From the human T2T-CHM13v2.0 reference genome, Homo sapiens, in assembly GCA_009914755.4 (NCBI GenBank), contig CP086569.2, forward strand, positions 12,352,001-12,416,000: a stretch of 64,000 nt of DNA, read 5' to 3'. Positions 1-64,000 of this stretch are shown here, one piece after another. Made by a program: the position numbers and the translations under genes. Below the pieces are notes generated by a model. That model was given only the letters and a program-made list of their open reading frames with translations. It made no database searches and was not told the DNA's origin. Numbering within the stretch: position 1 is the first letter of the stretch; every line of letters starts with the position of its first letter.

Positions 1-820
1 AATGGAATGGAAACTAAAGGAATAGCATAGAAAGGAATGGCATTGAATGGAATGGAATGGAATGGAATCAGATGGAACAGAAAGGAATGGAATAGAATCG
101 AATGGTATGGCATCGAATGGATTGGAATGGAATGTAATGGAATGGAAAGGAATGGAATGGACTCGAATGGAATGTACTCAAATGGAATAGAATAGAATGG
201 AATGGAAGTAAATATAATGGACTCGAATGGAATGGATTGGAATAAATTGGAATTGAATGTATTGGATTCGAATGGAAAGGAATGGAATGGAATGGAATGG
301 ATTCGAATGGAATGGAATCGAATGGAATGGAACGAATTGGAATGTAATTGAATGGCGTCGAAAACAGTAGAAAGAAATGAAGTTTAATCGAATGATATCG
401 AATGGAATTGAATGGAATGTACGCGAATGGAATGGACTGGAATGGAATGGACTCTATGGGAATGAAGAGGAGTGGAATGGACTCGAATGTCATGGAGACG
501 ATTGGAATGGAAAGGAATGCAAAGGAATGGAATGGAATGGAATCTGATGCATCGCCATGGAATGGAATGGGGTCGAATGGAATAGAATCGAAAGGAATGG
601 CATCCAATGGAATGGAAACGAATTGAATGGAATGGCATGGAATGGAATGGAAAGGAATATAATGGAAAGGAATCGGATGGAACGGAATGGAATGTAAAGG
701 AGTCGAATGGAATAGAATCTAATAGAATTGCATTGATAGGAATGGAATCGAACTTACTCGAAAGGATTGGAGCCTAACAGAAGAGAATCGAACACAATAG
801 CATCAAATGGAATGGAAATG

Positions 821-865
821 AATGGAATGGAATGGAATGGAATGGAATGGAATGGAATGGAATGG
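821..865. repeat. Example of a pure (AATGG)9 tract; its length varies between HOR copies (10 copies at 8321-8370)
   Basis: Direct reading of the sequence. The flanks 'aatggaaatg' and 'acacacatgtaatgg' are conserved, and only the pentamer count changes. Confidence 0.85.
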
Positions 866-3262
866 ACACACATGTAATGGACTTGAATGGAATGGAATCA
901 AATAGAATGGACGCGAATGGAATGTTCTCAAATGGAATTTATGAAAATAGAATGGAATCGAAAGTCATTGAACATTATGGAATGGAATCAAATGGAATGA
1001 AATCGAATGGAAGGAACCGGAATGGAATGTACTGGAATAGAACGGACTCGAATGTTACGGAAAGAAAAGTAAGTGATTCGGATGTCTTTTAATTGAATGG
1101 AAAGAAATCAAATGGAATGGAAAGGAATAAAATGGAATGGAATGAAATAGAATGCAATAGAATGGAAGTGAGTGGAGTCGAGTTGAATGGAATCGAATTG
1201 AATGGAATAGAATGGAATAGAATCAAATGGAATGGACTCGAATGCAATGGAACCGAATGGAATGGACTGGAACATAATGGAATCGAACGTATTGGAATGG
1301 AAAGGAATGGAAAGGAATTGAATGCAACGGAAAGCAATGGAATCGAATGTAATGGAGTCGTATGTAGTGGAGTCGAATGGAATGGAATCAAATGGAAGGA
1401 AAAGAATACAATCGAATGGAATAGAATAGAATGCAACAGAATGAAACGGAGTGGAATCGAGTGGAATGGAATAGAATTGAATGGAATGGAAAGGAATGGA
1501 ATCGAATGGAATGGATCCGAATGGAATGGATCCGAATGGAATGGAATGGAACAAAATGGAATTGAACAGATTAGAATCGAATGGATCCGAATCGAATGGA
1601 ATGGAATAGAATGGAATGGAATGGAATGGAATGGAATGGAATGGAATGGACCCAAATGTAATGAACTCTAATGAAATGGACTTTAATAGAATGGATTAGA
1701 AAACAATGGGCTCGAATGGAATTTAATCAAGTCGAATTTAATGGAATGGAATGGAATGCAAAACTATGGAATAGCATCAAATGGAATGGAACAGAATAGA
1801 GTGGAATGGAATGGAATACACAGGAATAGAACAGACTCGAATGTAATGGATTGCAATGTAAGTGATTCAAAGGGAATGGAATCAAATGGAATATAATCAA
1901 ATGGAATGGAATGGAGTGCATTGGAATGGAATAAAATGGAATGCAAACAATGGTACAGAACTCATTTGAATCTAGAGGAGTGGAATCGAATGCAATGGGA
2001 AAGAATGGAATGGACACGAATGGAATGGATTGGAAACAAATGGAATGGAAAGGATTTTAATCATACAGAACAAAATAGAATGCAATGGACTCGAATGAAA
2101 TGGAGTCGAAGAGAATAGTATCAAATGGAAAGGAATGGAATGCAATCGAATCGAATGGAATGTTAATGAAATTAATTGAAAGGAATAGAATGGAATGAAG
2201 TGTAATGGAAAGATATCGAATTGAATGGAATTGAATGGAATGGACACAAACGGAATGGACTGGAATGGAATGAACTGGAAAGGAATGGAATGGAGCGGAA
2301 CGGACTCGAGTGCAATGGAATCGAATGGTATAGAATAGAATGGAATGGAATGGAAAGGAATAGAAGGGAATGGAATCGGATCCACGGGACAGATTGGAAT
2401 GGGGTAGAATTGAATAGAATCGAATGGAATGGCATCGAATGTAATGGAATGGAATGGACTCGAATGGAATGGAGTGACATGTAATGGAATCGAAAGGAAT
2501 GGAATCGAATGAAATGGAATTGAATGGAATAGAAAGGAATAGAATGGAATGGAGTTTAATGGAAAGATATTAAAAGTAATGGAATGGAATTGAGTGGACA
2601 CGAATGGAATGGACTGGAATGGAAAGGACTCGAATGAAATGGAACGCATTAGAATGGACTCGAATGGAATGGATTGGAGTGGAATGGTCTCGAATGGATT
2701 GGAAACGAATGGAATGCAAAGGAATAGAATGGAATGTAATCAAATGGAACGAAATGGAATGGAATGGATTCGACTGGAACAGAATTGAATGGAGTGGAAT
2801 TGATTGGAATGGAATGCAATCGAATGGAATGAACACGAATGGAATAGAATGAAATGAAATGGCATAGAATGGAATGGAATGGAATGGAATGGAATGGCAT
2901 GGAATGGAATGGAATGGAATGGAATGGCATGGAATGTAATGGAATGGAATGAAATTGATTGGAATGGGATGGGCCCAAAAGTAATGGACTCAAATAAAAG
3001 GGACTCAAATAGAATGAATTGGAAAGAAACGGTCTCGAATGTAATTCATTCGAATGGAATGATATTGAATGGAATGCAATAGTATGGAATGGTATCGAAT
3101 AGAATGGAATAGAATGGAATGGAATGGAACGGAATGGAGTGCATTTGAACGGACTCAAATGCAATAAATTGCAATATAATTGATTCAAATGGAATGGAAT
3201 CGAATACAATGTAAACAAACGGAATGGAAGGCAATGCAATGGCAAGGAATCGAATGAAATGG

Positions 3263-6200
3263 AATAAATGGAATGGAATCGAATGGAAAGGACGCGAATA
3301 TAATGGACTGTTAAGGAAAGGTCTCGAATCGAATTTATTCCAATAGAATGGAATCGAAAGGAATGCAATACTATAGAATCGAATCGAATGGAATGGAATT
3401 CAATGGAATGGACAGGAATGGAATGAACTGGAAGTGAATGGACAAGAACGTAATATATTGCAATGTAATGTATTCAAATGGAATGGAATGCAATCGAATG
3501 GAATTGACTCGATTGGAATGGACTGGAGTGGAATGGACTCAAATGGAATGTATTCGAATGTAATGGACCTGAAAGGAATGGAATCCAATGGAATGGAATT
3601 GAATGGAATCAAAAGGAATAGAATGGAATAGAGTGTCATTGAATGATATCGAATGGAAGGGAATGGAATGAAATCGAATGGAATGCACTGGAATGGAATG
3701 GACTCGATCAGAACGGACTGTAGCGGCATGTACACAAATGAAATGGAAACGAATGGAAAGGAATGAAATGGAATGAAATGGAATTGAAAGGAACGGAATG
3801 GAATGGAATGGAATGGAATGGATTGGAATAGAATGGATTCAAATAAAATAGAATCGATTGGAATGGTATTGAATGGAGGGGAATTGAATGGAATGGAAAG
3901 CAATGGAAGATATTGGAATCGAATGGCATCGAATGAAATGGAATGGAACGGAATGGAACGGACCCGAATGGAATGGAATGGACTCAAATGTAATGGACTC
4001 GAAAGGAATCGAATGAAATATAATAGACTCGAAAAGAATGGCCTCCAGCGGAATTTATTTGAATAGAATGGAATGAAATGGAATACAATAGTATTGAATG
4101 GAATAGAATGGAATGGAATCGAATGGAATGTAATCAAATGGAATGGAACGGAATTCAATATAATGGAATAGAATGGAATGCATTGGAAAGGAGCAGAGTG
4201 GAATCGAGTGGAATGGAATCGAAAGGAATGGAATCAAAGGGAAAGAAATGGAATTGAATGGACTTGAATGGAATTGAGTCGAAAGGAATTGACTCGAAAG
4301 GAATGGACTGGAACAAAAAGGAATCAAATGGACAGGAATGGAATGGAATGGAATGGAATGGACTGGAATAGAATGGAGTCAAATGCAAACGCATCGAATG
4401 GAATGGATTGAAATGGAATGCAATTGAATGGAATAGAAAGGAAGAGAATGGAATTGAGAGTAATGGAAAGATATGGATTGGAATGAAATGGAATGGAAAG
4501 GAATTGAATGTTAAGGAATGGACTCGGAAGAAATGGATTGGAATTTAATGGTCTCCAATGGAATGGACTGGAGTGGAACGGAATCGAATGGAATGAAAAG
4601 AATGGAACGGAATGGAACGGAAAGGAATAGAATGTTATGGAATCCGATTGGACCGAATGGAATGGAATGGAGTTTCATGAAATGGAGTCGAATAGAGTGG
4701 CATCAAAAGGAATGTAATGGAACGGAGTGGACTCCAAAGGAATGGACTCGAAAGGAATGGAGACGAACCAAATTGAATCCAATGGATTGGAGTCGAACAG
4801 AATGGAATGGAATGGAATGAACTCGACTGGAGTGGAGAGGAATGTAAAGGAATAGAATGGAATGTAATCAAATGGATTGCAACTGAATGGAATCAAAAAT
4901 AATAGAAAGGAATGGAGTGTAAAGGGATGATATTGAATATAATGGAATGGAATGGAATTCAATGGAATGGAGTCGAAGGAATGGACAGGAATGTAATGGA
5001 CTCCAATGGAATGGAATGGATGAAAATGGATTTGAACAGATTGGAATCGAACGGAATGGAATGCAATGGAATGGAATGGATTCGAATGGAGAAGAGACAA
5101 ATGGAATGGAAACGAATTCAATGGAATTGAAAAGAATAGAATGGAATGGCGTGTAATGGTAAGATACTAAATGGAATGGAATGGAATGGAATGGAATGGA
5201 TTGGAATGGACCCAAATGTAATGCCCTTGAATGGAATATACTCAAATAGAATGGAATCGAAAGGAAAGGTCTCAAATGGAATTTATTCAATACAATGGAA
5301 TCGAATGGAATGCAATAGAATGGAATGGAATCGAATGTAATGGAATCAAATAGAATGGACCAGAATGGAATGGACTGCCATAGAAGGGACTGCAGTGTAA
5401 TGGATTGAATTCTAATTCATTCAAATGGAATGGAATTGAATGGAATGGAATCCAATGGAATGGATAGGATTGTACTGGATTGGAATAGCATGGAATGCAA
5501 CGGAGTGGAATGGAGTTGAATGAAGTGGAATGGAATCGATTGGAATGGAATCAAATGGAATGGACGGGAATGGAATGGACTGGAAGAGAACAGACTCGAA
5601 TATAATGGATTGCAATGTAATTGATTCAAATGGAATGGAATCGAATGGAATGTAATAAAATTGAAGGGATTGGAGTTCAATGCAAAGGAAAAGAATGGAA
5701 TGCAAAGGAATGGAAAGGAATGGAGTGAAATCGAGTGTAATGGAATCGAATGGAATGAAATCGAATGGAATGGACTCAAAAGAAATGGACGAGGGACAAA
5801 ACTGAATCGAACTGATTGGAATGGAACGGAACGGAATGGAATGGAATGGTCTCCATTGGATCGGAGTAGAACGGATTGGAATGGAATGGAATGAAATGGA
5901 ATGGAAAGGAATAGAATGGAATGGAATGGAATGGAATGGAATGGAAGGTAATGGAAAGATAACGAACGGATTGGAAAGGAATGCAATGGACCCTAATGGA
6001 ATGGAATGGAATGGAACAGAAACCGATGGAATGGACTGGAGTGAAATGGAGTCGAATGTAATTGACTGGAGTGGAATGGACTCGAAAGGAATGGACTCGA
6101 ATAGAATGGACTGGAATGGATTGTGTTCGAATGGAGTGGAAAGGAATAAAATGGATTCCACCAGATTGGAATGGAACAGAATGGAATGGAATGGAATGGA

Positions 6201-6872
6201 ATGCAATGGAACGGCTTGACTGGAATGGAGTCGAATGCAATGGAATAGAAAGGAAAGGAATTGAATGGAATTGAAAGTAATAGATTTAAATGGAGTGCAA
6301 AGGAAAGATGTCGAATGGAATGGATCGAAAAGAAATAGAATGGAATGGACAGGAATGGAATGGAATAGAATGGAATAGACTGGCGTGCAATGAAAACGAA
6401 TGGAATGGAATGGAAAGGAATGGAGTAGAATAAATACTATGGAATGGAATGGAATGGAGGCGAAAGGAAAAGAATGGATTGGAATGTCACCGAATGGAAA
6501 GATAAGGAATGGAAAGGAGTGGATACGAATGGAATGGAATAGAAAGGAACGGAAAGGTAAAGAATGGAATGGAATCGGATAGAATGGAATGCAATGTAAT
6601 GGAGTCGAATGGAAAATAATCGAGTAGAATGATATTGAATGGAATGGAATTTAATGGAATGGAATGGAATGGAATGGACTCGAATGGAATGTACTCAAAT
6701 GGATTAGAATAGAATGGAATGGAACTAAACGTAATGAACTCGAATGGAATGGACACAAATAGAATGGAAGAGAAAGGAATGGTATTGAATGGAATTTATT
6801 CGAATAGAATGTAATTCAATGGAATGCAACAGTGTGGCATGGAATCAAATGGAATGGAATCGAATGGAATGG
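3263..6872. repeat. 3,610-bp satellite block present in the long HOR but absent from the short HOR (coordinates given for L1; same block in L2-L6)
   Basis: Long-unit sequence up to '...gcaatggcaaggaatcgaatgaaatgg' (ending 3262) and from 'acccgagtggaatggactcacatag' (from 6873) is contiguous in the short units as '...gcaatggaaaggaatcgaatgaaatggacccgagtggaatggactcacatag'. Confidence 0.8.
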
Positions 6873-7508
6873 ACCCGAGTGGAATGGACTCACATAGAAC
6901 AGCCTGGAATGTAATGGATGACAGTGTATTAGATTCGAAAGGACTGAAATCGAATGGAATGTAATCAAATAGAACGGAATTGAATGCATGGAATGGCATA
7001 GAAAGTAATGCAATGGAATGGAATAGACTGGAATGGAATGGAATCGGATGGAATGTAATGAAATGTAATGGAAGGAATGCCATGGAATGGAATGGAATGG
7101 AATGCAATGGCCCGGTGTATAATGGAGTGCAATGGAATTCAGTGGAATGTAGTCAACAGGAATGAAATAGAATGGAATTCAATATAAGGGAATGGCATCC
7201 AATGGCAGGGAATGGCATCCAATGGCAAGGAATGGAGTGGACTCCAATGGAAACAACATGAAAGGAATATAATATAATGGAATGGCATTGAACGATATGG
7301 AATGCAATGGAGTTAAAAGGTAAGATATCAAATGGAAAAGAATTGAATGGACTCGAATGGAATATAACGGAATGGAATGGACTCGAATGGAATGTACTAG
7401 AGTTGAATGGAATGGAATGGAATGGAAAACAATGGAAAGGAAAGGAAGGGAATTGAAAGGAAAGGAATAGAATGGAATGGAATCGGATAGAACGGAATTG
7501 AATGGAAT

Positions 7509-10500
7509 GGAAACTAAAGGAATAGCATAGAAAGGAATGGCATTGAATGGAATGGAATGGAATGGAATCAGATGGAACAGAAAGGAATGGAATAGAATCG
7601 AATGGTATGGCATCGAATGGATTGGAATGGAATGTAATGGAATGGAAAGGAATGGAATGGACTCGAATGGAATGTACTCAAATGGAATAGAATAGAATGG
7701 AATGGAAGTAAATATAATGGACTCGAATGGAATGGATTGGAATAAATTGGAATTGAATGTATTGGATTCGAATGGAAAGGAATGGAATGGAATGGAATGG
7801 ATTCGAATGGAATGGAATCGAATGGAATGGAACGAATTGGAATGTAATTGAATGGCGTCGAAAACAGTAGAAAGAAATGAAGTTTAATCGAATGATATCG
7901 AATGGAATTGAATGGAATGTACGCGAATGGAATGGACTGGAATGGAATGGACTCTATGGGAATGAAGAGGAGTGGAATGGACTCGAATGTCATGGAGACG
8001 ATTGGAATGGAAAGGAATGCAAAGGAATGGAATGGAATGGAATCTGATGCATCGCCATGGAATGGAATGGGGTCGAATGGAATAGAATCGAAAGGAATGG
8101 CATCCAATGGAATGGAAACGAATTGAATGGAATGGCATGGAATGGAATGGAAAGGAATATAATGGAAAGGAATCGGATGGAACGGAATGGAATGTAAAGG
8201 AGTCGAATGGAATAGAATCTAATAGAATTGCATTGATAGGAATGGAATCGAACTTACTCGAAAGGATTGGAGCCTAACAGAAGAGAATCGAACACAATAG
8301 CATCAAATGGAATGGAAATGAATGGAATGGAATGGAATGGAATGGAATGGAATGGAATGGAATGGAATGGACACACATGTAATGGACTTGAATGGAATGG
8401 AATCAAATAGAATGGACGCGAATGGAATGTTCTCAAATGGAATTTATGAAAATAGAATGGAATCGAAAGTCATTGAACATTATGGAATGGAATCAAATGG
8501 AATGAAATCGAATGGAAGGAACCGGAATGGAATGTACTGGAATAGAACGGACTCGAATGTTACGGAAAGAAAAGTAAGTGATTCGGATGTCTTTTAATTG
8601 AATGGAAAGAAATCAAATGGAATGGAAAGGAATAAAATGGAATGGAATGAAATAGAATGCAATAGAATGGAAGGGAGTGGAGTCGAGTTGAATGGAATCG
8701 AATTGAATGGAATAGAATGGAATAGAATCAAATGGAATGGACTCGAATGCAATGGAACCGAATGGAATGGACTGGAACATAATGGAATCGAACGTATTGG
8801 AATGGAAAGGAATGGAAAGGAATTGAATGCAACGGAAAGCAATGGAATCGAATGTAATGGAGTCGTATGTAGTGGAGTCGAATGGAATGGAATCAAATGG
8901 AAGGAAAAGAATACAATCGAATGGAATAGAATAGAATGCAACAGAATGAAACGGAGTGGAATCGAGTGGAATGGAATAGAATTGAATGGAATGGAAAGGA
9001 ATGGAATCGAATGGAATGGATCCGAATGGAATGGATCCGAATGGAATGGAATGGAACAAAATGGAATTGAACAGATTAGAATCGAATGGATCCGAATCGA
9101 ATGGAATGGAATAGAATGGAATGGAATGGAATGGAATGGAATGGAATGGAATGGAATGGAATGGAATGGACCCAAATGTAATGAACTCTAATGAAATGGA
9201 CTTTAATAGAATGGATTAGAAAACAATGGGCTCGAATGGAATTTAATCAAGTCGAATTTAATGGAATGGAATGGAATGCAAAACTATGGAATAGCATCAA
9301 ATGGAATGGAACAGAATAGAGTGGAATGGAATGGAATACACAGGAATAGAACAGACTCGAATGTAATGGATTGCAATGTAAGTGATTCAAAGGGAATGGA
9401 ATCAAATGGAATATAATCAAATGGAATGGAATGGAGTGCATTGGAATGGAATAAAATGGAATGCAAACAATGGTACAGAACTCATTTGAATCTAGAGGAG
9501 TGGAATCGAATGCAATGGGAAAGAATGGAATGGACACGAATGGAATGGATTGGAAACAAATGGAATGGAAAGGATTTTAATCATACAGAACAAAATAGAA
9601 TGCAATGGACTCGAATGAAATGGAGTCGAAGAGAATAGTATCAAATGGAAAGGAATGGAATGCAATCGAATCGAATGGAATGTTAATGAAATTAATTGAA
9701 AGGAATAGAATGGAATGAAGTGTAATGGAAAGATATCGAATTGAATGGAATTGAATGGAATGGACACAAACGGAATGGACTGGAATGGAATGAACTGGAA
9801 AGGAATGGAATGGAGCGGAACGGACTCGAGTGCAATGGAATCGAATGGTATAGAATAGAATGGAATGGAATGGAAAGGAATAGAAGGGAATGGAATCGGA
9901 TCCACGGGACAGATTGGAATGGGGTAGAATTGAATAGAATCGAATGGAATGGCATCGAATGTAATGGAATGGAATGGACTCGAATGGAATGGAGTGACAT
10001 GTAATGGAATCGAAAGGAATGGAATCGAATGAAATGGAATTGAATGGAATAGAAAGGAATAGAATGGAATGGAGTTTAATGGAAAGATATTAAAAGTAAT
10101 GGAATGGAATTGAGTGGACACGAATGGAATGGACTGGAATGGAAAGGACTCGAATGAAATGGAACGCATTAGAATGGACTCGAATGGAATGGATTGGAGT
10201 GGAATGGTCTCGAATGGATTGGAAACGAATGGAATGCAAAGGAATAGAATGGAATGTAATCAAATGGAACGAAATGGAATGGAATGGATTCGACTGGAAC
10301 AGAATTGAATGGAGTGGAATTGATTGGAATGGAATGCAATCGAATGGAATGAACACGAATGGAATAGAATGAAATGAAATGGCATAGAATGGAATGGAAT
10401 GGAATGGAATGGAATGGCATGGAATGGAATGGAATGGAATGGAATGGCATGGAATGTAATGGAATGGAATGAAATTGATTGGAATGGGATGGGCCCAAAA

Positions 10501-13500
10501 GTAATGGACTCAAATAAAAGGGACTCAAATAGAATGAATTGGAAAGAAACGGTCTCGAATGTAATTCATTCGAATGGAATGATATTGAATGGAATGCAAT
10601 AGTATGGAATGGTATCGAATAGAATGGAATAGAATGGAATGGAATGGAACGGAATGGAGTGCATTTGAACGGACTCAAATGCAATAAATTGCAATATAAT
10701 TGATTCAAATGGAATGGAATCGAATACAATGTAAACAAACGGAATGGAAGGCAATGCAATGGCAAGGAATCGAATGAAATGGAATAAATGGAATGGAATC
10801 GAATGGAAAGGACGCGAATATAATGGACTGTTAAGGAAAGGTCTCGAATCGAATTTATTCCAATAGAATGGAATCGAAAGGAATGCAATACTATAGAATC
10901 GAATCGAATGGAATGGAATTCAATGGAATGGACAGGAATGGAATGAACTGGAAGTGAATGGACAAGAACGTAATATATTGCAATGTAATGTATTCAAATG
11001 GAATGGAATGCAATCGAATGGAATTGACTCGATTGGAATGGACTGGAGTGGAATGGACTCAAATGGAATGTATTCGAATGTAATGGACCTGAAAGGAATG
11101 GAATCCAATGGAATGGAATTGAATGGAATCAAAAGGAATAGAATGGAATAGAGTGTCATTGAATGATATCGAATGGAAGGGAATGGAATGAAATCGAATG
11201 GAATGCACTGGAATGGAATGGACTCGATCAGAACGGACTGTAGCGGCATGTACACAAATGAAATGGAAACGAATGGAAAGGAATGAAATGGAATGAAATG
11301 GAATTGAAAGGAACGGAATGGAATGGAATGGAATGGAATGGATTGGAATAGAATGGATTCAAATAAAATAGAATCGATTGGAATGGTATTGAATGGAGGG
11401 GAATTGAATGGAATGGAAAGCAATGGAAGATATTGGAATCGAATGGCATCGAATGAAATGGAATGGAACGGAATGGAACGGACCCGAATGGAATGGAATG
11501 GACTCAAATGTAATGGACTCGAAAGGAATCGAATGAAATATAATAGACTCGAAAAGAATGGCCTCCAGCGGAATTTATTTGAATAGAATGGAATGAAATG
11601 GAATACAATAGTATTGAATGGAATAGAATGGAATGGAATCGAATGGAATGTAATCAAATGGAATGGAACGGAATTCAATATAATGGAATAGAATGGAATG
11701 CATTGGAAAGGAGCAGAGTGGAATCGAGTGGAATGGAATCGAAAGGAATGGAATCAAAGGGAAAGAAATGGAATTGAATGGACTTGAATGGAATTGAGTC
11801 GAAAGGAATTGACTCGAAAGGAATGGACTGGAACAAAAAGGAATCAAATGGACAGGAATGGAATGGAATGGAATGGAATGGACTGGAATAGAATGGAGTC
11901 AAATGCAAACGCATCGAATGGAATGGATTGAAATGGAATGCAATTGAATGGAATAGAAAGGAAGAGAATGGAATTGAGAGTAATGGAAAGATATGGATTG
12001 GAATGAAATGGAATGGAAAGGAATTGAATGTTAAGGAATGGACTCGGAAGAAATGGATTGGAATTTAATGGTCTCCAATGGAATGGACTGGAGTGGAACG
12101 GAATCGAATGGAATGAAAAGAATGGAACGGAATGGAACGCAAAGGAATAGAATGTTATGGAATCCGATTGGACAGAATGGAATGGAATGGAGTTTCATGA
12201 AATGGAGTCGAATAGAGTGGCATCAAAAGGAATGTAATGGAACGGAGTGGACTCCAAAGGAATGGACTCGAAAGGAATGGAGACGAACCAAATTGAATCC
12301 AATGGATTGGAGTCGAACAGAATGGAATGGAATGGAATGAACTCGACTGGAGTGGAGAGGAATGTAAAGGAATAGAATGGAATGTAATCAAATGGATTGC
12401 AACTGAATGGAATCAAAAATAATAGAAAGGAATGGAGTGTAAAGGGATGATATTGAATATAATGGAATGGAATGGAATTCAATGGAATGGAGTCGAAGGA
12501 ATGGACAGGAATGTAATGGACTCCAATGGAATGGAATGGATGAAAATGGATTTGAACAGATTGGAATCGAACGGAATGGAATGCAATGGAATGGAATGGA
12601 TTCGAATGGAGAAGAGACAAATGGAATGGAAACGAATTCAATGGAATTGAAAAGAATAGAATGGAATGGCGTGTAATGGTAAGATACTAAATGGAATGGA
12701 ATGGAATGGAATGGAATGGATTGGAATGGACCCAAATGTAATGCCCTCGAATGGAATATACTCAAATAGAATGGAATCGAAAGGAAAGGTCTCAAATGGA
12801 ATTTATTCAATACAATGGAATCGAATGGAATGCAATAGAATGGAATGGAATCGAATGTAATGGAATCAAATAGAATGGACCAGAATGGAATGGACTGCCA
12901 TAGAAGGGACTGCAGTGTAATGGATTGAATTCTAATTCATTCAAATGGAATGGAATTGAATGGAATGGAATCCAATGGAATGGATAGGATTGTACTGGAT
13001 TGGAATAGCATGGAATGCAACGGAGTGGAATGGAGTTGAATGAAGTGGAATGGAATCGATTGGAATGGAATCAAATGGAATGGACGGGAATGGAATGGAC
13101 TGGAAGAGAACAGACTCGAATATAATGGATTGCAATGTAATTCATTCAAATGGAATGGAATCGAATGGAATGTAATAAAATTGAAGGGATTGGAGTTCAA
13201 TGCAAAGGAAAAGAATGGAATGCCAAGGAATGGAAAGGAATGGAGTGAAATCGAGTGTAATGGAATCGAATGGAATGAAATCGAATGGAATGGACTCAAA
13301 AGAAATGGACGAGGGACAAAACTGAATCGAACTGATTGGAATGGAACGGAACGGAATGGAATGGAATGGTCTCCATTGGATCGGAGTAGAACGGATTGGA
13401 ATGGAATGGAATGAAATGGAATGGAAAGGAATAGAATGGAATGGAATGGAATGGAATGGAAGGTAATGGAAAGATAACGAACGGATTGGAAAGGAATGCA

Positions 13501-15023
13501 ATGGACCCTAATGGAATGGAATGGAATGGAACAGAAACCGATGGAATGGACTGGAGTGAAATGGAGTCGAATGTAATTGACTGGAGTGGAATGGACTCGA
13601 AAGGAATGGACTCGAATAGAATGGACTGGAATGGATTGTGTTCGAATGGAGTGGAAAGGAATAAAATGGATTCCACCAGATTGGAATGGAACAGAATGGA
13701 ATGGAATGGAATGGAATGCAATGGAACGGCTTGACTGGAATGGAGTCGAATGCAATGGAATAGAAAGGAAAGGAATTGAATGGAATTGAAAGTAATAGAT
13801 TTAAATGGAGTGCAAAGGAAAGATGTCGAATGGAATGGATCGAAAAGAAATAGAATGGAATGGACAGGAATGGAATGGAATAGAATGGAATAGACTGGCG
13901 TGCAATGAAAACGAATGGAATGGAATGGAAAGGAATGGAGTAGAATAAATACTATGGAATGGAATGGAATGGAGGCGAAAGGAAAAGAATGGATTGGAAT
14001 GTCACCGAATGGAAAGATAAGGAATGGAAAGGAGTGGATACGAATGGAATGGAATAGAAAGGAACGGAAAGGTAAAGAATGGAATGGAATCGGATAGAAT
14101 GGAATGCAATGTAATGGAGTCGAATGGAAAATAATCGAGTAGAATGATATTGAATGGAATGGAATTTAATGGAATGGAATGGAATGGAATGGACTCGAAT
14201 GGAATGTACTCAAATGGATTAGAATAGAATGGAATGGAACTAAACGTAATGAACTCGAATGGAATGGACACAAATAGAATGGAAGAGAAAGGAATGGTAT
14301 TGAATGGAATTTATTCGAATAGAATGTAATTCAATGGAATGCAACAGTGTGGCATGGAATCAAATGGAATGGAATCGAATGGAATGGACCCGAGTGGAAT
14401 GGACTCACATAGAACAGCCTGGAATGTAATGGATGACAGTGTATTAGATTCGAAAGGACTGAAATCGAATGGAATGTAATCAAATAGAACGGAATTGAAT
14501 GCATGGAATGGCATAGAAAGTAATGCAATGGAATGGAATAGACTGGAATGGAATGGAATCGGATGGAATGTAATGAAATGTAATGGAAGGAATGCCATGG
14601 AATGGAATGGAATGGAATGCAATGGCCCGGTGTATAATGGAGTGCAATGGAATTCAGTGGAATGTAGTCAACAGGAATGAAATAGAATGGAATTCAATAT
14701 AAGGGAATGGCATCCAATGGCAGGGAATGGCATCCAATGGCAAGGAATGGAGTGGACTCCAATGGAAACAACATGAAAGGAATATAATATAATGGAATGG
14801 CATTGAACGATATGGAATGCAATGGAGTTAAAAGGTAAGATATCAAATGGAAAAGAATTGAATGGACTCGAATGGAATATAACGGAATGGAATGGACTCG
14901 AATGGAATGTACTAGAGTTGAATGGAATGGAATGGAATGGAAAACAATGGAAAGGAAAGGAAGGGAATTGAAAGGAAAGGAATAGAATGGAATGGAATCG
15001 GATAGAACGGAATTGAATGGAAT
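7509..15023. repeat. HOR long unit L2 (7515 bp), variant set A
   Basis: Near-identical to L1, with identical six-frame translations over most ORFs. The length difference comes from extra AATGG pentamers in pure tracts (e.g. the tract at 8321-8370 versus 821-865). Confidence 0.88.
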
Positions 15024-18000
15024 GGAAACTAAAGGAATAGCATAGAAAGGAATGGCATTGAATGGAATGGAATGGAATGGAATCAGATGGAACAGAAAGG
15101 AATGGAATAGAATCGAATGGTATGGCATCGAATGGATTGGAATGGAATGTAATGGAATGGAAAGGAATGGAATGGACTCGAATGGAATGTACTCAAATGG
15201 AATAGAATAGAATGGAATGGAAGTAAATATAATGGACTCGAATGGAATGGATTGGAATAAATTGGAATTGAATGTATTGGATTCGAATGGAAAGGAATGG
15301 AATGGAATGGAATGGATTCGAATGGAATGGAATCGAATGGAATGGAACGAATTGGAATGTAATTGAATGGCGTCGAAAACAGTAGAAAGAAATGAAGTTT
15401 AATCGAATGATATCGAATGGAATTGAATGGAATGTACGCGAATGGAATGGACTGGAATGGAATGGACTCTATGGGAATGAAGAGGAGTGGAATGGACTCG
15501 AATGTCATGGAGACGATTGGAATGGAAAGGAATGCAAAGGAATGGAATGGAATGGAATCTGATGCATCGCCATGGAATGGAATGGGGTCGAATGGAATAG
15601 AATCGAAAGGAATGGCATCCAATGGAATGGAAACGAATTGAATGGAATGGCATGGAATGGAATGGAAAGGAATATAATGGAAAGGAATCGGATGGAACGG
15701 AATGGAATGTAAAGGAGTCGAATGGAATAGAATCTAATAGAATTGCATTGATAGGAATGGAATCGAACTTACTCGAAAGGATTGGAGCCTAACAGAAGAG
15801 AATCGAACAGAATAGCATCAAATGGAATGGAAATGAATGGAATGGAATGGAATGGAATGGAATGGAATGGAATGGAATGGACACACATGTAATGGACTTG
15901 AATGGAATGGAATCAAATAGAATGGACGCGAATGGAATGTTCTCAAATGGAATTTATGAAAATAGAATGGAATCGAAAGTCATTGAACATTATGGAATGG
16001 AATCAAATGGAATGAAATCGAATGGAAGGAACCGGAATGGAATGTACTGGAATAGAACGGACTCGAATGTTACGGAAAGAAAAGTAAGTGATTCGGATGT
16101 CTTTTAATTGAATGGAAAGAAATCAAATGGAATGGAAAGGAATAAAATGGAATGGAATGAAATAGAATGCAATAGAATGGAAGTGAGTGGAGTCGAGTTG
16201 AATGGAATCGAATTGAATGGAATAGAATGGAATAGAATCAAATGGAATGGACTCGAATGCAATGGAACCGAATGGAATGGACTGGAACATAATGGAATCG
16301 AACGTATTGGAATGGAAAGGAATGGAAAGGAATTGAATGCAACGGAAAGCAATGGAATCGAATGTAATGGAGTCGTATGTAGTGGAGTCGAATGGAATGG
16401 AATCAAATGGAAGGAAAAGAATACAATCGAATGGAATAGAATAGAATGCAACAGAATGAAACGGAGTGGAATCGAGTGGAATGGAATAGAATTGAATGGA
16501 ATGGAAAGGAATGGAATCGAATGGAATGGATCCGAATGGAATGGATCCGAATGGAATGGAATGGAACAAAATGGAATTGAACAGATTAGAATCGAATGGA
16601 TCCGAATCGAATGGAATGGAATAGAATGGAATGGAATGGAATGGAATGGAATGGAATGGAATGGAATGGACCCAAATGTAATGAACTCTAATGAAATGGA
16701 CTTTAATAGAATGGATTAGAAAACAATGGGCTCGAATGGAATTTAATCAAGTCGAATTTAATGGAATGGAATGGAATGCAAAACTATGGAATAGCATCAA
16801 ATGGAATGGAACAGAATAGAGTGGAATGGAATGGAATACACAGGAATAGAACAGACTCGAATGTAATGGATTGCAATGTAAGTGATTCAAAGGGAATGGA
16901 ATCAAATGGAATATAATCAAATGGAATGGAATGGAGTGCATTGGAATGGAATAAAATGGAATGCAAACAATGGTACAGAACTCATTTGAATCTAGAGGAG
17001 TGGAATCGAATGCAATGGGAAAGAATGGAATGGACACGAATGGAATGGATTGGAAACAAATGGAATGGAAAGGATTTTAATCATACAGAACAAAATAGAA
17101 TGCAATGGACTCGAATGAAATGGAGTCGAAGAGAATAGTATCAAATGGAAAGGAATGGAATGCAATCGAATCGAATGGAATGTTAATGAAATTAATTGAA
17201 AGGAATAGAATGGAATGAAGTGTAATGGAAAGATATCGAATTGAATGGAATTGAATGGAATGGACACAAACGGAATGGACTGGAATGGAATGAACTGGAA
17301 AGGAATGGAATGGAGCGGAACGGACTCGAGTGCAATGGAATCGAATGGTATAGAATAGAATGGAATGGAATGGAAAGGAATAGAAGGGAATGGAATCGGA
17401 TCCAACGGGACAGATTGGAATGGGGTAGAATTGAATAGAATCGAATGGAATGGCATCGAATGTAATGGAATGGAATGGACTCGAATGGAATGGAGTGACA
17501 TGTAATGGAATCGAAAGGAATGGAATCGAATGAAATGGAATTGAATGGAATAGAAAGGAATAGAATGGAATGGAGTTTAATGGAAAGATATTAAAAGTAA
17601 TGGAATGGAATTGAGTGGACACGAATGGAATGGACTGGAATGGAAAGGACTCGAATGAAATGGAACGCATTAGAATGGACTCGAATGGAATGGATTGGAG
17701 TGGAATGGTCTCGAATGGATTGGAAACGAATGGAATGCAAAGGAATAGAATGGAATGTAATCAAATGGAACGAAATGGAATGGAATGGATTCGACTGGAA
17801 CAGAATTGAATGGAGTGGAATTGATTGGAATGGAATGCAATCGAATGGAATGAACACGAATGGAATAGAATGAAATGAAATGGCATAGAATGGAATGGAA
17901 TGGAATGGCATGGAATGGAATGGAATGGAATGGAATGGCATGGAATGTAATGGAATGGAATGAAATTGATTGGAATGGGATAGGCCCAAAAGTAATGGAC

Positions 18001-21000
18001 TCAAATAAAAGGGACTCAAATAGAATGAATTGGAAAGAAACGGTCTCGAATGTAATTCATTCGAATGGAATGATATTGAATGGAATGCAATAGTATGGAA
18101 TGGTATCGAATAGAATGGAATAGAATGGAATGGAATGGAACGGAATGGAGTGCATTTGAACGGACTCAAATGCAATAAATTGCAATATAATTGATTCAAA
18201 TGGAATGGAATCGAATACAATGTAAACAAACGGAATGGAAGGCAATGCAATGGCAAGGAATCGAATGAAATGGAATAAATGGAATGGAATCGAATGGAAA
18301 GGACGCGAATATAATGGACTGTTAAGGAAAGGTCTCAAATCGAATTTATTCCAATAGAATGGAATCGAAAGGAATGCAATACTATAGAATCGAATCGAAT
18401 GGAATGGAATTCAATGGAATGGACAGGAATGGAATGAACTGGAAGTGAATGGACAAGAACGTAATATATTGCAATGTAATGTATTCAAATGGAATGGAAT
18501 GCAATCGAATGGAATTGACTCGATTGGAATGGACTGGAGTGGAATGGACTCAAATGGAATGTATTCGAATGTAATGGACCTGAAAGGAATGGAATCCAAT
18601 GGAATGGAATTGAATGGAATCAAAAGTAATAGAATGGAATAGAGTGTCATTGAATGATATCGAATGGAAGGGAATGGAATGAAATCGAATGGAATGCACT
18701 GGAATGGAATGGACTCGATCAGAACGGACTGTAGCGGCATGTACACAAATGAAAAGGAAACGAATGGAATGGAATGAAATGGAATGAAATGGAATTGAAA
18801 GGAACGGAATGGAATGGAATGGAATGGAATGGATTGGAATAGAATGGATTCAAATAAAATAGAATCGATTGGAATGGTATTGAATGGAGGGGAATTGAAT
18901 GGAATGGAAAGCAATGGAAGATATTGGAATCGAATGGCATCGAATGAAATGGAATGGAACGGAATGGAACGGACTCGAATGGAATGGAATGGACTCAAAT
19001 GTAATGGACTCGAAAGGAATCGAATGAAATATAATAGACTCGAAAAGAATGGCCTCCAGCGGAATTTATTTGAATAGAATGGAATGAAATGGAATACAAT
19101 AGTATTGAATGGAATAGAATGGAATGGAATCGAATGGAATGTAATCAAATGGAATGGAACGGAATTCAATATAATGGAATAGAATGGAATGCATTGGAAA
19201 GGAGCAGAGTGGAATCGAGTGGAATGGAATCGAAAGGAATGGAATCAAAGGGAAAGAAATGGAATTGAATGGACTTGAATGGAATTGAGTCGAAAGGAAT
19301 TGACTCGAAAGGAATGGACTGGAACAAAAAGGAATCAAATGGACAGGAATGGAATGGAATGGAATGGAATGGACTGGAATAGAATGGAGTCAAATGCAAA
19401 CGCATCGAATGGAATGGATTGAAATGGAATGCAATTGAATGGAATAGAAAGGAAGAGAATGGAATTGAGAGTAATGGAAAGATATGGATTGGAATGAAAT
19501 GGAATGGAAAGGAATTGAATGTTAAGGAATGGACTCGGAAGAAATGGATTGGAATTTAATGGTCTCCAATGGAATGGACTGGAGTGGAACGGAATCGAAT
19601 GGAATGAAAAGAATGGAACGGAATGGAACGCAAAGGAATAGAATGTTATGGAATCCGATTGGACAGAATGGAATGGAATGGAGTTTCATGAAATGGAGTC
19701 GAATAGAGTGGCATCAAAAGGAATGTAATGGAACGGAGTGGACTCCAAAGGAATGGACTCGAAAGGAATGGAGACGAACCAAATTGAATCCAATGGATTG
19801 GAGTCGAACAGAATGGAATGGAATGGAATGAACTCGACTGGAGTGGAGAGGAATGTAAAGGAATAGAATGGAATGTAATCAAATGGATTGCAAGTGAATG
19901 GAATCAAAAATAATAGAAAGGAATGGAGTGTAAAGGGATGATATTGAATATAATGGAATGGAATGGAATTCAATGGAATGGAGCCGAAGGAATGGACAGG
20001 AATGTAATGGACTCCAATGGAATGGAATGGATGAAAATGGATTTGAACAGATTGGAATCGAACGGAATGGAATGCAATGGAATGGAATGGATTCGAATGG
20101 AGAAGAGACAAATGGAATGGAAACGAATTCAATGGAATTGAAAAGAATAGAATGGAATGGCGTGTAATGGTAAGATACTAAATGGAATGGAATGGAATGG
20201 AATGGAATGGAATGGATTGGAATGGACCCAAATGTAATGCCCTTGAATGGAATATACTCAAATAGAATGGAATCGAAAGGAAAGGTCTCAAATGGAATTT
20301 ATTCAATACAATGGAATCGAATGGAATGCAATAGAATGGAATGGAATCGAATGTAATGGAATCAAATAGAATGGACCAGAATGGAATGGACTGCCATAGA
20401 AGGGACTGCAGTGTAATGGATTGAATTCTAATTCATTCAAATGGAATGGAATTGAATGGAATGGAATCCAATGGAATGGATAGGATTGTACTGGATTGGA
20501 ATAGCATGGAATGCAACGGAGTGGAATGGAGTTGAATGAAGTGGAATGGAATCGATTGGAATGGAATCAAATGGAATGGACGGGAATGGAATGGACTGGA
20601 AGAGAACAGACTCGAATATAATGGATTGCAATGTAATTGATTCAAATGGAATGGAATCGAATGGAATGTAATAAAATTGAAGGGATTGGAGTTCAATGCA
20701 AAGGAAAAGAATGGAATGCCAAGGAATGGAAAGGAATGGAGTGAAATCGAGTGTAATGGAATCGAATGGAATGAAATCGAATGGAATGGACTCAAAAGAA
20801 ATGGACGAGGGACAAAACTGAATCGAACTGATTGGAATGGAACGGAACGGAATGGAATGGAATGGTCTCCATTGGATCGGAGTAGAACGGATTGGAATGG
20901 AATGGAATGAAATGGAATGGAAAGGAATAGAATGGAATGGAATGGAATGGAATGGAATGGAAGGTAATGGAAAGATAACGAACGGATTGGAAAGGAATGC

Positions 21001-22524
21001 AATGGACCCTAATGGAATGGAATGGAATTCAACAGAAACCAATGGAATGGACTGGAGTGAAATGGAGTCGAATGTAATTGACTGGAGTGGAATGGACTCG
21101 AAAGGAATGGACTCGAATAGAATGGACTGGAATGGATTGTGTTCGAATGGAGTGGAAAGGAATAAAATGGATTCCACCAGATTGGAATGGAACAGAATGG
21201 AATGGAATGGAATGGAATGCAATGGAACGGCTTGACTGGAATGGAGTCGAATGCAATGGAATAGAAAGGAAAGGAATTGAATGGAATTGAAAGTAATAGA
21301 TTTAAATGGAGTGCAAAGGAAAGATGTCGAATGGAATGGATCGAAAAGAAATAGAATGGAATGGACAGGAATGGAATGGAATAGAATGGAATAGACTGGC
21401 GTGCAATGAAAACGAATGGAATGGAATGGAAAGGAATGGAGTAGAATAAATACTATGGAATGGAATGGAATGGAGGCGAAAGGAAAAGAATGGATTGGAA
21501 TGTCACCGAATGGAAAGATAAGGAATGGAAAGGAGTGGATACGAATGGAATGGAATAGAAAGGAACGGAAAGGTAAAGAATGGAATGGAATCGGATAGAA
21601 TGGAATGCAATGTAATGGAGTCGAATGGAAAATAATCGAGTAGAATGATATTGAATGGAATGGAATTTAATGGAATGGAATGGAATGGAATGGACTCGAA
21701 TGGAATGTACTCAAATGGATTAGAATAGAATGGAATGGAACTAAACGTAATGAACTCGAATGGAATGGACACAAATAGAATGGAAGAGAAAGGAATGGTA
21801 TTGAATGGAATTTATTCGAATAGAATGTAATTCAATGGAATGCAACAGTGTGGCATGGAATCAAATGGAATGGAATCGAATGGAATGGACCCGAGTGGAA
21901 TGGACTCACATAGAACAGCCTGGAATGTAATGGATGACAGTGTATTAGATTCGAAAGGACTGAAATCGAATGGAATGTAATCAAATAGAACGGAATTGAA
22001 TGCATGGAATGGCATAGAAAGTAATGCAATGGAATGGAATAGACTGGAATGGAATGGAATCGGATGGAATGTAATGAAATGTAATGGAAGGAATGCCATG
22101 GAATGGAATGGAATGGAATGCAATGGCCCGGTGTATAATGGAGTGCAATGGAATTCAGTGGAATGTAGTCAACAGGAATGAAATAGAATGGAATTCAATA
22201 TAAGGGAATGGCATCCAATGGCAGGGAATGGCATCCAATGGCAAGGAATGGAGTGGACTCCAATGGAAACAACATGAAAGGAATATAATATAATGGAATG
22301 GCATTGAACGATATGGAATGCAATGGAGTTAAAAGGTAAGATATCAAATGGAAAAGAATTGAATGGACTCGAATGGAATATAACGGAATGGAATGGACTC
22401 GAATGGAATGTACTAGAGTTGAATGGAATGGAATGGAATGGAAAACAATGGAAAGGAAAGGAAGGGAATTGAAAGGAAAGGAATAGAATGGAATGGAATC
22501 GGATAGAACGGAATTGAATGGAAT
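15024..22524. repeat. HOR long unit L3 (7501 bp), variant set A with some B-type changes
   Basis: Same landmark order as L1 and L2. It keeps the A-type 'cgaacttactcg' and 'ggaacgcatt', but has 'ggatccaacgggac' (1-bp insertion versus L1/L2 'ggatccacgggac') and 'cgaacagaatagcatc'. Confidence 0.85.
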
Positions 22525-25500
22525 GGAAACTAAAGGAATAGCATAGAAAGGAATGGCATTGAATGGAATGGAATGGAATGGAATCAGATGGAACAGAAAG
22601 GAATGGAATAGAATCGAATGGTATGGCATCGAATGGATTGGAATGGAATGTAATGGAATGGAAAGGAATGGAATGGACTCGAATGGAATGTACTCAAATG
22701 GAATAGAATAGAATGGAATGGAAGTAAATATAATGGACTCGAATGGAATGGATTGGAATAAATTGGAATTGAATGTATTGGATTCGAATGGAAAGGAATG
22801 GAATGGAATGGAATGGATTCGAATGGAATGGAATCGAATGGAATGGAACGAATTGGAATGTAATTGAATGGCGTCGAAAACAGTAGAAAGAAATGAAGTT
22901 TAATCGAATGATATCGAATGGAATTGAATGGAATGTACGCGAATGGAATGGACTGGAATGGAATGGACTCTATGGGAATGAAGAGGAGTGGAATGGACTC
23001 GAATGTCATGGAGACGATTGGAATGGAAGGGAATGCAAAGGAATGGAATGGAATGGAATCTGATGCATCGCAATGGAATGGAATGGGGTCGAATGGCATA
23101 GAATCGAAAGGAATGGCATCCAATGGAATGGAAACGAATTGAATGGAATGGCATGGAATGGAATGGAAAGGAATATAATGGAAAGGAATCGGATGGAACG
23201 GAATGGAATGTAATGGAGTCGAATGGAATAGAATCTAATAGAATTGCATTGATAGGAATGGAATCGAACGGACTCGAAAGGATTGGAGCCTAACAGAAGA
23301 GAATCGAACACAATAGCATCAAATGGAATGGAAATGAATGGAATGGAACGGAATGGAATGGAATGGAATGGAATGGAATGGAATGGAATGGACACACATG
23401 TAATGGACTTGAATGGAATGGAATCAAATAGAATGGACGCGAATGGAATGTTCTCAAATGGAATTTATGAAAATAGAATGGAATCGAAAGTCATTGAACA
23501 TTATGGAATGGAATCAAATGGAATGAAATCGAATGGAAGGAACCGGAATGGAATGTACTGGAATAAAACGGACTCGAATGTTACGGAAAGAAAAGTAAGT
23601 GATTCGGATGTCTTTTAATTGAATGGAAAGAAATCAAATGGAATGGAAAGGAATAAAATGGAATGGAATGAAATAGAATGCAATAGAATGGAAGTGAGTG
23701 GAGTCGAGTTGAATGGAATCGAATTGAATGGAATAGAATGGAATAGAATCAAATGGAATGGACTCGAATGCAATGGAACCGAATGGAATGGACTGGAACA
23801 TAATGGAATCGAACGTATTGGAATGGAAAGGAATGGAAAGGAATTGAATGCAACGGAAAGCAATGGAATCGAATGTAATGGAGTCGTATGTAGTGGAGTC
23901 GAATGGAATGGAATCAAATGGAAGGAAAAGAATACAATCGAATGGAATAGAATAGAATGCAACAGAATGAAACGGAGTGGAATCGAGTGGAATGGAGTAG
24001 AATTGAATGGAATGGAAAGGAATGGAATCGAATGGAATGGATCCGAATGGAATGGATCCGAATGGAATGGAATGGAACAAAATGGAATTGAACAGATTAG
24101 AATCGAATGGATCCGAATCGAATGGAATGGAATATAATGGAATGGAATGGAATGGAATGGAATGGAATGGACCCAAATGTAATGAACTCTAATGAAATGG
24201 ACTTTAATAGAATGGATTAGAAAACAATGGGCTCGAATGGAATTTAATCAAGTCGAATTTAATGGAATGGAATGGAATGCAAAACTATGGAATAGCATCA
24301 AATGGAATGGAACAGAATAGAGTAGAATGGAATGGAATACACAGGAATAGAACAGACTCGAATGTAATGGATTGCAATGTAAGTGATTCAAAGGGAATGG
24401 AATCAAATGGAATATAATCAAATGGAATGGAATGGAGTGCATTGGAATGGAATAAAATGGAATGCAAACAATGGTACAGAACCCATTTGAATCTAGAGGA
24501 GTGGAATCGAATGCAATGGGAAAGAATGGAATGGACACGAATGGAATGGATTGGAAACAAATGGAATGGAAAGGATTTTAATCATACAGAACAAAATAGA
24601 ATGCAATGGACTCGAATGAAATGGAGTCGAAGAGAATAGTATCAAATGGAAAGGAATGGAATGCAATCGAATCGAATGGAATGTTAATGAAATTAATTGA
24701 AAGGAATAGAATGGAATGAAGTGTAATGGAAAGATATCGAATTGAATGGAATTGAATGGAATGGACACAAACGGAATGGACTGGAATGGAATGAACTGGA
24801 AAGGAATGGAATGGAGCGGAACGGACTCGAGTGCAATGGAATCGAATGGTATAGAATAGAATGGAATGGAATGGAAAGGAATAGAAGGGAATGGAATCGG
24901 ATCCAACGGGACAGATTGGAATGGGGTAGAATTGAATAGAATCGAATGGAATGGCATCGAATGTAATGGAATGGAATGGACTCGAATGGAATGGAGTGAC
25001 ATGTAATGGAATCGAAGGGAATGGAATCGAATGAAATGGAATTGAATGGAATAGAAAGGAATAGAATGGAATGGAGTTTAATGGAAAGATATTAAAAGTA
25101 ATGGAATGGAATTGAGTGGACACGAATGGAATGGACTGGAATGGAAAGGACTCGAATGAAATGGAGCGCATTAGAATGGACTCGAATGGAATGGATTGGA
25201 GTGGAATGGTCTCGAATGGATTGGAAACGAATGGAATGCAAAGGAATAGAATGGAATGTAATCAAATGGAACGAAATGGAATGGAATGGATTCGACTGGA
25301 ACAGAATTGAATGGAGTGGAATTGATTGGAATGGAATGCAATCGAATGGAATGAACACGAATGGAATAGAATGAAATGAAATGGCATAGAATGGAATGGA
25401 ATGGAATGGAATGGAATGGCATGGAATGGAATGGAATGGAATGGAATGGCATGGAATGTAATGGAATGGAATGAAATTGATTGGAATGGGATGGGCCCAA

Positions 25501-28500
25501 AAGTAATGGACTCAAATAAAAGGGACTCAAATAGAATGAATTGGAAAGAAACGGTCTCGAATGTAATTCATTCGAATGGAATGATATTGAATGGAATGCA
25601 ATAGTATGGAATGGTATCGAATAGAATGGAATAGAATGGAATGGAATTGAACGGAATGGAGTGCATTTGAACGGACTCAAATGCAATAAATTGCAATATA
25701 ATTGATTCAAATGGAATGGAATCGAATACAATGTAAACAAACGGAATGGAAGGCAATGCAATGGCAAGGAATCGAATGAAATGGAATAAATGGAATGGAA
25801 TCGAATGGAAAGGACGCGAATATAATGGACTGTTAAGGAAAGGTCTCGAATCGAATTTATTCCAATAGAATGGAATCGAAAGGAATGCAATACTATAGAA
25901 TCGAATCGAATGGAATGGAATTCAATGGAATGGACAGGAATGGAATGAACTGGAAGTGAATGGACAAGAACGTAATATATTGCAATGTAATGTATTCAAA
26001 TGGAATGGAATGCAATCGAATGGAATTGACTCGATTGGAATGGACTGGAGTGGAATGGACTCAAATGGAATGTATTCGAATGTAATGGACCTGAAAGGAA
26101 TGGAATCCAATGGAATGGAATTGAATGGAATCAAAAGGAATAGAATGGAATAGAGTGTCATTGAATGATATCGAATGGAAGGGAATGGAATGAAATCGAA
26201 TGGAATGCACTGGAATGGAATGGACTCGATCAGAACGGACTGTAGCGGCATGTACACAAATGAAATGGAAAAGAATGGAATGGAATGAAATGGAATGAAA
26301 TGGAATTGAAAGGAACGGAATGGAATGGAATGGAATGGAATGGATTGGAATAGAATGGATTCAAATAAAATAGAATCGATTGGAATGGTATTGAATGGAG
26401 GGGAATTGAATGGAATGGAAAGCAATGGAAGATATTGGAATCGAATGGCATCGAATGAAATGGAATGGAACGGAATGGAACGGACCCGAATGGAATGGAA
26501 TGGACTCAAATGTAATGGACTCGAAAGGAATCGAATGAAATATAATAGACTCGAAAAGAATGGCCTCCAGCGGAATTTATTTGAATAGAATGGAATGAAA
26601 TGGAATACAATAGTATTGAATGGAACAGAATGGAATGGAATCGAATGGAATGTAATCAAATGGAATGGAACGGAATTCAATATAATGGAATAGAATGGAA
26701 TGCATTGGAAAGGAGCAGAGTGGAATCGAGTGGAATGGAATCGAAAGGAATGGAATCAAAGGGAAAGAAATGGAATTGAATGGACTTGAATGGAATTGAG
26801 TCGAAAGGAATTGACTCGAAAGGAATGGACTGGAACAAAAAGGAATCAAATGGACAGGAATGGAATGGAATGGAATGGAATGGAATGGAATGGACTGGAA
26901 TAGAATGGAGTCAAATGCAAACGCATCGAATGGAATGGATTGAAATGGAATGCAATTGAATGGAATAGAAAGGAAGAGAATGGAATTGAGAGTAATGGAA
27001 AGATATGGATTGGAATGAAATGGAATGGAAAGGAATTGAATGTTCAGGAATGGACTCGGAAGAAATGGATTGGAATTTAATGGTCTCCAATGGAATGGAC
27101 TGGAGTGGAACGGAATCAAATGGAATGAAAAGAATGGAACGGAATGGAACGGAAAGGAATAGAAAGTTATGGAATCCGATTGGACAGAATGGAATGGAAT
27201 GGAGTTTCATGAAATGGAGTCGAATAGAGTGGCATCAAAAGGAATGTAATGGAACGGAGTGGACTCCAAAGGAATGGACTCGAAAGGAATGGAGACGAAC
27301 CAAATTGAATCCAATGGATTGGAGTCGAACAGAATGGAATGGAATGGAATGAACTCGACTGGAGTGGAGAGGAATGTAAAGGAATAGAATGGAATGTAAT
27401 CAAATGGATTGCAACTGAATGGAATCAAAAATAATAGAAAGGAATGGAGTGTAAAGGGATGATATTGAATATAATGGAATGGAATGGAATTCAATGGAAT
27501 GGAGTCGAAGGAATGGACAGGAATGTAATGGACTCCAATGGAATGGAATGGATGAAAATGGATTTGAACAGATTGGAATCGAACGGAATGGAATGCAATG
27601 GAATGGAATGGATTCGAATGGAGAAGAGACAAATGGAATGGAAACGAATTCAATGGAATTGAAAAGAATAGAATGGAATGGCGTGTAATGGTAAGATACT
27701 AAATGGAATGGAATGGAATGGAATGGAATGGATTGGAATGGACCCAAATGTAATGCCCTCGAATGGAATATACTCAAATAGAATGGAATCGAAAGGAAAG
27801 GTCTCAAATGGAATTTATTCAATACAATGGAATCAAATGGAATGCAATAGAATGGAATGGAATCGAATGTAATGGAATCAAATAGAATGGACCAGAATGG
27901 AATGGACTGCCATAGAACGGACTGCAGTGTAATGGATTGAATTCTAATTCATTCAAATGGAATGGAATTGAATGGAATGGAATCCAATGGAATGGATAGG
28001 ATTGTACTGGATTGGAATAGCATGGAATGCAACGGAGTGGAATGGAGTTGAATGAAGTGGAATGGAATCGATTGGAATGGAATCAAATGGAATGGACGGG
28101 AATGGAATGGACTGGAAGAGAACAGACTCGAATATAATGGATTGCAATGTAATTGATTCAAATGGAATGGAATCGAATGGAATGTAATAAAATTGAAGGG
28201 ATTGGAGTTCAATGCAAAGGAAAAGAATGGAATGCAAAGGAATGGAAAGGAATGGAGTGAAATCGAGTGTAATGGAATCGAATGGAATGAAATCGAATGG
28301 AATGGACTCAAAAGAAATGGACGAGGGACAAAACTGAATCGAACTGATTGGAATGGAACGAAACGGAATGGAATGGAATGGTCTCCATTGGATCGGAGTA
28401 GAACGGATTGGAATGGAATGGAATGAAATGGAATGGAAAGGAATAGAATGGAATGGAATGGAATGGAATGGAAGGTAATGGAAAGATAACGAACGGATTG

Positions 28501-30035
28501 GAAAGGAATGCAATGGACCCTAATGGAATGGAATGGAATGGAACAGAAACCGATGGAATGGACTGGAGTGAAATGGAGTCGAATGTAATTGACTGGAGTG
28601 GAATGGACTCGAAAGGAATGGACTCGAATAGAATGGACTGGAATGGATTGTGTTCGAATGGAGTGGAAAGGAATAAAATGGATTCCACCAGATTGGAATG
28701 GAACAGAATGGAATGGAATGGAATGGAATGCAATGGAACGGCTTGACTGGAATGGAGTCGAATGCAATGGAATAGAAAGGAAAGGAATTGAATGGAATTG
28801 AAAGTAATAGATTTAAATGGAGTGCAAAGGAAAGATGTCGAATGGAATGGATCGAAAAGAAATAGAATGGAATGGACAGGAATGGAATGGAATAGAATGG
28901 AATAGACTGGCGTGCAATGAAAACGAATGGAATGGAATGGAAAGGAATGGAGTAGAATAAATACTATGGAATGGAATGGAATGGAGGCGAAAGGAAAAGA
29001 ATGGATTGGAATGTCACCGAATGGAAAGATAAGGAATGGAAAGGAGTGGATACGAATGGAATGGAATAGAAAGGAACGGAAAGGTAAAGAATGGAATGGA
29101 ATCGGATAGAATGGAATGCAATGTAATGGAGTCGAATGGAAAATAATCGAGTAGAATGATATTGAATGGAATGGAATTTAATGGAATGGAATGGAATGGA
29201 ATGGACTCGAATGGAATGTACTCAAATGGATTAGAATAGAATGGAATGGAACTAAACGTAATGAACTCGAATGGAATGGACACAAATAGAATGGAAGAGA
29301 AAGGAATGGTATTGAATGGAATTTATTCGAATAGAATGTAATTCAATGGAATGCAACAGTGTGGCATGGAATCAAATGGAATGGAATCGAATGGAATGGA
29401 CCCGAGTGGAATGGACTCACATAGAACAGCCTGGAATGTAATGGATGACAGTGTATTAGATTCGAAAGGACTGAAATCGAATGGAATGTAATCAAATAGA
29501 ACGGAATTGAATGCATGGAATGGCATAGAAAGTAATGCAATGGAATGGAATAGACTGGAATGGAATGGAATCGGATGGAATGTAATGAAATGTAATGGAA
29601 GGAATGCCATGGAATGGAATGGAATGGAATGCAATGGCCCGGTGTATAATGGAGTGCAATGGAATTCAGTGGAATGTAGTCAACAGGAATGAAATAGAAT
29701 GGAATTCAATATAAGGGAATGGCATCCAATGGCAGGGAATGGCATCCAATGGCAAGGAATGGAGTGGACTCCAATGGAAACAACATGAAAGGAATATAAT
29801 ATAATGGAATGGCATTGAACGATATGGAATGCAATGGAGTTAAAAGGTAAGATATCAAATGGAAAAGAATTGAATGGACTCGAATGGAATATAACGGAAT
29901 GGAATGGACTCGAATGGAATGTACTAGAGTTGAATGGAATGGAATGGAATGGAAAACAATGGAAAGGAAAGGAAGGGAATTGAAAGGAAAGGAATAGAAT
30001 GGAATGGAATCGGATAGAACGGAATTGAATGGAAT
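22525..30035. repeat. HOR long unit L4 (7511 bp), variant set B
   Basis: Same landmarks as L1-L3. B-type diagnostic variants are 'cgaacggactcg' (versus cttactcg), 'ggagcgcatt', 'ccatagaacggactgcag' and 'ggaatataatgg'. Confidence 0.85.
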
Positions 30036-33000
30036 GGAAACTAAAGGAATAGCATAGAAAGGAATGGCATTGAATGGAATGGAATGGAATGGAATCAGAT
30101 GGAACAGAAAGGAATGGAATAGAATCGAATGGTATGGCATCGAATGGATTGGAATGGAATGTAATGGAATGGAAAGGAATGGAATGGACTCGAATGGAAT
30201 GTACTCAAATGGAATAGAATAGAATGGAATGGAAGTAAATATAATGGACTCGAATGGAATGGATTGGAATAAATTGGAATTGAATGTATTGGATTCGAAT
30301 GGAAAGGAATGGAATGGAATGGAATGGATTCGAATGGAATGGAATCGAATGGAATGGAACGAATTGGAATGTAATTGAATGGCGTCGAAAACAGTAGAAA
30401 GAAATGAAGTTTAATCGAATGATATCGAATGGAATTGAATGGAATGTACGCGAATGGAATGGACTGGAATGGAATGGACTCTATGGGAATGAAGAGGAGT
30501 GGAATGGACTCGAATGTCATGGAGACGATTGGAATGGAAAGGAATGCAAAGGAATGGAATGGAATGGAATCTGATGCATCGCAATGGAATGGAATGGGGT
30601 CGAATGGCATAGAATCGAAAGGAATGGCATCCAATGGAATGGAAACGAATTGAATGGAATGGCATGGAATGGAATGGAAAGGAATATAATGGAAAGGAAT
30701 CGGATGGAACGGAATGGAATGTAATGGAGTCGAATGGAATAGAATCTAATAGAATTGCATTGATAGGAATGGAATCGAACGGACTCGAAAGGATTGGAGC
30801 CTAACAGAAGAGAATCGAACAGAATAGCATCAAATGGAATGGAAATGAATGGAATGGAACGGAATGGAATGGAATGGAATGGAATGGAATGGAATGGAAT
30901 GGACACACATGTAATGGAGTTGAATGGAATGGAATCAAATAGAATGGACGCGAATGGAATGGTCTCGAATGGAATTTATGAAAATAGAATGGAATCGAAA
31001 GTCATTGAACATTATGGAATGGAATCAAATGGAATGAAATCGAATGGAAGGAACCGGAATGGAATGTACTGGAATAGAACGGACTCGAGTGTTACGGAAA
31101 GAAAAGTAAGTGATTCGGATGTCTTTTAATTGAATGGAATGAAATCAAATGGAATGGAAAGGAATAAAATGGAATGGAATGAAATAGAATGCAATAGAAT
31201 GGAAGTGAGTGGAGTCGAGTTGAATGGAATCGAATTGAATGGAATAGAATGGAATAGAATCAAATGGAATGGACTCGAATGCAATGGAACCGAATGGAAT
31301 GGACTGGAACATAATGGAATCGAACGTATTGGAATGGAAAGGAATGGAAAGGAATTGAATGCAACGGAAAGCAATGGAATCGAATGTAATGGAGTCGTAT
31401 GTAGTGGAGTCGAATGGAATGGAATCAAATGGAAGGAAAAGAATACAATCGAATGGAATAGAATAGAATGCAACAGAATGAAACGGAGTGGAATCGAGTG
31501 GAATGGAATAGAATTGAATGGAATGGAAAGGAATGGAATCGAATGGAATGGATCCGAATGGAATGGATCCGAATGGAATGGAATGGAACAAAATGGAATT
31601 GAACAGATTAGAATCGAATGGATCCGAATCGAATGGAATGGAATATAACGGAATGGAATGGAATGGAATGGAATGGAATGGAATGGAATGGAATGGAATG
31701 GAATGGACCCAAATGTAATGAACTCTAATGAAATGGACTTTAATAGAATGGATTAGAAAACAATGGGCTCGAATGGAATTTAATCAAGTCGAATTTAATG
31801 GAATGGAATGGAATGCAAAACTATGGAATAGCATCAAATGGAATGGAACAGAATAGAGTGGAATGGAATGGAATACACAGGAATAGAACAGACTCGAATG
31901 TAATGGATTGCAATGTAAGTGATTCAAAGGGAATGGAATCAAATGGAATATAATCAAATGGAATGGAATGGAGTGCATTGGAATGGAATAAAATGGAATG
32001 CAAACAATGGTACAGAACTCATTTGAATCTAGAGGAATGGAATCGAATGCAATGGGAAAGAATGGAATGGACACGAATGGAATGGATTGGAAACAAATGG
32101 AATGGAAAGGATTTTAATCATACAGAACAAAATAGAATGCAATGGACTCGAATGAAATGGAGTCGAAGAGAATAGTATCAAATGGAAAGCAATGGAATGC
32201 AATCGAATCGAATGGAATGTTAATGAAATTAATTGAAAGGAATAGAATGGAATGAAGTGTAATGGAAAGATATCGAATTGAATGGAATTGAATGGAATGG
32301 ACACAAACGGAATGGACTGGAATGGAATGAACTGGAAAGGAATGGAATGGAGCGGAACGGACTCGAGTGCAATGGAATCGAATGGTATAGAATAGAATGG
32401 AATGGAATGGAAAGGAATAGAAGGGAATGGAATCGGATCCAACGGGACAGATTGGAATGGGGTAGAATTGAATAGAATCGAATGGAATGGCATCGAATGT
32501 AATGGAATGGAATGGACTCGAATGGAATGGAGTGACATGTAATGGAATCGAAGGGAATGGAATCGAATGAAATGGAATTGAATGGAATAGAAAGGAATAG
32601 AATGGAATGGAGTTTAATGGAAAGATATTAAAAGTAATGGAATGGAATTGAGTGGACACGAATGGAATGGACTGGAATGGAAAGGACTCCAATGAAATGG
32701 AGCGCATTAGAATGGACTCGAATGGAATGGATTGGAGTGGAATGGTCTCGAATGGATTGGAAACGAATGGAATGCAAAGGAATAGAATGGAATGTAATCA
32801 AATGGAACGAAATGGAATGGAATGGATTCGACTGGAACAGAATTGAATGGAGTGGAATTGATTGGAATGGAATGCAATCGAATGGAATGAACACGAATGG
32901 AATAGAATGAAATGAAATGGCATAGAATGGAATGGAATGGAATGGAATGGAATGGAATGGAATGGAATGGCATGGAATGGAATGGAATGGAATGGAATGG

Positions 33001-36000
33001 CATGGCATGGAATGTAATGGAATGGAATGAAATTGATTGGAATGCGATGGGCCCAAAAGTAATGGACTCAAATAAAAGGGACTCAAATAGAATGAATTGG
33101 AAAGAAACGGTCTCGAATGTAATTCATACGAATGGAATGATATTGAATGGAATGCAATAGTATGGAATGGTATCGAATAGAATGGAATAGAATGGAATGG
33201 AATGGAACGGAATGGAGTGCATTTGAACGGACTCAAATGCAATAAATTGCAATATAATTGATTCAAATGGAATGGAATCGAATACAATGTAAACAAACGG
33301 AATGGAATTGAATGGAATCAAAAGGAATAGAATGGAATAGAGTGTCATTGAATGATATCGAATGGAAGGGAATGGAATGAATTCGAATGGAATGCACTGG
33401 AATGGAATGGACGCGATCAGAACGGACTGTAGCGGCATGTACACAAATGAAATGGAAACGAATGGAATGGAATGAAATGGAATGATATGGAATTGAAAGG
33501 AACGGAATGGAATGGAATGGAATGGAATGGATTGGAAAAGAATGGATTCAAATAAAATAGAATCGATTGGAATGGTATTGAATGGAGGGGAATTGAATGG
33601 AATGGAAAGCAATGGAAGATATTGGAATCGAATGGCATCTAATGAAATGGAATGGAACGGAATGGAACGGACCCGAATGGAATGGAATGGACTCAAATGG
33701 AATGGACTCGAATGGAATCGAATGAAATATAATAGACTCGAAAAGAATGGCCTCCAGCGGAATTTATTTGAATAGAATGGAATGAAATGGAATACAATAG
33801 TATTGAATGGAACAGAATGGAATGGAATCGAATGGAATGTAATCAAATGGAATGGAACGGAATTCAATATAATGGAATAGAATGGAATGCATTGGAAAGG
33901 AGCAGAGTGGAATCGAGTGGAATGGAATCGAAAGGAATGGAATCAAAGGGAAAGAAATGGAATTGAATGGACTTGAATGGAATTGAGTCGAAAGGAATTG
34001 ACTCGAAAGGAATGGACTGGAACAAAAAGGAATCAAATGGACAGGAATGGAATGGAATGGAATGGAATGGACTGGAATAGAATGGAGTCAAATGCAAACA
34101 CATCGAATGGAATGGATTGAAATGGAATGCAATTGAATGGAATAGAAAGGAAGAGAATGGAATTGAGAGTAATGGAAAGATATGGATTGGAATGAAATGG
34201 AATGGAAAGGAATTGAATGTTAAGGAATGGACTCGGAAGAAATGGATTGGAATTTAATGGTCTCCAATGGAATGGACTGGAGTGGAACGGAATCGAATGG
34301 AATGAAAAGAATGGAACGGAATGGAACGGAAAGGAATAGAATGTTATGGAATCCGATTGGACAGAATGGAATGGAATGGAGTTTCATGAAATGGAGTCGA
34401 ATAGAGTGGCATCAAAAGGAATGTAATGGAACGGAGTGGACTTCAAAGGAATGGACTCGCAAGGAATGGAGACGAACCAAATTGAATCCAATGGATTGGA
34501 GTCGAACAGAATGGAATGGAATGGAATGAACTCGACTGGAGTGGAGAGGAATGTAAAGGAATAGAATGGAATGTAATCAAATGGATTGCAACTGAATGGA
34601 ATCAAAAATAATAGAAAGGAATGGAGTGTAAAGGGATGATATTGAATATAATGGAATGGAATGGAATTCAATGGAATGGAGTCGAAGGAATGGACAGGAA
34701 TGTAATGGACTCCAATGGAATGGAATGGATGAAAATGGATTTGAACAGATTGGAATCGAACGGAATGGAATGCAATGGAATGGAATGGATTCGAATGGAG
34801 AAGAGACAAATGGAATGGAAACGAATTCAATGGAATTGAAAAGAATAGAATGGAATGGCGTGTAATGGTAAGATACTAAATGGAATGGAATGGAATGGAC
34901 TGGATTGGAATGGACCCAAATGTAATGCCCTCGAATGGAATATACTCAAATAGAATGGAATCGAAAGGAAAGGTCTCAAATGGAATTTATTCAATACAAT
35001 GGAATCGAATGGAATGCAATAGAATGGAATGGAATCGAATGTAATGGAATCAAATAGAATGGACCAGAATGGAATGGACTGCCATAGAACGGACTGCAGT
35101 GTAATGGATTGAATTCTAATTCATTCAAATGGAATGGAATTGAATGGAATGGAATCCAATGGAATGGATAGGATTGTACTGGATTGGAATAGCATGGAAT
35201 GCAACGGAGTGGAATGGAGTTGAATGAAGTGGAATGGAATCGATTGGAATGGAATCAAATGGAATGGACGGGAATGGAATGGACTGGAAGAGAACAGACT
35301 CGAATATAATGGATTGCAATGTAATTGATTCAAATGGAATGGAATCGAATGGAATGTGATAAAATTGAAGGGATTGGAGTTCAATGTAATGGAAAAGAAT
35401 GGAATGCAAAGGAATGGAAGGGAACGGAGTGAAATCGAGTGTAATGGAATCGAATGGAATGAAATCGAATGGAATGGACTCAAAAAAAATGGACGAGGGA
35501 CAAAACTGAATCGAACTGATTGGAATGGAACGGAACGGAATGGAATGGAATGGTCTCCATTGGATCGGAGTAGAACGGATTGGAATGGAATGGAATGAAA
35601 TGGAATGGAAAGGAATAGAATGGAATGGAATGGAATGGAATGGAAGGTAATGGAAAGATAACGAACGGATTGGAAAGGAATGCAATGGACCCTAATGGAA
35701 TGGAATGGAATGGAACAGAAACCAATGGAATGGACTGGAGTGAAATGGAGTCGAATGTAATTGACTGGAGTGGAATGGACTCGAAAGGAATGGACTCGAA
35801 TAGAATGGACTGGAATGGATTGTGTTCGAATGGAGTGGAAAGGAATAAAATGGATTCCACCAGATTGGAATGGAACAGAATGGAATGGAATGGAATGGAA
35901 TGCAATGGAACGGCTTGACTGGAATGGAGTCGAATGCAATGGAATAGAAAGGAAAGGAATTGAATGGAATTGAAAGTAATAGATTTAAATGGAGTGCAAA

Positions 36001-37237
36001 GGAAAGATGTCGAATGGAATGGATCGAAAAGAAATAGAATGGAATGGACAGGAATGGAATGGAATAGAATGGAATAGACTGGCGTGCAATGAAAACGAAT
36101 GGAATGGAATGGAAAGGAATGGAGTAGAATAAATACTATGGAATGGAATGGAATGGAATGGAATGGAATGGAATGGAATGGAATGGAGGCGAAAGGAAAA
36201 GAATGGATTGGAATGTCACCGAATGGAAAGATAAGGAATGGAAAGGAGTGGATACGAATGGAATGGAATAGAAAGGAACGGAAAGGTAAAGAATGGAATG
36301 GAATCGGATAGAATGGAATGCAATGTAATGGAGTCGAATGGAAAATAATCGAGTAGAATGATATTGAATGGAATGGAATTTAATGGAATGGAATGGAATG
36401 GAATGGACTCGAATGGAATGTACTCAAATGGATTAGAATAGAATGGAATGGAACTAAACGTAATGAACTCGAATGGAATGGACACAAATAGAATGGAAGA
36501 GAAAGGAATGGTATTGAATGGAATTTATTCGAATAGAATGTAATTCAATGGAATGCAACAGTGTGGCATGGAATCAAATGGAATGGAATCGAATGGAATG
36601 GACCCGAGTGGAATGGACTCACATAGAACAGCCTGGAATGTAATGGATGACAGTGTATTAGATTCGAAGGGACTGAAATCGAATGGAATGTAATCAAATA
36701 GAACGGAATTGAATGCATGGAATGGCATAGAAAGTAATGCAATGGAATGGAATAGACTGGAATGGAATGGAATCGGATGGAATGTAATGAAATGTAATGG
36801 AAGGAATGCCATGGAATGGAATGGAATGGAATGCAATGGCCCGGTGTATAATGGAGTGCAATGGAATTCAGTGGAATGTAGTCAACAGGAATGAAATAGA
36901 ATGGAATTCAATATAAGGGAATGGCATCCAATGGCAGGGAATGGCATCCAATGGCAAGGAATGGAGTGGACTCCAATGGAAACAACATGAAAGGAATATA
37001 ATATAATGGAATGGCATTGAACGATATGGAATGCAATGGAGTTAAAAGGTAAGATATCAAATGGAAAAGAATTGAATGGACTCGAATGGAATATAACGGA
37101 ATGGAATGGACTCGAATGGAATGTACTAGAGTTGAATGGAATGGAATGGAATGGAAAACAATGGAAAGGAAAGGAAGGGAATTGAAAGGAAAGGAATAGA
37201 ATGGAATGGAATCGGATAGAACGGAATTGAATGGAAT
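30036..37237. repeat. HOR long unit L5 (7202 bp), variant set B, with internal ~379-bp deletion plus pentamer-tract expansions
   Basis: At 33298-33310, 'acggaatggaattgaatggaatcaaaagg' fuses sequence that lies ~379 bp apart in the other long units (L1 offsets ~3220 and ~3598). The (AATGG)n tract at ~32912-33010 is expanded. Confidence 0.82.
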
Positions 37238-40200
37238 GGAAACTAAAGGAATAGCATAGAAAGGAATGGCATTGAATGGAATGGAATGGAATGGAATCAG
37301 ATGGAACAGAAAGGAATGGAATAGAATCGAATGGTATGGCATCGAATGGATTGGAATGGAATGTAATGGAATGGAAAGGAATGGAATGGACTCGAATGGA
37401 ATGTACTCAAATGGAATAGAATAGAATGGAATGGAAGTAAATATAATGGACTCGAATGGAATGGATTGGAATAAATTGGAATTGAATGTATTGGATTCGA
37501 ATGGAAAGGAATGGAATGGAATGGAATGGATTCGAATGGAATGGAATCGAATGGAATGGAACGAATTGGAATGTAATTGAATGGCGTCGAAAACAGTAGA
37601 AAGAAATGAAGTTTAATCGAATGATATCGAATGGAATTGAATGGAATGTACGCGAATGGAATGGACTGGAATGGAATGGACTCTATGGGAATGAAGAGGA
37701 GTGGAATGGACTCGAATGTCATGGAGACGATTGGAATGGAAGGGAATGCAAAGGAATGGAATGGAATGGAATCTGATGCATCGCAATGGAATGGAATGGG
37801 GTCGAATGGCATAGAATCGAAAGGAATGGCATCCAATGGAATGGAAACGAATTGAATGGAATGGCATGGAATGGAATGGAAAGGAATATAATGGAAAGGA
37901 ATCGGATGGAACGGAATGGAATGTAATGGAGTCGAATGGAATAGAATCTAATAGAATTGCATTGATAGGAATGGAATCGAACGGACTCGAAAGGATTGGA
38001 GCCTAACAGAAGAGAATCGAACACAATAGCATCAAATGGAATGGAAATGAATGGAATGGAATGGAATGGAATGGAATGGAATGGAATGGAATGGAATGGA
38101 CACACATGTAATGGACTTGAATGGAATGGAATCAAATAGAATGGACGCGAATGGAATGTTCTCAAATGGAATTTATGAAAATAGAATGGAATCGAAAGTC
38201 ATTGAACATTATGGAATGGAATCAAATGGAATGAAATCGAATGGAAGGAACCGGAATGGAATGTACTGGAATAGAACGGACTCGAATGTTACGGAAAGAA
38301 AAGTAAGTGATTCGGATGTCTTTTAATTGAATGGAAAGAAATCAAATGGAATGGAAAGGAATAAAATGGAATGGAATGAAATAGAATGCAATAGAATGGA
38401 AGTGAGTGGAGTCGAGTTGAATGGAATCGAATTGAATGGAATAGAATGGAATAGAATCAAATGGAATGGACTCGAATGCAATGGAACCGAATGGAATGGA
38501 CTGGAACATAATGGAATCGAACGTATTGGAATGGAAAGGAATGGAAAGGAATTGAATGCAACGGAAAGCAATGGAATCGAATGTAATGGAGTCGTATGTA
38601 GTGGAGTCGAATGGAATGGAATCAAATGGAAGGAAAAGAATACAATCGAATGGAATAGAATAGAATGCAACAGAATGAAACGGAGTGGAATCGAGTGGAA
38701 TGGAGTAGAATTGAATGGAATGGAAAGGAATGGAATCGAATGGAATGGATCCGAATGGAATGGATCCGAATGGAATGGAATGGAACAAAATGGAATTGAA
38801 CAGATTAGAATCGAATGGATCCGAATCGAATGGAATGGAATATAATGGAATGGAATGGAATGGAATGGAATGGAATGGAATGGAATGGAATGGACCCAAA
38901 TGTAATGAACTCTAATGAAATGGACTTTAATAGAATGGATTAGAAAACAATGGGCTCGAATGGAATTTAATCAAGTCGAATTTAATGGAATGGAATGGAA
39001 TGCAAAACTATGGAATAGCATCAAATGGAATGGAACAGAATAGAGTGGAATGGAATGGAATACACAGGTATAGAACAGACTCGAATGTAATGGATTGCAA
39101 TGTAAGTGATTCAAAGGGAATGGAATCAAATGGAATATAATCAAATGGAATGGAATGGAGTGCATTGGAATGGAATAAAATGGAATGCAAACAATGGTAC
39201 AGAACTCATTTGAATCTAGAGGAGTGGAATCGAATGCAATGGGAAAGAATGGAATGGACACGAATGGAATGGATTGGAAACAAATGGAATGGAAAGGATT
39301 TTAATCATACAGAACAAAATAGAATGCAATGGACTCGAATGAAATGGAGTCGAAGAGAATAGTATCAAATGGAAAGGAATGGAATGCAATCGAATCGAAT
39401 GGAATGTTAATGAAATTAATTGAAAGGAATAGAATGGAATGAAGTGTAATGGAAAGATATCGAATTGAATGGAATTGAATGGAATGGACACAAACGGAAT
39501 GGACTGGAATGGAATGAACTGGAAAGGAATGGAATGGAGCGGAACGGACTCGAGTGCAATGGAATCGAATGGTATAGAATAGAATGGAATGGAATGGAAA
39601 GGAATAGAAGGGAATGGAATCGGATCCAACGGGACAGATTAGAATGGGGTAGAATTGAATAGAATCGAATGGAATGGCATCGAATGTAATGGAATGGAAT
39701 GGACTCGAATGGAATGGAGTGACATGTAATGGAATCGAAGGGAATGGAATCGAATGAAATGGAATTGAATGGAATAGAAAGGAATAGAATGGAATGGAGT
39801 TTAATGGAAAGATATTAAAAGTAATGGAATGGAATTGAGTGGACACGAATGGAATGGACTGGAATGGAAAGGACTCGAATGAAATGGAGCGCATTAGAAT
39901 GGACTCGAATGGAATGGATTGGAGTGGAATGGTCTCGAATGGATTGGAAACGAATGGAATGCAAAGGAATAGAATGGAATGTAATCAAATGGAACGAAAT
40001 GGAATGGAATGGATTCGACTTTAACAGAATTGAATGGAGTGGAATTGATTGGAATGGAATGCAATCGAATGGAATGAACACGAATGGAATAGAATGAAAT
40101 GAAATGGCATAGAATGGAATGGAATGGAATGGAATGGAATGGCATGGAATGGAATGGAATGGAATGGAATGGCATGGAATGTAATGGAATGGAATGAAAT

Positions 40201-43200
40201 TGATTGGAATGGGATGGGCCCAAAAGTAATGGACTCAAATAAAAGGGACTCAAATAGAATGAATTGGAAAGAAACGGTCTCGAATGTAATTCATTCGAAT
40301 GGAATGATATTGAATGGAATGCAATAGTATGGAATGGTATCGAATAGAATGGAATAGAATGGAATGGAATGGAACGGAATGGAGTGCATTTGAACGGACT
40401 CAAATGCAATAAATTGCAATATAATTGATTCAAATGGAATGGAATCGAATACAATGTAAACAAACGGAATGGAAGGCAATGCAATGGCAAGGAATCGAAT
40501 GAAATGGAATAAATGGAATGGAATCGAATGGAAAGGACGCGAATATAATGGACTGTTAAGGAAAGGTCTCGAATCGAATTTATTCCAATAGAATGGAATC
40601 GAAAGGAATGCAATACTATTGAATCGAATCGAATGGAATGGAATTCAATGGAATGGACAGGAATGGAATGAACTGGAAGTGAATGGACAAGAACGTAATA
40701 TATTCCAATGTAATGTATTCAAATGGAATGGAATGCAATCGAATGGAATTGACTCGATTGGAATGGACTGGAGTGGAATGGACTCAAATGGAATGTATTC
40801 GAATGTAATGGACCTGAAAGGAATGGAATCCAATGGAATGGAATTGAATGGAATCAAAAGGAATAGAATGGAATAGAGTGTCATTGAATGATATCGAATG
40901 GAAGGGAATGGAATGAAATCGAATGGAATGCACTGGAATGGAATGGACTCGATCAGAACGGACTGTAGCGGCATGTACACAAATGAAATGGAAACGAATG
41001 GAATGGAATGAAATGGAATGAAATGGAATTGAAAGGAACGGAATGGAATGGAATGGAATGGAATGGATTGGAATAGAATGGATTCAAATAAAATAGAATC
41101 GATTGGAATGGTATTGAATGGAGGGGAATTGAATGGAATGGAAAGCAATGGAAGATATTGGAATCGAATGGCATCGAATGAAATGGAATGGAACGGAATG
41201 GAACGGACCCGAATGGAATGGAATGGACTCAAATGTAATGGACTCGAAAGGAATCGAATGAAATATAATAGACTCGAAAAGAATGGCCTCCAGCGGAATT
41301 TATTTGAATAGAATGGAATGAAATGGAATACAATAGTATTGAATGGAACAGAATGGAATGGAATCGAATGGAATGTAATCAAATGGAATGGAACGGAATT
41401 CAATATAATGGAATAGAATGGAATGCATTGGAAAGGAGCAGAGTGGAATCGAGTGGAATGGAATCGAAAGGAATGGAATCAAAGGGAAAGAAATGGAATT
41501 GAATGGACTTGAATGGAATTGAGTCGAAAGGAATTGACTCGAAAGGAATGGACTGGAACAAAAAGGAATCAAATGGACAGGAATGGAATGGAATGGAATG
41601 GAATGGACTGGAATAGAATGGAGTCAAATGCAAACGCATCGAATGGAATGGATTGAAATGGAATGCAATTGAATGGAATGGAAAGGAAGAGAATGGAATT
41701 GAGAGTAATGGAAAGATATGGATTGGAATGAAATGGAATGGAAAGGAATTGAATGTTAAGGAATGGACTCGGAAGAAATGGATTGGAATTTAATGGTCTC
41801 CAATGGAATGGACTGGAGTGGAACGGAATCGAATGGAATGAAAAGAATGGAACGGAATGGAACGGAAAGGAATAGAATGTTATGGAATCCGATTGGACAG
41901 AATGGAATGGAATGGAGTTTCATGAAATGGAGTCGAATAGAGTGGCATCAAAAGGAATGTAATGGAACGGAGTGGACTCCAAAGGAATGGACTCGAAAGG
42001 AATGGAGACGAACCAAATTGAATCCAATGGATTGGAGTCGAACAGAATGGAATGGAATGGAATGAACTCGACTGGAGTGGAGAGGAATGTAAAGGAATAG
42101 AATGGAATGTAATCAAATGGATTGCAACTGAATGGAATCAAAAATAATAGAAAGGAATGGAGTGTAAAGGGATGATATTGAATATAATGGAATGGAATGG
42201 AATTCAATGGAATGGAGTCGAAGGAATGGACAGGAATGTAATGGACTCTAATGGAATGGAATGGATGAAAATGGATTTGAACAGATTGGAATCGAACGGA
42301 ATGGAATGCAATGGAATGGAATGGATTCGAATGGAGAAGAGACAAATGGAATGGAAACGAATTCAATGGAATTGAAAAGAATAGAATGGAATGGCGTGTA
42401 ATGGTAAGATACTAAATGGAATGGAATGGAATGGAATGGAATGGATTGGAATGGACCCAAATGTAATGCCCTCGAATGGAATATACTCAAATAGAATGGA
42501 ATCGAAAGGAAAGGTCTCAAATGGAATTTATTCAATACAATGGAATCGAATGGAATGCAATAGAATGGAATGGAATCGAATGTAATGGAATCAAATAGAA
42601 TGGACCAGAATGGAATGGACTGCCATAGAACGGAATGCAGTGTAATGGATTGAATTCTAATTCATTCAAATGGAATGGAATTGAATGGAATGGAATCCAA
42701 TGGAATGGATAGGATTGTACTGGATTGGAATAGCATGGAATGCAACGGAGTGGAATGGAGTTGAATGAAGTGGAATGGAATCGATTGGAATAGAATCAAA
42801 TGGAATGGACGGGAATGGAATGGACTGGAAGAGAACAGACTCGAATATAATGGATTGCAATGTAATTGATTCAAATGGAATGGAATCGAATGGAATGTAA
42901 TAAAATTGAAGGGATTGGAGTTCAATGCAAAGGAAAAGAATGGAATGCAAAGGAATGGAAAGGAATGGAGTGAAATCGAGTGTAATGGAATCGAATGGAA
43001 TGAAATCGAATGGAATGGACTCAAAAGAAATGGACGAGGGACAAAACTGAATCGAACTGATTGGAATGGAACGGAACGGAATGGAATGGAATGGTCTCCA
43101 TTGGATCGGAGTAGAACGGATTGGAATGGAATGGAATGAAATGGAATGGAAAGGAATAGAATGGAATGGAATGGAATGGAATGGAAGGTAATGGAAAGAT

Positions 43201-44748
43201 AACGAACGGATTGGAAAGGAATGCAATGGACCCTAATGGAATGGAATGGAATGGAACAGAAACCGATGGAATGGACTGGAGTGAAATGGAGTCGAATGTA
43301 ATTGACTGGAGTGGAATGGACTCGAAAGGAATGGACTCGAATAGAATGGACTGGAATGGATTGTGTTCGAATGGAGTGGAAAGGAATAAAATGGATTCCA
43401 CCAGATTGGAATGGAACAGAATGGAATGGAATGGAATGGAATGCAATGGAACGGCTTGACTGGAATGGAGTCGAATGCAATGGAATAGAAAGGAAAGGAA
43501 TTGAATGGAATTGAAAGTAATAGATTTAAATGGAGTGCAAAGGAAAGATGTCGAATGGAATGGATCGAAAAGAAATAGAATGGAATGGACAGGAATGGAA
43601 TGGAATAGAATGGAATAGACTGGCGTGCAATGAAAACGAATGGAATGGAATGGAAAGGAATGGAGTAGAATAAATACTATGGAATGGAATGGAATGGAGG
43701 CGAAAGGAAAAGAATGGATTGGAATGTCACCGAATGGAAAGATAAGGAATGGAAAGGAGTGGATACGAATGGAATGGAATAGAAAGGAACGGAAAGGTAA
43801 AGAATGGAATGGAATCGGATAGAATGGAATGCAATGTAATGGAGTCGAATGGAAAATAATCGAGTAGAATGATATTGAATGGAATGGAATTTAATGGAAT
43901 GGAATGGAATGGAATGGACTCGAATGGAATGTACTCAAATGGATTAGAATAGAATGGAATGGAACTAAACGTAATGAACTCGAATGGAATGGACACAAAT
44001 AGAATGGAAGAGAAAGGAATGGTATTGAATGGAATTTATTCGAATAGAATGTAATTCAATGGAATGCAACAGTGTGGCATGAAATCAAATGGAATGGAAT
44101 CGAATGGAATGGACCCGAGTGGAATGGACTCACATAGAACAGCCTGGAATGTAATGGATGACAGTGTATTAGATTCGAAGGGACTGAAATCGAATGGAAT
44201 GTAATCAAATAGAACGGAATTGAATGCATGGAATGGCATAGAAAGTAATGCAATGGAATGGAATAGACTGGAATGGAATGGAATCGGATGGAATGTAATG
44301 AAATGTAATGGAAGGAATGCCATGGAATGGAATGGAATGGAATGCAATGGCCCGGTGTATAATGGAGTGCAATGGAATTCAGTGGAATGTAGTCAACAGG
44401 AATGAAATAGAATGGAATTCAATATAAGGGAATGGCATCCAATGGCAGGGAATGGCATCCAATGGCAAGGAATGGAGTGGACTCCAATGGAAACAACATG
44501 AAAGGAATATAATATAATGGAATGGCATTGAACGATATGGAATGCAATGGAGTTAAAAGGTAAGATATCAAATGGAAAAGAATTGAATGGACTCGAATGG
44601 AATATAACGGAATGGAATGGACTCGAATGGAATGTACTAGAGTTGAATGGAATGGAATGGAATGGAAAACAATGGAAAGGAAAGGAAGGGAATTGAAAGG
44701 AAAGGAATAGAATGGAATGGAATCGGATAGAACGGAATTGAATGGAAT
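37238..44748. repeat. HOR long unit L6 (7511 bp), variant set B
   Basis: Full set of long-unit landmarks, including the 3.6 kb block absent from the short units (tagcggcatgtacac at ~40965, gaatggcctccagcgg at ~41282, ccatagaacggaatgcagtg at ~42620). Confidence 0.85.
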
Positions 44749-47700
44749 GGAAACTAAAGGAATAGCATAGAAAGGAATGGCATTGAATGGAATGGAATGG
44801 AATGGAATCAGATGGAACAGAAAGGAATGGAATAGAATCGAATGGTATGGCATCGAATGGATTGGAATGGAATGTAATGGAATGGAAAGGAATGGAATGG
44901 ACTCGAATGGAATGTACTCAAATGGAATAGAATAGAATGGAATGGAAGTAAATATAATGGACTCGAATGGAATGGATTGGAATAAATTGGAATTGAATGT
45001 ATTGGATTCGAATGGAAAGGAATGGAATGGAATGGAATGGATTCGAATGGAATGGAATCGAATGGAATGGAACGAATTGGAATGTAATTGAATGGCGTCG
45101 AAAACAGTAGAAAGAAATGAAGTTTAATCGAATGATATCGAATGGAATTGAATGGAATGTACGCGAATGGAATGGACTGGAATGGAATGGACTCTATGGG
45201 AATGAAGAGGAGTGGAATGGACTCGAATGTCATGGAGACGATTGGAATGGAAGGGAATGCAAAGGAATGGAATGGAATGGAATCTGATGCATCGCAATGG
45301 AATGGAATGGGGTCGAATGGCATAGAATCGAAAGGAATGGCATCCAATGGAATGGAAACGAATTGAATGGAATGGCATGGAATGGAATGGAAAGGAATAT
45401 AATGGAAAGGAATCGGATGGAACGGAATGGAATGTAATGGAGTCGAATGGAATAGAATCTAATAGAATTGCATTGATAGGAATGGAATCGAACGGACTCG
45501 AAAGGATTGGAGCCTAACAGAAGAGAATCGAACAGAATAGCATCAAATGGAATGGAAATGAATGGAATGGAATGGAATGGAATGGAATGGAATGGAATGG
45601 AATGGAATGGACACACATGTAATGGAGTTGAATGGAATGGAATCAAATAGAATGGACGCGAATGGAATGGTCTCGAATGGAATTTATGAAAATAGAATGG
45701 AATCGAAAGTCATTGAACATTATGGAATGGAATCAAATGGAATGAAATCGAATGGAAGGAACCGGAATGGAATGTACTGGAATAGAACGGACTCGAGTGT
45801 TACGGAAAGAAAAGTAAGTGATTCGGATGTCTTTTAATTGAATGGAATGAAATCAAATGGAATGGAAAGGAATAAAATGGAATGGAATAAAATAGAATGC
45901 AATAGAATGGAAGTGAGTGGAGTCGAGTTGAATGGAATCGAATTGAATGGAATAGAATGGAATAGAATCAAATGGAATGGACTCGAATGCAATGGAACCG
46001 AATGGAATGGACTGGAACATAATGGAATCGAACGTATTGGAATGGAAAGGAATGGAAAGGAATTGAATGCAACGGAAAGCAATGGAATCGAATGTAATGG
46101 AGTCGTATGTAGTGGAGTCGAATGGAATGGAATCAAATGGAAGGAAAAGAATACAATCGAATGGAATAGAATAGAATGCAACAGAATGAAACGGAGTGGA
46201 ATCGAGTGGAATGGAATAGAATTGAATGGAATGGAAAGGAATGGAATCGAATGGAATGGATCCGAATGGAATGGATCCGAATGGAATGGAATGGAACAAA
46301 ATGGAATTGAACAGATTAGAATCGAATGGATCCGAATCGAATGGAATGGAATATAATGGAATGGAATGGAATGGAATGGAATGGAATGGAATGGACCCAA
46401 AGGTAATGAACTCTAATGAAATGGACTTTAATAGAATGGATTAGAAAACAATGGGCTCGAATGGAATTTAATCAAGTCGAATTTAATGGAATGGAATGGA
46501 ATGCAAAACTATGGAATAGCATCAAATGGAATGGAACAGAATAGAGTGGAATGGAATGGAATACACAGGAATAGAACAGACTCGAATGTAATGGATTGCA
46601 ATGTAAGTGATTCAAAGGGAATGGAATCAAATGGAATATAATCAAATGGAATGGAATGGAGTGCATTGGAATGGAATAAAATGGAATGCAAACAATGTTA
46701 CAGAACTCATTTGAATCTAGAGGAATGGAATCGAATGCAATGGGAAAGAATGGAATGGACACGAATGGAATGGATTGGAAACAAATGGAATGGAAAGGAT
46801 TTTAATCATACAGAACAAAATAGAATGCAATGGACTCGAATGAAATGGAGTCGAAGAGAATAGTATCAAATGGAAAGGAATGGAATGCAATCGAATCGAA
46901 TGGAATGTTAATGAAATTAATTGAAAGGAATAGAATGGAATGAAGTGTAATGGAAAGATATCGAATTGAATGGAATTGAATGGAATGGACACAAACGGAA
47001 TGGACTGGAATGGAATGAACTGGAAAGGAATGGAATGGAGCGGAACGGACTCGAGTGCAATGGAATCGAATGGTATAGAATAGAATGGAATGGAATGGAA
47101 AGGAATAGAAGGGAATGGAATCGGATCCAACGGGACAGATTGGAATGGGGTAGAATTGAATAGAATCGAATGGAATGGCATCGAATGTAATGGAATGGAA
47201 TGGACTCGAATGGAATGGAGTGACATGTAATGGAATCGAAAGGAATGGAATCGAATGAAATGGAATTGAATGGAATAGAAAGGAATAGAATGGAATGGAG
47301 TTTAATGGAAAGATATTAAAAGTAATGGAATGGAATTGAGTGGACACGAATGGAATGGACTGGAATGGAAAGGACTCGAATGAAATGGAGCGCATTAGAA
47401 TGGACTCGAATGGAATGGATTGGAGTGGAATGGTCTCGAATGGATTGGAAACGAATGGAATGGAAAGGAGTAGAATGGAATGTAATCAAATGGAACGAAA
47501 TGGAATGGAATGGATTCGACTGGAACAGAATTGAATGGAGTGGAATTGATTGGAATGGAATGCAATCGAATGGAATGAACACGAATGGAATAGAATGAAA
47601 TGAAATGGCATAGAATGGAATGGAATGGAATGGAATGGAATGGAATGGAATGGAATGGAATGGAATGGCATGGCATGGAACGTGATGGAATGGAATGAAA

Positions 47701-48624
47701 TTGATTGGAATGGGATGGGCCCAAAAGTAAAGGACTCAAATAAAAGGGACTCAAATAGAATGAATTGGAAAGAAACGGTCTCGAATGTAATTCATTCGAA
47801 TGGAATGATATTGAATGGAATGCAATAGTATGGAATGGTATCGAATAGAATGGAATAGAATGGAATGGAATGGAACGGAATGGAGTGCATTTGAACGGAC
47901 TCAAATGCAATAAATTGCAATATAATTGATTCAAATGGAATGGAATCGAATAGAATGTAAACAAACGGAATGGAAGGCAATGCAATGGAAAGGAATCGAA
48001 TGAAATGGACCCGAGTGGAATGGACTCACATAGAACAGCCTTGAATGTAATGGATGACAATGTATTAGATTCGAAAGGACTGAAATCGAATGGAATGTAA
48101 TCAAATAGAACGGAATTGAATGCATGGAATGGCATAGAAAGTAATGCAATGGAATGGAATAGACTGGAATGGAATGGAATCGGATGGAATGTAATGAAAT
48201 GTAATGGAAGGAATGCCATGGAATGGAATGGAATGGAATGCAATGGGCCGGTGTATAATGGAGTGCAATGGAATTCAGTGGAATGTAGTCAATAGGAATG
48301 AAATAGAATGGAATTCAATATAAGGGAATGGCATCCAATGGCAAGGAATGGAGTGGACTCCAATGGAAACAACATGAAAGGAATATAATATAATGGAATG
48401 GCATTGAACGAAATGGAAAGCAATGGAGTTAAAAGGTAAGATATCGAATGGAAAAGAATTGAATGGACTCGAATGGAATATAACGGAATGGAATGGACTC
48501 GAATGGAATGTACTAGAGTTGAATGGAATCGAATGGAATGGAAAACAGTGGAAAGGAAAGGAAGGGAATTGAAAGGAAAGGAATAGAATGGAATGGAATC
48601 GGATAGAATGGAATTGAATGGAAT
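44749..48624. repeat. HOR short unit S1 (3876 bp), hybrid long-type 5' / short-type 3'
   Basis: The 5' ~2.65 kb carries long B-type variants ('ggaatataatgg', 'caatgggaaagaatgg', 'ggatccgaatggaatggatccgaatgg'). From ~47455 it carries short-type variants ('ggaatggaaaggagtagaatgg', 'ggcatggcatggaacgtgatgg', 'aaaagtaaaggactc'). The deletion junction 'aatcgaatgaaatgg|acccgagtgg' is at 48008/48009. Confidence 0.8.
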
Positions 48625-51600
48625 GGAAACTAAAGGAATAGAATAGAAAGGAATGGCATTGAATGGAATGGAATGGAATGGAATCAGATGGAACAGAAAG
48701 GAATGGAATAGAATCGAATGGTATGGCATCGAATGGATTGGAATGGAAAGGAATGGAATGAACTCGAATGGAATGTACTCAAATGGAATAGAATAGAATG
48801 GAATGGAAGTAAATATAATGGACTCGAATGGAATGGATTGGAATAAATTGGAATTGAATGTATTGGATTCGATTGGAAAGGAATGGAATGGAATGGAATG
48901 GATTCGAATGGAATGGAATCGAATGGAATGGAACGAATTGGAATGTAATTGAATGGCGTCGAAAACAGTAGAAAGAAATGAAGTTTAATCGAATGATATC
49001 GAATGGAATTGAATGGAATGTACGCGAATGGAATGGACTGGAATGGAATGGACTCTATGGGAATGAAGAGGAGTGGAGTGGACTCGAATGTCATGGAGAC
49101 GATTGGAATGGAAAGGAATGCAAAGGAATGGAATGGAATGGAATCTGATGCATCGCAATGGAATGGAATGGGGTCGAATGGAATAGAATCGAAAGGAATG
49201 GCATCCAATGGAATGGAAACGAATTGAATGGAATGGCATGGAATGGAATGGAAAGGAATATAATGGAAAGGAATCGGATGGAACGGAATGGAATGGAATG
49301 GAGTCGAATGGAATAGAATCTAATAGAATTGCATTGATAGGAATGGAATCGAACAGACTCGAAAGGATTGGAGCCTAACAGAAGAGAATCGAACAGAATA
49401 GCATCAAATGGAATGGAAATGAATGGAATGGAATGGAATGGAATGGAATGGAATGGAATGGAATGGACACACATGTAATGGACTTGAATGGAATGGAATC
49501 AAATAGAATGGACGCGAATGGAATGGTCTCGAATGGAATTTATGAAAATAGAATGGAATCGAAATTCATTGAACATTATGGAATGGAATCAAATGGAATG
49601 AAATCGAATGGAAGGAACCGGAATGGAATGTACTGGAATAGAACGGACTCGAATGTTACGGAAAGAAAAGTAAGTGATTCGGATGTCTTTTAATTGAATG
49701 GAATGAAATCAAATGGAATGGAAAGGAATAAAATGGAATGGAATGAAATAGAATGCAATAGAATGGAAGGGAGTGGAGTCGAGTTGAATGGAATCGAATT
49801 GAATGGAATAGAATGGAATAGAATCAAATGGAATGGATTCGAATGCAATGGAACCGAATGGAATGGACTGGAACATAATGGAATCGAAAGGAATGGAAAG
49901 GAATTGAATGCAATGGAAAGCAATGGAATCGAATGTAATGGAGTCGTATGTAGTGGAGTCGAATGGAATGGAATCAAATGGAAGGAAAAGAATACAATCG
50001 AATGGAATAGAATAGAATACAACAGAATGAAACGGAGTGGAATCGAGTGGGATGGAATAGAATTCAATGGAATGGAAAGGAATGGAATCGAATGGAATGG
50101 AATCGAATGGAATGGAACCGAACAAAATGGAATTGAACAGATTAGAATCGAATGGATCCGAATCGAATGGAATGGAGTATAAGGGAATGGAATGGAATGG
50201 AATGGACCCAAATGTCATGAACTCTAATGAAATGGACTTTAATAGAATGGATTAGAAAACAATGGGCTCGAATGGAATTTAATCAAGTCGAATTTAATGG
50301 AATGGAATGGAATGCAAAACTATGGAATAGCATCAAATGGAATGGAACAGAATAGAGTGGAATGGAATGGAATACACAGGTATAGAACAGACTCGAATGT
50401 AATGGATTGCAATGTAAGTGATTCAAAGGGAATGGAATCAAATGGAATATAATCAAATGGAATGGAATGGAGTGCATTGGAATGGAATAAAATGGAATGC
50501 AAACAATGGTACAGAACTCATTTGAATGTAGAGGAATGGAATCGAATGCAATGGAAAAGAATGGAATGGACACGAATGGAATGGATTGGAAACAAATGGA
50601 ATGGAAAGGATTTTAATCATACAGAACAAAATAGAATGCAATGGACTCGAATGAAATGGAGTCGAAGAGAATAGTATCAAATGGAAAGGAATGGAATGCA
50701 ATCGAATCGAATGGAATGTTAATGAAATTAATTGAAAGGAATAGAATGGAATGAAGTGTAACGGAAAGATATCGAATTGAATGGAATTGAATGGAATGGA
50801 CACAAACGGAATGGACTGGAATGGAATGAACTGGAAAGGAATGGAATGGAGCGGAACGGACTCGAGTGCAATGGAATCGAATGGTATAGAATAGAATGGA
50901 ATGGAATGGAAAGGAATAGAAGGGAATGGAATCGGATCCAACGGGACAGATTGGAATGGGGTAGAATTGAATAGAATCGAATGGAATGGCATCGAATGTA
51001 ATGGAATGGAATGGACTCGAATGGAATGGAGTGACATGTAATGGAATCGAAAGGAATGGAATCGAATGAAATGGAATTGAATGGAATAGAAAGGAATAGA
51101 ATGGAATGGAGTTTAATGGAAAGATATTAAAAGTAATGGAATGGAATTGAGTGGACACGAATGGAATGGACTGGAATGGAAAGGACTCGAATGAAATGGA
51201 GCGCATTAGAATGGACTCGAATGGAATGGATTGGAGTGGAATGGTCTCGAATGGATTGGAAACGAATGGAATGGAAAGGAGTAGAATGGAATGTAATCAA
51301 ATGGAACGAAATGGAATGGAATGGATTCGACTGGAACAGAATTGAATGGAGTGGAATTGATTGGAATGGAATGCAATCGAATGGAATGAACACGAATGGA
51401 ATAGAATGAAATGAAATGGCATAGAATGGAATGGAATGGAATGGAATGGAATGGAATGGAATGGAATGGAATGGAATGGCATGGCATGGAACGTGATGGA
51501 ATGGAATGAAATTGATTGGAATGGGATGGGCCCAAAAGTAAAGGACTCAAATAAAAGGGACTCAAATAGAATGAATTGGAAAGAAACGGTCTCGAATGTA

Positions 51601-52435
51601 ATTCATTCGAATGGAATGATATTGAATGGAATGCAATAGTATGGAATGGTATCGAATAGAATGGAATAGAATGGAATGGAATGGAACGGAATGGAGTGCA
51701 TTTGAACGGACTCAAATGCAATAAATTGCAATATAATTGATTCAAATGGAATGGAATCGAATAGAATGTAAACAAACGGAATGGAAGGCAATGCAATGGA
51801 AAGGAATCGAATGAAATGGACCCGAGTGGAATGGACTCACATAGAACAGCCTTGAATGTAATGGATGACAATGTATTAGATTCGAAAGGACTGAAATCGA
51901 ATGGAATGTAATCAAATAGAACGGAATTGAATGCATGGAATGGCATAGAAAGTAATGCAATGGAATGGAATAGACTGGAATGGAATGGAATCGGATGGAA
52001 TGTAATGAAATGTAATGGAAGGAATGCCATGGAATGGAATGGAATGGAATGCAATGGGCCGGTGTATAATGGAGTGCAATGGAATTCAGTGGAATGTAGT
52101 CAATAGGAATGAAATAGAATGGAATTCAATATAAGGGAATGGCATCCAATGGCAAGGAATGGAGTGGACTCCAATGGAAACAACATGAAAGGAATATAAT
52201 ATAATGGAATGGCATTGAACGAAATGGAAAGCAATGGAGTTAAAAGGTAAGATATCGAATGGAAAAGAATTGAATGGACTCGAATGGAATATAACGGAAT
52301 GGAATGGACTCGAATGGAATGTACTAGAGTTGAATGGAATCGAATGGAATGGAAAACAGTGGAAAGGAAAGGAAGGGAATTGAAAGGAAAGGAATAGAAT
52401 GGAATGGAATCGGATAGAATGGAATTGAATGGAAT
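48625..52435. repeat. HOR short unit S2 (3811 bp)
   Basis: Landmarks: 'aactaaaggaatagaatagaaagg' (versus long 'gcatagaaagg'), gatgtcttttaattg at 49681, 'gtacagaactcatttgaatgtagagg' at ~50510, gggcccaaaagtaaagg at ~51527, and junction 'atgaaatgg|acccgagtgg' at 51819/51820. It lacks the tagcggcatg, ggcctccagcgg and gaattctaattc landmarks. Confidence 0.87.
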
Positions 52436-55400
52436 GGAAACTAAAGGAATAGAATAGAAAGGAATGGCATTGAATGGAATGGAATGGAATGGAATCAGAT
52501 GGAACAGAAAGGAATGGAATAGAATCGAATGGTATGGCATCGAATGGATTGGAATGGAAAGGAATGGAATGAACTCGAATGGAATGTACTCAAATGGAAT
52601 AGAATAGAATGGAATGGAAGTAAATATAATGGACTCGAATGGAATGGATTGGAATAAATTGGAATTGAATGTATTGGATTCGATTGGAAAGGAATGGAAT
52701 GGAATGGAATGGATTCGAATGGAATGGAATCGAATGGAATGGAACGAATTGGAATGTAATTGAATGGCGTCGAAAACAGTAGAAAGAAATGAAGTTTAAT
52801 CGAATGATATCGAATGGAATTGAATGGAATGTACGCGAATGGAATGGACTGGAATGGAATGGACTCTATGGGAATGAAGAGGAGTGGAGTGGACTCGAAT
52901 GTCATGGAGACGATTGGAATGGAAAGGAATGCAAAGGAATGGAATGGAATGGAATCTGATGCATCGCAATGGAATGGAATGGGGTCGAATGGAATAGAAT
53001 CGAAAGGAATGGCATCCAATGGAATGGAAACGAATTGAATGGAATGGCATGGAATGGAATGGAAAGGAATATAATGGAAAGGAATCGGATGGAACGGAAT
53101 GGAATGGAATGGAGTCGAATGGAATAGAATCTAATAGAATTGCATTGATAGGAATGGAATCGAACGGACTCGAAAGGATTGGAGCCTAACAGAAGAGAAT
53201 CGAACAGAATAGCATCAAATGGAATGGAAATGAATGGAATGGAATGGAATGGAATGGAATGGAATGGAATGGAATGGACACACATGTAATGGACTTGAAT
53301 GGAATGGAATCAAATAGAATGGACGCGAATGGAATGGTCTCGAATGGAATTTATGAAAATAGAATGGAATCGAAATTCATTGAACATTATGGAATGGAAT
53401 CAAATGGAATGAAATCGAATGGAAGGAACCGGAATGGAATGTACTGGAATAGAACGGACTCGAATGTTACGGAAAGAAAAGTAAGTGATTCGGATGTCTT
53501 TTAATTGAATGGAATGAAATCAAATGGAATGGAAAGGAATAAAATGGAATGGAATGAAATAGAATGCAATAGAATGGAAGGGAGTGGAGTCGAGTTGAAT
53601 GGAATCGAATTGAATGGAATAGAATGGAATAGAATCAAATGGAATGGATTCGAATGCAATGGAACCGAATGGAATGGACTGGAACATAATGGAATCGAAA
53701 GGAATGGAAAGGAATTGAATGCAATGGAAAGCAATGGAATCGAATGTAATGGAGTCGTATGTAGTGGAGTCGAATGGAATGGAATCAAATGGAAGGAAAA
53801 GAATAAAATCGAATGGAATAGAATAGAATACAACAGAATGAAACGGAGTGGAATCGAGTGGGATGGAATAGAATTCAATGGAATGGAAAGGAATGGAATC
53901 GAATGGAATGGAATCGAATGGAATGGAACCGAACAAAATGGAATTGAACAGATTAGAATCGAATGGATCCGAATCGAATGGAATGGAATATAAGGGAATG
54001 GAATGGAATGGAATGGACCCAAATGTAATGAACTCTAATGAAATGGACTTTAATAGAATGGATTAGAAAACAATGGGCTCGAATGGAATTTAATCAAGTC
54101 GAATTTAATGGAATGGAATGGAATGCAAAACTATGGAATAGCATCAAATGGAATGGAACAGAATAGAGTGGAATGGAATGGAATACACAGGTATAGAACA
54201 GACTCGAATGTAATGGATTGCAATGTAAGTGATTCAAAGGGAATGGAATCAAATGGAATATAATCAAATGGAATGGAATGGAGTGCATTGGAATGGAATA
54301 AAATGGAATGCAAACAATGGTACAGAACTCATTTGAATGTAGAGGAATGGAATCGAATGCAATGGAAAAGAATGGAATGGACACGAATGGAATGGATTGG
54401 AAACAAATGGAATGGAAAGGATTTTAATCATACAGAACAAAATAGAATGCAATGGACTCGAATGAAATGGAGTCGAAGAGAATAGTATCAAATGGAAAGG
54501 AATGGAATGCAATCGAATCGAATGGAATGTTAATGAAATTAATTGAAAGGAATAGAATGGAATGAAGTGTAACGGAAAGATATCGAATTGAATGGAATTG
54601 AATGGAATGGACACAAACGGAATGGACTGGAATGGAATGAACTCGAAAGGAATGGAATGGAGCGGAACGGACTCGAGTGCAATGGAATCGAATGGTATAG
54701 AATAGAATGGAATGGAATGGAAAGGAATAGAAGGGAATGGAATCGGATCCAACGGGACAGATTGGAATGGGGTAGAATTGAATAGAATCGAATGGAATGG
54801 CATCGAATGTAATGGAATGGAATGGACTCGAATGGAATGGAGTGACATGTAATGGAATCGAAAGGAATGGAATCGAATGAAATGGAATTGAATGGAATAG
54901 AAAGGAATAGAATGGAATGGAGTTTAATGGAAAGATATTAAAAGTAATGGAATGGAATTGAGTGGACACGAATGGAATGGACTGGAATGGAAAGGACTCG
55001 AATGAAATGGAGCGCATTAGAATGGACTCGAATGGAATGGATTGGAGTGGAATGGTCTCGAATGGATTGGAAACGAATGGAATGGAAAGGAGTAGAATGG
55101 AATGTAATCAAATGGAACGAAATGGAATGGAATGGATTCGACTGGAACAGAATTGAATGGAGTGGAATTGATTGGAATGGAATGCAATCGAATGGAATGA
55201 ACACGAATGGAATAGAATGAAATGAAATGGCATAGAATGGAATGGAATGGAATGGAATGGAATGGAATGGAATGGAATGGAATGGAATGGAATGGCATGG
55301 AACGTGATGGAATGGAATGAAATTGATTGGAATGGGATGGGCCCAAAAGTAAAGGACTCAAATAAAAGGGACTCAAATAGAATGAATTGGAAAGAAACGG

Positions 55401-56246
55401 TCTCGAATGTAATTCATTCGAATGGAATGATATTGAATGGAATGCAATAGTATGGAATGGTATCGAATAGAATGGAATAGAATGGAATGGAATGGAACGG
55501 AATGGAGTGCATTTGAACGGACTCAAATGCAATAAATTGCAATATAATTGATTCAAATGGAATGGAATCGAATAGAATGTAAACAAACGGAATGGAAGGC
55601 AATGCAATGGAAAGGAATCGAATGAAATGGACCCGAGTGGAATGGACTCACATAGAACAGCCTTGAATGTAATGGATGACAATGTATTAGATTCGAAAGG
55701 ACTGAAATCGAATGGAATGTAATCAAATAGAACGGAATTGAATGCATGGAATGGCATAGAAAGTAATGCAATGGAATGGAATAGACTGGAATGGAATGGA
55801 ATCGGATGGAATGTAATGAAATGTAATGGAAGGAATGCCATGGAATGGAATGGAATGGAATGCAATGGGCCGGTGTATAATGGAGTGCAATGGAATTCAG
55901 TGGAATGTAGTCAATAGGAATGAAATAGAATGGAATTCAATATAAGGGAATGGCATCCAATGGCAAGGAATGGAGTGGACTCCAATGGAAACAACATGAA
56001 AGGAATATAATATAATGGAATGGCATTGAACGAAATGGAAAGCAATGGAGTTAAAAGGTAAGATATCGAATGGAAAAGAATTGAATGGACTCGAATGGAA
56101 TATAACGGAATGGAATGGACTCGAATGGAATGTACTAGAGTTGAATGGAATCGAATGGAATGGAAAACAGTGGAAAGGAAAGGAAGGGAATTGAAAGGAA
56201 AGGAATAGAATGGAATGGAATCGGATAGAATGGAATTGAATGGAAT
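52436..56246. repeat. HOR short unit S3 (3811 bp)
   Basis: Near-identical to S2, including identical ORF translations. The junction is at 55630/55631. Confidence 0.87.
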
Positions 56247-59200
56247 GGAAACTAAAGGAATAGAATAGAAAGGAATGGCATTGAATGGAATGGAATGGAA
56301 TGGAATCAGATGGAACAGAAAGGAATGGAATAGAATCGAATGGTATGGCATCGAATGGATTGGAATGGAAAGGAATGGAATGAACTCGAATGGAATGTAC
56401 TCAAATGGAATAGAATAGAATGGAATGGAAGTAAATATAATGGACTCGAATGGAATGGATTGGAATAAATTGGAATTGAATGTATTGGATTCGATTGGAA
56501 AGGAATGGAATGGAATGGAATGGATTCGAATGGAATGGAATCGAATGGAATGGAACGAATTGGAATGTAATTGAATGGCGTCGAAAACAGTAGAAAGAAA
56601 TGAAGTTTAATCGAATGATATCGAATGGAATTGAATGGAATGTACGCGAATGGAATGGACTGGAATGGAATGGACTCTATGGGAATGAAGAGGAGTGGAG
56701 TGGACTCGAATGTCATGGAGACGATTGGAATGGAAAGGAATGCAAAGGAATGGAATGGAATGGAATCTGATGCATCGCAATGGAATGGAATGGGGTCGAA
56801 TGGAATAGAATCGAAAGGAATGGCATCCAATGGAATGGAAACGAATTGAATGGAATGGCATGGAATGGAATGGAAAGGAATATAATGGAAAGGAATCGGA
56901 TGGAACGGAATGGAATGGAATGGAGTCGAATGGAATAGAATCTAATAGAATTGCATTGATAGGAATGGAATCGAACGGACTCGAAAGGATTGGAGCCTAA
57001 CAGAAGAGAATCGAACAGAATAGCATCAAATGGAATGGAAATGAATGGAATGGAATGGAATGGAATGGAATGGAATGGAATGGAATGGACACACATGTAA
57101 TGGACTTGAATGGAATGGAATCAAATAGAATGGACGCGAATGGAATGGTCTCGAATGGAATTTATGAAAATAGAATGGAATCGAAATTCATTGAACATTA
57201 TGGAATGGAATCAAATGGAATGAAATCGAATGGAAGGAACCGGAATGGAATGTACTGGAATAGAACGGACTCGAATGTTACGGAAAGAAAAGTAAGTGAT
57301 TCGGATGTCTTTTAATTGAATGGAATGAAATCAAATGGAATGGAAAGGAATAAAATGGAATGGAATGAAATAGAATGCAATAGAATGGAAGGGAGTGGAG
57401 TCGAGTTGAATGGAATCGAATTGAATGGAATAGAATGGAATAGAATCAAATGGAATGGATTCGAATGCAATGGAACCGAATGGAATGGACTGGAACATAA
57501 TGGAATCGAAAGGAATGGAAAGGAATTGAATGCAATGGAAAGCAATGGAATCGAATGTAATGGAGTCGTATGTAGTGGAGTCGAATGGAATGGAATCAAA
57601 TGGAAGGAAAAGAATACAATCGAATGGAATAGAATAGAATACAACAGAATGAAACGGAGTGGAATCGAGTGGGATGGAATAGAATTCAATGGAATGGAAA
57701 GGAATGGAATCGAATGGAATGGAATCGAATGGAATGGAACCGAACAAAATGGAATTGAACAGATTAGAATCGAATGGATCCGAATCGAATGGAATGGAAT
57801 ATAAGGGAATGGAATGGAATGGAATGGACCCAAATGTCATGAACTCTAATGAAATGGACTTTAATAGAATGGATTAGAAAACAATGGGCTCGAATGGAAT
57901 TTAATCAAGTCGAATTTAATGGAATGGAATGGAATGCAAAACTATGGAATAGCATCAAATGGAATGGAACAGAATAGAGTGGAATGGAATGGAATACACA
58001 GGTATAGAACAGACTCGAATGTAATGGATTGCAATGTAAGTGATTCAAAGGGAATGGAATCAAATGGAATATAATCAAATGGAATGGAATGGAGTGCATT
58101 GGAATGGAATAAAATGGAATGCAAACAATGGTACAGAACTCATTTGAATGTAGAGGAATGGAATCGAATGCAATGGAAAAGAATGGAATGGACACGAATG
58201 GAATGGATTGGAAACAAATGGAATGGAAAGGATTTTAATCATACAGAACAAAATAGAATGCAATGGACTCGAATGAAATGGAGTCGAAGAGAATAGTATC
58301 AAATGGAAAGGAATGGAATGCAATCGAATCGAATGGAATGTTAATGAAATTAATTGAAAGGAATAGAATGGAATGAAGTGTAACGGAAAGATATCGAATT
58401 GAATGGAATTGAATGGAATGGACACAAACGGAATGGACTGGAATGGAATGAACTCGAAAGGAATGGAATGGAGCGGAACGGACTCGAGTGCAATGGAATC
58501 GAATGGTATAGAATAGAATGGAATGGAATGGAAAGGAATAGAAGGGAATGGAATCGGATCCAACGGGACAGATTGGAATGGGGTAGAATTGAATAGAATC
58601 GAATGGAATGGCATCGAATGTAATGGAATGGAATGGACTCGAATGGAATGGAGTGACATGTAATGGAATCGAAAGGAATGGAATCGAATGAAATGGAATT
58701 GAATGGAATAGAAAGGAATAGAATGGAATGGAGTTTAATGGAAAGATATTAAAAGTAATGGAATGGAATTGAGTGGACACGAATGGAATGGACTGGAATG
58801 GAAAGGACTCGAATGAAATGGAGCGCATTAGAATGGACTCGAATGGAATGGATTGGAGTGGAATGGTCTCGAATGGATTGGAAACGAATGGAATGGAAAG
58901 GAGTAGAATGGAATGTAATCAAATGGAACGAAATGGAATGGAATGGATTCGACTGGAACAGAATTGAATGGAGTGGAATTGATTGGAATGGAATGCAATC
59001 GAATGGAATGAACACGAATGGAATAGAATGAAATGAAATGGCATAGAATGGAATGGAATGGAATGGAATGGAATGGAATGGAATGGAATGGAATGGAATG
59101 GCATGGCATGGAACGTGATGGAATGGAATGAAATTGATTGGAATGGGATGGGCCCAAAAGTAAAGGACTCAAATAAAAGGGACTCAAATAGAATGAATTG

Positions 59201-60057
59201 GAAAGAAACGGTCTCGAATGTAATTCATTCGAATGGAATGATATTGAATGGAATGCAATAGTATGGAATGGTATCGAATAGAATGGAATAGAATGGAATG
59301 GAATGGAACGGAATGGAGTGCATTTGAACGGACTCAAATGCAATAAATTGCAATATAATTGATTCAAATGGAATGGAATCGAATAGAATGTAAACAAACG
59401 GAATGGAAGGCAATGCAATGGAAAGGAATCGAATGAAATGGACCCGAGTGGAATGGACTCACATAGAACAGCCTTGAATGTAATGGATGACAATGTATTA
59501 GATTCGAAAGGACTGAAATCGAATGGAATGTAATCAAATAGAACGGAATTGAATGCATGGAATGGCATAGAAAGTAATGCAATGGAATGGAATAGACTGG
59601 AATGGAATGGAATCGGATGGAATGTAATGAAATGTAATGGAAGGAATGCCATGGAATGGAATGGAATGGAATGCAATGGGCCGGTGTATAATGGAGTGCA
59701 ATGGAATTCAGTGGAATGTAGTCAATAGGAATGAAATAGAATGGAATTCAATATAAGGGAATGGCATCCAATGGCAAGGAATGGAGTGGACTCCAATGGA
59801 AACAACATGAAAGGAATATAATATAATGGAATGGCATTGAACGAAATGGAAAGCAATGGAGTTAAAAGGTAAGATATCGAATGGAAAAGAATTGAATGGA
59901 CTCGAATGGAATATAACGGAATGGAATGGACTCGAATGGAATGTACTAGAGTTGAATGGAATCGAATGGAATGGAAAACAGTGGAAAGGAAAGGAAGGGA
60001 ATTGAAAGGAAAGGAATAGAATGGAATGGAATCGGATAGAATGGAATTGAATGGAAT
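56247..60057. repeat. HOR short unit S4 (3811 bp)
   Basis: Near-identical to S2 and S3. The junction is at 59441/59442. Confidence 0.87.
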
Positions 60058-63000
60058 GGAAACTAAAGGAATAGAATAGAAAGGAATGGCATTGAATGGA
60101 ATGGAATGGAATGGAATCAGATGGAACAGAAAGGAATGGAATAGAATCGAATGGTATGGCATCGAATGGATTGGAATGGAAAGGAATGGAATGAACTCGA
60201 ATGGAATGTACTCAAATGGAATAGAATAGAATGGAATGGAAGTAAATATAATGGACTCGAATGGAATGGATTGGAATAAATTGGAATTGAATGTATTGGA
60301 TTCGATTGGAAAGGAATGGAATGGAATGGAATGGATTCGAATGGAATGGAATCGAATGGAATGGAACGAATTGGAATGTAATTGAATGGCGTCGAAAACA
60401 GTAGAAAGAAATGAAGTTTAATCGAATGATATCGAATGGAATTGAATGGAATGTACGCGAATGGAATGGACTGGAATGGAATGGACTCTATGGGAATGAA
60501 GAGGAGTGGAGTGGACTGGAATGTCATGGAGACGATTGGAATGGAAAGGAATGCAAAGGAATGGAATGGAATGGAATCTGATGCATCGCAATGGAATGGA
60601 ATGGGGTCGAATGGAATAGAATCGAAAGGAATGGCATCCAATGGAATGGAAACGAATTGAATGGAATGGCATGGAATGGAATGGAAAGGAATATAATGGA
60701 AAGGAATCGGATGGAACGGAATGGAATGGAATGGAGTCGAATGGAATAGAATCTAATAGAATTGCATTGATAGGAATGGAATCGAACGGACTCGAAAGGA
60801 TTGGAGCCTAACAGAAGAGAATCGAACAGAATAGCATCAAATGGAATGGAAATGAATGGAATGGAATGGAATGGAATGGAATGGAATGGAATGGAATGGA
60901 CACACATGTAATGGACTTGAATGGAATGGAATCAAATAGAATGGACGCGAATGGAATGGTCTCGAATGGAATTTATGAAAATAGAATGGAATCGAAATTC
61001 ATTGAACATTATGGAATGGAATCAAATGGAATGAAATCGAATGGAAGGAACCGGAATGGAATGTACTGGAATAGAACGGACTCGAATGTTACGGAAAGAA
61101 AAGTAAGTGATTCGGATGTCTTTTAATTGAATGGAATGAAATCAAATGGAATGGAAAGGAATAAAATGGAATGGAATGAAATAGAATGCAATAGAATGGA
61201 AGGGAGTGGAGTCGAGTTGAATGGAATCGAATTGAATGGAATAGAATGGAATAGAATCAAATGGAATGGATTCGAATGCAATGGAACCGAATGGAATGGA
61301 CTGGAACATAATGGAATCGAAAGGAATGGAAAGGAATTGAATGCAATGGAAAGCAATGGAATCGAATGTAATGGAGTCGTATGTAGTGGAGTCGAATGGA
61401 ATGGAATCAAATGGAAGGAAAAGAATACAATCGAATGGAATAGAATAGAATACAACAGAATGAAACGGAGTGGAATCGAGTGGGATGGAATAGAATTCAA
61501 TGGAATGGAAAGGAATGGAATCGAATGGAATGGAATCGAATGGAATGGAACCGAACAAAATGGAATTGAACAGATTAGAATCGAATGGATCCGAATCGAA
61601 TGGAATGGAATATAAGGGAATGGAATGGAATGGAATGGACCCAAATGTAATGAACTCTAATGAAATGGACTTTAATAGAATGGATTAGAAAACAATGGGC
61701 TCGAATGGAATTTAATCAAGTCGAATTTAATGGAATGGAATGGAATGCAAAACTATGGAATAGCATCAAATGGAATGGAACAGAATAGAGTGGAATGGAA
61801 TGGAATACACAGGTATAGAACAGACTCGAATGTAATGGATTGCAATGTAAGTGATTCAAAGGGAATGGAATCAAATGGAATATAATCAAATGGAATGGAA
61901 TGGAGTGCATTGGAATGGAATAAAATGGAATGCAAACAATGGTACAGAACTCATTTGAATCTAGAGGAATGGAATCGAATGCAATGGAAAAGAATGGAAT
62001 GGACACGAATGGAATGGATTGGAAACAAATGGAATGGAAAGGATTTTAATCATACAGAACAAAATAGAATGCAATGGACTCGAATGAAATGGAGTCGAAG
62101 AGAATAGTATCAAATGGAAAGGAATGGAATGCAATCGAATCGAATGGAATGTTAATGAAATTAATTGAAAGGAATAGAATGGAATGAAGTGTAACGGAAA
62201 GATATCGAATTGAATGGAATTGAATGGAATGGACACAAACGGAATGGACTGGAATGGAATGAACTGGAAAGGAATGGAATGGAGCGGAACGGACTCGAGT
62301 GCAATGGAATCGAATGGTATAGAATAGAATGGAATGGAATGGAAAGGAATAGAAGGGAATGGAATCGGATCCAACGGGACAGATTGGAATGGGGTAGAAT
62401 TGAATAGAATCGAATGGAATGGCATCGAATGTAATGGAATGGAATGGACTCGAATGGAATGGAGTGACATGTAATGGAATCGAAAGGAATGGAATCGAAT
62501 GAAATGGAATTGAATGGAATAGAAAGGAATAGAATGGAATGGAGTTTAATGGAAAGATATTAAAAGTAATGGAATGGAATTGAGTGGACACGAATGGAAT
62601 GGACTGGAATGGAAAGGACTCGAATGAAATGGAGCGCATTAGAATGGACTCGAATGGAATGGATTGGAGTGGAATGGTCTCGAATGGATTGGAAACGAAT
62701 GGAATGGAAAGGAGTAGAATGGAATGTAATCAAATGGAACGAAATGGAATGGAATGGATTCGACTGGAACAGAATTGAATGGAGTGGAATTGATTGGAAT
62801 GGAATGCAATCGAATGGAATGAACACGAATGGAATAGAATGAAATGAAATGGCATAGAATGGAATGGAATGGAATGGAATGGAATGGAATGGAATGGAAT
62901 GGAATGGAATGGAATGGAATGGAATGGCATGGCATGGAACGTGATGGAATGGAATGAAATTGATTGGAATGGGATGGGCCCAAAAGTAAAGGACTCAAAT

Positions 63001-63883
63001 AAAAGGGACTCAAATAGAATGAATTGGAAAGAAACGGTCTCGAATGTAATTCATTCGAATGGAATGATATTGAATGGAATGCAATAGTATGGAATGGTAT
63101 CGAATAGAATGGAATAGAATGGAATGGAATGGAACGGAATGGAGTGCATTTGAACGGACTCAAATGCAATAAATTGCAATATAATTGATTCAAATGGAAT
63201 GGAATCGAATAGAATGTAAACAAACGGAATGGAAGGCAATGCAATGGAAAGGAATCGAATGAAATGGACCCGAGTGGAATGGACTCACATAGAACAGCCT
63301 TGAATGTAATGGATGACAATGTATTAGATTCGAAAGGACTGAAATCGAATGGAATGTAATCAAATAGAACGGAATTGAATGCATGGAATGGCATAGAAAG
63401 TAATGCAATGGAATGGAATAGACTGGAATGGAATGGAATCGGATGGAATGTAATGAAATGTAATGGAAGGAATGCCATGGAATGGAATGGAATGGAATGC
63501 AATGGGCCGGTGTATAATGGAGTGCAATGGAATTCAGTGGAATGTAGTCAATAGGAATGAAATAGAATGGAATTCAATATAAGGGAATGGCATCCAATGG
63601 CAAGGAATGGAGTGGACTCCAATGGAAACAACATGAAAGGAATATAATATAATGGAATGGCATTGAACGAAATGGAAAGCAATGGAGTTAAAAGGTAAGA
63701 TATCGAATGGAAAAGAATTGAATGGACTCGAATGGAATATAACGGAATGGAATGGACTCGAATGGAATGTACTAGAGTTGAATGGAATCGAATGGAATGG
63801 AAAACAGTGGAAAGGAAAGGAAGGGAATTGAAAGGAAAGGAATAGAATGGAATGGAATCGGATAGAATGGAATTGAATGGAAT
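60058..63883. repeat. HOR short unit S5 (3826 bp)
   Basis: Near-identical to S2-S4. Three extra AATGG pentamers in the pure tract at ~62870-62930 explain the +15 bp. The junction is at 63267/63268. Confidence 0.85.
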
Positions 63884-64000
63884 GGAAACTAAAGGAATAG
63901 AATAGAAAGGAATGGCATTGAATGGAATGGAATGGAATGGAATCAGATGGAACAGAAAGGAATGGAATAGAATCGAATGGTATGGCATCGAATGGATTGG
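63884..64000. repeat. Start of a further short-type HOR copy (partial)
   Basis: The landmark 'ggaaactaaaggaatagaatagaaagg' restarts at 63884 in the short-type form. Confidence 0.75.

What the first reader, a model, noticed from the sequence alone, without database searches (positions are those of the whole stretch)
9..44748. Six tandem copies of a ~7.5 kb higher-order repeat
A set of more than 8 unique divergent landmarks recurs in the same order with periods of 7500, 7515, 7501, 7511, 7202 and 7511 bp. Copies are near-identical, and many six-frame translations are letter-for-letter identical between copies. This shows recent homogenisation of a long HOR rather than random pentamer drift.
Basis: seen in the sequence. 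Interest (0 to 1): 0.5.

Follow-up and report, generated by a model that had tools for sequence, protein, structure and literature searches.

The report
Human satellite III nested tandem repeat
The window is ordinary pentamer (GGAAT) satellite DNA, most likely human satellite III from the Y chromosome, arranged as six near-identical 7.5 kb units followed by five 3.8 kb units that are a deleted form of the same unit; long units of this kind are already known.

Summary
These units are 99.1-99.9% identical, against 74.5% for out-of-register satellite.

The repeat does not end at 44,748. Five more units follow (3876, 3811, 3811, 3811 and 3826 bp) and fill the rest of the window. Each is the 7.5 kb unit minus one ~3.6 kb internal deletion at an 18-nt pentamer microhomology. 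The first short unit is a recombinant between a long-type and a short-type unit.

All 64 kb is one-stranded GGAAT-derived satellite with no genes, no Rfam RNA and no inserts. The published marker 24-mer for HSat3A3 (Y chromosome) occurs exactly once per long unit; the other 13 HSat2/3 markers have no exact hit. Fourteen metagenome contigs, one labelled human skin, carry the same unit at 89-99.9% identity. One has its own 7587-bp period.

This is a "nested tandem repeat" of human satellite III, a known class that evolves by unequal exchange, pentamer slippage and conversion. NTR length is known to vary between subregions of one HSat3 array. Low interest.

The parts
1..40 (+). End of a preceding repeat unit, cut by the window edge
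   Evidence: The anchor 24-mer first occurs at 41. Composition is the same as the rest of the window.
41..7540 (+). Long unit L1 (7500 bp)
   Evidence: It differs from L2 by 6 mismatches and from L3 by 15.
7541..15055 (+). Long unit L2 (7515 bp)
15056..22556 (+). Long unit L3 (7501 bp)
22557..30067 (+). Long unit L4 (7511 bp). Its closest relative is L6 (23 mismatches).
30068..37269 (+). Long unit L5 (7202 bp). It is the most divergent long unit (53-61 mismatches to the others) and shares several variants with the short units. It carries its own 369-bp deletion.
33299..33307 (+). Junction of the 369-bp deletion in L5, at a GGAATGGAA microhomology
   Evidence: The equivalent segment in L4 is 25743-26111.
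37270..44780 (+). Long unit L6 (7511 bp)
44781..48656 (+). Unit S1 (3876 bp), a recombinant. The left part is long-type and L5-like (8 differences to L5 against 26-29 to S2-S5). The right part is identical to S2-S5 (0-1 differences) and carries the 3.6 kb deletion.
46951..47463 (+). Interval holding the long-type to short-type exchange point in S1, between the last L-type and the first S-type informative site
48003..48004 (+). First copy of the 3.6 kb deletion junction (GGAATCGAATGA|AATGGACCCGAG). It recurs at 51814/5, 55625/6, 59436/7 and 63262/3. The missing segment corresponds to L1 3258-6867.
48657..52467 (+). Short unit S2 (3811 bp)
   Evidence: S2-S5 differ from each other by 3-6 mismatches.
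52468..56278 (+). Short unit S3 (3811 bp)
56279..60089 (+). Short unit S4 (3811 bp)
60090..63915 (+). Short unit S5 (3826 bp)
63916..64000 (+). Start of a further unit, cut by the window edge
   Evidence: The anchor 24-mer occurs at 63916.
4901..4924 (+). Exact match to the reverse complement of the published HSat3A3-specific 24-mer CTTTACACTCCATTCCTTTCTATT. It recurs at 12421, 19912, 27433, 34610 and 42146, once per long unit, inside the part deleted from the short units.
   Evidence: marker taken from PMC4022460 Table 1.

Best explanation
The window is a stretch of pericentromeric (GGAAT)n-derived satellite of the human satellite III (HSat3) family. It most probably belongs to subfamily HSat3A3, which would place it in the DYZ17 region of the Y chromosome. 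It is organised as a multi-kilobase nested tandem repeat.

A ~7.5 kb unit of irregularly diverged pentamers was amplified in tandem, most likely by unequal sister-chromatid or intrachromatid exchange, and kept similar by gene conversion. That explains six copies at 99.1-99.9% identity. Replication slippage in the pentamer register adds small indels in multiples of 5 bp.

In one lineage of units, a misaligned exchange between two near-identical 18-nt motifs (GGAATCGAATG[A/G]AATGGA) about 3.6 kb apart removed the middle of the unit. The resulting 3.8 kb unit diverged ~1.3-1.5% from the long type and was amplified to at least five copies. The present boundary between the two domains is an in-register exchange inside unit S1, somewhere in 46,951-47,463, about 0.5-1 kb before the deletion junction at 48,003/4.

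Shown here: the anatomy, the identities, the junction sequences, the recombinant unit, the marker match and the presence of the same unit in other samples. Inferred: the recombination mechanisms, the order of events and the chromosomal location. The DNA has no coding or structured-RNA content detectable here. Its role is that of constitutive heterochromatin.
For: Pentamer satellite in one orientation: GGAAT occurs 3967 times against 12 for ATTCC, and 71% of 5-mers lie within one mismatch of a GGAAT rotation. No 100-bp window falls below 0.42, GC is 0.37-0.39 and GC skew is +0.56 to +0.62 throughout. There are no inverted repeats.

Units and identities. Null of 74.5%. No internal sub-period in the unit.

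Short unit as a deletion derivative: k-mer diagonals, alignment gap at columns 3269-6923 in all S units, junction sequences with microhomology.

S1 as a chimera.

Slippage: apart from the two large deletions, 21 of the 22 distinct indel blocks are multiples of 5 bp.

Family and subfamily: the HSat3A3 marker 24-mer is exact once per long unit. The other 13 HSat2/3 subfamily markers give 0 exact hits and the three HSat2 markers give 0 hits even with 3 mismatches (markers from PMC4022460).

Independent samples: 14 metagenome contigs hold the 39-mer landmark, one titled 'human skin metagenome'. They are collinear with the unit at 89-96% over 7.2-9 kb and up to 99.9% over 1.3 kb. Contig L010 has its own 7587-bp period.

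Literature: HSat2/3 form multi-kb nested tandem repeats whose period varies locally within an array (bioRxiv 10.1101/2021.07.12.452052). DYZ1 is a ~3.6 kb HSat3 NTR that evolves by unequal exchange (10.1101/2022.12.01.518724). DYZ17 is a 0.86-1.74 Mb array next to the Y centromere (10.1101/2022.12.01.518658), compared with the 836 listed for HSat3A3 on Y in PMC4022460 Table 1 (read here as kb).
Against: The subfamily assignment rests on one published example 24-mer, which is effectively one independent match. The full marker set and the T2T annotation were not available.

Y linkage could not be tested. Only one metagenome contig is explicitly labelled human, and none can be assigned to a chromosome.

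The classical satellite III 10-mer CAACCCGA(A/G)T is absent; only one GACCCGAGT occurs per unit.

No paper I could read states a 7.5 kb period for DYZ17 or HSat3A3.

Unequal crossing-over, conversion and slippage are inferred from end products, not observed. The substitution spectrum is odd for simple point mutation (Ts/Tv 0.7).
Confidence: 0.88

Rival explanations
1. It is the same class of satellite but a different address: another HSat3 subfamily or chromosome, or the orthologous (AATGG)n satellite of another great ape, and not human Y HSat3A3/DYZ17. For example, the short units could be DYZ1/HSat3A6, whose unit is ~3.5-3.6 kb.
For: Only one marker 24-mer supports HSat3A3. The short units, at 3.8 kb, are close in size to DYZ1 at 3.5-3.6 kb. 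(AATGG)n satellites also occur on ape Y chromosomes.
Against: The HSat3A6 marker has 0 hits with up to 1 mismatch. The 3.8 kb unit is demonstrably the 7.5 kb unit minus 3.6 kb, at 98.5-99% identity to it. Contigs from human-associated metagenomes reach 99.9% identity. The marker set was derived from a human genome, HuRef.
Confidence: 0.1
2. It is an assembly artefact: the tandem copies, or the switch from 7.5 kb to 3.8 kb units, were created by mis-assembly of a repetitive region and do not exist as such in the genome.
For: Satellite arrays are the hardest regions to assemble. Y-chromosome population studies exclude DYZ17 from variant calling for this reason.
Against: Copies carry 134 variable substitution sites (135 changes) and more than 20 indels. 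These fall into consistent nested haplotype groups with a clean recombinant, which is not the pattern of collapsed or stuttered assembly. The five short units share one exact junction and 12 private variants after it. Short-read contigs from other samples independently recover a ~7.5 kb unit with a 7587-bp period.
Confidence: 0.03
3. The unit is a functional cassette (a protein-coding gene, a structured RNA or a mobile element) that has been amplified, and the pentamer content is incidental.
For: ORFs of 252-287 aa recur once per unit.
Against: Their translations are (IPFHS)n-like read-through of the stop-free complement of GGAAT, and no such protein is on record in the gene-call collection. 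Rfam gives 0 matches at gathering thresholds. No 100-bp window departs from pentamer-derived sequence, and there are no inverted repeats or terminal structures.
Confidence: 0.01

Closest known systems
Nested tandem repeats (NTRs) of human satellites 2 and 3, as defined by Altemose et al. (T2T-CHM13 centromere maps)
   Same: The unit is multi-kilobase, built from irregularly diverged CATTC/GGAAT pentamers and repeated head to tail at very high identity. The period changes locally within one array, and there are no discrete equal-length monomers.
   Different: Nothing essential differs. The specific 7.5 kb and 3.8 kb periods were not found stated in the papers I could read.
HSat3A3 / DYZ17 array next to the human Y centromere
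   Same: The published HSat3A3 marker 24-mer is present exactly once per long unit. It is an (AATGG)n-based satellite. Array sizes of ~0.84 Mb (HSat3A3) and 0.86-1.74 Mb (DYZ17) fit a large homogeneous array.
   Different: Chromosomal location was not testable here, and the equivalence of HSat3A3 and DYZ17 is my inference from size and position.
DYZ1 (HSat3A6), the ~3.5-3.6 kb HSat3 repeat of Yq12
   Same: It is a pentamer-derived multi-kb NTR whose copies are >98% identical and which evolves by unequal exchange. Its unit size is close to that of the short units here.
   Different: The HSat3A6 marker is absent. The short unit here derives from the 7.5 kb unit by a 3.6 kb deletion.
Alpha-satellite higher-order repeats and their structural variants
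   Same: There is a hierarchical tandem organisation, local homogenisation into haplotype-like domains, and unit variants created by deletion or duplication through misaligned exchange.
   Different: The base repeat is 5 bp and strongly degenerate, not a 171-bp monomer. The unit cannot be written as an ordered set of discrete monomers, which is why the NTR term is used.

Membership tests
Human satellite III (HSat3) | Derived from a (CATTC)n/(GGAAT)n pentamer repeat | tested here: met
   31% of bases lie in exact GGAAT and 71% of 5-mers are within one mismatch of a GGAAT rotation. This holds across all 64 kb.
Human satellite III (HSat3) | Not HSat2: lacks HSat2-type sequence | tested here: met
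   The three HSat2 subfamily 24-mers give 0 hits even with 3 mismatches. ATCATCGAATGG-type motifs give 0 hits.
Classical satellite III in the older restriction/cloning sense (feature recalled from memory, Prosser et al. 1986) | Interspersed 10-mer CAACCCGA(A/G)T | tested here: not met
   0 occurrences on either strand, with one GACCCGAGT per unit. In Table 1 of PMC4022460 only the HSat3B1 example marker contains this motif. I therefore treat it as a subfamily trait, not a defining feature of the k-mer-defined HSat3 family.
HSat3A3 subfamily | Carries subfamily-specific 24-mers | tested here: met
   The single published example 24-mer is exact at 6 sites, one per long unit. With up to 2 mismatches there are still only those 6 sites, and the 13 other subfamily markers have 0 exact hits. 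The full marker set was not available.
HSat3A3 subfamily / DYZ17 | Located on the human Y chromosome next to the centromere | not testable with these tools
   No human reference was available. The supporting evidence is indirect: matches in human-associated metagenome contigs.
Nested tandem repeat (NTR) | A multi-kb unit repeated in tandem and built of shorter diverged repeats without discrete equal-length monomers | tested here: met
   There are eleven complete units. In-register identity is 98.5-99.9% against a 74.5% background, and the unit has no internal period.
DYZ1 / HSat3A6 | A ~3.6 kb unit carrying HSat3A6-specific sequence | tested here: not met
   The HSat3A6 marker has 0 hits with up to 1 mismatch. 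The 3.8 kb unit is a deletion form of the 7.5 kb unit.

The most novel reading that the evidence does not exclude
The window may capture a domain boundary at which a half-length unit variant is replacing or abutting the ancestral 7.5 kb unit. Two further details could have biological meaning. First, two independent deletions (369 bp in L5 and 3.6 kb in the S units) have left breakpoints only ~28 bp apart, which could mark a recombination or breakage hotspot in the unit. Second, the excess of transversions (Ts/Tv 0.7), with a weak sign that variant alleles copy contexts found elsewhere in the unit, could mean that out-of-register conversion, not point mutation, is the main source of sequence change in this satellite.
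Probability: 0.15. Interest if true: 0.3.

Novelty: already known. Interest (0 to 1): 0.1.

Why it matters
It matters little beyond annotation. The window should be labelled as HSat3-type satellite arranged as a nested tandem repeat, not as a gene-bearing or unusual region. The boundary between the 7.5 kb and 3.8 kb domains, the recombinant unit and the microhomology junctions give a clean small-scale example of how satellite unit length changes by misaligned exchange followed by local amplification. If the Y-chromosome assignment holds, the unit-specific variants and junction sequences could serve as markers for tracing DYZ17 array evolution across Y haplogroups.

Tried and rejected
(1) BLAST between short and long units could not locate the breakpoints, because alignments run on through out-of-register satellite at ~70% identity. 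Exact k-mer diagonals replaced it.

(2) The built-in the repeat finder was swamped by the pentamer background, reporting ~4000 'copies' of any 300-nt piece at 60-75%. It served only as a null and to show that there are no inverted repeats.

(3) I searched for an internal sub-period, such as two diverged half units inside the 7.5 kb unit, and found none. The 3.8 kb unit is therefore a deletion product and not an ancestral half unit.

(4) MAFFT placed the L5 deletion and the S deletion at the same left column. Inspection showed that the L5 junction really lies ~28 bp further left. A shared breakpoint, and derivation of S from L5, are therefore rejected.

(5) Literature searches for a published 7.5 kb period of HSat3A3 or DYZ17 found nothing. 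One search returned mostly DOI-string noise, and the Altemose 2022 review is not held.

(6) Two genome-contig scans, one for the 39-mer landmark and one for the HSat3A3 24-mer, gave 0 hits.

(7) Exact-protein look-ups of two unit ORFs gave nothing, and Rfam gave nothing.

(8) No metagenome contig carried an unambiguous S-type junction. The 30-mer test with one mismatch does not separate it from the intact right flank.

(9) I did not date the copies with a standard mutation rate. A pedigree study reports 2 of 53 de novo variants in DYZ17 against 1 SNV and 1 indel in euchromatic sequence, so the apparent rate in this array is not clock-like.
Full report
WHAT THE SEQUENCE IS. The whole 64 kb window is one kind of DNA: a degenerate (GGAAT)n pentamer satellite in a single orientation. 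GC content is 0.37-0.39 and GC skew is +0.56 to +0.62 in every 2-kb bin. GGAAT occurs 3967 times against 12 for its complement. Some 71% of all 5-mers lie within one mismatch of a rotation of GGAAT, and no 100-bp window falls below 0.42, so there are no transposon or unique-sequence inserts. No inverted repeats were found.

CHECK OF THE OBSERVATION. A 24-mer that occurs once per unit (CATTGAATGGAATGGAATGGAATG) lies at 41, 7541, 15056, 22557, 30068, 37270, 44781, 48657, 52468, 56279, 60090 and 63916. In a MAFFT alignment the six long units (L1-L6) are 99.14-99.92% identical, with 6-61 mismatches per 7.5 kb.

The appropriate null is the similarity of any pentamer satellite to itself out of register. 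That is 74.5% +/- 1.3, with a maximum of 78%, for 1-kb pieces. BLAST out-of-register alignments run at ~70.5%, and the repeat finder reports 60-75% at ~4000 positions. A 39-mer non-pentameric landmark occurs 11 times against 0 in shuffles.

The largest peak in the spectrum is 3811 bp (11,751 24-mers), and it comes from the right-hand third of the window. Positions 44,781-63,915 hold five further units: S1 of 3876 bp, S2-S4 of 3811 bp each and S5 of 3826 bp. A sixth begins at 63,916.

Exact k-mer diagonals and the 11-unit alignment show that a short unit is the long unit with one internal segment removed. That segment is alignment columns 3269-6923, equal to L1 3258-6867, and measures 3605-3615 bp depending on the copy. 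The junction reads GGAATCGAATGA|AATGGACCCGAG. In the long unit both flanks read GGAATCGAATG[A/G]AATGGA, an 18-nt near-identity. The junction recurs at 48003/4, 51814/5, 55625/6, 59436/7 and 63262/3.

S2-S5 differ from each other by only 3-6 mismatches (99.84-99.92%). They differ from the long units by 49-58 mismatches over the shared 3.9 kb (98.5-98.7%). The 7.5 kb unit has no internal period of its own, so the short unit is a deletion product and not an ancestral half.

FINE STRUCTURE. The copies fall into groups: L1-L2-L3 (6-15 differences), L4 with L6 (23 differences), the outlier L5 (53-61 differences) and S2-S5.

L5 explains the 7202-bp period. It lacks 369 bp through a junction at a GGAATGGAA microhomology (window 33,299-33,307). 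MAFFT drew this deletion at the same left column as the S deletion. The sequences show that the L5 junction lies ~28 bp further left, and the S units retain the 28 bp that L5 lacks. The two deletions are therefore independent, though strikingly close together.

S1 is a recombinant. Up to alignment column ~2670 it is closest to L5 (8 differences, against 26-29 to S2-S5). Beyond that it is identical to S2-S5 (0-1 differences, against 9-17 to the long units). The exchange point lies between informative sites at 46,951 and 47,463, which is upstream of the deletion junction. The boundary between the long-unit and short-unit domains is therefore an in-register exchange between two already diverged unit types, not the deletion event itself.

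Apart from the two large deletions, 21 of the 22 distinct indel blocks are multiples of 5 bp (5-35 bp), the signature of slippage in the pentamer register.

NO GENES OR RNAs. ORFs of 252-287 aa recur with the unit, all on the minus strand. Their products are (IPFHS)n-like read-through of a repeat that lacks stop codons. They are not on record as called genes. Rfam has no match at gathering thresholds.

FAMILY. Table 1 of Altemose et al. 2014 (PMC4022460) gives one example subfamily-specific 24-mer for each of the 14 HSat2/3 subfamilies. The HSat3A3 marker matches exactly once per long unit (4901, 12421, 19912, 27433, 34610, 42146), and it gives the same six sites even when two mismatches are allowed. 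The other 13 markers have no exact hit, and the three HSat2 markers have none even with three mismatches.

HSat3A3 is described as specific to the Y chromosome, with 836 (read here as kb) listed for it in that table. Y-chromosome assemblies place an (AATGG)n-based DYZ17 array of 0.86-1.74 Mb beside the centromere. Equating HSat3A3 with DYZ17 is my inference from size and position.

The classical 10-mer CAACCCGA(A/G)T is absent. In that table the motif appears only in the HSat3B1 example marker, so I treat it as a subfamily trait.

INDEPENDENT SAMPLES. The invariant 39-mer landmark has no hit in 185,579 prokaryotic genomes but is found in 14 metagenome contigs, one titled 'human skin metagenome'. 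All are GGAAT satellite and collinear with the unit:
- L003: 7246 bp at 95.8%.
- L001: 7626 bp at 92.9%.
- L010: 7698 bp at 90.9%.
- L008 and L012: ~8.99 kb at 88.8%.
- L004: 1295 bp at 99.9% to the short units.

Six of the contigs carry the HSat3A3 marker. L010's ends overlap, giving its own period of 7587 bp. L008 and L012 contain a 1373-bp internal tandem duplication, which is another unit-length variant. The ~7.5 kb unit is therefore a general feature of this satellite in human-associated DNA. The window shows a locally homogenised patch of it.

MECHANISM AND COMPARISON WITH WHAT IS KNOWN. Altemose et al. describe HSat2/3 arrays as composed in places of multi-kb units. They name these nested tandem repeats, to distinguish them from HORs made of discrete monomers. 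[quoted passage not shown] The T2T-Y paper describes DYZ1 as a ~3.6 kb HSat3 NTR with most copies >98% identical and attributes its patterns to unequal exchange.

The window fits this picture in every respect tested. The most likely history has four steps. First, a 7.5 kb unit was amplified by unequal sister-chromatid or intrachromatid exchange. Second, a microhomology-guided misaligned exchange deleted 3.6 kb in one unit lineage. Third, that variant diverged and was amplified. Fourth, an in-register exchange joined the two domains. Slippage and conversion acted throughout. The anatomy is shown by the data; the processes are inferred.

SIDE OBSERVATIONS. Copy-to-copy substitutions show 56 transitions and 79 transversions, with only 15 CpG-context transitions. 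This is unusual for mammalian point mutation. I tested whether variant alleles recreate contexts that already exist elsewhere in the unit, using the never-observed bases as control. The result was marginal (k=9 p=0.054; k=13 p=0.027) and stronger for transversions (31 versus 14; 21 versus 8). This hints at out-of-register conversion but is not conclusive.

VERDICT. The feature is a known class of human satellite organisation, is very probably already present in published T2T annotations, and is of low interest.

Noticed in passing
They are the 7.5 kb unit minus a 3.6 kb internal segment. Their 3811-bp period is the strongest peak in the k-mer spectrum.
   Followed up: yes
window 46951-47463 (within unit S1, 44781-48656): S1 is a recombinant. 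Its left part is long-type and L5-like, while its right part is identical to the short units. The domain boundary is therefore an in-register exchange about 0.5-1 kb before the deletion junction.
   Followed up: yes
window 33299-33307 and 48003/4 (unit alignment columns ~3241 and 3269): Two independent deletions, 369 bp in L5 and ~3.6 kb in the S units, have left breakpoints only ~28 bp apart in a 7.5 kb unit. This may be a local hotspot or a coincidence (roughly 1% by chance).
   Followed up: partly
all 11 units (alignment of window 41-63915): Copy-to-copy substitutions show more transversions (79) than transitions (56) and few CpG transitions (15). A test for templated variants was marginal (p 0.03-0.09) and stronger for transversions.
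   Followed up: partly
L008 1-8985 and L012 1-8990 (metagenome contigs): These are variants of the same unit carrying a 1373-bp internal tandem duplication, about 89% identical to the window's long unit. The family therefore has at least three unit lengths: ~3.8, ~7.5 and ~9.0 kb.
   Followed up: partly
L001-L014 (ENA/JGI metagenome contigs): Satellite DNA of this family sits in public metagenome assemblies, one labelled human skin, as host contamination. Several contigs have lengths near one repeat unit, as expected when an assembler collapses a tandem repeat.
   Followed up: partly
window 3400-4158, 12937-13755, 47395-48243 and their copies, minus strand: ORFs of 252-287 aa with (IPFHS)n-like products recur with the unit. 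They arise because the pentamer repeat lacks stop codons, and gene callers could mistake them for proteins.
   Followed up: yes
window 6872-6887 and one copy per unit: There is a single GACCCGAGTGGAATGG per unit, immediately right of the S deletion junction. It resembles the classical satellite III motif CAACCCGAGT, which is otherwise absent from the window.
   Followed up: no

What the first reader, a model, noticed from the sequence alone, without database searches (positions are those of the whole stretch)
44749..64000. Abrupt switch to a ~3.8 kb HOR that equals the long HOR minus one internal 3.6 kb block
From 44749 the period drops to 3876, 3811, 3811, 3811 and 3826 bp. The short units retain the long-unit landmarks for offsets ~0-3260 and ~6873-7510. 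They lack everything between, and the junction reads 'ggaatcgaatgaaatgg|acccgagtgg'. Both breakpoints sit in near-identical 'gaatcgaatgRaatgg' context, so the event looks like homology-mediated intra-array deletion. The converse, insertion or duplication creating the long form, is equally possible. The short units also carry their own fixed point variants (gcatag to gaatag, ctagagg to gtagagg, gtaatggactc to gtaaaggactc, ggcaagg to ggaaagg), so the two HOR forms have diverged since the event.
Basis: seen in the sequence. Interest (0 to 1): 0.6.

Follow-up and report, generated by a model that had tools for sequence, protein, structure and literature searches.

The report
Short deletion form of a satellite repeat
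A human GGAAT-type satellite array switches from 7.5 kb repeat units to 3.8 kb units that lack one internal 3.6 kb block; this is a real but ordinary, old and widely shared length variant of the repeat, not a fresh local event.

Summary
Six ~7.5 kb units (9-44748) are followed by five full ~3.8 kb units plus a sixth cut by the window end. Each short unit equals a long unit minus one 3,605-3,615 bp block, with the same junction every time (GGAATCGAATGAAATGGA|CCCGAGTGG).

The interpretation needs four corrections.
- **Polarity is not "equally possible".** Deletion is strongly favoured. The block is not a copy of retained sequence. It is present and colinear in diverged long-form relatives from other human samples, and the short form nests within that long-form diversity.
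- **The deletion did not happen at this boundary.** The identical junction occurs in 4 of 15 independent human-associated metagenome contigs.
- **The long-type/short-type switch is not at 44749.** It lies inside the first short unit, at 46952-47462, about 550-1,050 bp before the first junction. That marks an exchange in shared sequence.
- **Most "short-specific" variants are the family-wide state.** The window's long units carry most of the derived changes.

The breakpoint homology is short: 6 bp exact, or 18 bp with one mismatch. The only subfamily marker that matches is HSat3A3 (Y-specific). Variation in unit length along HSat3 arrays is already published. Interest is low.

The parts
9..44748 (+). 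Six long units: L1 9-7508, L2 7509-15023, L3 15024-22524, L4 22525-30035, L5 30036-37237, L6 37238-44748. They are 7,500-7,515 bp, except L5 at 7,202 bp.
   Evidence: k-mer period and anchor map; MAFFT.
3264..6873 (+). The 3.6 kb block missing from the short units, shown here in L1. The same block lies at 10784-14388, 18275-21889, 25786-29400 and 40509-44113. In L5 it ends at 36602 and is truncated on the left by L5's own deletion.
   Evidence: Edge motifs located. Composition and pentamer content match the retained part, with no foreign insert. The block contains the HSat3A3 marker 24-mer at 4901.
3246..3263 (+). Left copy of the 18-bp direct repeat flanking the block: GGAATCGAATGAAATGGA.
6856..6873 (+). 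Right copy of the direct repeat: GGAATCGAATGGAATGGA, with one mismatch to the left copy.
44749..48624 (+). S1, the first short unit (3,876 bp), is a mosaic. It is long-type (closest to L5) up to 46951 and short-type from 47463.
   Evidence: 17/17 long-type then 16/16 short-type diagnostic sites, Fisher P about 9e-10. The 5' part is 2.4 substitutions/kb from L5 and 11-12/kb from S2-S5. The 3' part is 0-0.9/kb from S2-S5 and 15-18/kb from the long units.
46952..47462 (+). Interval containing the actual long-type/short-type exchange point: 511 bp with no diagnostic difference.
47992..48018 (+). First deletion junction, GGAATCGAATGAAATGGA|CCCGAGTGG. The break is 48009|48010 and could slide within AATGGA at 48004-48009. 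The same junction starts at 51803, 55614, 59425 and 63251.
   Evidence: Identical over at least 100 bp in contigs L005, L006, L008 and L011.
48625..64000 (+). Homogeneous short units: S2 48625-52435, S3 52436-56246, S4 56247-60057 (3,811 bp each), S5 60058-63883 (3,826 bp) and partial S6 63884-64000.
   Evidence: They differ by 0-2 substitutions/kb. S2, S3 and S5 carry private variants; S4 has none.
33299..33307 (+). Junction of a separate 369-bp deletion private to L5 (unit offsets 3221-3590), in a 9-bp microhomology GGAATGGAA.
   Evidence: Absent from all 15 outside contigs.

Best explanation
The window is human satellite 3, most likely subfamily HSat3A3 from the pericentromeric Y chromosome. 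It is organised as kilobase-scale nested tandem repeats.

The 3.8 kb unit is an old deletion derivative of a ~7.5 kb unit. A single event removed 3.6 kb between two 18-bp near-identical direct repeats and left one hybrid copy. The crossover fell in the last 6 bp, AATGGA. Candidate mechanisms are out-of-register exchange between sister chromatids or within one chromatid, single-strand annealing, microhomology-mediated end joining, or replication slippage.

The deleted unit was then amplified into its own homogeneous tandem run by unequal exchange. It now exists in many human genomes.

In this window, a run of short units abuts a run of long units from a different, locally derived lineage. The two runs were joined by an in-register exchange in shared sequence at 46952-47462, inside what is now the first short unit.

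Shown here: the single block, the junction, its presence in other samples, the mosaic unit, and the nesting of the short form within long-form diversity. Inferred: the molecular pathway, the amplification by unequal exchange, and the Y assignment.
For: - One gap per short unit, with an identical junction in five units.
- Direct repeats flank the block in the long units, and one hybrid copy remains in the short units. It carries the left copy's A, so the crossover was 3' of that base.
- Junction homology exceeds random pairs: P 0.006 at 1 mismatch and 0.047 exact.
- The block versus the retained part shows only 69-71% identity in every register, so the long unit is not a duplication of the short one.
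- The same junction occurs in 4 of 15 independent metagenome contigs. The long left edge occurs in 7 and the long right edge in 11.
- The short unit is 3-5 substitutions/kb from outside long-form contig L013 in all three retained segments, against 12-31/kb from the window's long units.
- The block is colinear, at 18-38 substitutions/kb, between the window's long units and outside long forms.
- 21 of 33 diagnostic sites have the short allele as the majority in long-form contigs.
- S1 is a mosaic, 17 long-type then 16 short-type sites.
- S2-S5 differ by 0-2/kb, and S2, S3 and S5 carry private variants (S4 has none).
- Only the HSat3A3 marker 24-mer hits, once per long unit (marker from PMC4022460 Table 1).
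- Unequal exchange and sister-chromatid exchange in Y heterochromatin are reported in 10.1101/2022.12.01.518724.
Against: - The outside contigs are short-read metagenome assemblies of a collapsed multicopy repeat (coverage 3-22x). Their allele combinations may be graph-path mosaics rather than real single copies, so distances to them are approximate.
- Donors and haplogroups of those samples are unknown.
- The 18-bp motif occurs 11 times per long unit at 1 mismatch or fewer. Breakpoint homology is therefore partly a by-product of the pentamer repeat and does not identify a pathway.
- The subfamily and Y assignment rests on one marker 24-mer out of 6,554.
- The long/short boundary in this window has no independent read-level support here.
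Confidence: 0.8

Rival explanations
1. Insertion or duplication polarity. The 3.8 kb unit is ancestral, and the 7.5 kb unit arose by gaining a 3.6 kb block, either by internal duplication or by import from another HSat3 array.
For: From one window alone the two polarities look symmetric. Direct repeats at the block edges are also compatible with a homology-guided insertion.
Against: - The block is not a copy of any retained part: 69-71% identity in all registers, which is background.
- The flanks are about 98.6% identical between the two forms. A duplicated block could not have decayed to 70% in the same time.
- The block is present and colinear in every long-form lineage sampled.
- The short form nests inside long-form diversity rather than outside it.
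Confidence: 0.05
2. Recent in-situ deletion at this boundary. One long unit in this array lost the block, and its descendants expanded rightwards and then accumulated their own mutations.
For: The short run sits directly next to the long run. The short units are very homogeneous, which suggests recent local expansion.
Against: - The identical junction occurs in 4 independent samples.
- The short units are 12-20 substitutions/kb from the adjacent long units but 3-5/kb from outside long forms.
- The diagnostic differences are mostly derived in the long units.
- The first short unit switches type cleanly upstream of the junction. That is a recombinant pattern, not gradual divergence.
Confidence: 0.07
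3. Assembly artefact. The long and short runs belong to different places or haplotypes and were falsely joined in the 511-bp stretch where they are identical. Alternatively, the short run is a collapsed loop.
For: The type switch lies exactly in a stretch with no distinguishing sites (46952-47462), which is where a false join would occur. No reads are available here.
Against: - The short form itself is real, since the junction occurs in 4 other assemblies.
- S2, S3 and S5 carry private substitutions and S5 a private 15-bp indel, so they are not a loop.
- A 511-bp identical stretch is far shorter than modern long reads.
- Contig L005 also runs from block sequence through a unit into the short junction. 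That contig could itself be a graph path.
Confidence: 0.06

Closest known systems
Nested tandem repeats (NTRs) of human satellites 2 and 3, as defined by Altemose et al. (10.1101/2021.07.12.452052). Their Fig. S10 shows the predominant NTR length varying widely along the chr20 HSat3B3 array.
   Same: - Kilobase units built from diverged CATTC/GGAAT pentamers, repeated in tandem at high identity.
- Unit length changes from one local domain to the next within an array.
- Local expansion of variants.
   Different: The paper reports changes in periodicity from k-mer spacing spectra. It does not give the base-level event. Here the relation between two adjacent periods is resolved to one deletion with defined breakpoints and polarity.
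Alpha-satellite HOR structural variants and HOR-haplotype domains (same paper, main text).
   Same: - Variant units that differ from the canonical unit by loss of an internal segment.
- Variants cluster in homogeneous local domains and are shared among individuals.
   Different: Alpha-satellite variants gain or lose whole 171-bp monomers by in-register exchange between paralogous monomers. Here there are no discrete monomers, and the exchange used only 6-18 bp of homology.
DYZ1 / HSat3A6, the ~3.6 kb HSat3 NTR of Yq12 (10.1101/2022.12.01.518724; PMC4022460).
   Same: A Y-linked HSat3 with a multi-kilobase unit of similar size to the short form. It evolves by unequal exchange.
   Different: It is a different subfamily. 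The HSat3A6 marker 24-mer is absent from the window and only the HSat3A3 marker is present. The periods here are 7.5 and 3.81 kb, not 3.6 kb.
HSat3A3, the Y-specific subfamily with no published clone (PMC4022460). 94 kb of it is annotated in hg19 clone RP11-295P22, Y:13.54-13.75 Mb.
   Same: Its most common specific 24-mer occurs once per long unit and 13 times in the related contigs.
   Different: I found no unit length or structural variants for this subfamily in any searchable text.

Membership tests
Human satellite 3 (HSat3) | Derived from the (CATTC)n / (GGAAT)n pentamer, strongly strand-asymmetric. | tested here: met
   GGAAT occurs 3,967 times against ATTCC 12 times. 71% of 5-mers lie within 1 mismatch of a GGAAT rotation. 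TRF consensus units are GGAATGGAAT and GGAATGGAATCGAAT.
Human satellite 3 (HSat3) | Of human origin. | tested here: inconclusive
   15 related contigs were recovered from metagenome assemblies. One is explicitly a human skin metagenome. No human assembly was available to map against.
HSat3A3 subfamily (Y chromosome) | Carries subfamily-specific 24-mers (found in more than 1% of that subfamily's reads and under 0.1% of any other's). | tested here: met
   Of 14 subfamily marker 24-mers, only the HSat3A3 one matches: 6 times in the window and 13 times in the contigs. Only 1 of 6,554 markers could be tested, because the stored Dataset S2 is cut before 3A3.
HSat3A3 subfamily (Y chromosome) | Maps to the pericentromeric Y chromosome. 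| not testable with these tools
   No human assembly is searchable here.
Nested tandem repeat (NTR) | Multi-kilobase unit composed of diverged short repeats, itself repeated head to tail at high identity. | tested here: met
   Units of 7.5 and 3.8 kb, with 98.6-100% identity between copies.
Higher-order repeat in the alpha-satellite sense | Unit made of a discrete number of monomers of similar length. | tested here: not met
   No period between 15 and 500 bp within a unit. No preferred internal register.
DYZ1 / HSat3A6 | HSat3A6-specific 24-mers and a ~3.6 kb period. | tested here: not met
   The marker is absent. The periods are 7.5 and 3.81 kb.
D15Z1 (chromosome 15, 1.8 kb KpnI satellite III; recalled from memory) | KpnI periodicity and the HSat3A5 marker. 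| tested here: not met
   No GGTACC site in 64 kb, and the HSat3A5 marker is absent.

The most novel reading that the evidence does not exclude
Unit offsets ~3.2-3.7 kb of this repeat may be a recurrent breakage or exchange hotspot. Two independent deletions, the family-wide 3.6 kb one and L5's private 369 bp one, start within 33 bp of each other. Outside copies differ by a 110-bp indel and a 1,373-bp tandem duplication in the same neighbourhood. If that holds across many Y chromosomes, this array would be a natural system for studying sequence-specific instability in non-recombining satellite DNA. The 3.8 kb form could also serve as a dated structural marker on the Y phylogeny.
Probability: 0.15. 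Interest if true: 0.4.

Novelty: new member of a known kind. Interest (0 to 1): 0.2.

Why it matters
Its value is mainly as a worked example. It shows at base resolution how one HSat3 unit length turns into another:
- a single short-homology deletion;
- amplification of the deleted unit;
- later juxtaposition with another lineage by in-register exchange.

It also shows that the neighbouring long units are not the parents of the short ones. The junction string is a ready-made marker for counting the short form in Y-chromosome assemblies or short reads. It does not change the current understanding of satellite evolution.

Tried and rejected
- **Ancient dimer.** I tested whether the long unit is an ancient dimer, which would make the deletion an in-register unequal exchange between two halves. 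There was no excess identity at shift ~3,610: ungapped 0.42-0.43 like its neighbours, gapped 70.6% against 69-70% elsewhere. Rejected.
- **MAFFT gap placement.** MAFFT put L5's 369-bp gap at the same column as the big gap. Base-level comparison shows it is 33 bp upstream, so that placement was an alignment artefact.
- **L011 as a closed 1,143-bp cycle.** Its terminal overlap is plain (GGAAT)n. Rejected.
- **Other collections.** The genome-contig scan found nothing.
- **Published unit lengths.** Searches for a published 7.5 or 3.8 kb HSat3, HSat3A3 or DYZ17 unit length found no text value. T2T-Y Extended Data Fig. 8a labels periodicities only in an image.
- **Full marker set.** Dataset S2 of PMC4022460 is stored truncated, before the 3A3 entries.
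- **Other features.** Rfam had no hits. The ORFs are only pentamer read-through.
- **KpnI / D15Z1 idea.** There are no KpnI sites. Rejected.
Full report
**What the window is.** All 64 kb is GGAAT-type satellite with extreme strand asymmetry: GGAAT occurs 3,967 times and ATTCC 12 times. GC content (0.37-0.39) and skew are uniform. There is no Rfam family. The ORFs are only frame-readings of the pentamer. Within a unit, TRF finds only 10- and 15-bp pentamer-derived periods at about 65% matches.

**Check of the observation.** The distance from each 40-mer to its next copy is about 7,500 bp (7,167-7,556) up to about 40.3 kb. No 40-mer from 41-44 kb recurs downstream. From 44.4 kb the distance is 3,876/3,861, then 3,811, then 3,826 bp.

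Mapping the window onto the first long unit with unique 22-mers gives these units:
- Long: L1 9-7508, L2 7509-15023, L3 15024-22524, L4 22525-30035, L5 30036-37237, L6 37238-44748.
- Short: S1 44749-48624, S2 48625-52435, S3 52436-56246, S4 56247-60057, S5 60058-63883, and a partial S6.

Every short unit shows the same single −3,610 jump, from unit offset ~3,233 to ~6,859. MAFFT and an affine-gap global alignment agree. There is one 3,610-bp gap (3,605 bp against L6). Apart from a 1-bp indel at unit offset 2375, all other gaps are 15- or 20-bp pentamer-multiple indels. Aligned parts are 98.6-99.1% identical. The junction is GGAATCGAATGAAATGGA|CCCGAGTGG at 48009|48010 and four further positions.

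**The breakpoints.** In the long units the block is flanked by GGAATCGAATGAAATGGA on the left and GGAATCGAATGGAATGGA on the right. The short units keep one copy carrying the left copy's A, so the exchange fell in the last 6 bp, AATGGA. Against random position pairs in the unit, 6 bp of exact homology has P about 0.05, and 18 bp with one mismatch has P about 0.006. The motif occurs 11 times per unit at 1 mismatch or fewer. Outside those 18-27 bp the two flanks are no more alike than background. This is short-homology or microhomology scale. It does not identify a repair pathway.

**Is the long unit a dimer, or the block a duplication?** No. Ungapped identity at a shift of ~3,610 is 0.42-0.43, like neighbouring shifts. 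Gapped alignment of the block against the retained part gives 69-71% in every register. The block has the same base composition, pentamer content and CpG density as the retained part, and no foreign insert.

**Variants inside the window.** In the 5' shared part, S2-S5 differ from the long units by 10-15 substitutions/kb. In the 3' shared part all five short units differ from the long units by 15-18/kb. S2-S5 differ from one another by only 0-2/kb.

S1 is a mosaic. It carries the long-type allele at all 17 diagnostic sites up to window position 46951, and the short-type allele at all 16 from 47463 onward (Fisher P about 9e-10). It also lacks the three 15-bp deletions tested that S2-S5 carry in the 5' part, but shares their 20-bp difference in the 3' part. 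So the boundary between the two sequence types lies in the 511-bp interval 46952-47462, about 550-1,050 bp before the first junction. It has the signature of an exchange in shared sequence. S1's 5' part is closest to L5 (2.4/kb), not to the adjacent L6 (5.3/kb).

**Evidence from other samples.** A 31-mer immediately right of the junction, shared by both forms, was found in 15 metagenome contigs and in no bacterial or archaeal genome. One contig is labelled as a human skin metagenome. These are short-read assemblies of a collapsed multicopy repeat, so they should be read as family consensus paths rather than single copies.
- Four contigs (L005, L006, L008, L011) carry the identical short junction over at least 100 bp. 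Eleven carry the long right edge and seven the long left edge.
- Several contigs are closed cycles: 7,571 bp (L001), 8,929 and 8,939 bp (L009, L014; these have an internal 1,373-bp tandem duplication plus 110 bp) and 5,564 bp (L010; it has a ~2 kb deletion elsewhere).

The family therefore exists in many length forms, and the short junction is neither private to this window nor an artefact of its assembly.

**Polarity.**
- At 21 of 33 sites that separate long from short units in the window, the 'short' allele is the majority among outside long-form contigs. The 'long' allele is the majority at 9 sites.
- The short-type 15- and 20-bp indels are also present in long-form contig L009.
- S2's retained sequence is 3.6, 4.8 and 4.1 substitutions/kb from long-form contig L013 in its three segments. 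It is 12-31/kb from the window's own long units.
- The block is colinear, at 18-38 substitutions/kb, between the window's long units and the outside long forms.

So the short form nests within long-form diversity and is a long unit of the common haplotype minus the block, which means a deletion. The window's long units are a separate, locally derived lineage. For example, ggaaagg at offset 3234 is in all 11 informative outside contigs, and gaatag at offset 17 is in 9 of 10.

**Identity.** Of the 14 subfamily marker 24-mers in Table 1 of PMC4022460, only the HSat3A3 marker matches. It occurs once per long unit, inside the block, and 13 times in the contigs. That paper describes HSat3A3 as Y-specific, with no published clone. 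It annotates 94 kb of it in hg19 clone RP11-295P22 at Y:13.54-13.75 Mb. The assignment rests on one marker out of 6,554 and is provisional. There are no KpnI sites, and the HSat3A5 and HSat3A6 markers are absent, so this is neither D15Z1 nor DYZ1.

**What is already known.** Altemose et al. (10.1101/2021.07.12.452052) named such units nested tandem repeats. [quoted passage not shown] S10 shows wide variation in NTR length along the chr20 HSat3B3 array. The T2T-Y paper reports evolution by unequal exchange, and sister-chromatid exchanges, in Yq12 heterochromatin. Hallast et al. describe an HSat3 array (372-488 kb) and DYZ17 (0.86-1.74 Mb) next to the Y centromere. I found no text giving a 7.5 or 3.8 kb unit for this array.

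**Most likely history.** Steps marked 'inferred' are not directly shown.
1. A long unit of the common haplotype lost 3.6 kb between two 18-bp direct repeats. The single origin is shown by the identical junction; the molecular pathway is inferred.
2. The deleted unit was amplified into tandem runs. The near-identity of S2-S5 is shown; unequal exchange as the cause is inferred.
3. Separately, a long-unit lineage accumulated about 20 substitutions and several pentamer-multiple insertions and was amplified locally. L1-L3 differ by 0.4-0.8/kb in the 5' shared part and by up to 3.4/kb in the block.
4. An in-register exchange at 46952-47462 joined an L5-like long unit to a short unit. The mosaic is shown; the mechanism is inferred.

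**Verdict.** The feature is real and accurately described, but it is an ordinary member of a known kind of satellite variation.

Noticed in passing
window 33299-33307 (L5, 30036-37237): L5 has a private 369-bp deletion (unit offsets 3221-3590) at a 9-bp microhomology GGAATGGAA. Its left edge is only 33 bp from the left edge of the 3.6 kb deletion, about a 1% coincidence under a uniform model. It is absent from all 15 outside contigs.
   Followed up: partly
window 22525-46951: There is a two-unit (~14.7 kb) super-repeat. L4 resembles L6 (2.4 substitutions/kb) and L5 resembles the 5' part of S1 (2.4/kb), whereas neighbours differ by 5-6/kb. Next-copy distances of 14,683-14,723 bp appear in this stretch.
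   Followed up: partly
window 9-22524: L1-L3 are almost identical in the 5' shared part (0.4-0.8 substitutions/kb), whereas L4-L6 are 4-6/kb away from them there. In the 3' shared part L4 is within 0.8-1.7/kb of L1-L3. This suggests a very recent local triplication inside the long run.
   Followed up: no
L009 1-8985 and L014 1-8990 (also L004, L005, L012, L013, L015): Outside long-form contigs carry a junction from unit offset 5059 back to 3683. This is a 1,373-bp tandem duplication inside the block. With an extra 110 bp near offset 3530 it gives closed cycles of 8,929 and 8,939 bp. Neither feature is present in the window.
   Followed up: partly
L002, L008, L010, L012: A recurrent ~2,022-bp deletion (unit offsets ~123-412 to ~2453-2461) occurs in four contigs. 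L010 closes as a 5,564-bp cycle. L008 combines this deletion with the 3.6 kb one, implying an even shorter unit of ~1.9 kb. These could be graph-path artefacts of short-read assembly.
   Followed up: no
window 4901, 12421, 19912, 27433, 34610, 42146: The most common HSat3A3-specific 24-mer lies inside the deleted block. The 3.8 kb units therefore lack it and would be under-counted by marker-based quantification that uses this k-mer.
   Followed up: partly
unit offset 2375 (e.g. window 17405, 24906, 47130): A 1-bp indel breaks the pentamer phase. L1 and L2 are one base shorter here than L3-L6 and all the short units.
   Followed up: no

What the first reader, a model, noticed from the sequence alone, without database searches (positions are those of the whole stretch)
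44749..48624. The transition unit is a recombinant: long-type (B) variants 5', short-type variants 3', with the switch ~550 bp upstream of the deletion junction
Up to ~47400, unit S1 carries long-unit B-type diagnostic bases ('ggaatataatgg', 'caatgggaaagaatgg', three BamHI-type 'ggatccgaatgg' repeats). From ~47455 it carries the short-type diagnostic bases ('ggaatggaaaggagtagaatgg', 'aacgtgatgg', 'gtaaagg'). The two arrays are therefore joined in register within a ~60-bp interval of shared sequence, as expected for unequal homologous crossover or gene-conversion tract ends between neighbouring HOR domains.
Basis: seen in the sequence. Interest (0 to 1): 0.6.

Follow-up and report, generated by a model that had tools for sequence, protein, structure and literature searches.

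The report
Hybrid repeat unit joining two satellite blocks
In a 64-kb stretch of (GGAAT)n satellite DNA, the one repeat unit lying between a block of 7.5-kb units and a block of 3.8-kb units is a clean two-part hybrid of the two types, which is the ordinary footprint of one in-register homologous exchange in a tandem array.

Summary
The core observation holds. The window is entirely (GGAAT)n satellite, resembling human satellite 3. It contains six long units (L1-L6, 9-44748, about 7.5 kb each) followed by short units (S1-S5 and a partial S6, about 3.8 kb each).

- **Short units:** they equal long units minus about 3.6 kb (L6 40503-44107) and minus 20 bp.
- **S1 (44749-48624):** it carries the long-block state at all 21 diagnostic events from 44766 to 46951. 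It carries the short-block state at all 19 events from 47463 to 48609. Nothing is interleaved (P about 1.5e-11).
- **Switch position:** There is no marker between 46952 and 47462, so the resolution is 511 bp, not 60 bp. S1 matches S2 exactly from 46952 onward, and site 47241 suggests the switch lies in 46952-47240. That puts it 541-1052 bp upstream of the deletion junction (48004-48009).
- **Outside evidence:** metagenome contigs show the "short-type" alleles also sit on undeleted long units. The short block therefore descends from a different long-unit lineage, and S1 joins two lineages.

One in-register homologous exchange is the best reading. Crossover and one-sided conversion cannot be told apart. 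This is a textbook feature of tandem arrays and of low novelty.

The parts
9..44748 (+). Long-unit block: L1 9-7508, L2 7509-15023, L3 15024-22524, L4 22525-30035, L5 30036-37237, L6 37238-44748. Units are about 7.5 kb, except L5 at 7202 bp.
   Evidence: k-mer spacing peaks at 7491-7541 and 7172-7202. Anchor motif positions. Alignment.
40503..44107 (+). The segment of L6 (3605 bp, 721 pentamers) that is absent from all short units, S1 included.
   Evidence: Alignment gap at columns 3301-6955 in S1-S5. Flanks and coordinates.
44749..46951 (+). S1 5' segment of the long-block type. All 17 diagnostic SNVs and 4 diagnostic indels are in the long state. It is closest to L5 (6 substitutions in 2203 bp) and has 3 private SNVs (45889, 46402, 46698).
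46952..47462 (+). Switch interval: 511 bp with no strict long/short difference, bounded by the longest spacing between diagnostic markers in the unit (512 bp, 46951 to 47463). S1 is identical to S2 and S5 here and differs from every long unit at one or more sites. Site 47241 (A in S1 and the short units, G in L4-L6) points to 46952-47240.
47463..48624 (+). S1 3' segment of the short-block type. All 17 diagnostic SNVs, the 20-bp deletion (between 48322 and 48323) and the 3.6-kb deletion are in the short state. It has 0 differences from S2 and S4.
47992..48009 (+). Deletion junction. An 18-bp imperfect direct repeat, GGAATCGAATG[A/G]AATGGA, is present at both ends of the lost segment in long units. 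The joint lies in the 6-bp AATGGA at 48004-48009.
48625..64000 (+). Short-unit block: S2 48625-52435, S3 52436-56246, S4 56247-60057 (3811 bp each), S5 60058-63883 (3826 bp), and S6 cut off by the window end. Units differ from one another by 0-5 substitutions per 2.2 kb.

Best explanation
S1 is a hybrid repeat unit. It marks the border between two separately homogenised blocks of one (GGAAT)n nested-tandem-repeat array. A long unit of the local long block, most like L5, and a unit of the short block paired in register. They underwent one homologous exchange somewhere in 46952-47462, probably 46952-47240. Everything to the left stayed long-block sequence, and everything to the right became short-block sequence, including the 3.6-kb deletion about 0.5-1 kb downstream.

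The short block did not arise from the long units beside it. Its alleles occur elsewhere on undeleted long units, so the deletion happened on another long-unit lineage. It occurred by recombination or slippage between an 18-bp imperfect direct repeat. That unit was then amplified.

**Shown:** the partition, the in-register joint, the different divergence of the two halves, the junction homology, and the existence of short-block alleles on undeleted units.

**Inferred:** that the exchange was an unequal crossover (sister chromatid or homologue) rather than a one-sided conversion, and that it is about as recent as the short-block amplification. The second inference rests on S1 being identical to S2 over 2.4 kb.

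The joint has no function of its own. It is a by-product of array turnover.
For: - **Array and periods:** the whole window is a pentamer-based satellite with two periods, about 7.5 kb and 3811 bp.
- **Clean partition:** 21 long-state events are followed by 19 short-state events with none interleaved. P = 1.5e-11.
- **Exact identity to S2:** it runs from 46952 to 49354.
- **Divergence contrast:** S1 vs L5 is 6/2203 on the 5' side and 20/1134 on the 3' side. S1 vs S2 is 30/2203 and 0/1134.
- **Deletion flanks:** they share GGAATCGAATG[A/G]AATGGA.
- **Long unit is not an old dimer:** the lost segment matches the rest of the unit at only 66-70% on all diagonals.
- **Alleles on undeleted units:** a 36-nt string combining the short-block allele with undeleted structure is absent from the window but present in 7 outside contigs. 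The combination of short-block allele plus deletion is present in 2 outside contigs.
- **Independent short-type unit:** contig L006 is a pure short-type unit, with 2 mismatches in 1.5 kb.
- **Literature:** evolution of such arrays by unequal exchange, and hybrid units created by it, are described for alpha satellite and for Y-linked HSat3 (10.1101/2021.07.12.452052; 10.1101/2022.12.01.518724).
Against: - Only one haplotype and one edge of the short block are visible. No reciprocal product can be checked, and neither can the population frequency.
- None of the 12 outside contigs reproduces this particular hybrid.
- The outside contigs are short-read metagenome assemblies of presumed host contamination. 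They may themselves be mosaics, and they were selected for two short-block alleles.
- The last long-state marker, 46951 T, also occurs on two otherwise short-allele-rich outside contigs (L008, L012). The 5' limit of the switch could therefore be as far left as 46745.
Confidence: 0.75

Rival explanations
1. One-sided gene conversion, or break-induced copying, moved the block border instead of a reciprocal crossover. Either short-block sequence overwrote the 3' part of a long unit, deletion included, or long-block sequence overwrote the 5' part of a short unit. The visible switch would be one end of the tract, and the other end would be hidden inside a block of identical type.
For: There is a single sharp switch with no indel. 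S1's 3' part is identical to S2. L5 and S1's 5' part also share 5 alleles with the short block in columns 787-2002, which could be older short conversion patches.
Against: This needs a tract of at least 1.16 kb that also carries a 3.6-kb heterology. Alternatively it needs a tract of at least 2.2 kb running into the neighbouring unit. It makes no prediction that differs from a crossover in this window.
Confidence: 0.15
2. Assembly artefact: two real arrays were falsely joined by the assembler inside the 511 bp (up to 2.4 kb near-identical) stretch that they share.
For: The joint falls in the longest stretch without any long/short difference. A mis-join would look exactly like this.
Against: The long-type 5' part of S1 is a distinct copy with 3 private SNVs, and it continues the long block in phase. 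A shared stretch of 0.5 kb is far shorter than modern long reads. Short-type units are real in other samples. This cannot be tested without reads.
Confidence: 0.07
3. In-situ founder with no exchange: S1 is the original deleted unit. The short-block alleles are later mutations that spread only rightwards from the switch, through amplification of a 3811-bp segment starting there.
For: Exact 3811-bp periodicity begins immediately after 46951. Units at the edges of arrays are known to be less homogenised.
Against: S1's 3' part differs from every long unit in the window by 18-21 substitutions in 1134 bp, while its 5' part differs from L5 by 6 in 2203 bp. The short-block alleles next to the junction exist on undeleted units in 7 outside contigs, so they predate the deletion instead of arising after it. 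A lineage switch is still needed.
Confidence: 0.03

Closest known systems
Structural-variant and hybrid higher-order repeats in human alpha satellite arrays (T2T-CHM13 centromere maps, 10.1101/2021.07.12.452052)
   Same: These are variant repeat units made by deletion within a longer canonical unit and then amplified into local blocks. Hybrid units occur where exchanges fall inside a unit, and arrays are divided into locally homogenised domains.
   Different: Here the base repeat is a 5-bp (GGAAT) motif with multi-kilobase 'nested tandem repeat' units, not 171-bp monomers. The deletion used an 18-bp imperfect repeat rather than monomer-to-monomer homology.
DYZ1, the ~3.6-kb HSat3 nested tandem repeat of human Yq12 (10.1101/2022.12.01.518724; PMC4022460)
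   Same: It is a (CATTC/GGAAT)n-derived satellite with kilobase-scale units more than 98% identical to one another. Its evolution is attributed to unequal exchange.
   Different: Unit lengths here are 7.5 kb and 3.81 kb. No interspersed HSat1B is seen in 64 kb. I could not compare sequences with DYZ1, so identity with it is neither shown nor excluded.
Unequal crossing-over model of tandem-array evolution (Smith 1976; cited from my own knowledge)
   Same: It predicts local homogenisation, spread of variant units, sharp in-register borders and chimeric border units.
   Different: It is a general model, not a sequence family. This locus is one instance of it.

Membership tests
Classical (GGAAT)n satellite, HSat3-like | Sequence derived throughout from a tandem pentamer GGAAT/CATTC | tested here: met
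   Tandem Repeats Finder reports one array over 1-64000 with periods 10 and 15 and consensus AATGGAATGG. GC is uniform at 0.37-0.39 and GC skew is about 0.6.
Classical (GGAAT)n satellite, HSat3-like | Kilobase-scale nested tandem repeat units of high mutual identity | tested here: met
   Periods are about 7.5 kb and 3811 bp. Units differ by 0-1.5%.
Classical (GGAAT)n satellite, HSat3-like | Human origin and assignment to a named HSat3 subfamily or chromosome | not testable with these tools
   No human reference is available. Twelve metagenome contigs (presumed host contamination) match at 80-98%. There were 0 hits in prokaryote genomes. No paper naming a 7.5-kb HSat3 unit was found.
Hybrid border unit from one in-register homologous exchange | Both parental types are present as pure units on either side | tested here: met
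   L1-L6 lie to the left and S2-S5 to the right, with 34 SNV and 6 indel fixed differences between them.
Hybrid border unit from one in-register homologous exchange | A single switch of parental markers with none interleaved | tested here: met
   21 long-state events are followed by 19 short-state events. P = 1.5e-11.
Hybrid border unit from one in-register homologous exchange | The joint lies in shared sequence, with no insertion, deletion or filler | tested here: met
   Identity to S2 is ungapped and exact from 46952. The alignment to L3-L6 across 46952-47462 is ungapped (L1 and L2 lack one base at 47129).
Hybrid border unit from one in-register homologous exchange | A reciprocal product, or presence of the same hybrid in independent haplotypes | not testable with these tools
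   The right end of the short block lies outside the window. None of the 12 outside contigs carries this hybrid.
Internal (two-ended) gene-conversion patch | Donor-type markers flanked on both sides by recipient-type markers | tested here: not met
   There is only one switch. The short-block state continues from 47463 to the end of the window.

The most novel reading that the evidence does not exclude
The segment around unit columns 3264-3300 (L6 40466-40502) may be a recurrent breakage or recombination hotspot within this satellite unit. Two independent deletions start within 30 bp of each other there: 369 bp in L5 and 3.6 kb in the short-unit lineage. The border exchange also lies less than about 1 kb upstream. 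If real, specific sites inside HSat3 units would steer how new unit lengths are born.
Probability: 0.1. Interest if true: 0.4.

Novelty: new member of a known kind. Interest (0 to 1): 0.2.

Why it matters
This is a clean, base-resolved example of how two homogenised blocks of a classical satellite are stitched together. It also shows that a 'short' unit type can descend from a different long-unit lineage than the one it now sits beside. That is useful as a worked case and as a cis marker pair (46951 T with 47463 G) for tracing this array across haplotypes. It does not change the understanding of satellite evolution, because unequal exchange and hybrid border units are expected.

Tried and rejected
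1. **Long unit as an old dimer.** I tested whether the 'deletion' was really an in-register crossover between two ~3.7-kb halves. Autocorrelation and BLAST of the lost segment against the rest of the unit gave only the satellite background of 66-70% on all diagonals. Rejected.
2. **Shared gap start in L5 and the short units.** MAFFT placed the L5 gap and the short-unit gap at the same column. Inspection showed this is a gap-placement artefact. The L5 deletion is a separate 369-bp event starting 28-30 bp earlier.
3. **Polarity of the alleles.** Using outside contigs, the distant contigs (80-90% identity) carry about 57 short-block states and 40 long-block states. Neither set is simply ancestral. 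The contigs were also selected on two short-block alleles, so no firm polarity claim is made.
4. **First k-mer genotyping of the contigs.** It was noisy because several marker k-mers are generic GGAAT repeats. I replaced it with alignment-based calls.
5. **A blastn run against the whole window timed out**. I redid it with megablast.
6. **The ungapped S1-versus-L6 comparison used the wrong offset** and is ignored.
7. **Literature searches for a 7.5-kb HSat3 unit found nothing**. The chromosome and subfamily remain unidentified.
8. **An Rfam scan of 36000-53000 found nothing**.
9. **A scan of prokaryote genomes for the short-type 34-mer found nothing**.

Full report
**What the window is.** All 64 kb is one tandem array derived from the pentamer GGAAT. 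Tandem Repeats Finder reports a single array with periods 10 and 15, and composition is uniform throughout. On top of the pentamer there are two long periods: about 7.5 kb from position 1 to about 48000, and 3811 bp from about 44000 to the end.

An anchor motif cuts the array into units:

| Unit | Coordinates | Length |
|---|---|---|
| L1 | 9-7508 | 7500 |
| L2 | 7509-15023 | 7515 |
| L3 | 15024-22524 | 7501 |
| L4 | 22525-30035 | 7511 |
| L5 | 30036-37237 | 7202 |
| L6 | 37238-44748 | 7511 |
| S1 | 44749-48624 | 3876 |
| S2 | 48625-52435 | 3811 |
| S3 | 52436-56246 | 3811 |
| S4 | 56247-60057 | 3811 |
| S5 | 60058-63883 | 3826 |
| S6 | 63884-64000 | cut off by the window end |

This is the organisation described for human satellite 3 as 'nested tandem repeats' (10.1101/2021.07.12.452052). 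I could not assign a chromosome or subfamily, and no paper in the library mentions a 7.5-kb HSat3 unit.

**How short units relate to long units.** In a MAFFT alignment of the 11 units, every short unit, S1 included, lacks columns 3301-6955. That segment is L6 40503-44107, or 3605 bp and 721 pentamers. Every short unit also lacks a further 20 bp in the tail.

In long units both ends of the lost segment carry GGAATCGAATG[A/G]AATGGA. The short units keep the left-hand A, so the joint lies in the following AATGGA, which is 48004-48009 in S1.

The long unit is not an old dimer. The lost segment matches the rest of the unit at only 66-70% on every diagonal, which is the background for this satellite. 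The short unit is therefore a deletion derivative made through a short imperfect direct repeat. It is not the product of a crossover between two half-units.

**Checking the observation.** I took the columns where S2-S5 share a state that none of L1-L6 has.
- From 44766 to 46951, S1 has the long-block state at all 17 SNVs and all 4 indels. The indels are 15 bp at 44863, 15 bp at 46030, 15 bp at 46279 and 10 bp at 46360.
- From 47463 to 48609, S1 has the short-block state at all 17 SNVs, the 20-bp deletion and the 3.6-kb deletion. Site 47989 counts among these SNVs once the misaligned L5 is set aside.
- Nothing is interleaved.

An alignment-free test with 21-mers gives the same picture. K-mers found only in L1-L6 stop at the one covering 46951, and k-mers found only in S2-S6 start at the one covering 47463. 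The probability of a perfect partition of 21 and 19 events is 1.5e-11, and a maximum chi-square scan is never matched in 100000 permutations.

The switch is not confined to 47400-47455.
- There is no strict marker between 46952 and 47462, so the resolution is 511 bp. The bounding markers, 46951 and 47463, are the most widely spaced in the unit (512 bp).
- S1 is base-for-base identical to S2 at offset 3811 from 46952 through 49354, a run of 2403 bp.
- Every long unit differs from S1 at least once inside the interval. L4-L6 differ at 47241 (G against A), L1-L3 at 47390, and L5 and L6 each have a private difference.
- S1's 5' part belongs with L4-L6, so the most likely interval is 46952-47240.
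- The switch therefore lies 541-1052 bp upstream of the deletion junction, probably 764-1052 bp.
- Of the 'three BamHI-type repeats', only two are diagnostic (46258, 46273). The GGATCC at 46328 is shared with the short units.

**The two halves have different histories.**

| Comparison | 5' part (2203 bp) | 3' part (1134 bp) |
|---|---|---|
| S1 vs L5 | 6 substitutions | 20 |
| S1 vs L6 | 12 | 21 |
| S1 vs S2-S5 | 27-30 | 0-1 |

The contrast for L5 (6/2203 against 20/1134) has Fisher P = 9e-6. A unit that simply acquired a deletion in place would not show this contrast, so S1 joins two lineages.

**Evidence from elsewhere.** A scan of public metagenome contigs with a short-type 34-mer (47450-47483) returned 12 contigs, presumably host contamination. 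The same scan of prokaryote genomes returned none.
- Contig L006 is a pure short-type unit that includes the deletion junction. It has 2 mismatches in 1.5 kb against 54709-56246. The short type is therefore real in an independent sample.
- More informative is a 36-nt string that combines the short-block allele (A at the equivalent of 47989) with the undeleted long structure. It is absent from the window, where undeleted units always have C. It is present in seven contigs: L002, L004, L005, L009, L010, L011 and L012. The combination of short-block allele plus deletion is in L006 and L007.
- Alignment-based genotyping shows that contigs with long structure and 94-97% identity carry mostly short-block alleles. 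The short:long counts are L005 10:4, L008 14:8, L010 14:11 and L012 12:3.
- The 'short-type' bases are therefore not tied to the deletion. The deletion arose on a long unit of another lineage, and the short block is not a daughter of the long units now next to it.

Three caveats apply. These contigs are short-read assemblies and may be mosaics. They were selected on two short-block alleles. None of them reproduces the S1 hybrid itself.

**Mechanism.** The best reading is one homologous, in-register exchange between a long-block unit (L5-like) and a short-block unit within 46952-47462. It leaves a hybrid unit at the border of two homogenised blocks.
- A reciprocal unequal crossover is the simplest version.
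- A one-sided conversion or break-induced copying event would look the same here.
- A two-ended conversion patch is excluded, because there is only one switch.
- S1's 3' part and the next 0.7 kb are identical to the following unit, so the event is about as recent as the amplification of the short block.
- An assembly mis-join inside the shared stretch cannot be excluded without reads. It is unlikely, given the short length of the shared stretch and the private variants in S1's 5' part.

**Comparison with what is known, and novelty.** Variant units made by internal deletion, their local amplification, hybrid units and evolution by unequal exchange are all described. They are reported for alpha satellite (10.1101/2021.07.12.452052) and for the Y-linked HSat3 array DYZ1 (10.1101/2022.12.01.518724). 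This locus is a tidy new instance of that behaviour. A specialist would not be surprised by it.

**Things seen in passing.**
- L5 has a separate 369-bp deletion that starts 28-30 bp from the short-unit deletion.
- The long block itself has two sub-blocks, L1-L3 and L4-L6.
- S1's 5' part resembles L5 rather than its neighbour L6.
- Pure (GGAAT)n tracts inside the unit change length in almost every copy.

Noticed in passing
window 33298-33307 (L5 junction); the lost segment corresponds to L6 40475-40843: L5 has its own 369-bp deletion, joined in a 9-bp GGAATGGAA microhomology. Its left breakpoint is only 28-30 bp upstream of the left breakpoint of the 3.6-kb short-unit deletion (L6 40503). The chance of such closeness in a 7.5-kb unit is about 1%, judged after the fact. 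MAFFT's placement of both gaps at the same column was an artefact.
   Followed up: partly
window 20402-23072 (end of L3 to start of L4): The long block has two sub-blocks. L1-L3 are nearly identical to one another and differ from L4-L6 at 10 fixed sites. The change of type falls between 20402 and 23029, so there is a second, less well resolved border in the window.
   Followed up: partly
window 30036-37237 (L5) versus 44749-46951 (S1 5' part): S1's long-type part is closest to L5, two units away (6 substitutions in 2203 bp), and not to the adjacent L6 (12). L4 and L6 are likewise close (5). This hints at a two-unit (~15 kb) duplication L4-L5 to L6-'L7'. L5 is the most divergent long unit: in the table, 48 variable-column entries are private to it, including indel and misaligned columns. 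L5 and S1's 5' part share 5 alleles with the short block.
   Followed up: partly
window 46354-46380, 38844-38870 and the equivalent place in each unit; also 62857-62871 in S5: Pure (GGAAT)n runs inside the unit (alignment columns 1612-1646 and 2890-2909) have a different length, in 5-bp steps, in almost every copy. They behave like embedded microsatellites. S5 owes its extra 15 bp to one of them.
   Followed up: no
loci L002, L004, L005, L009, L010, L011, L012 (for example L012 2459-2494, L005 2387-2422); L006 866, L007 1085: Metagenome contigs, presumably host DNA, contain relatives of these units at 80-98% identity. Seven of them combine a 'short-type' allele with the undeleted long structure, a combination absent from the window. 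Two carry the short-type deletion junction.
   Followed up: yes
window 46258, 46273, 46328, 47123 and the equivalent positions in other units: Long units and S1 have four GGATCC (BamHI) sites in this part of the unit. Short units S2-S5 keep only two, for example 50154 and 50934. A BamHI digest would therefore distinguish the two blocks.
   Followed up: no
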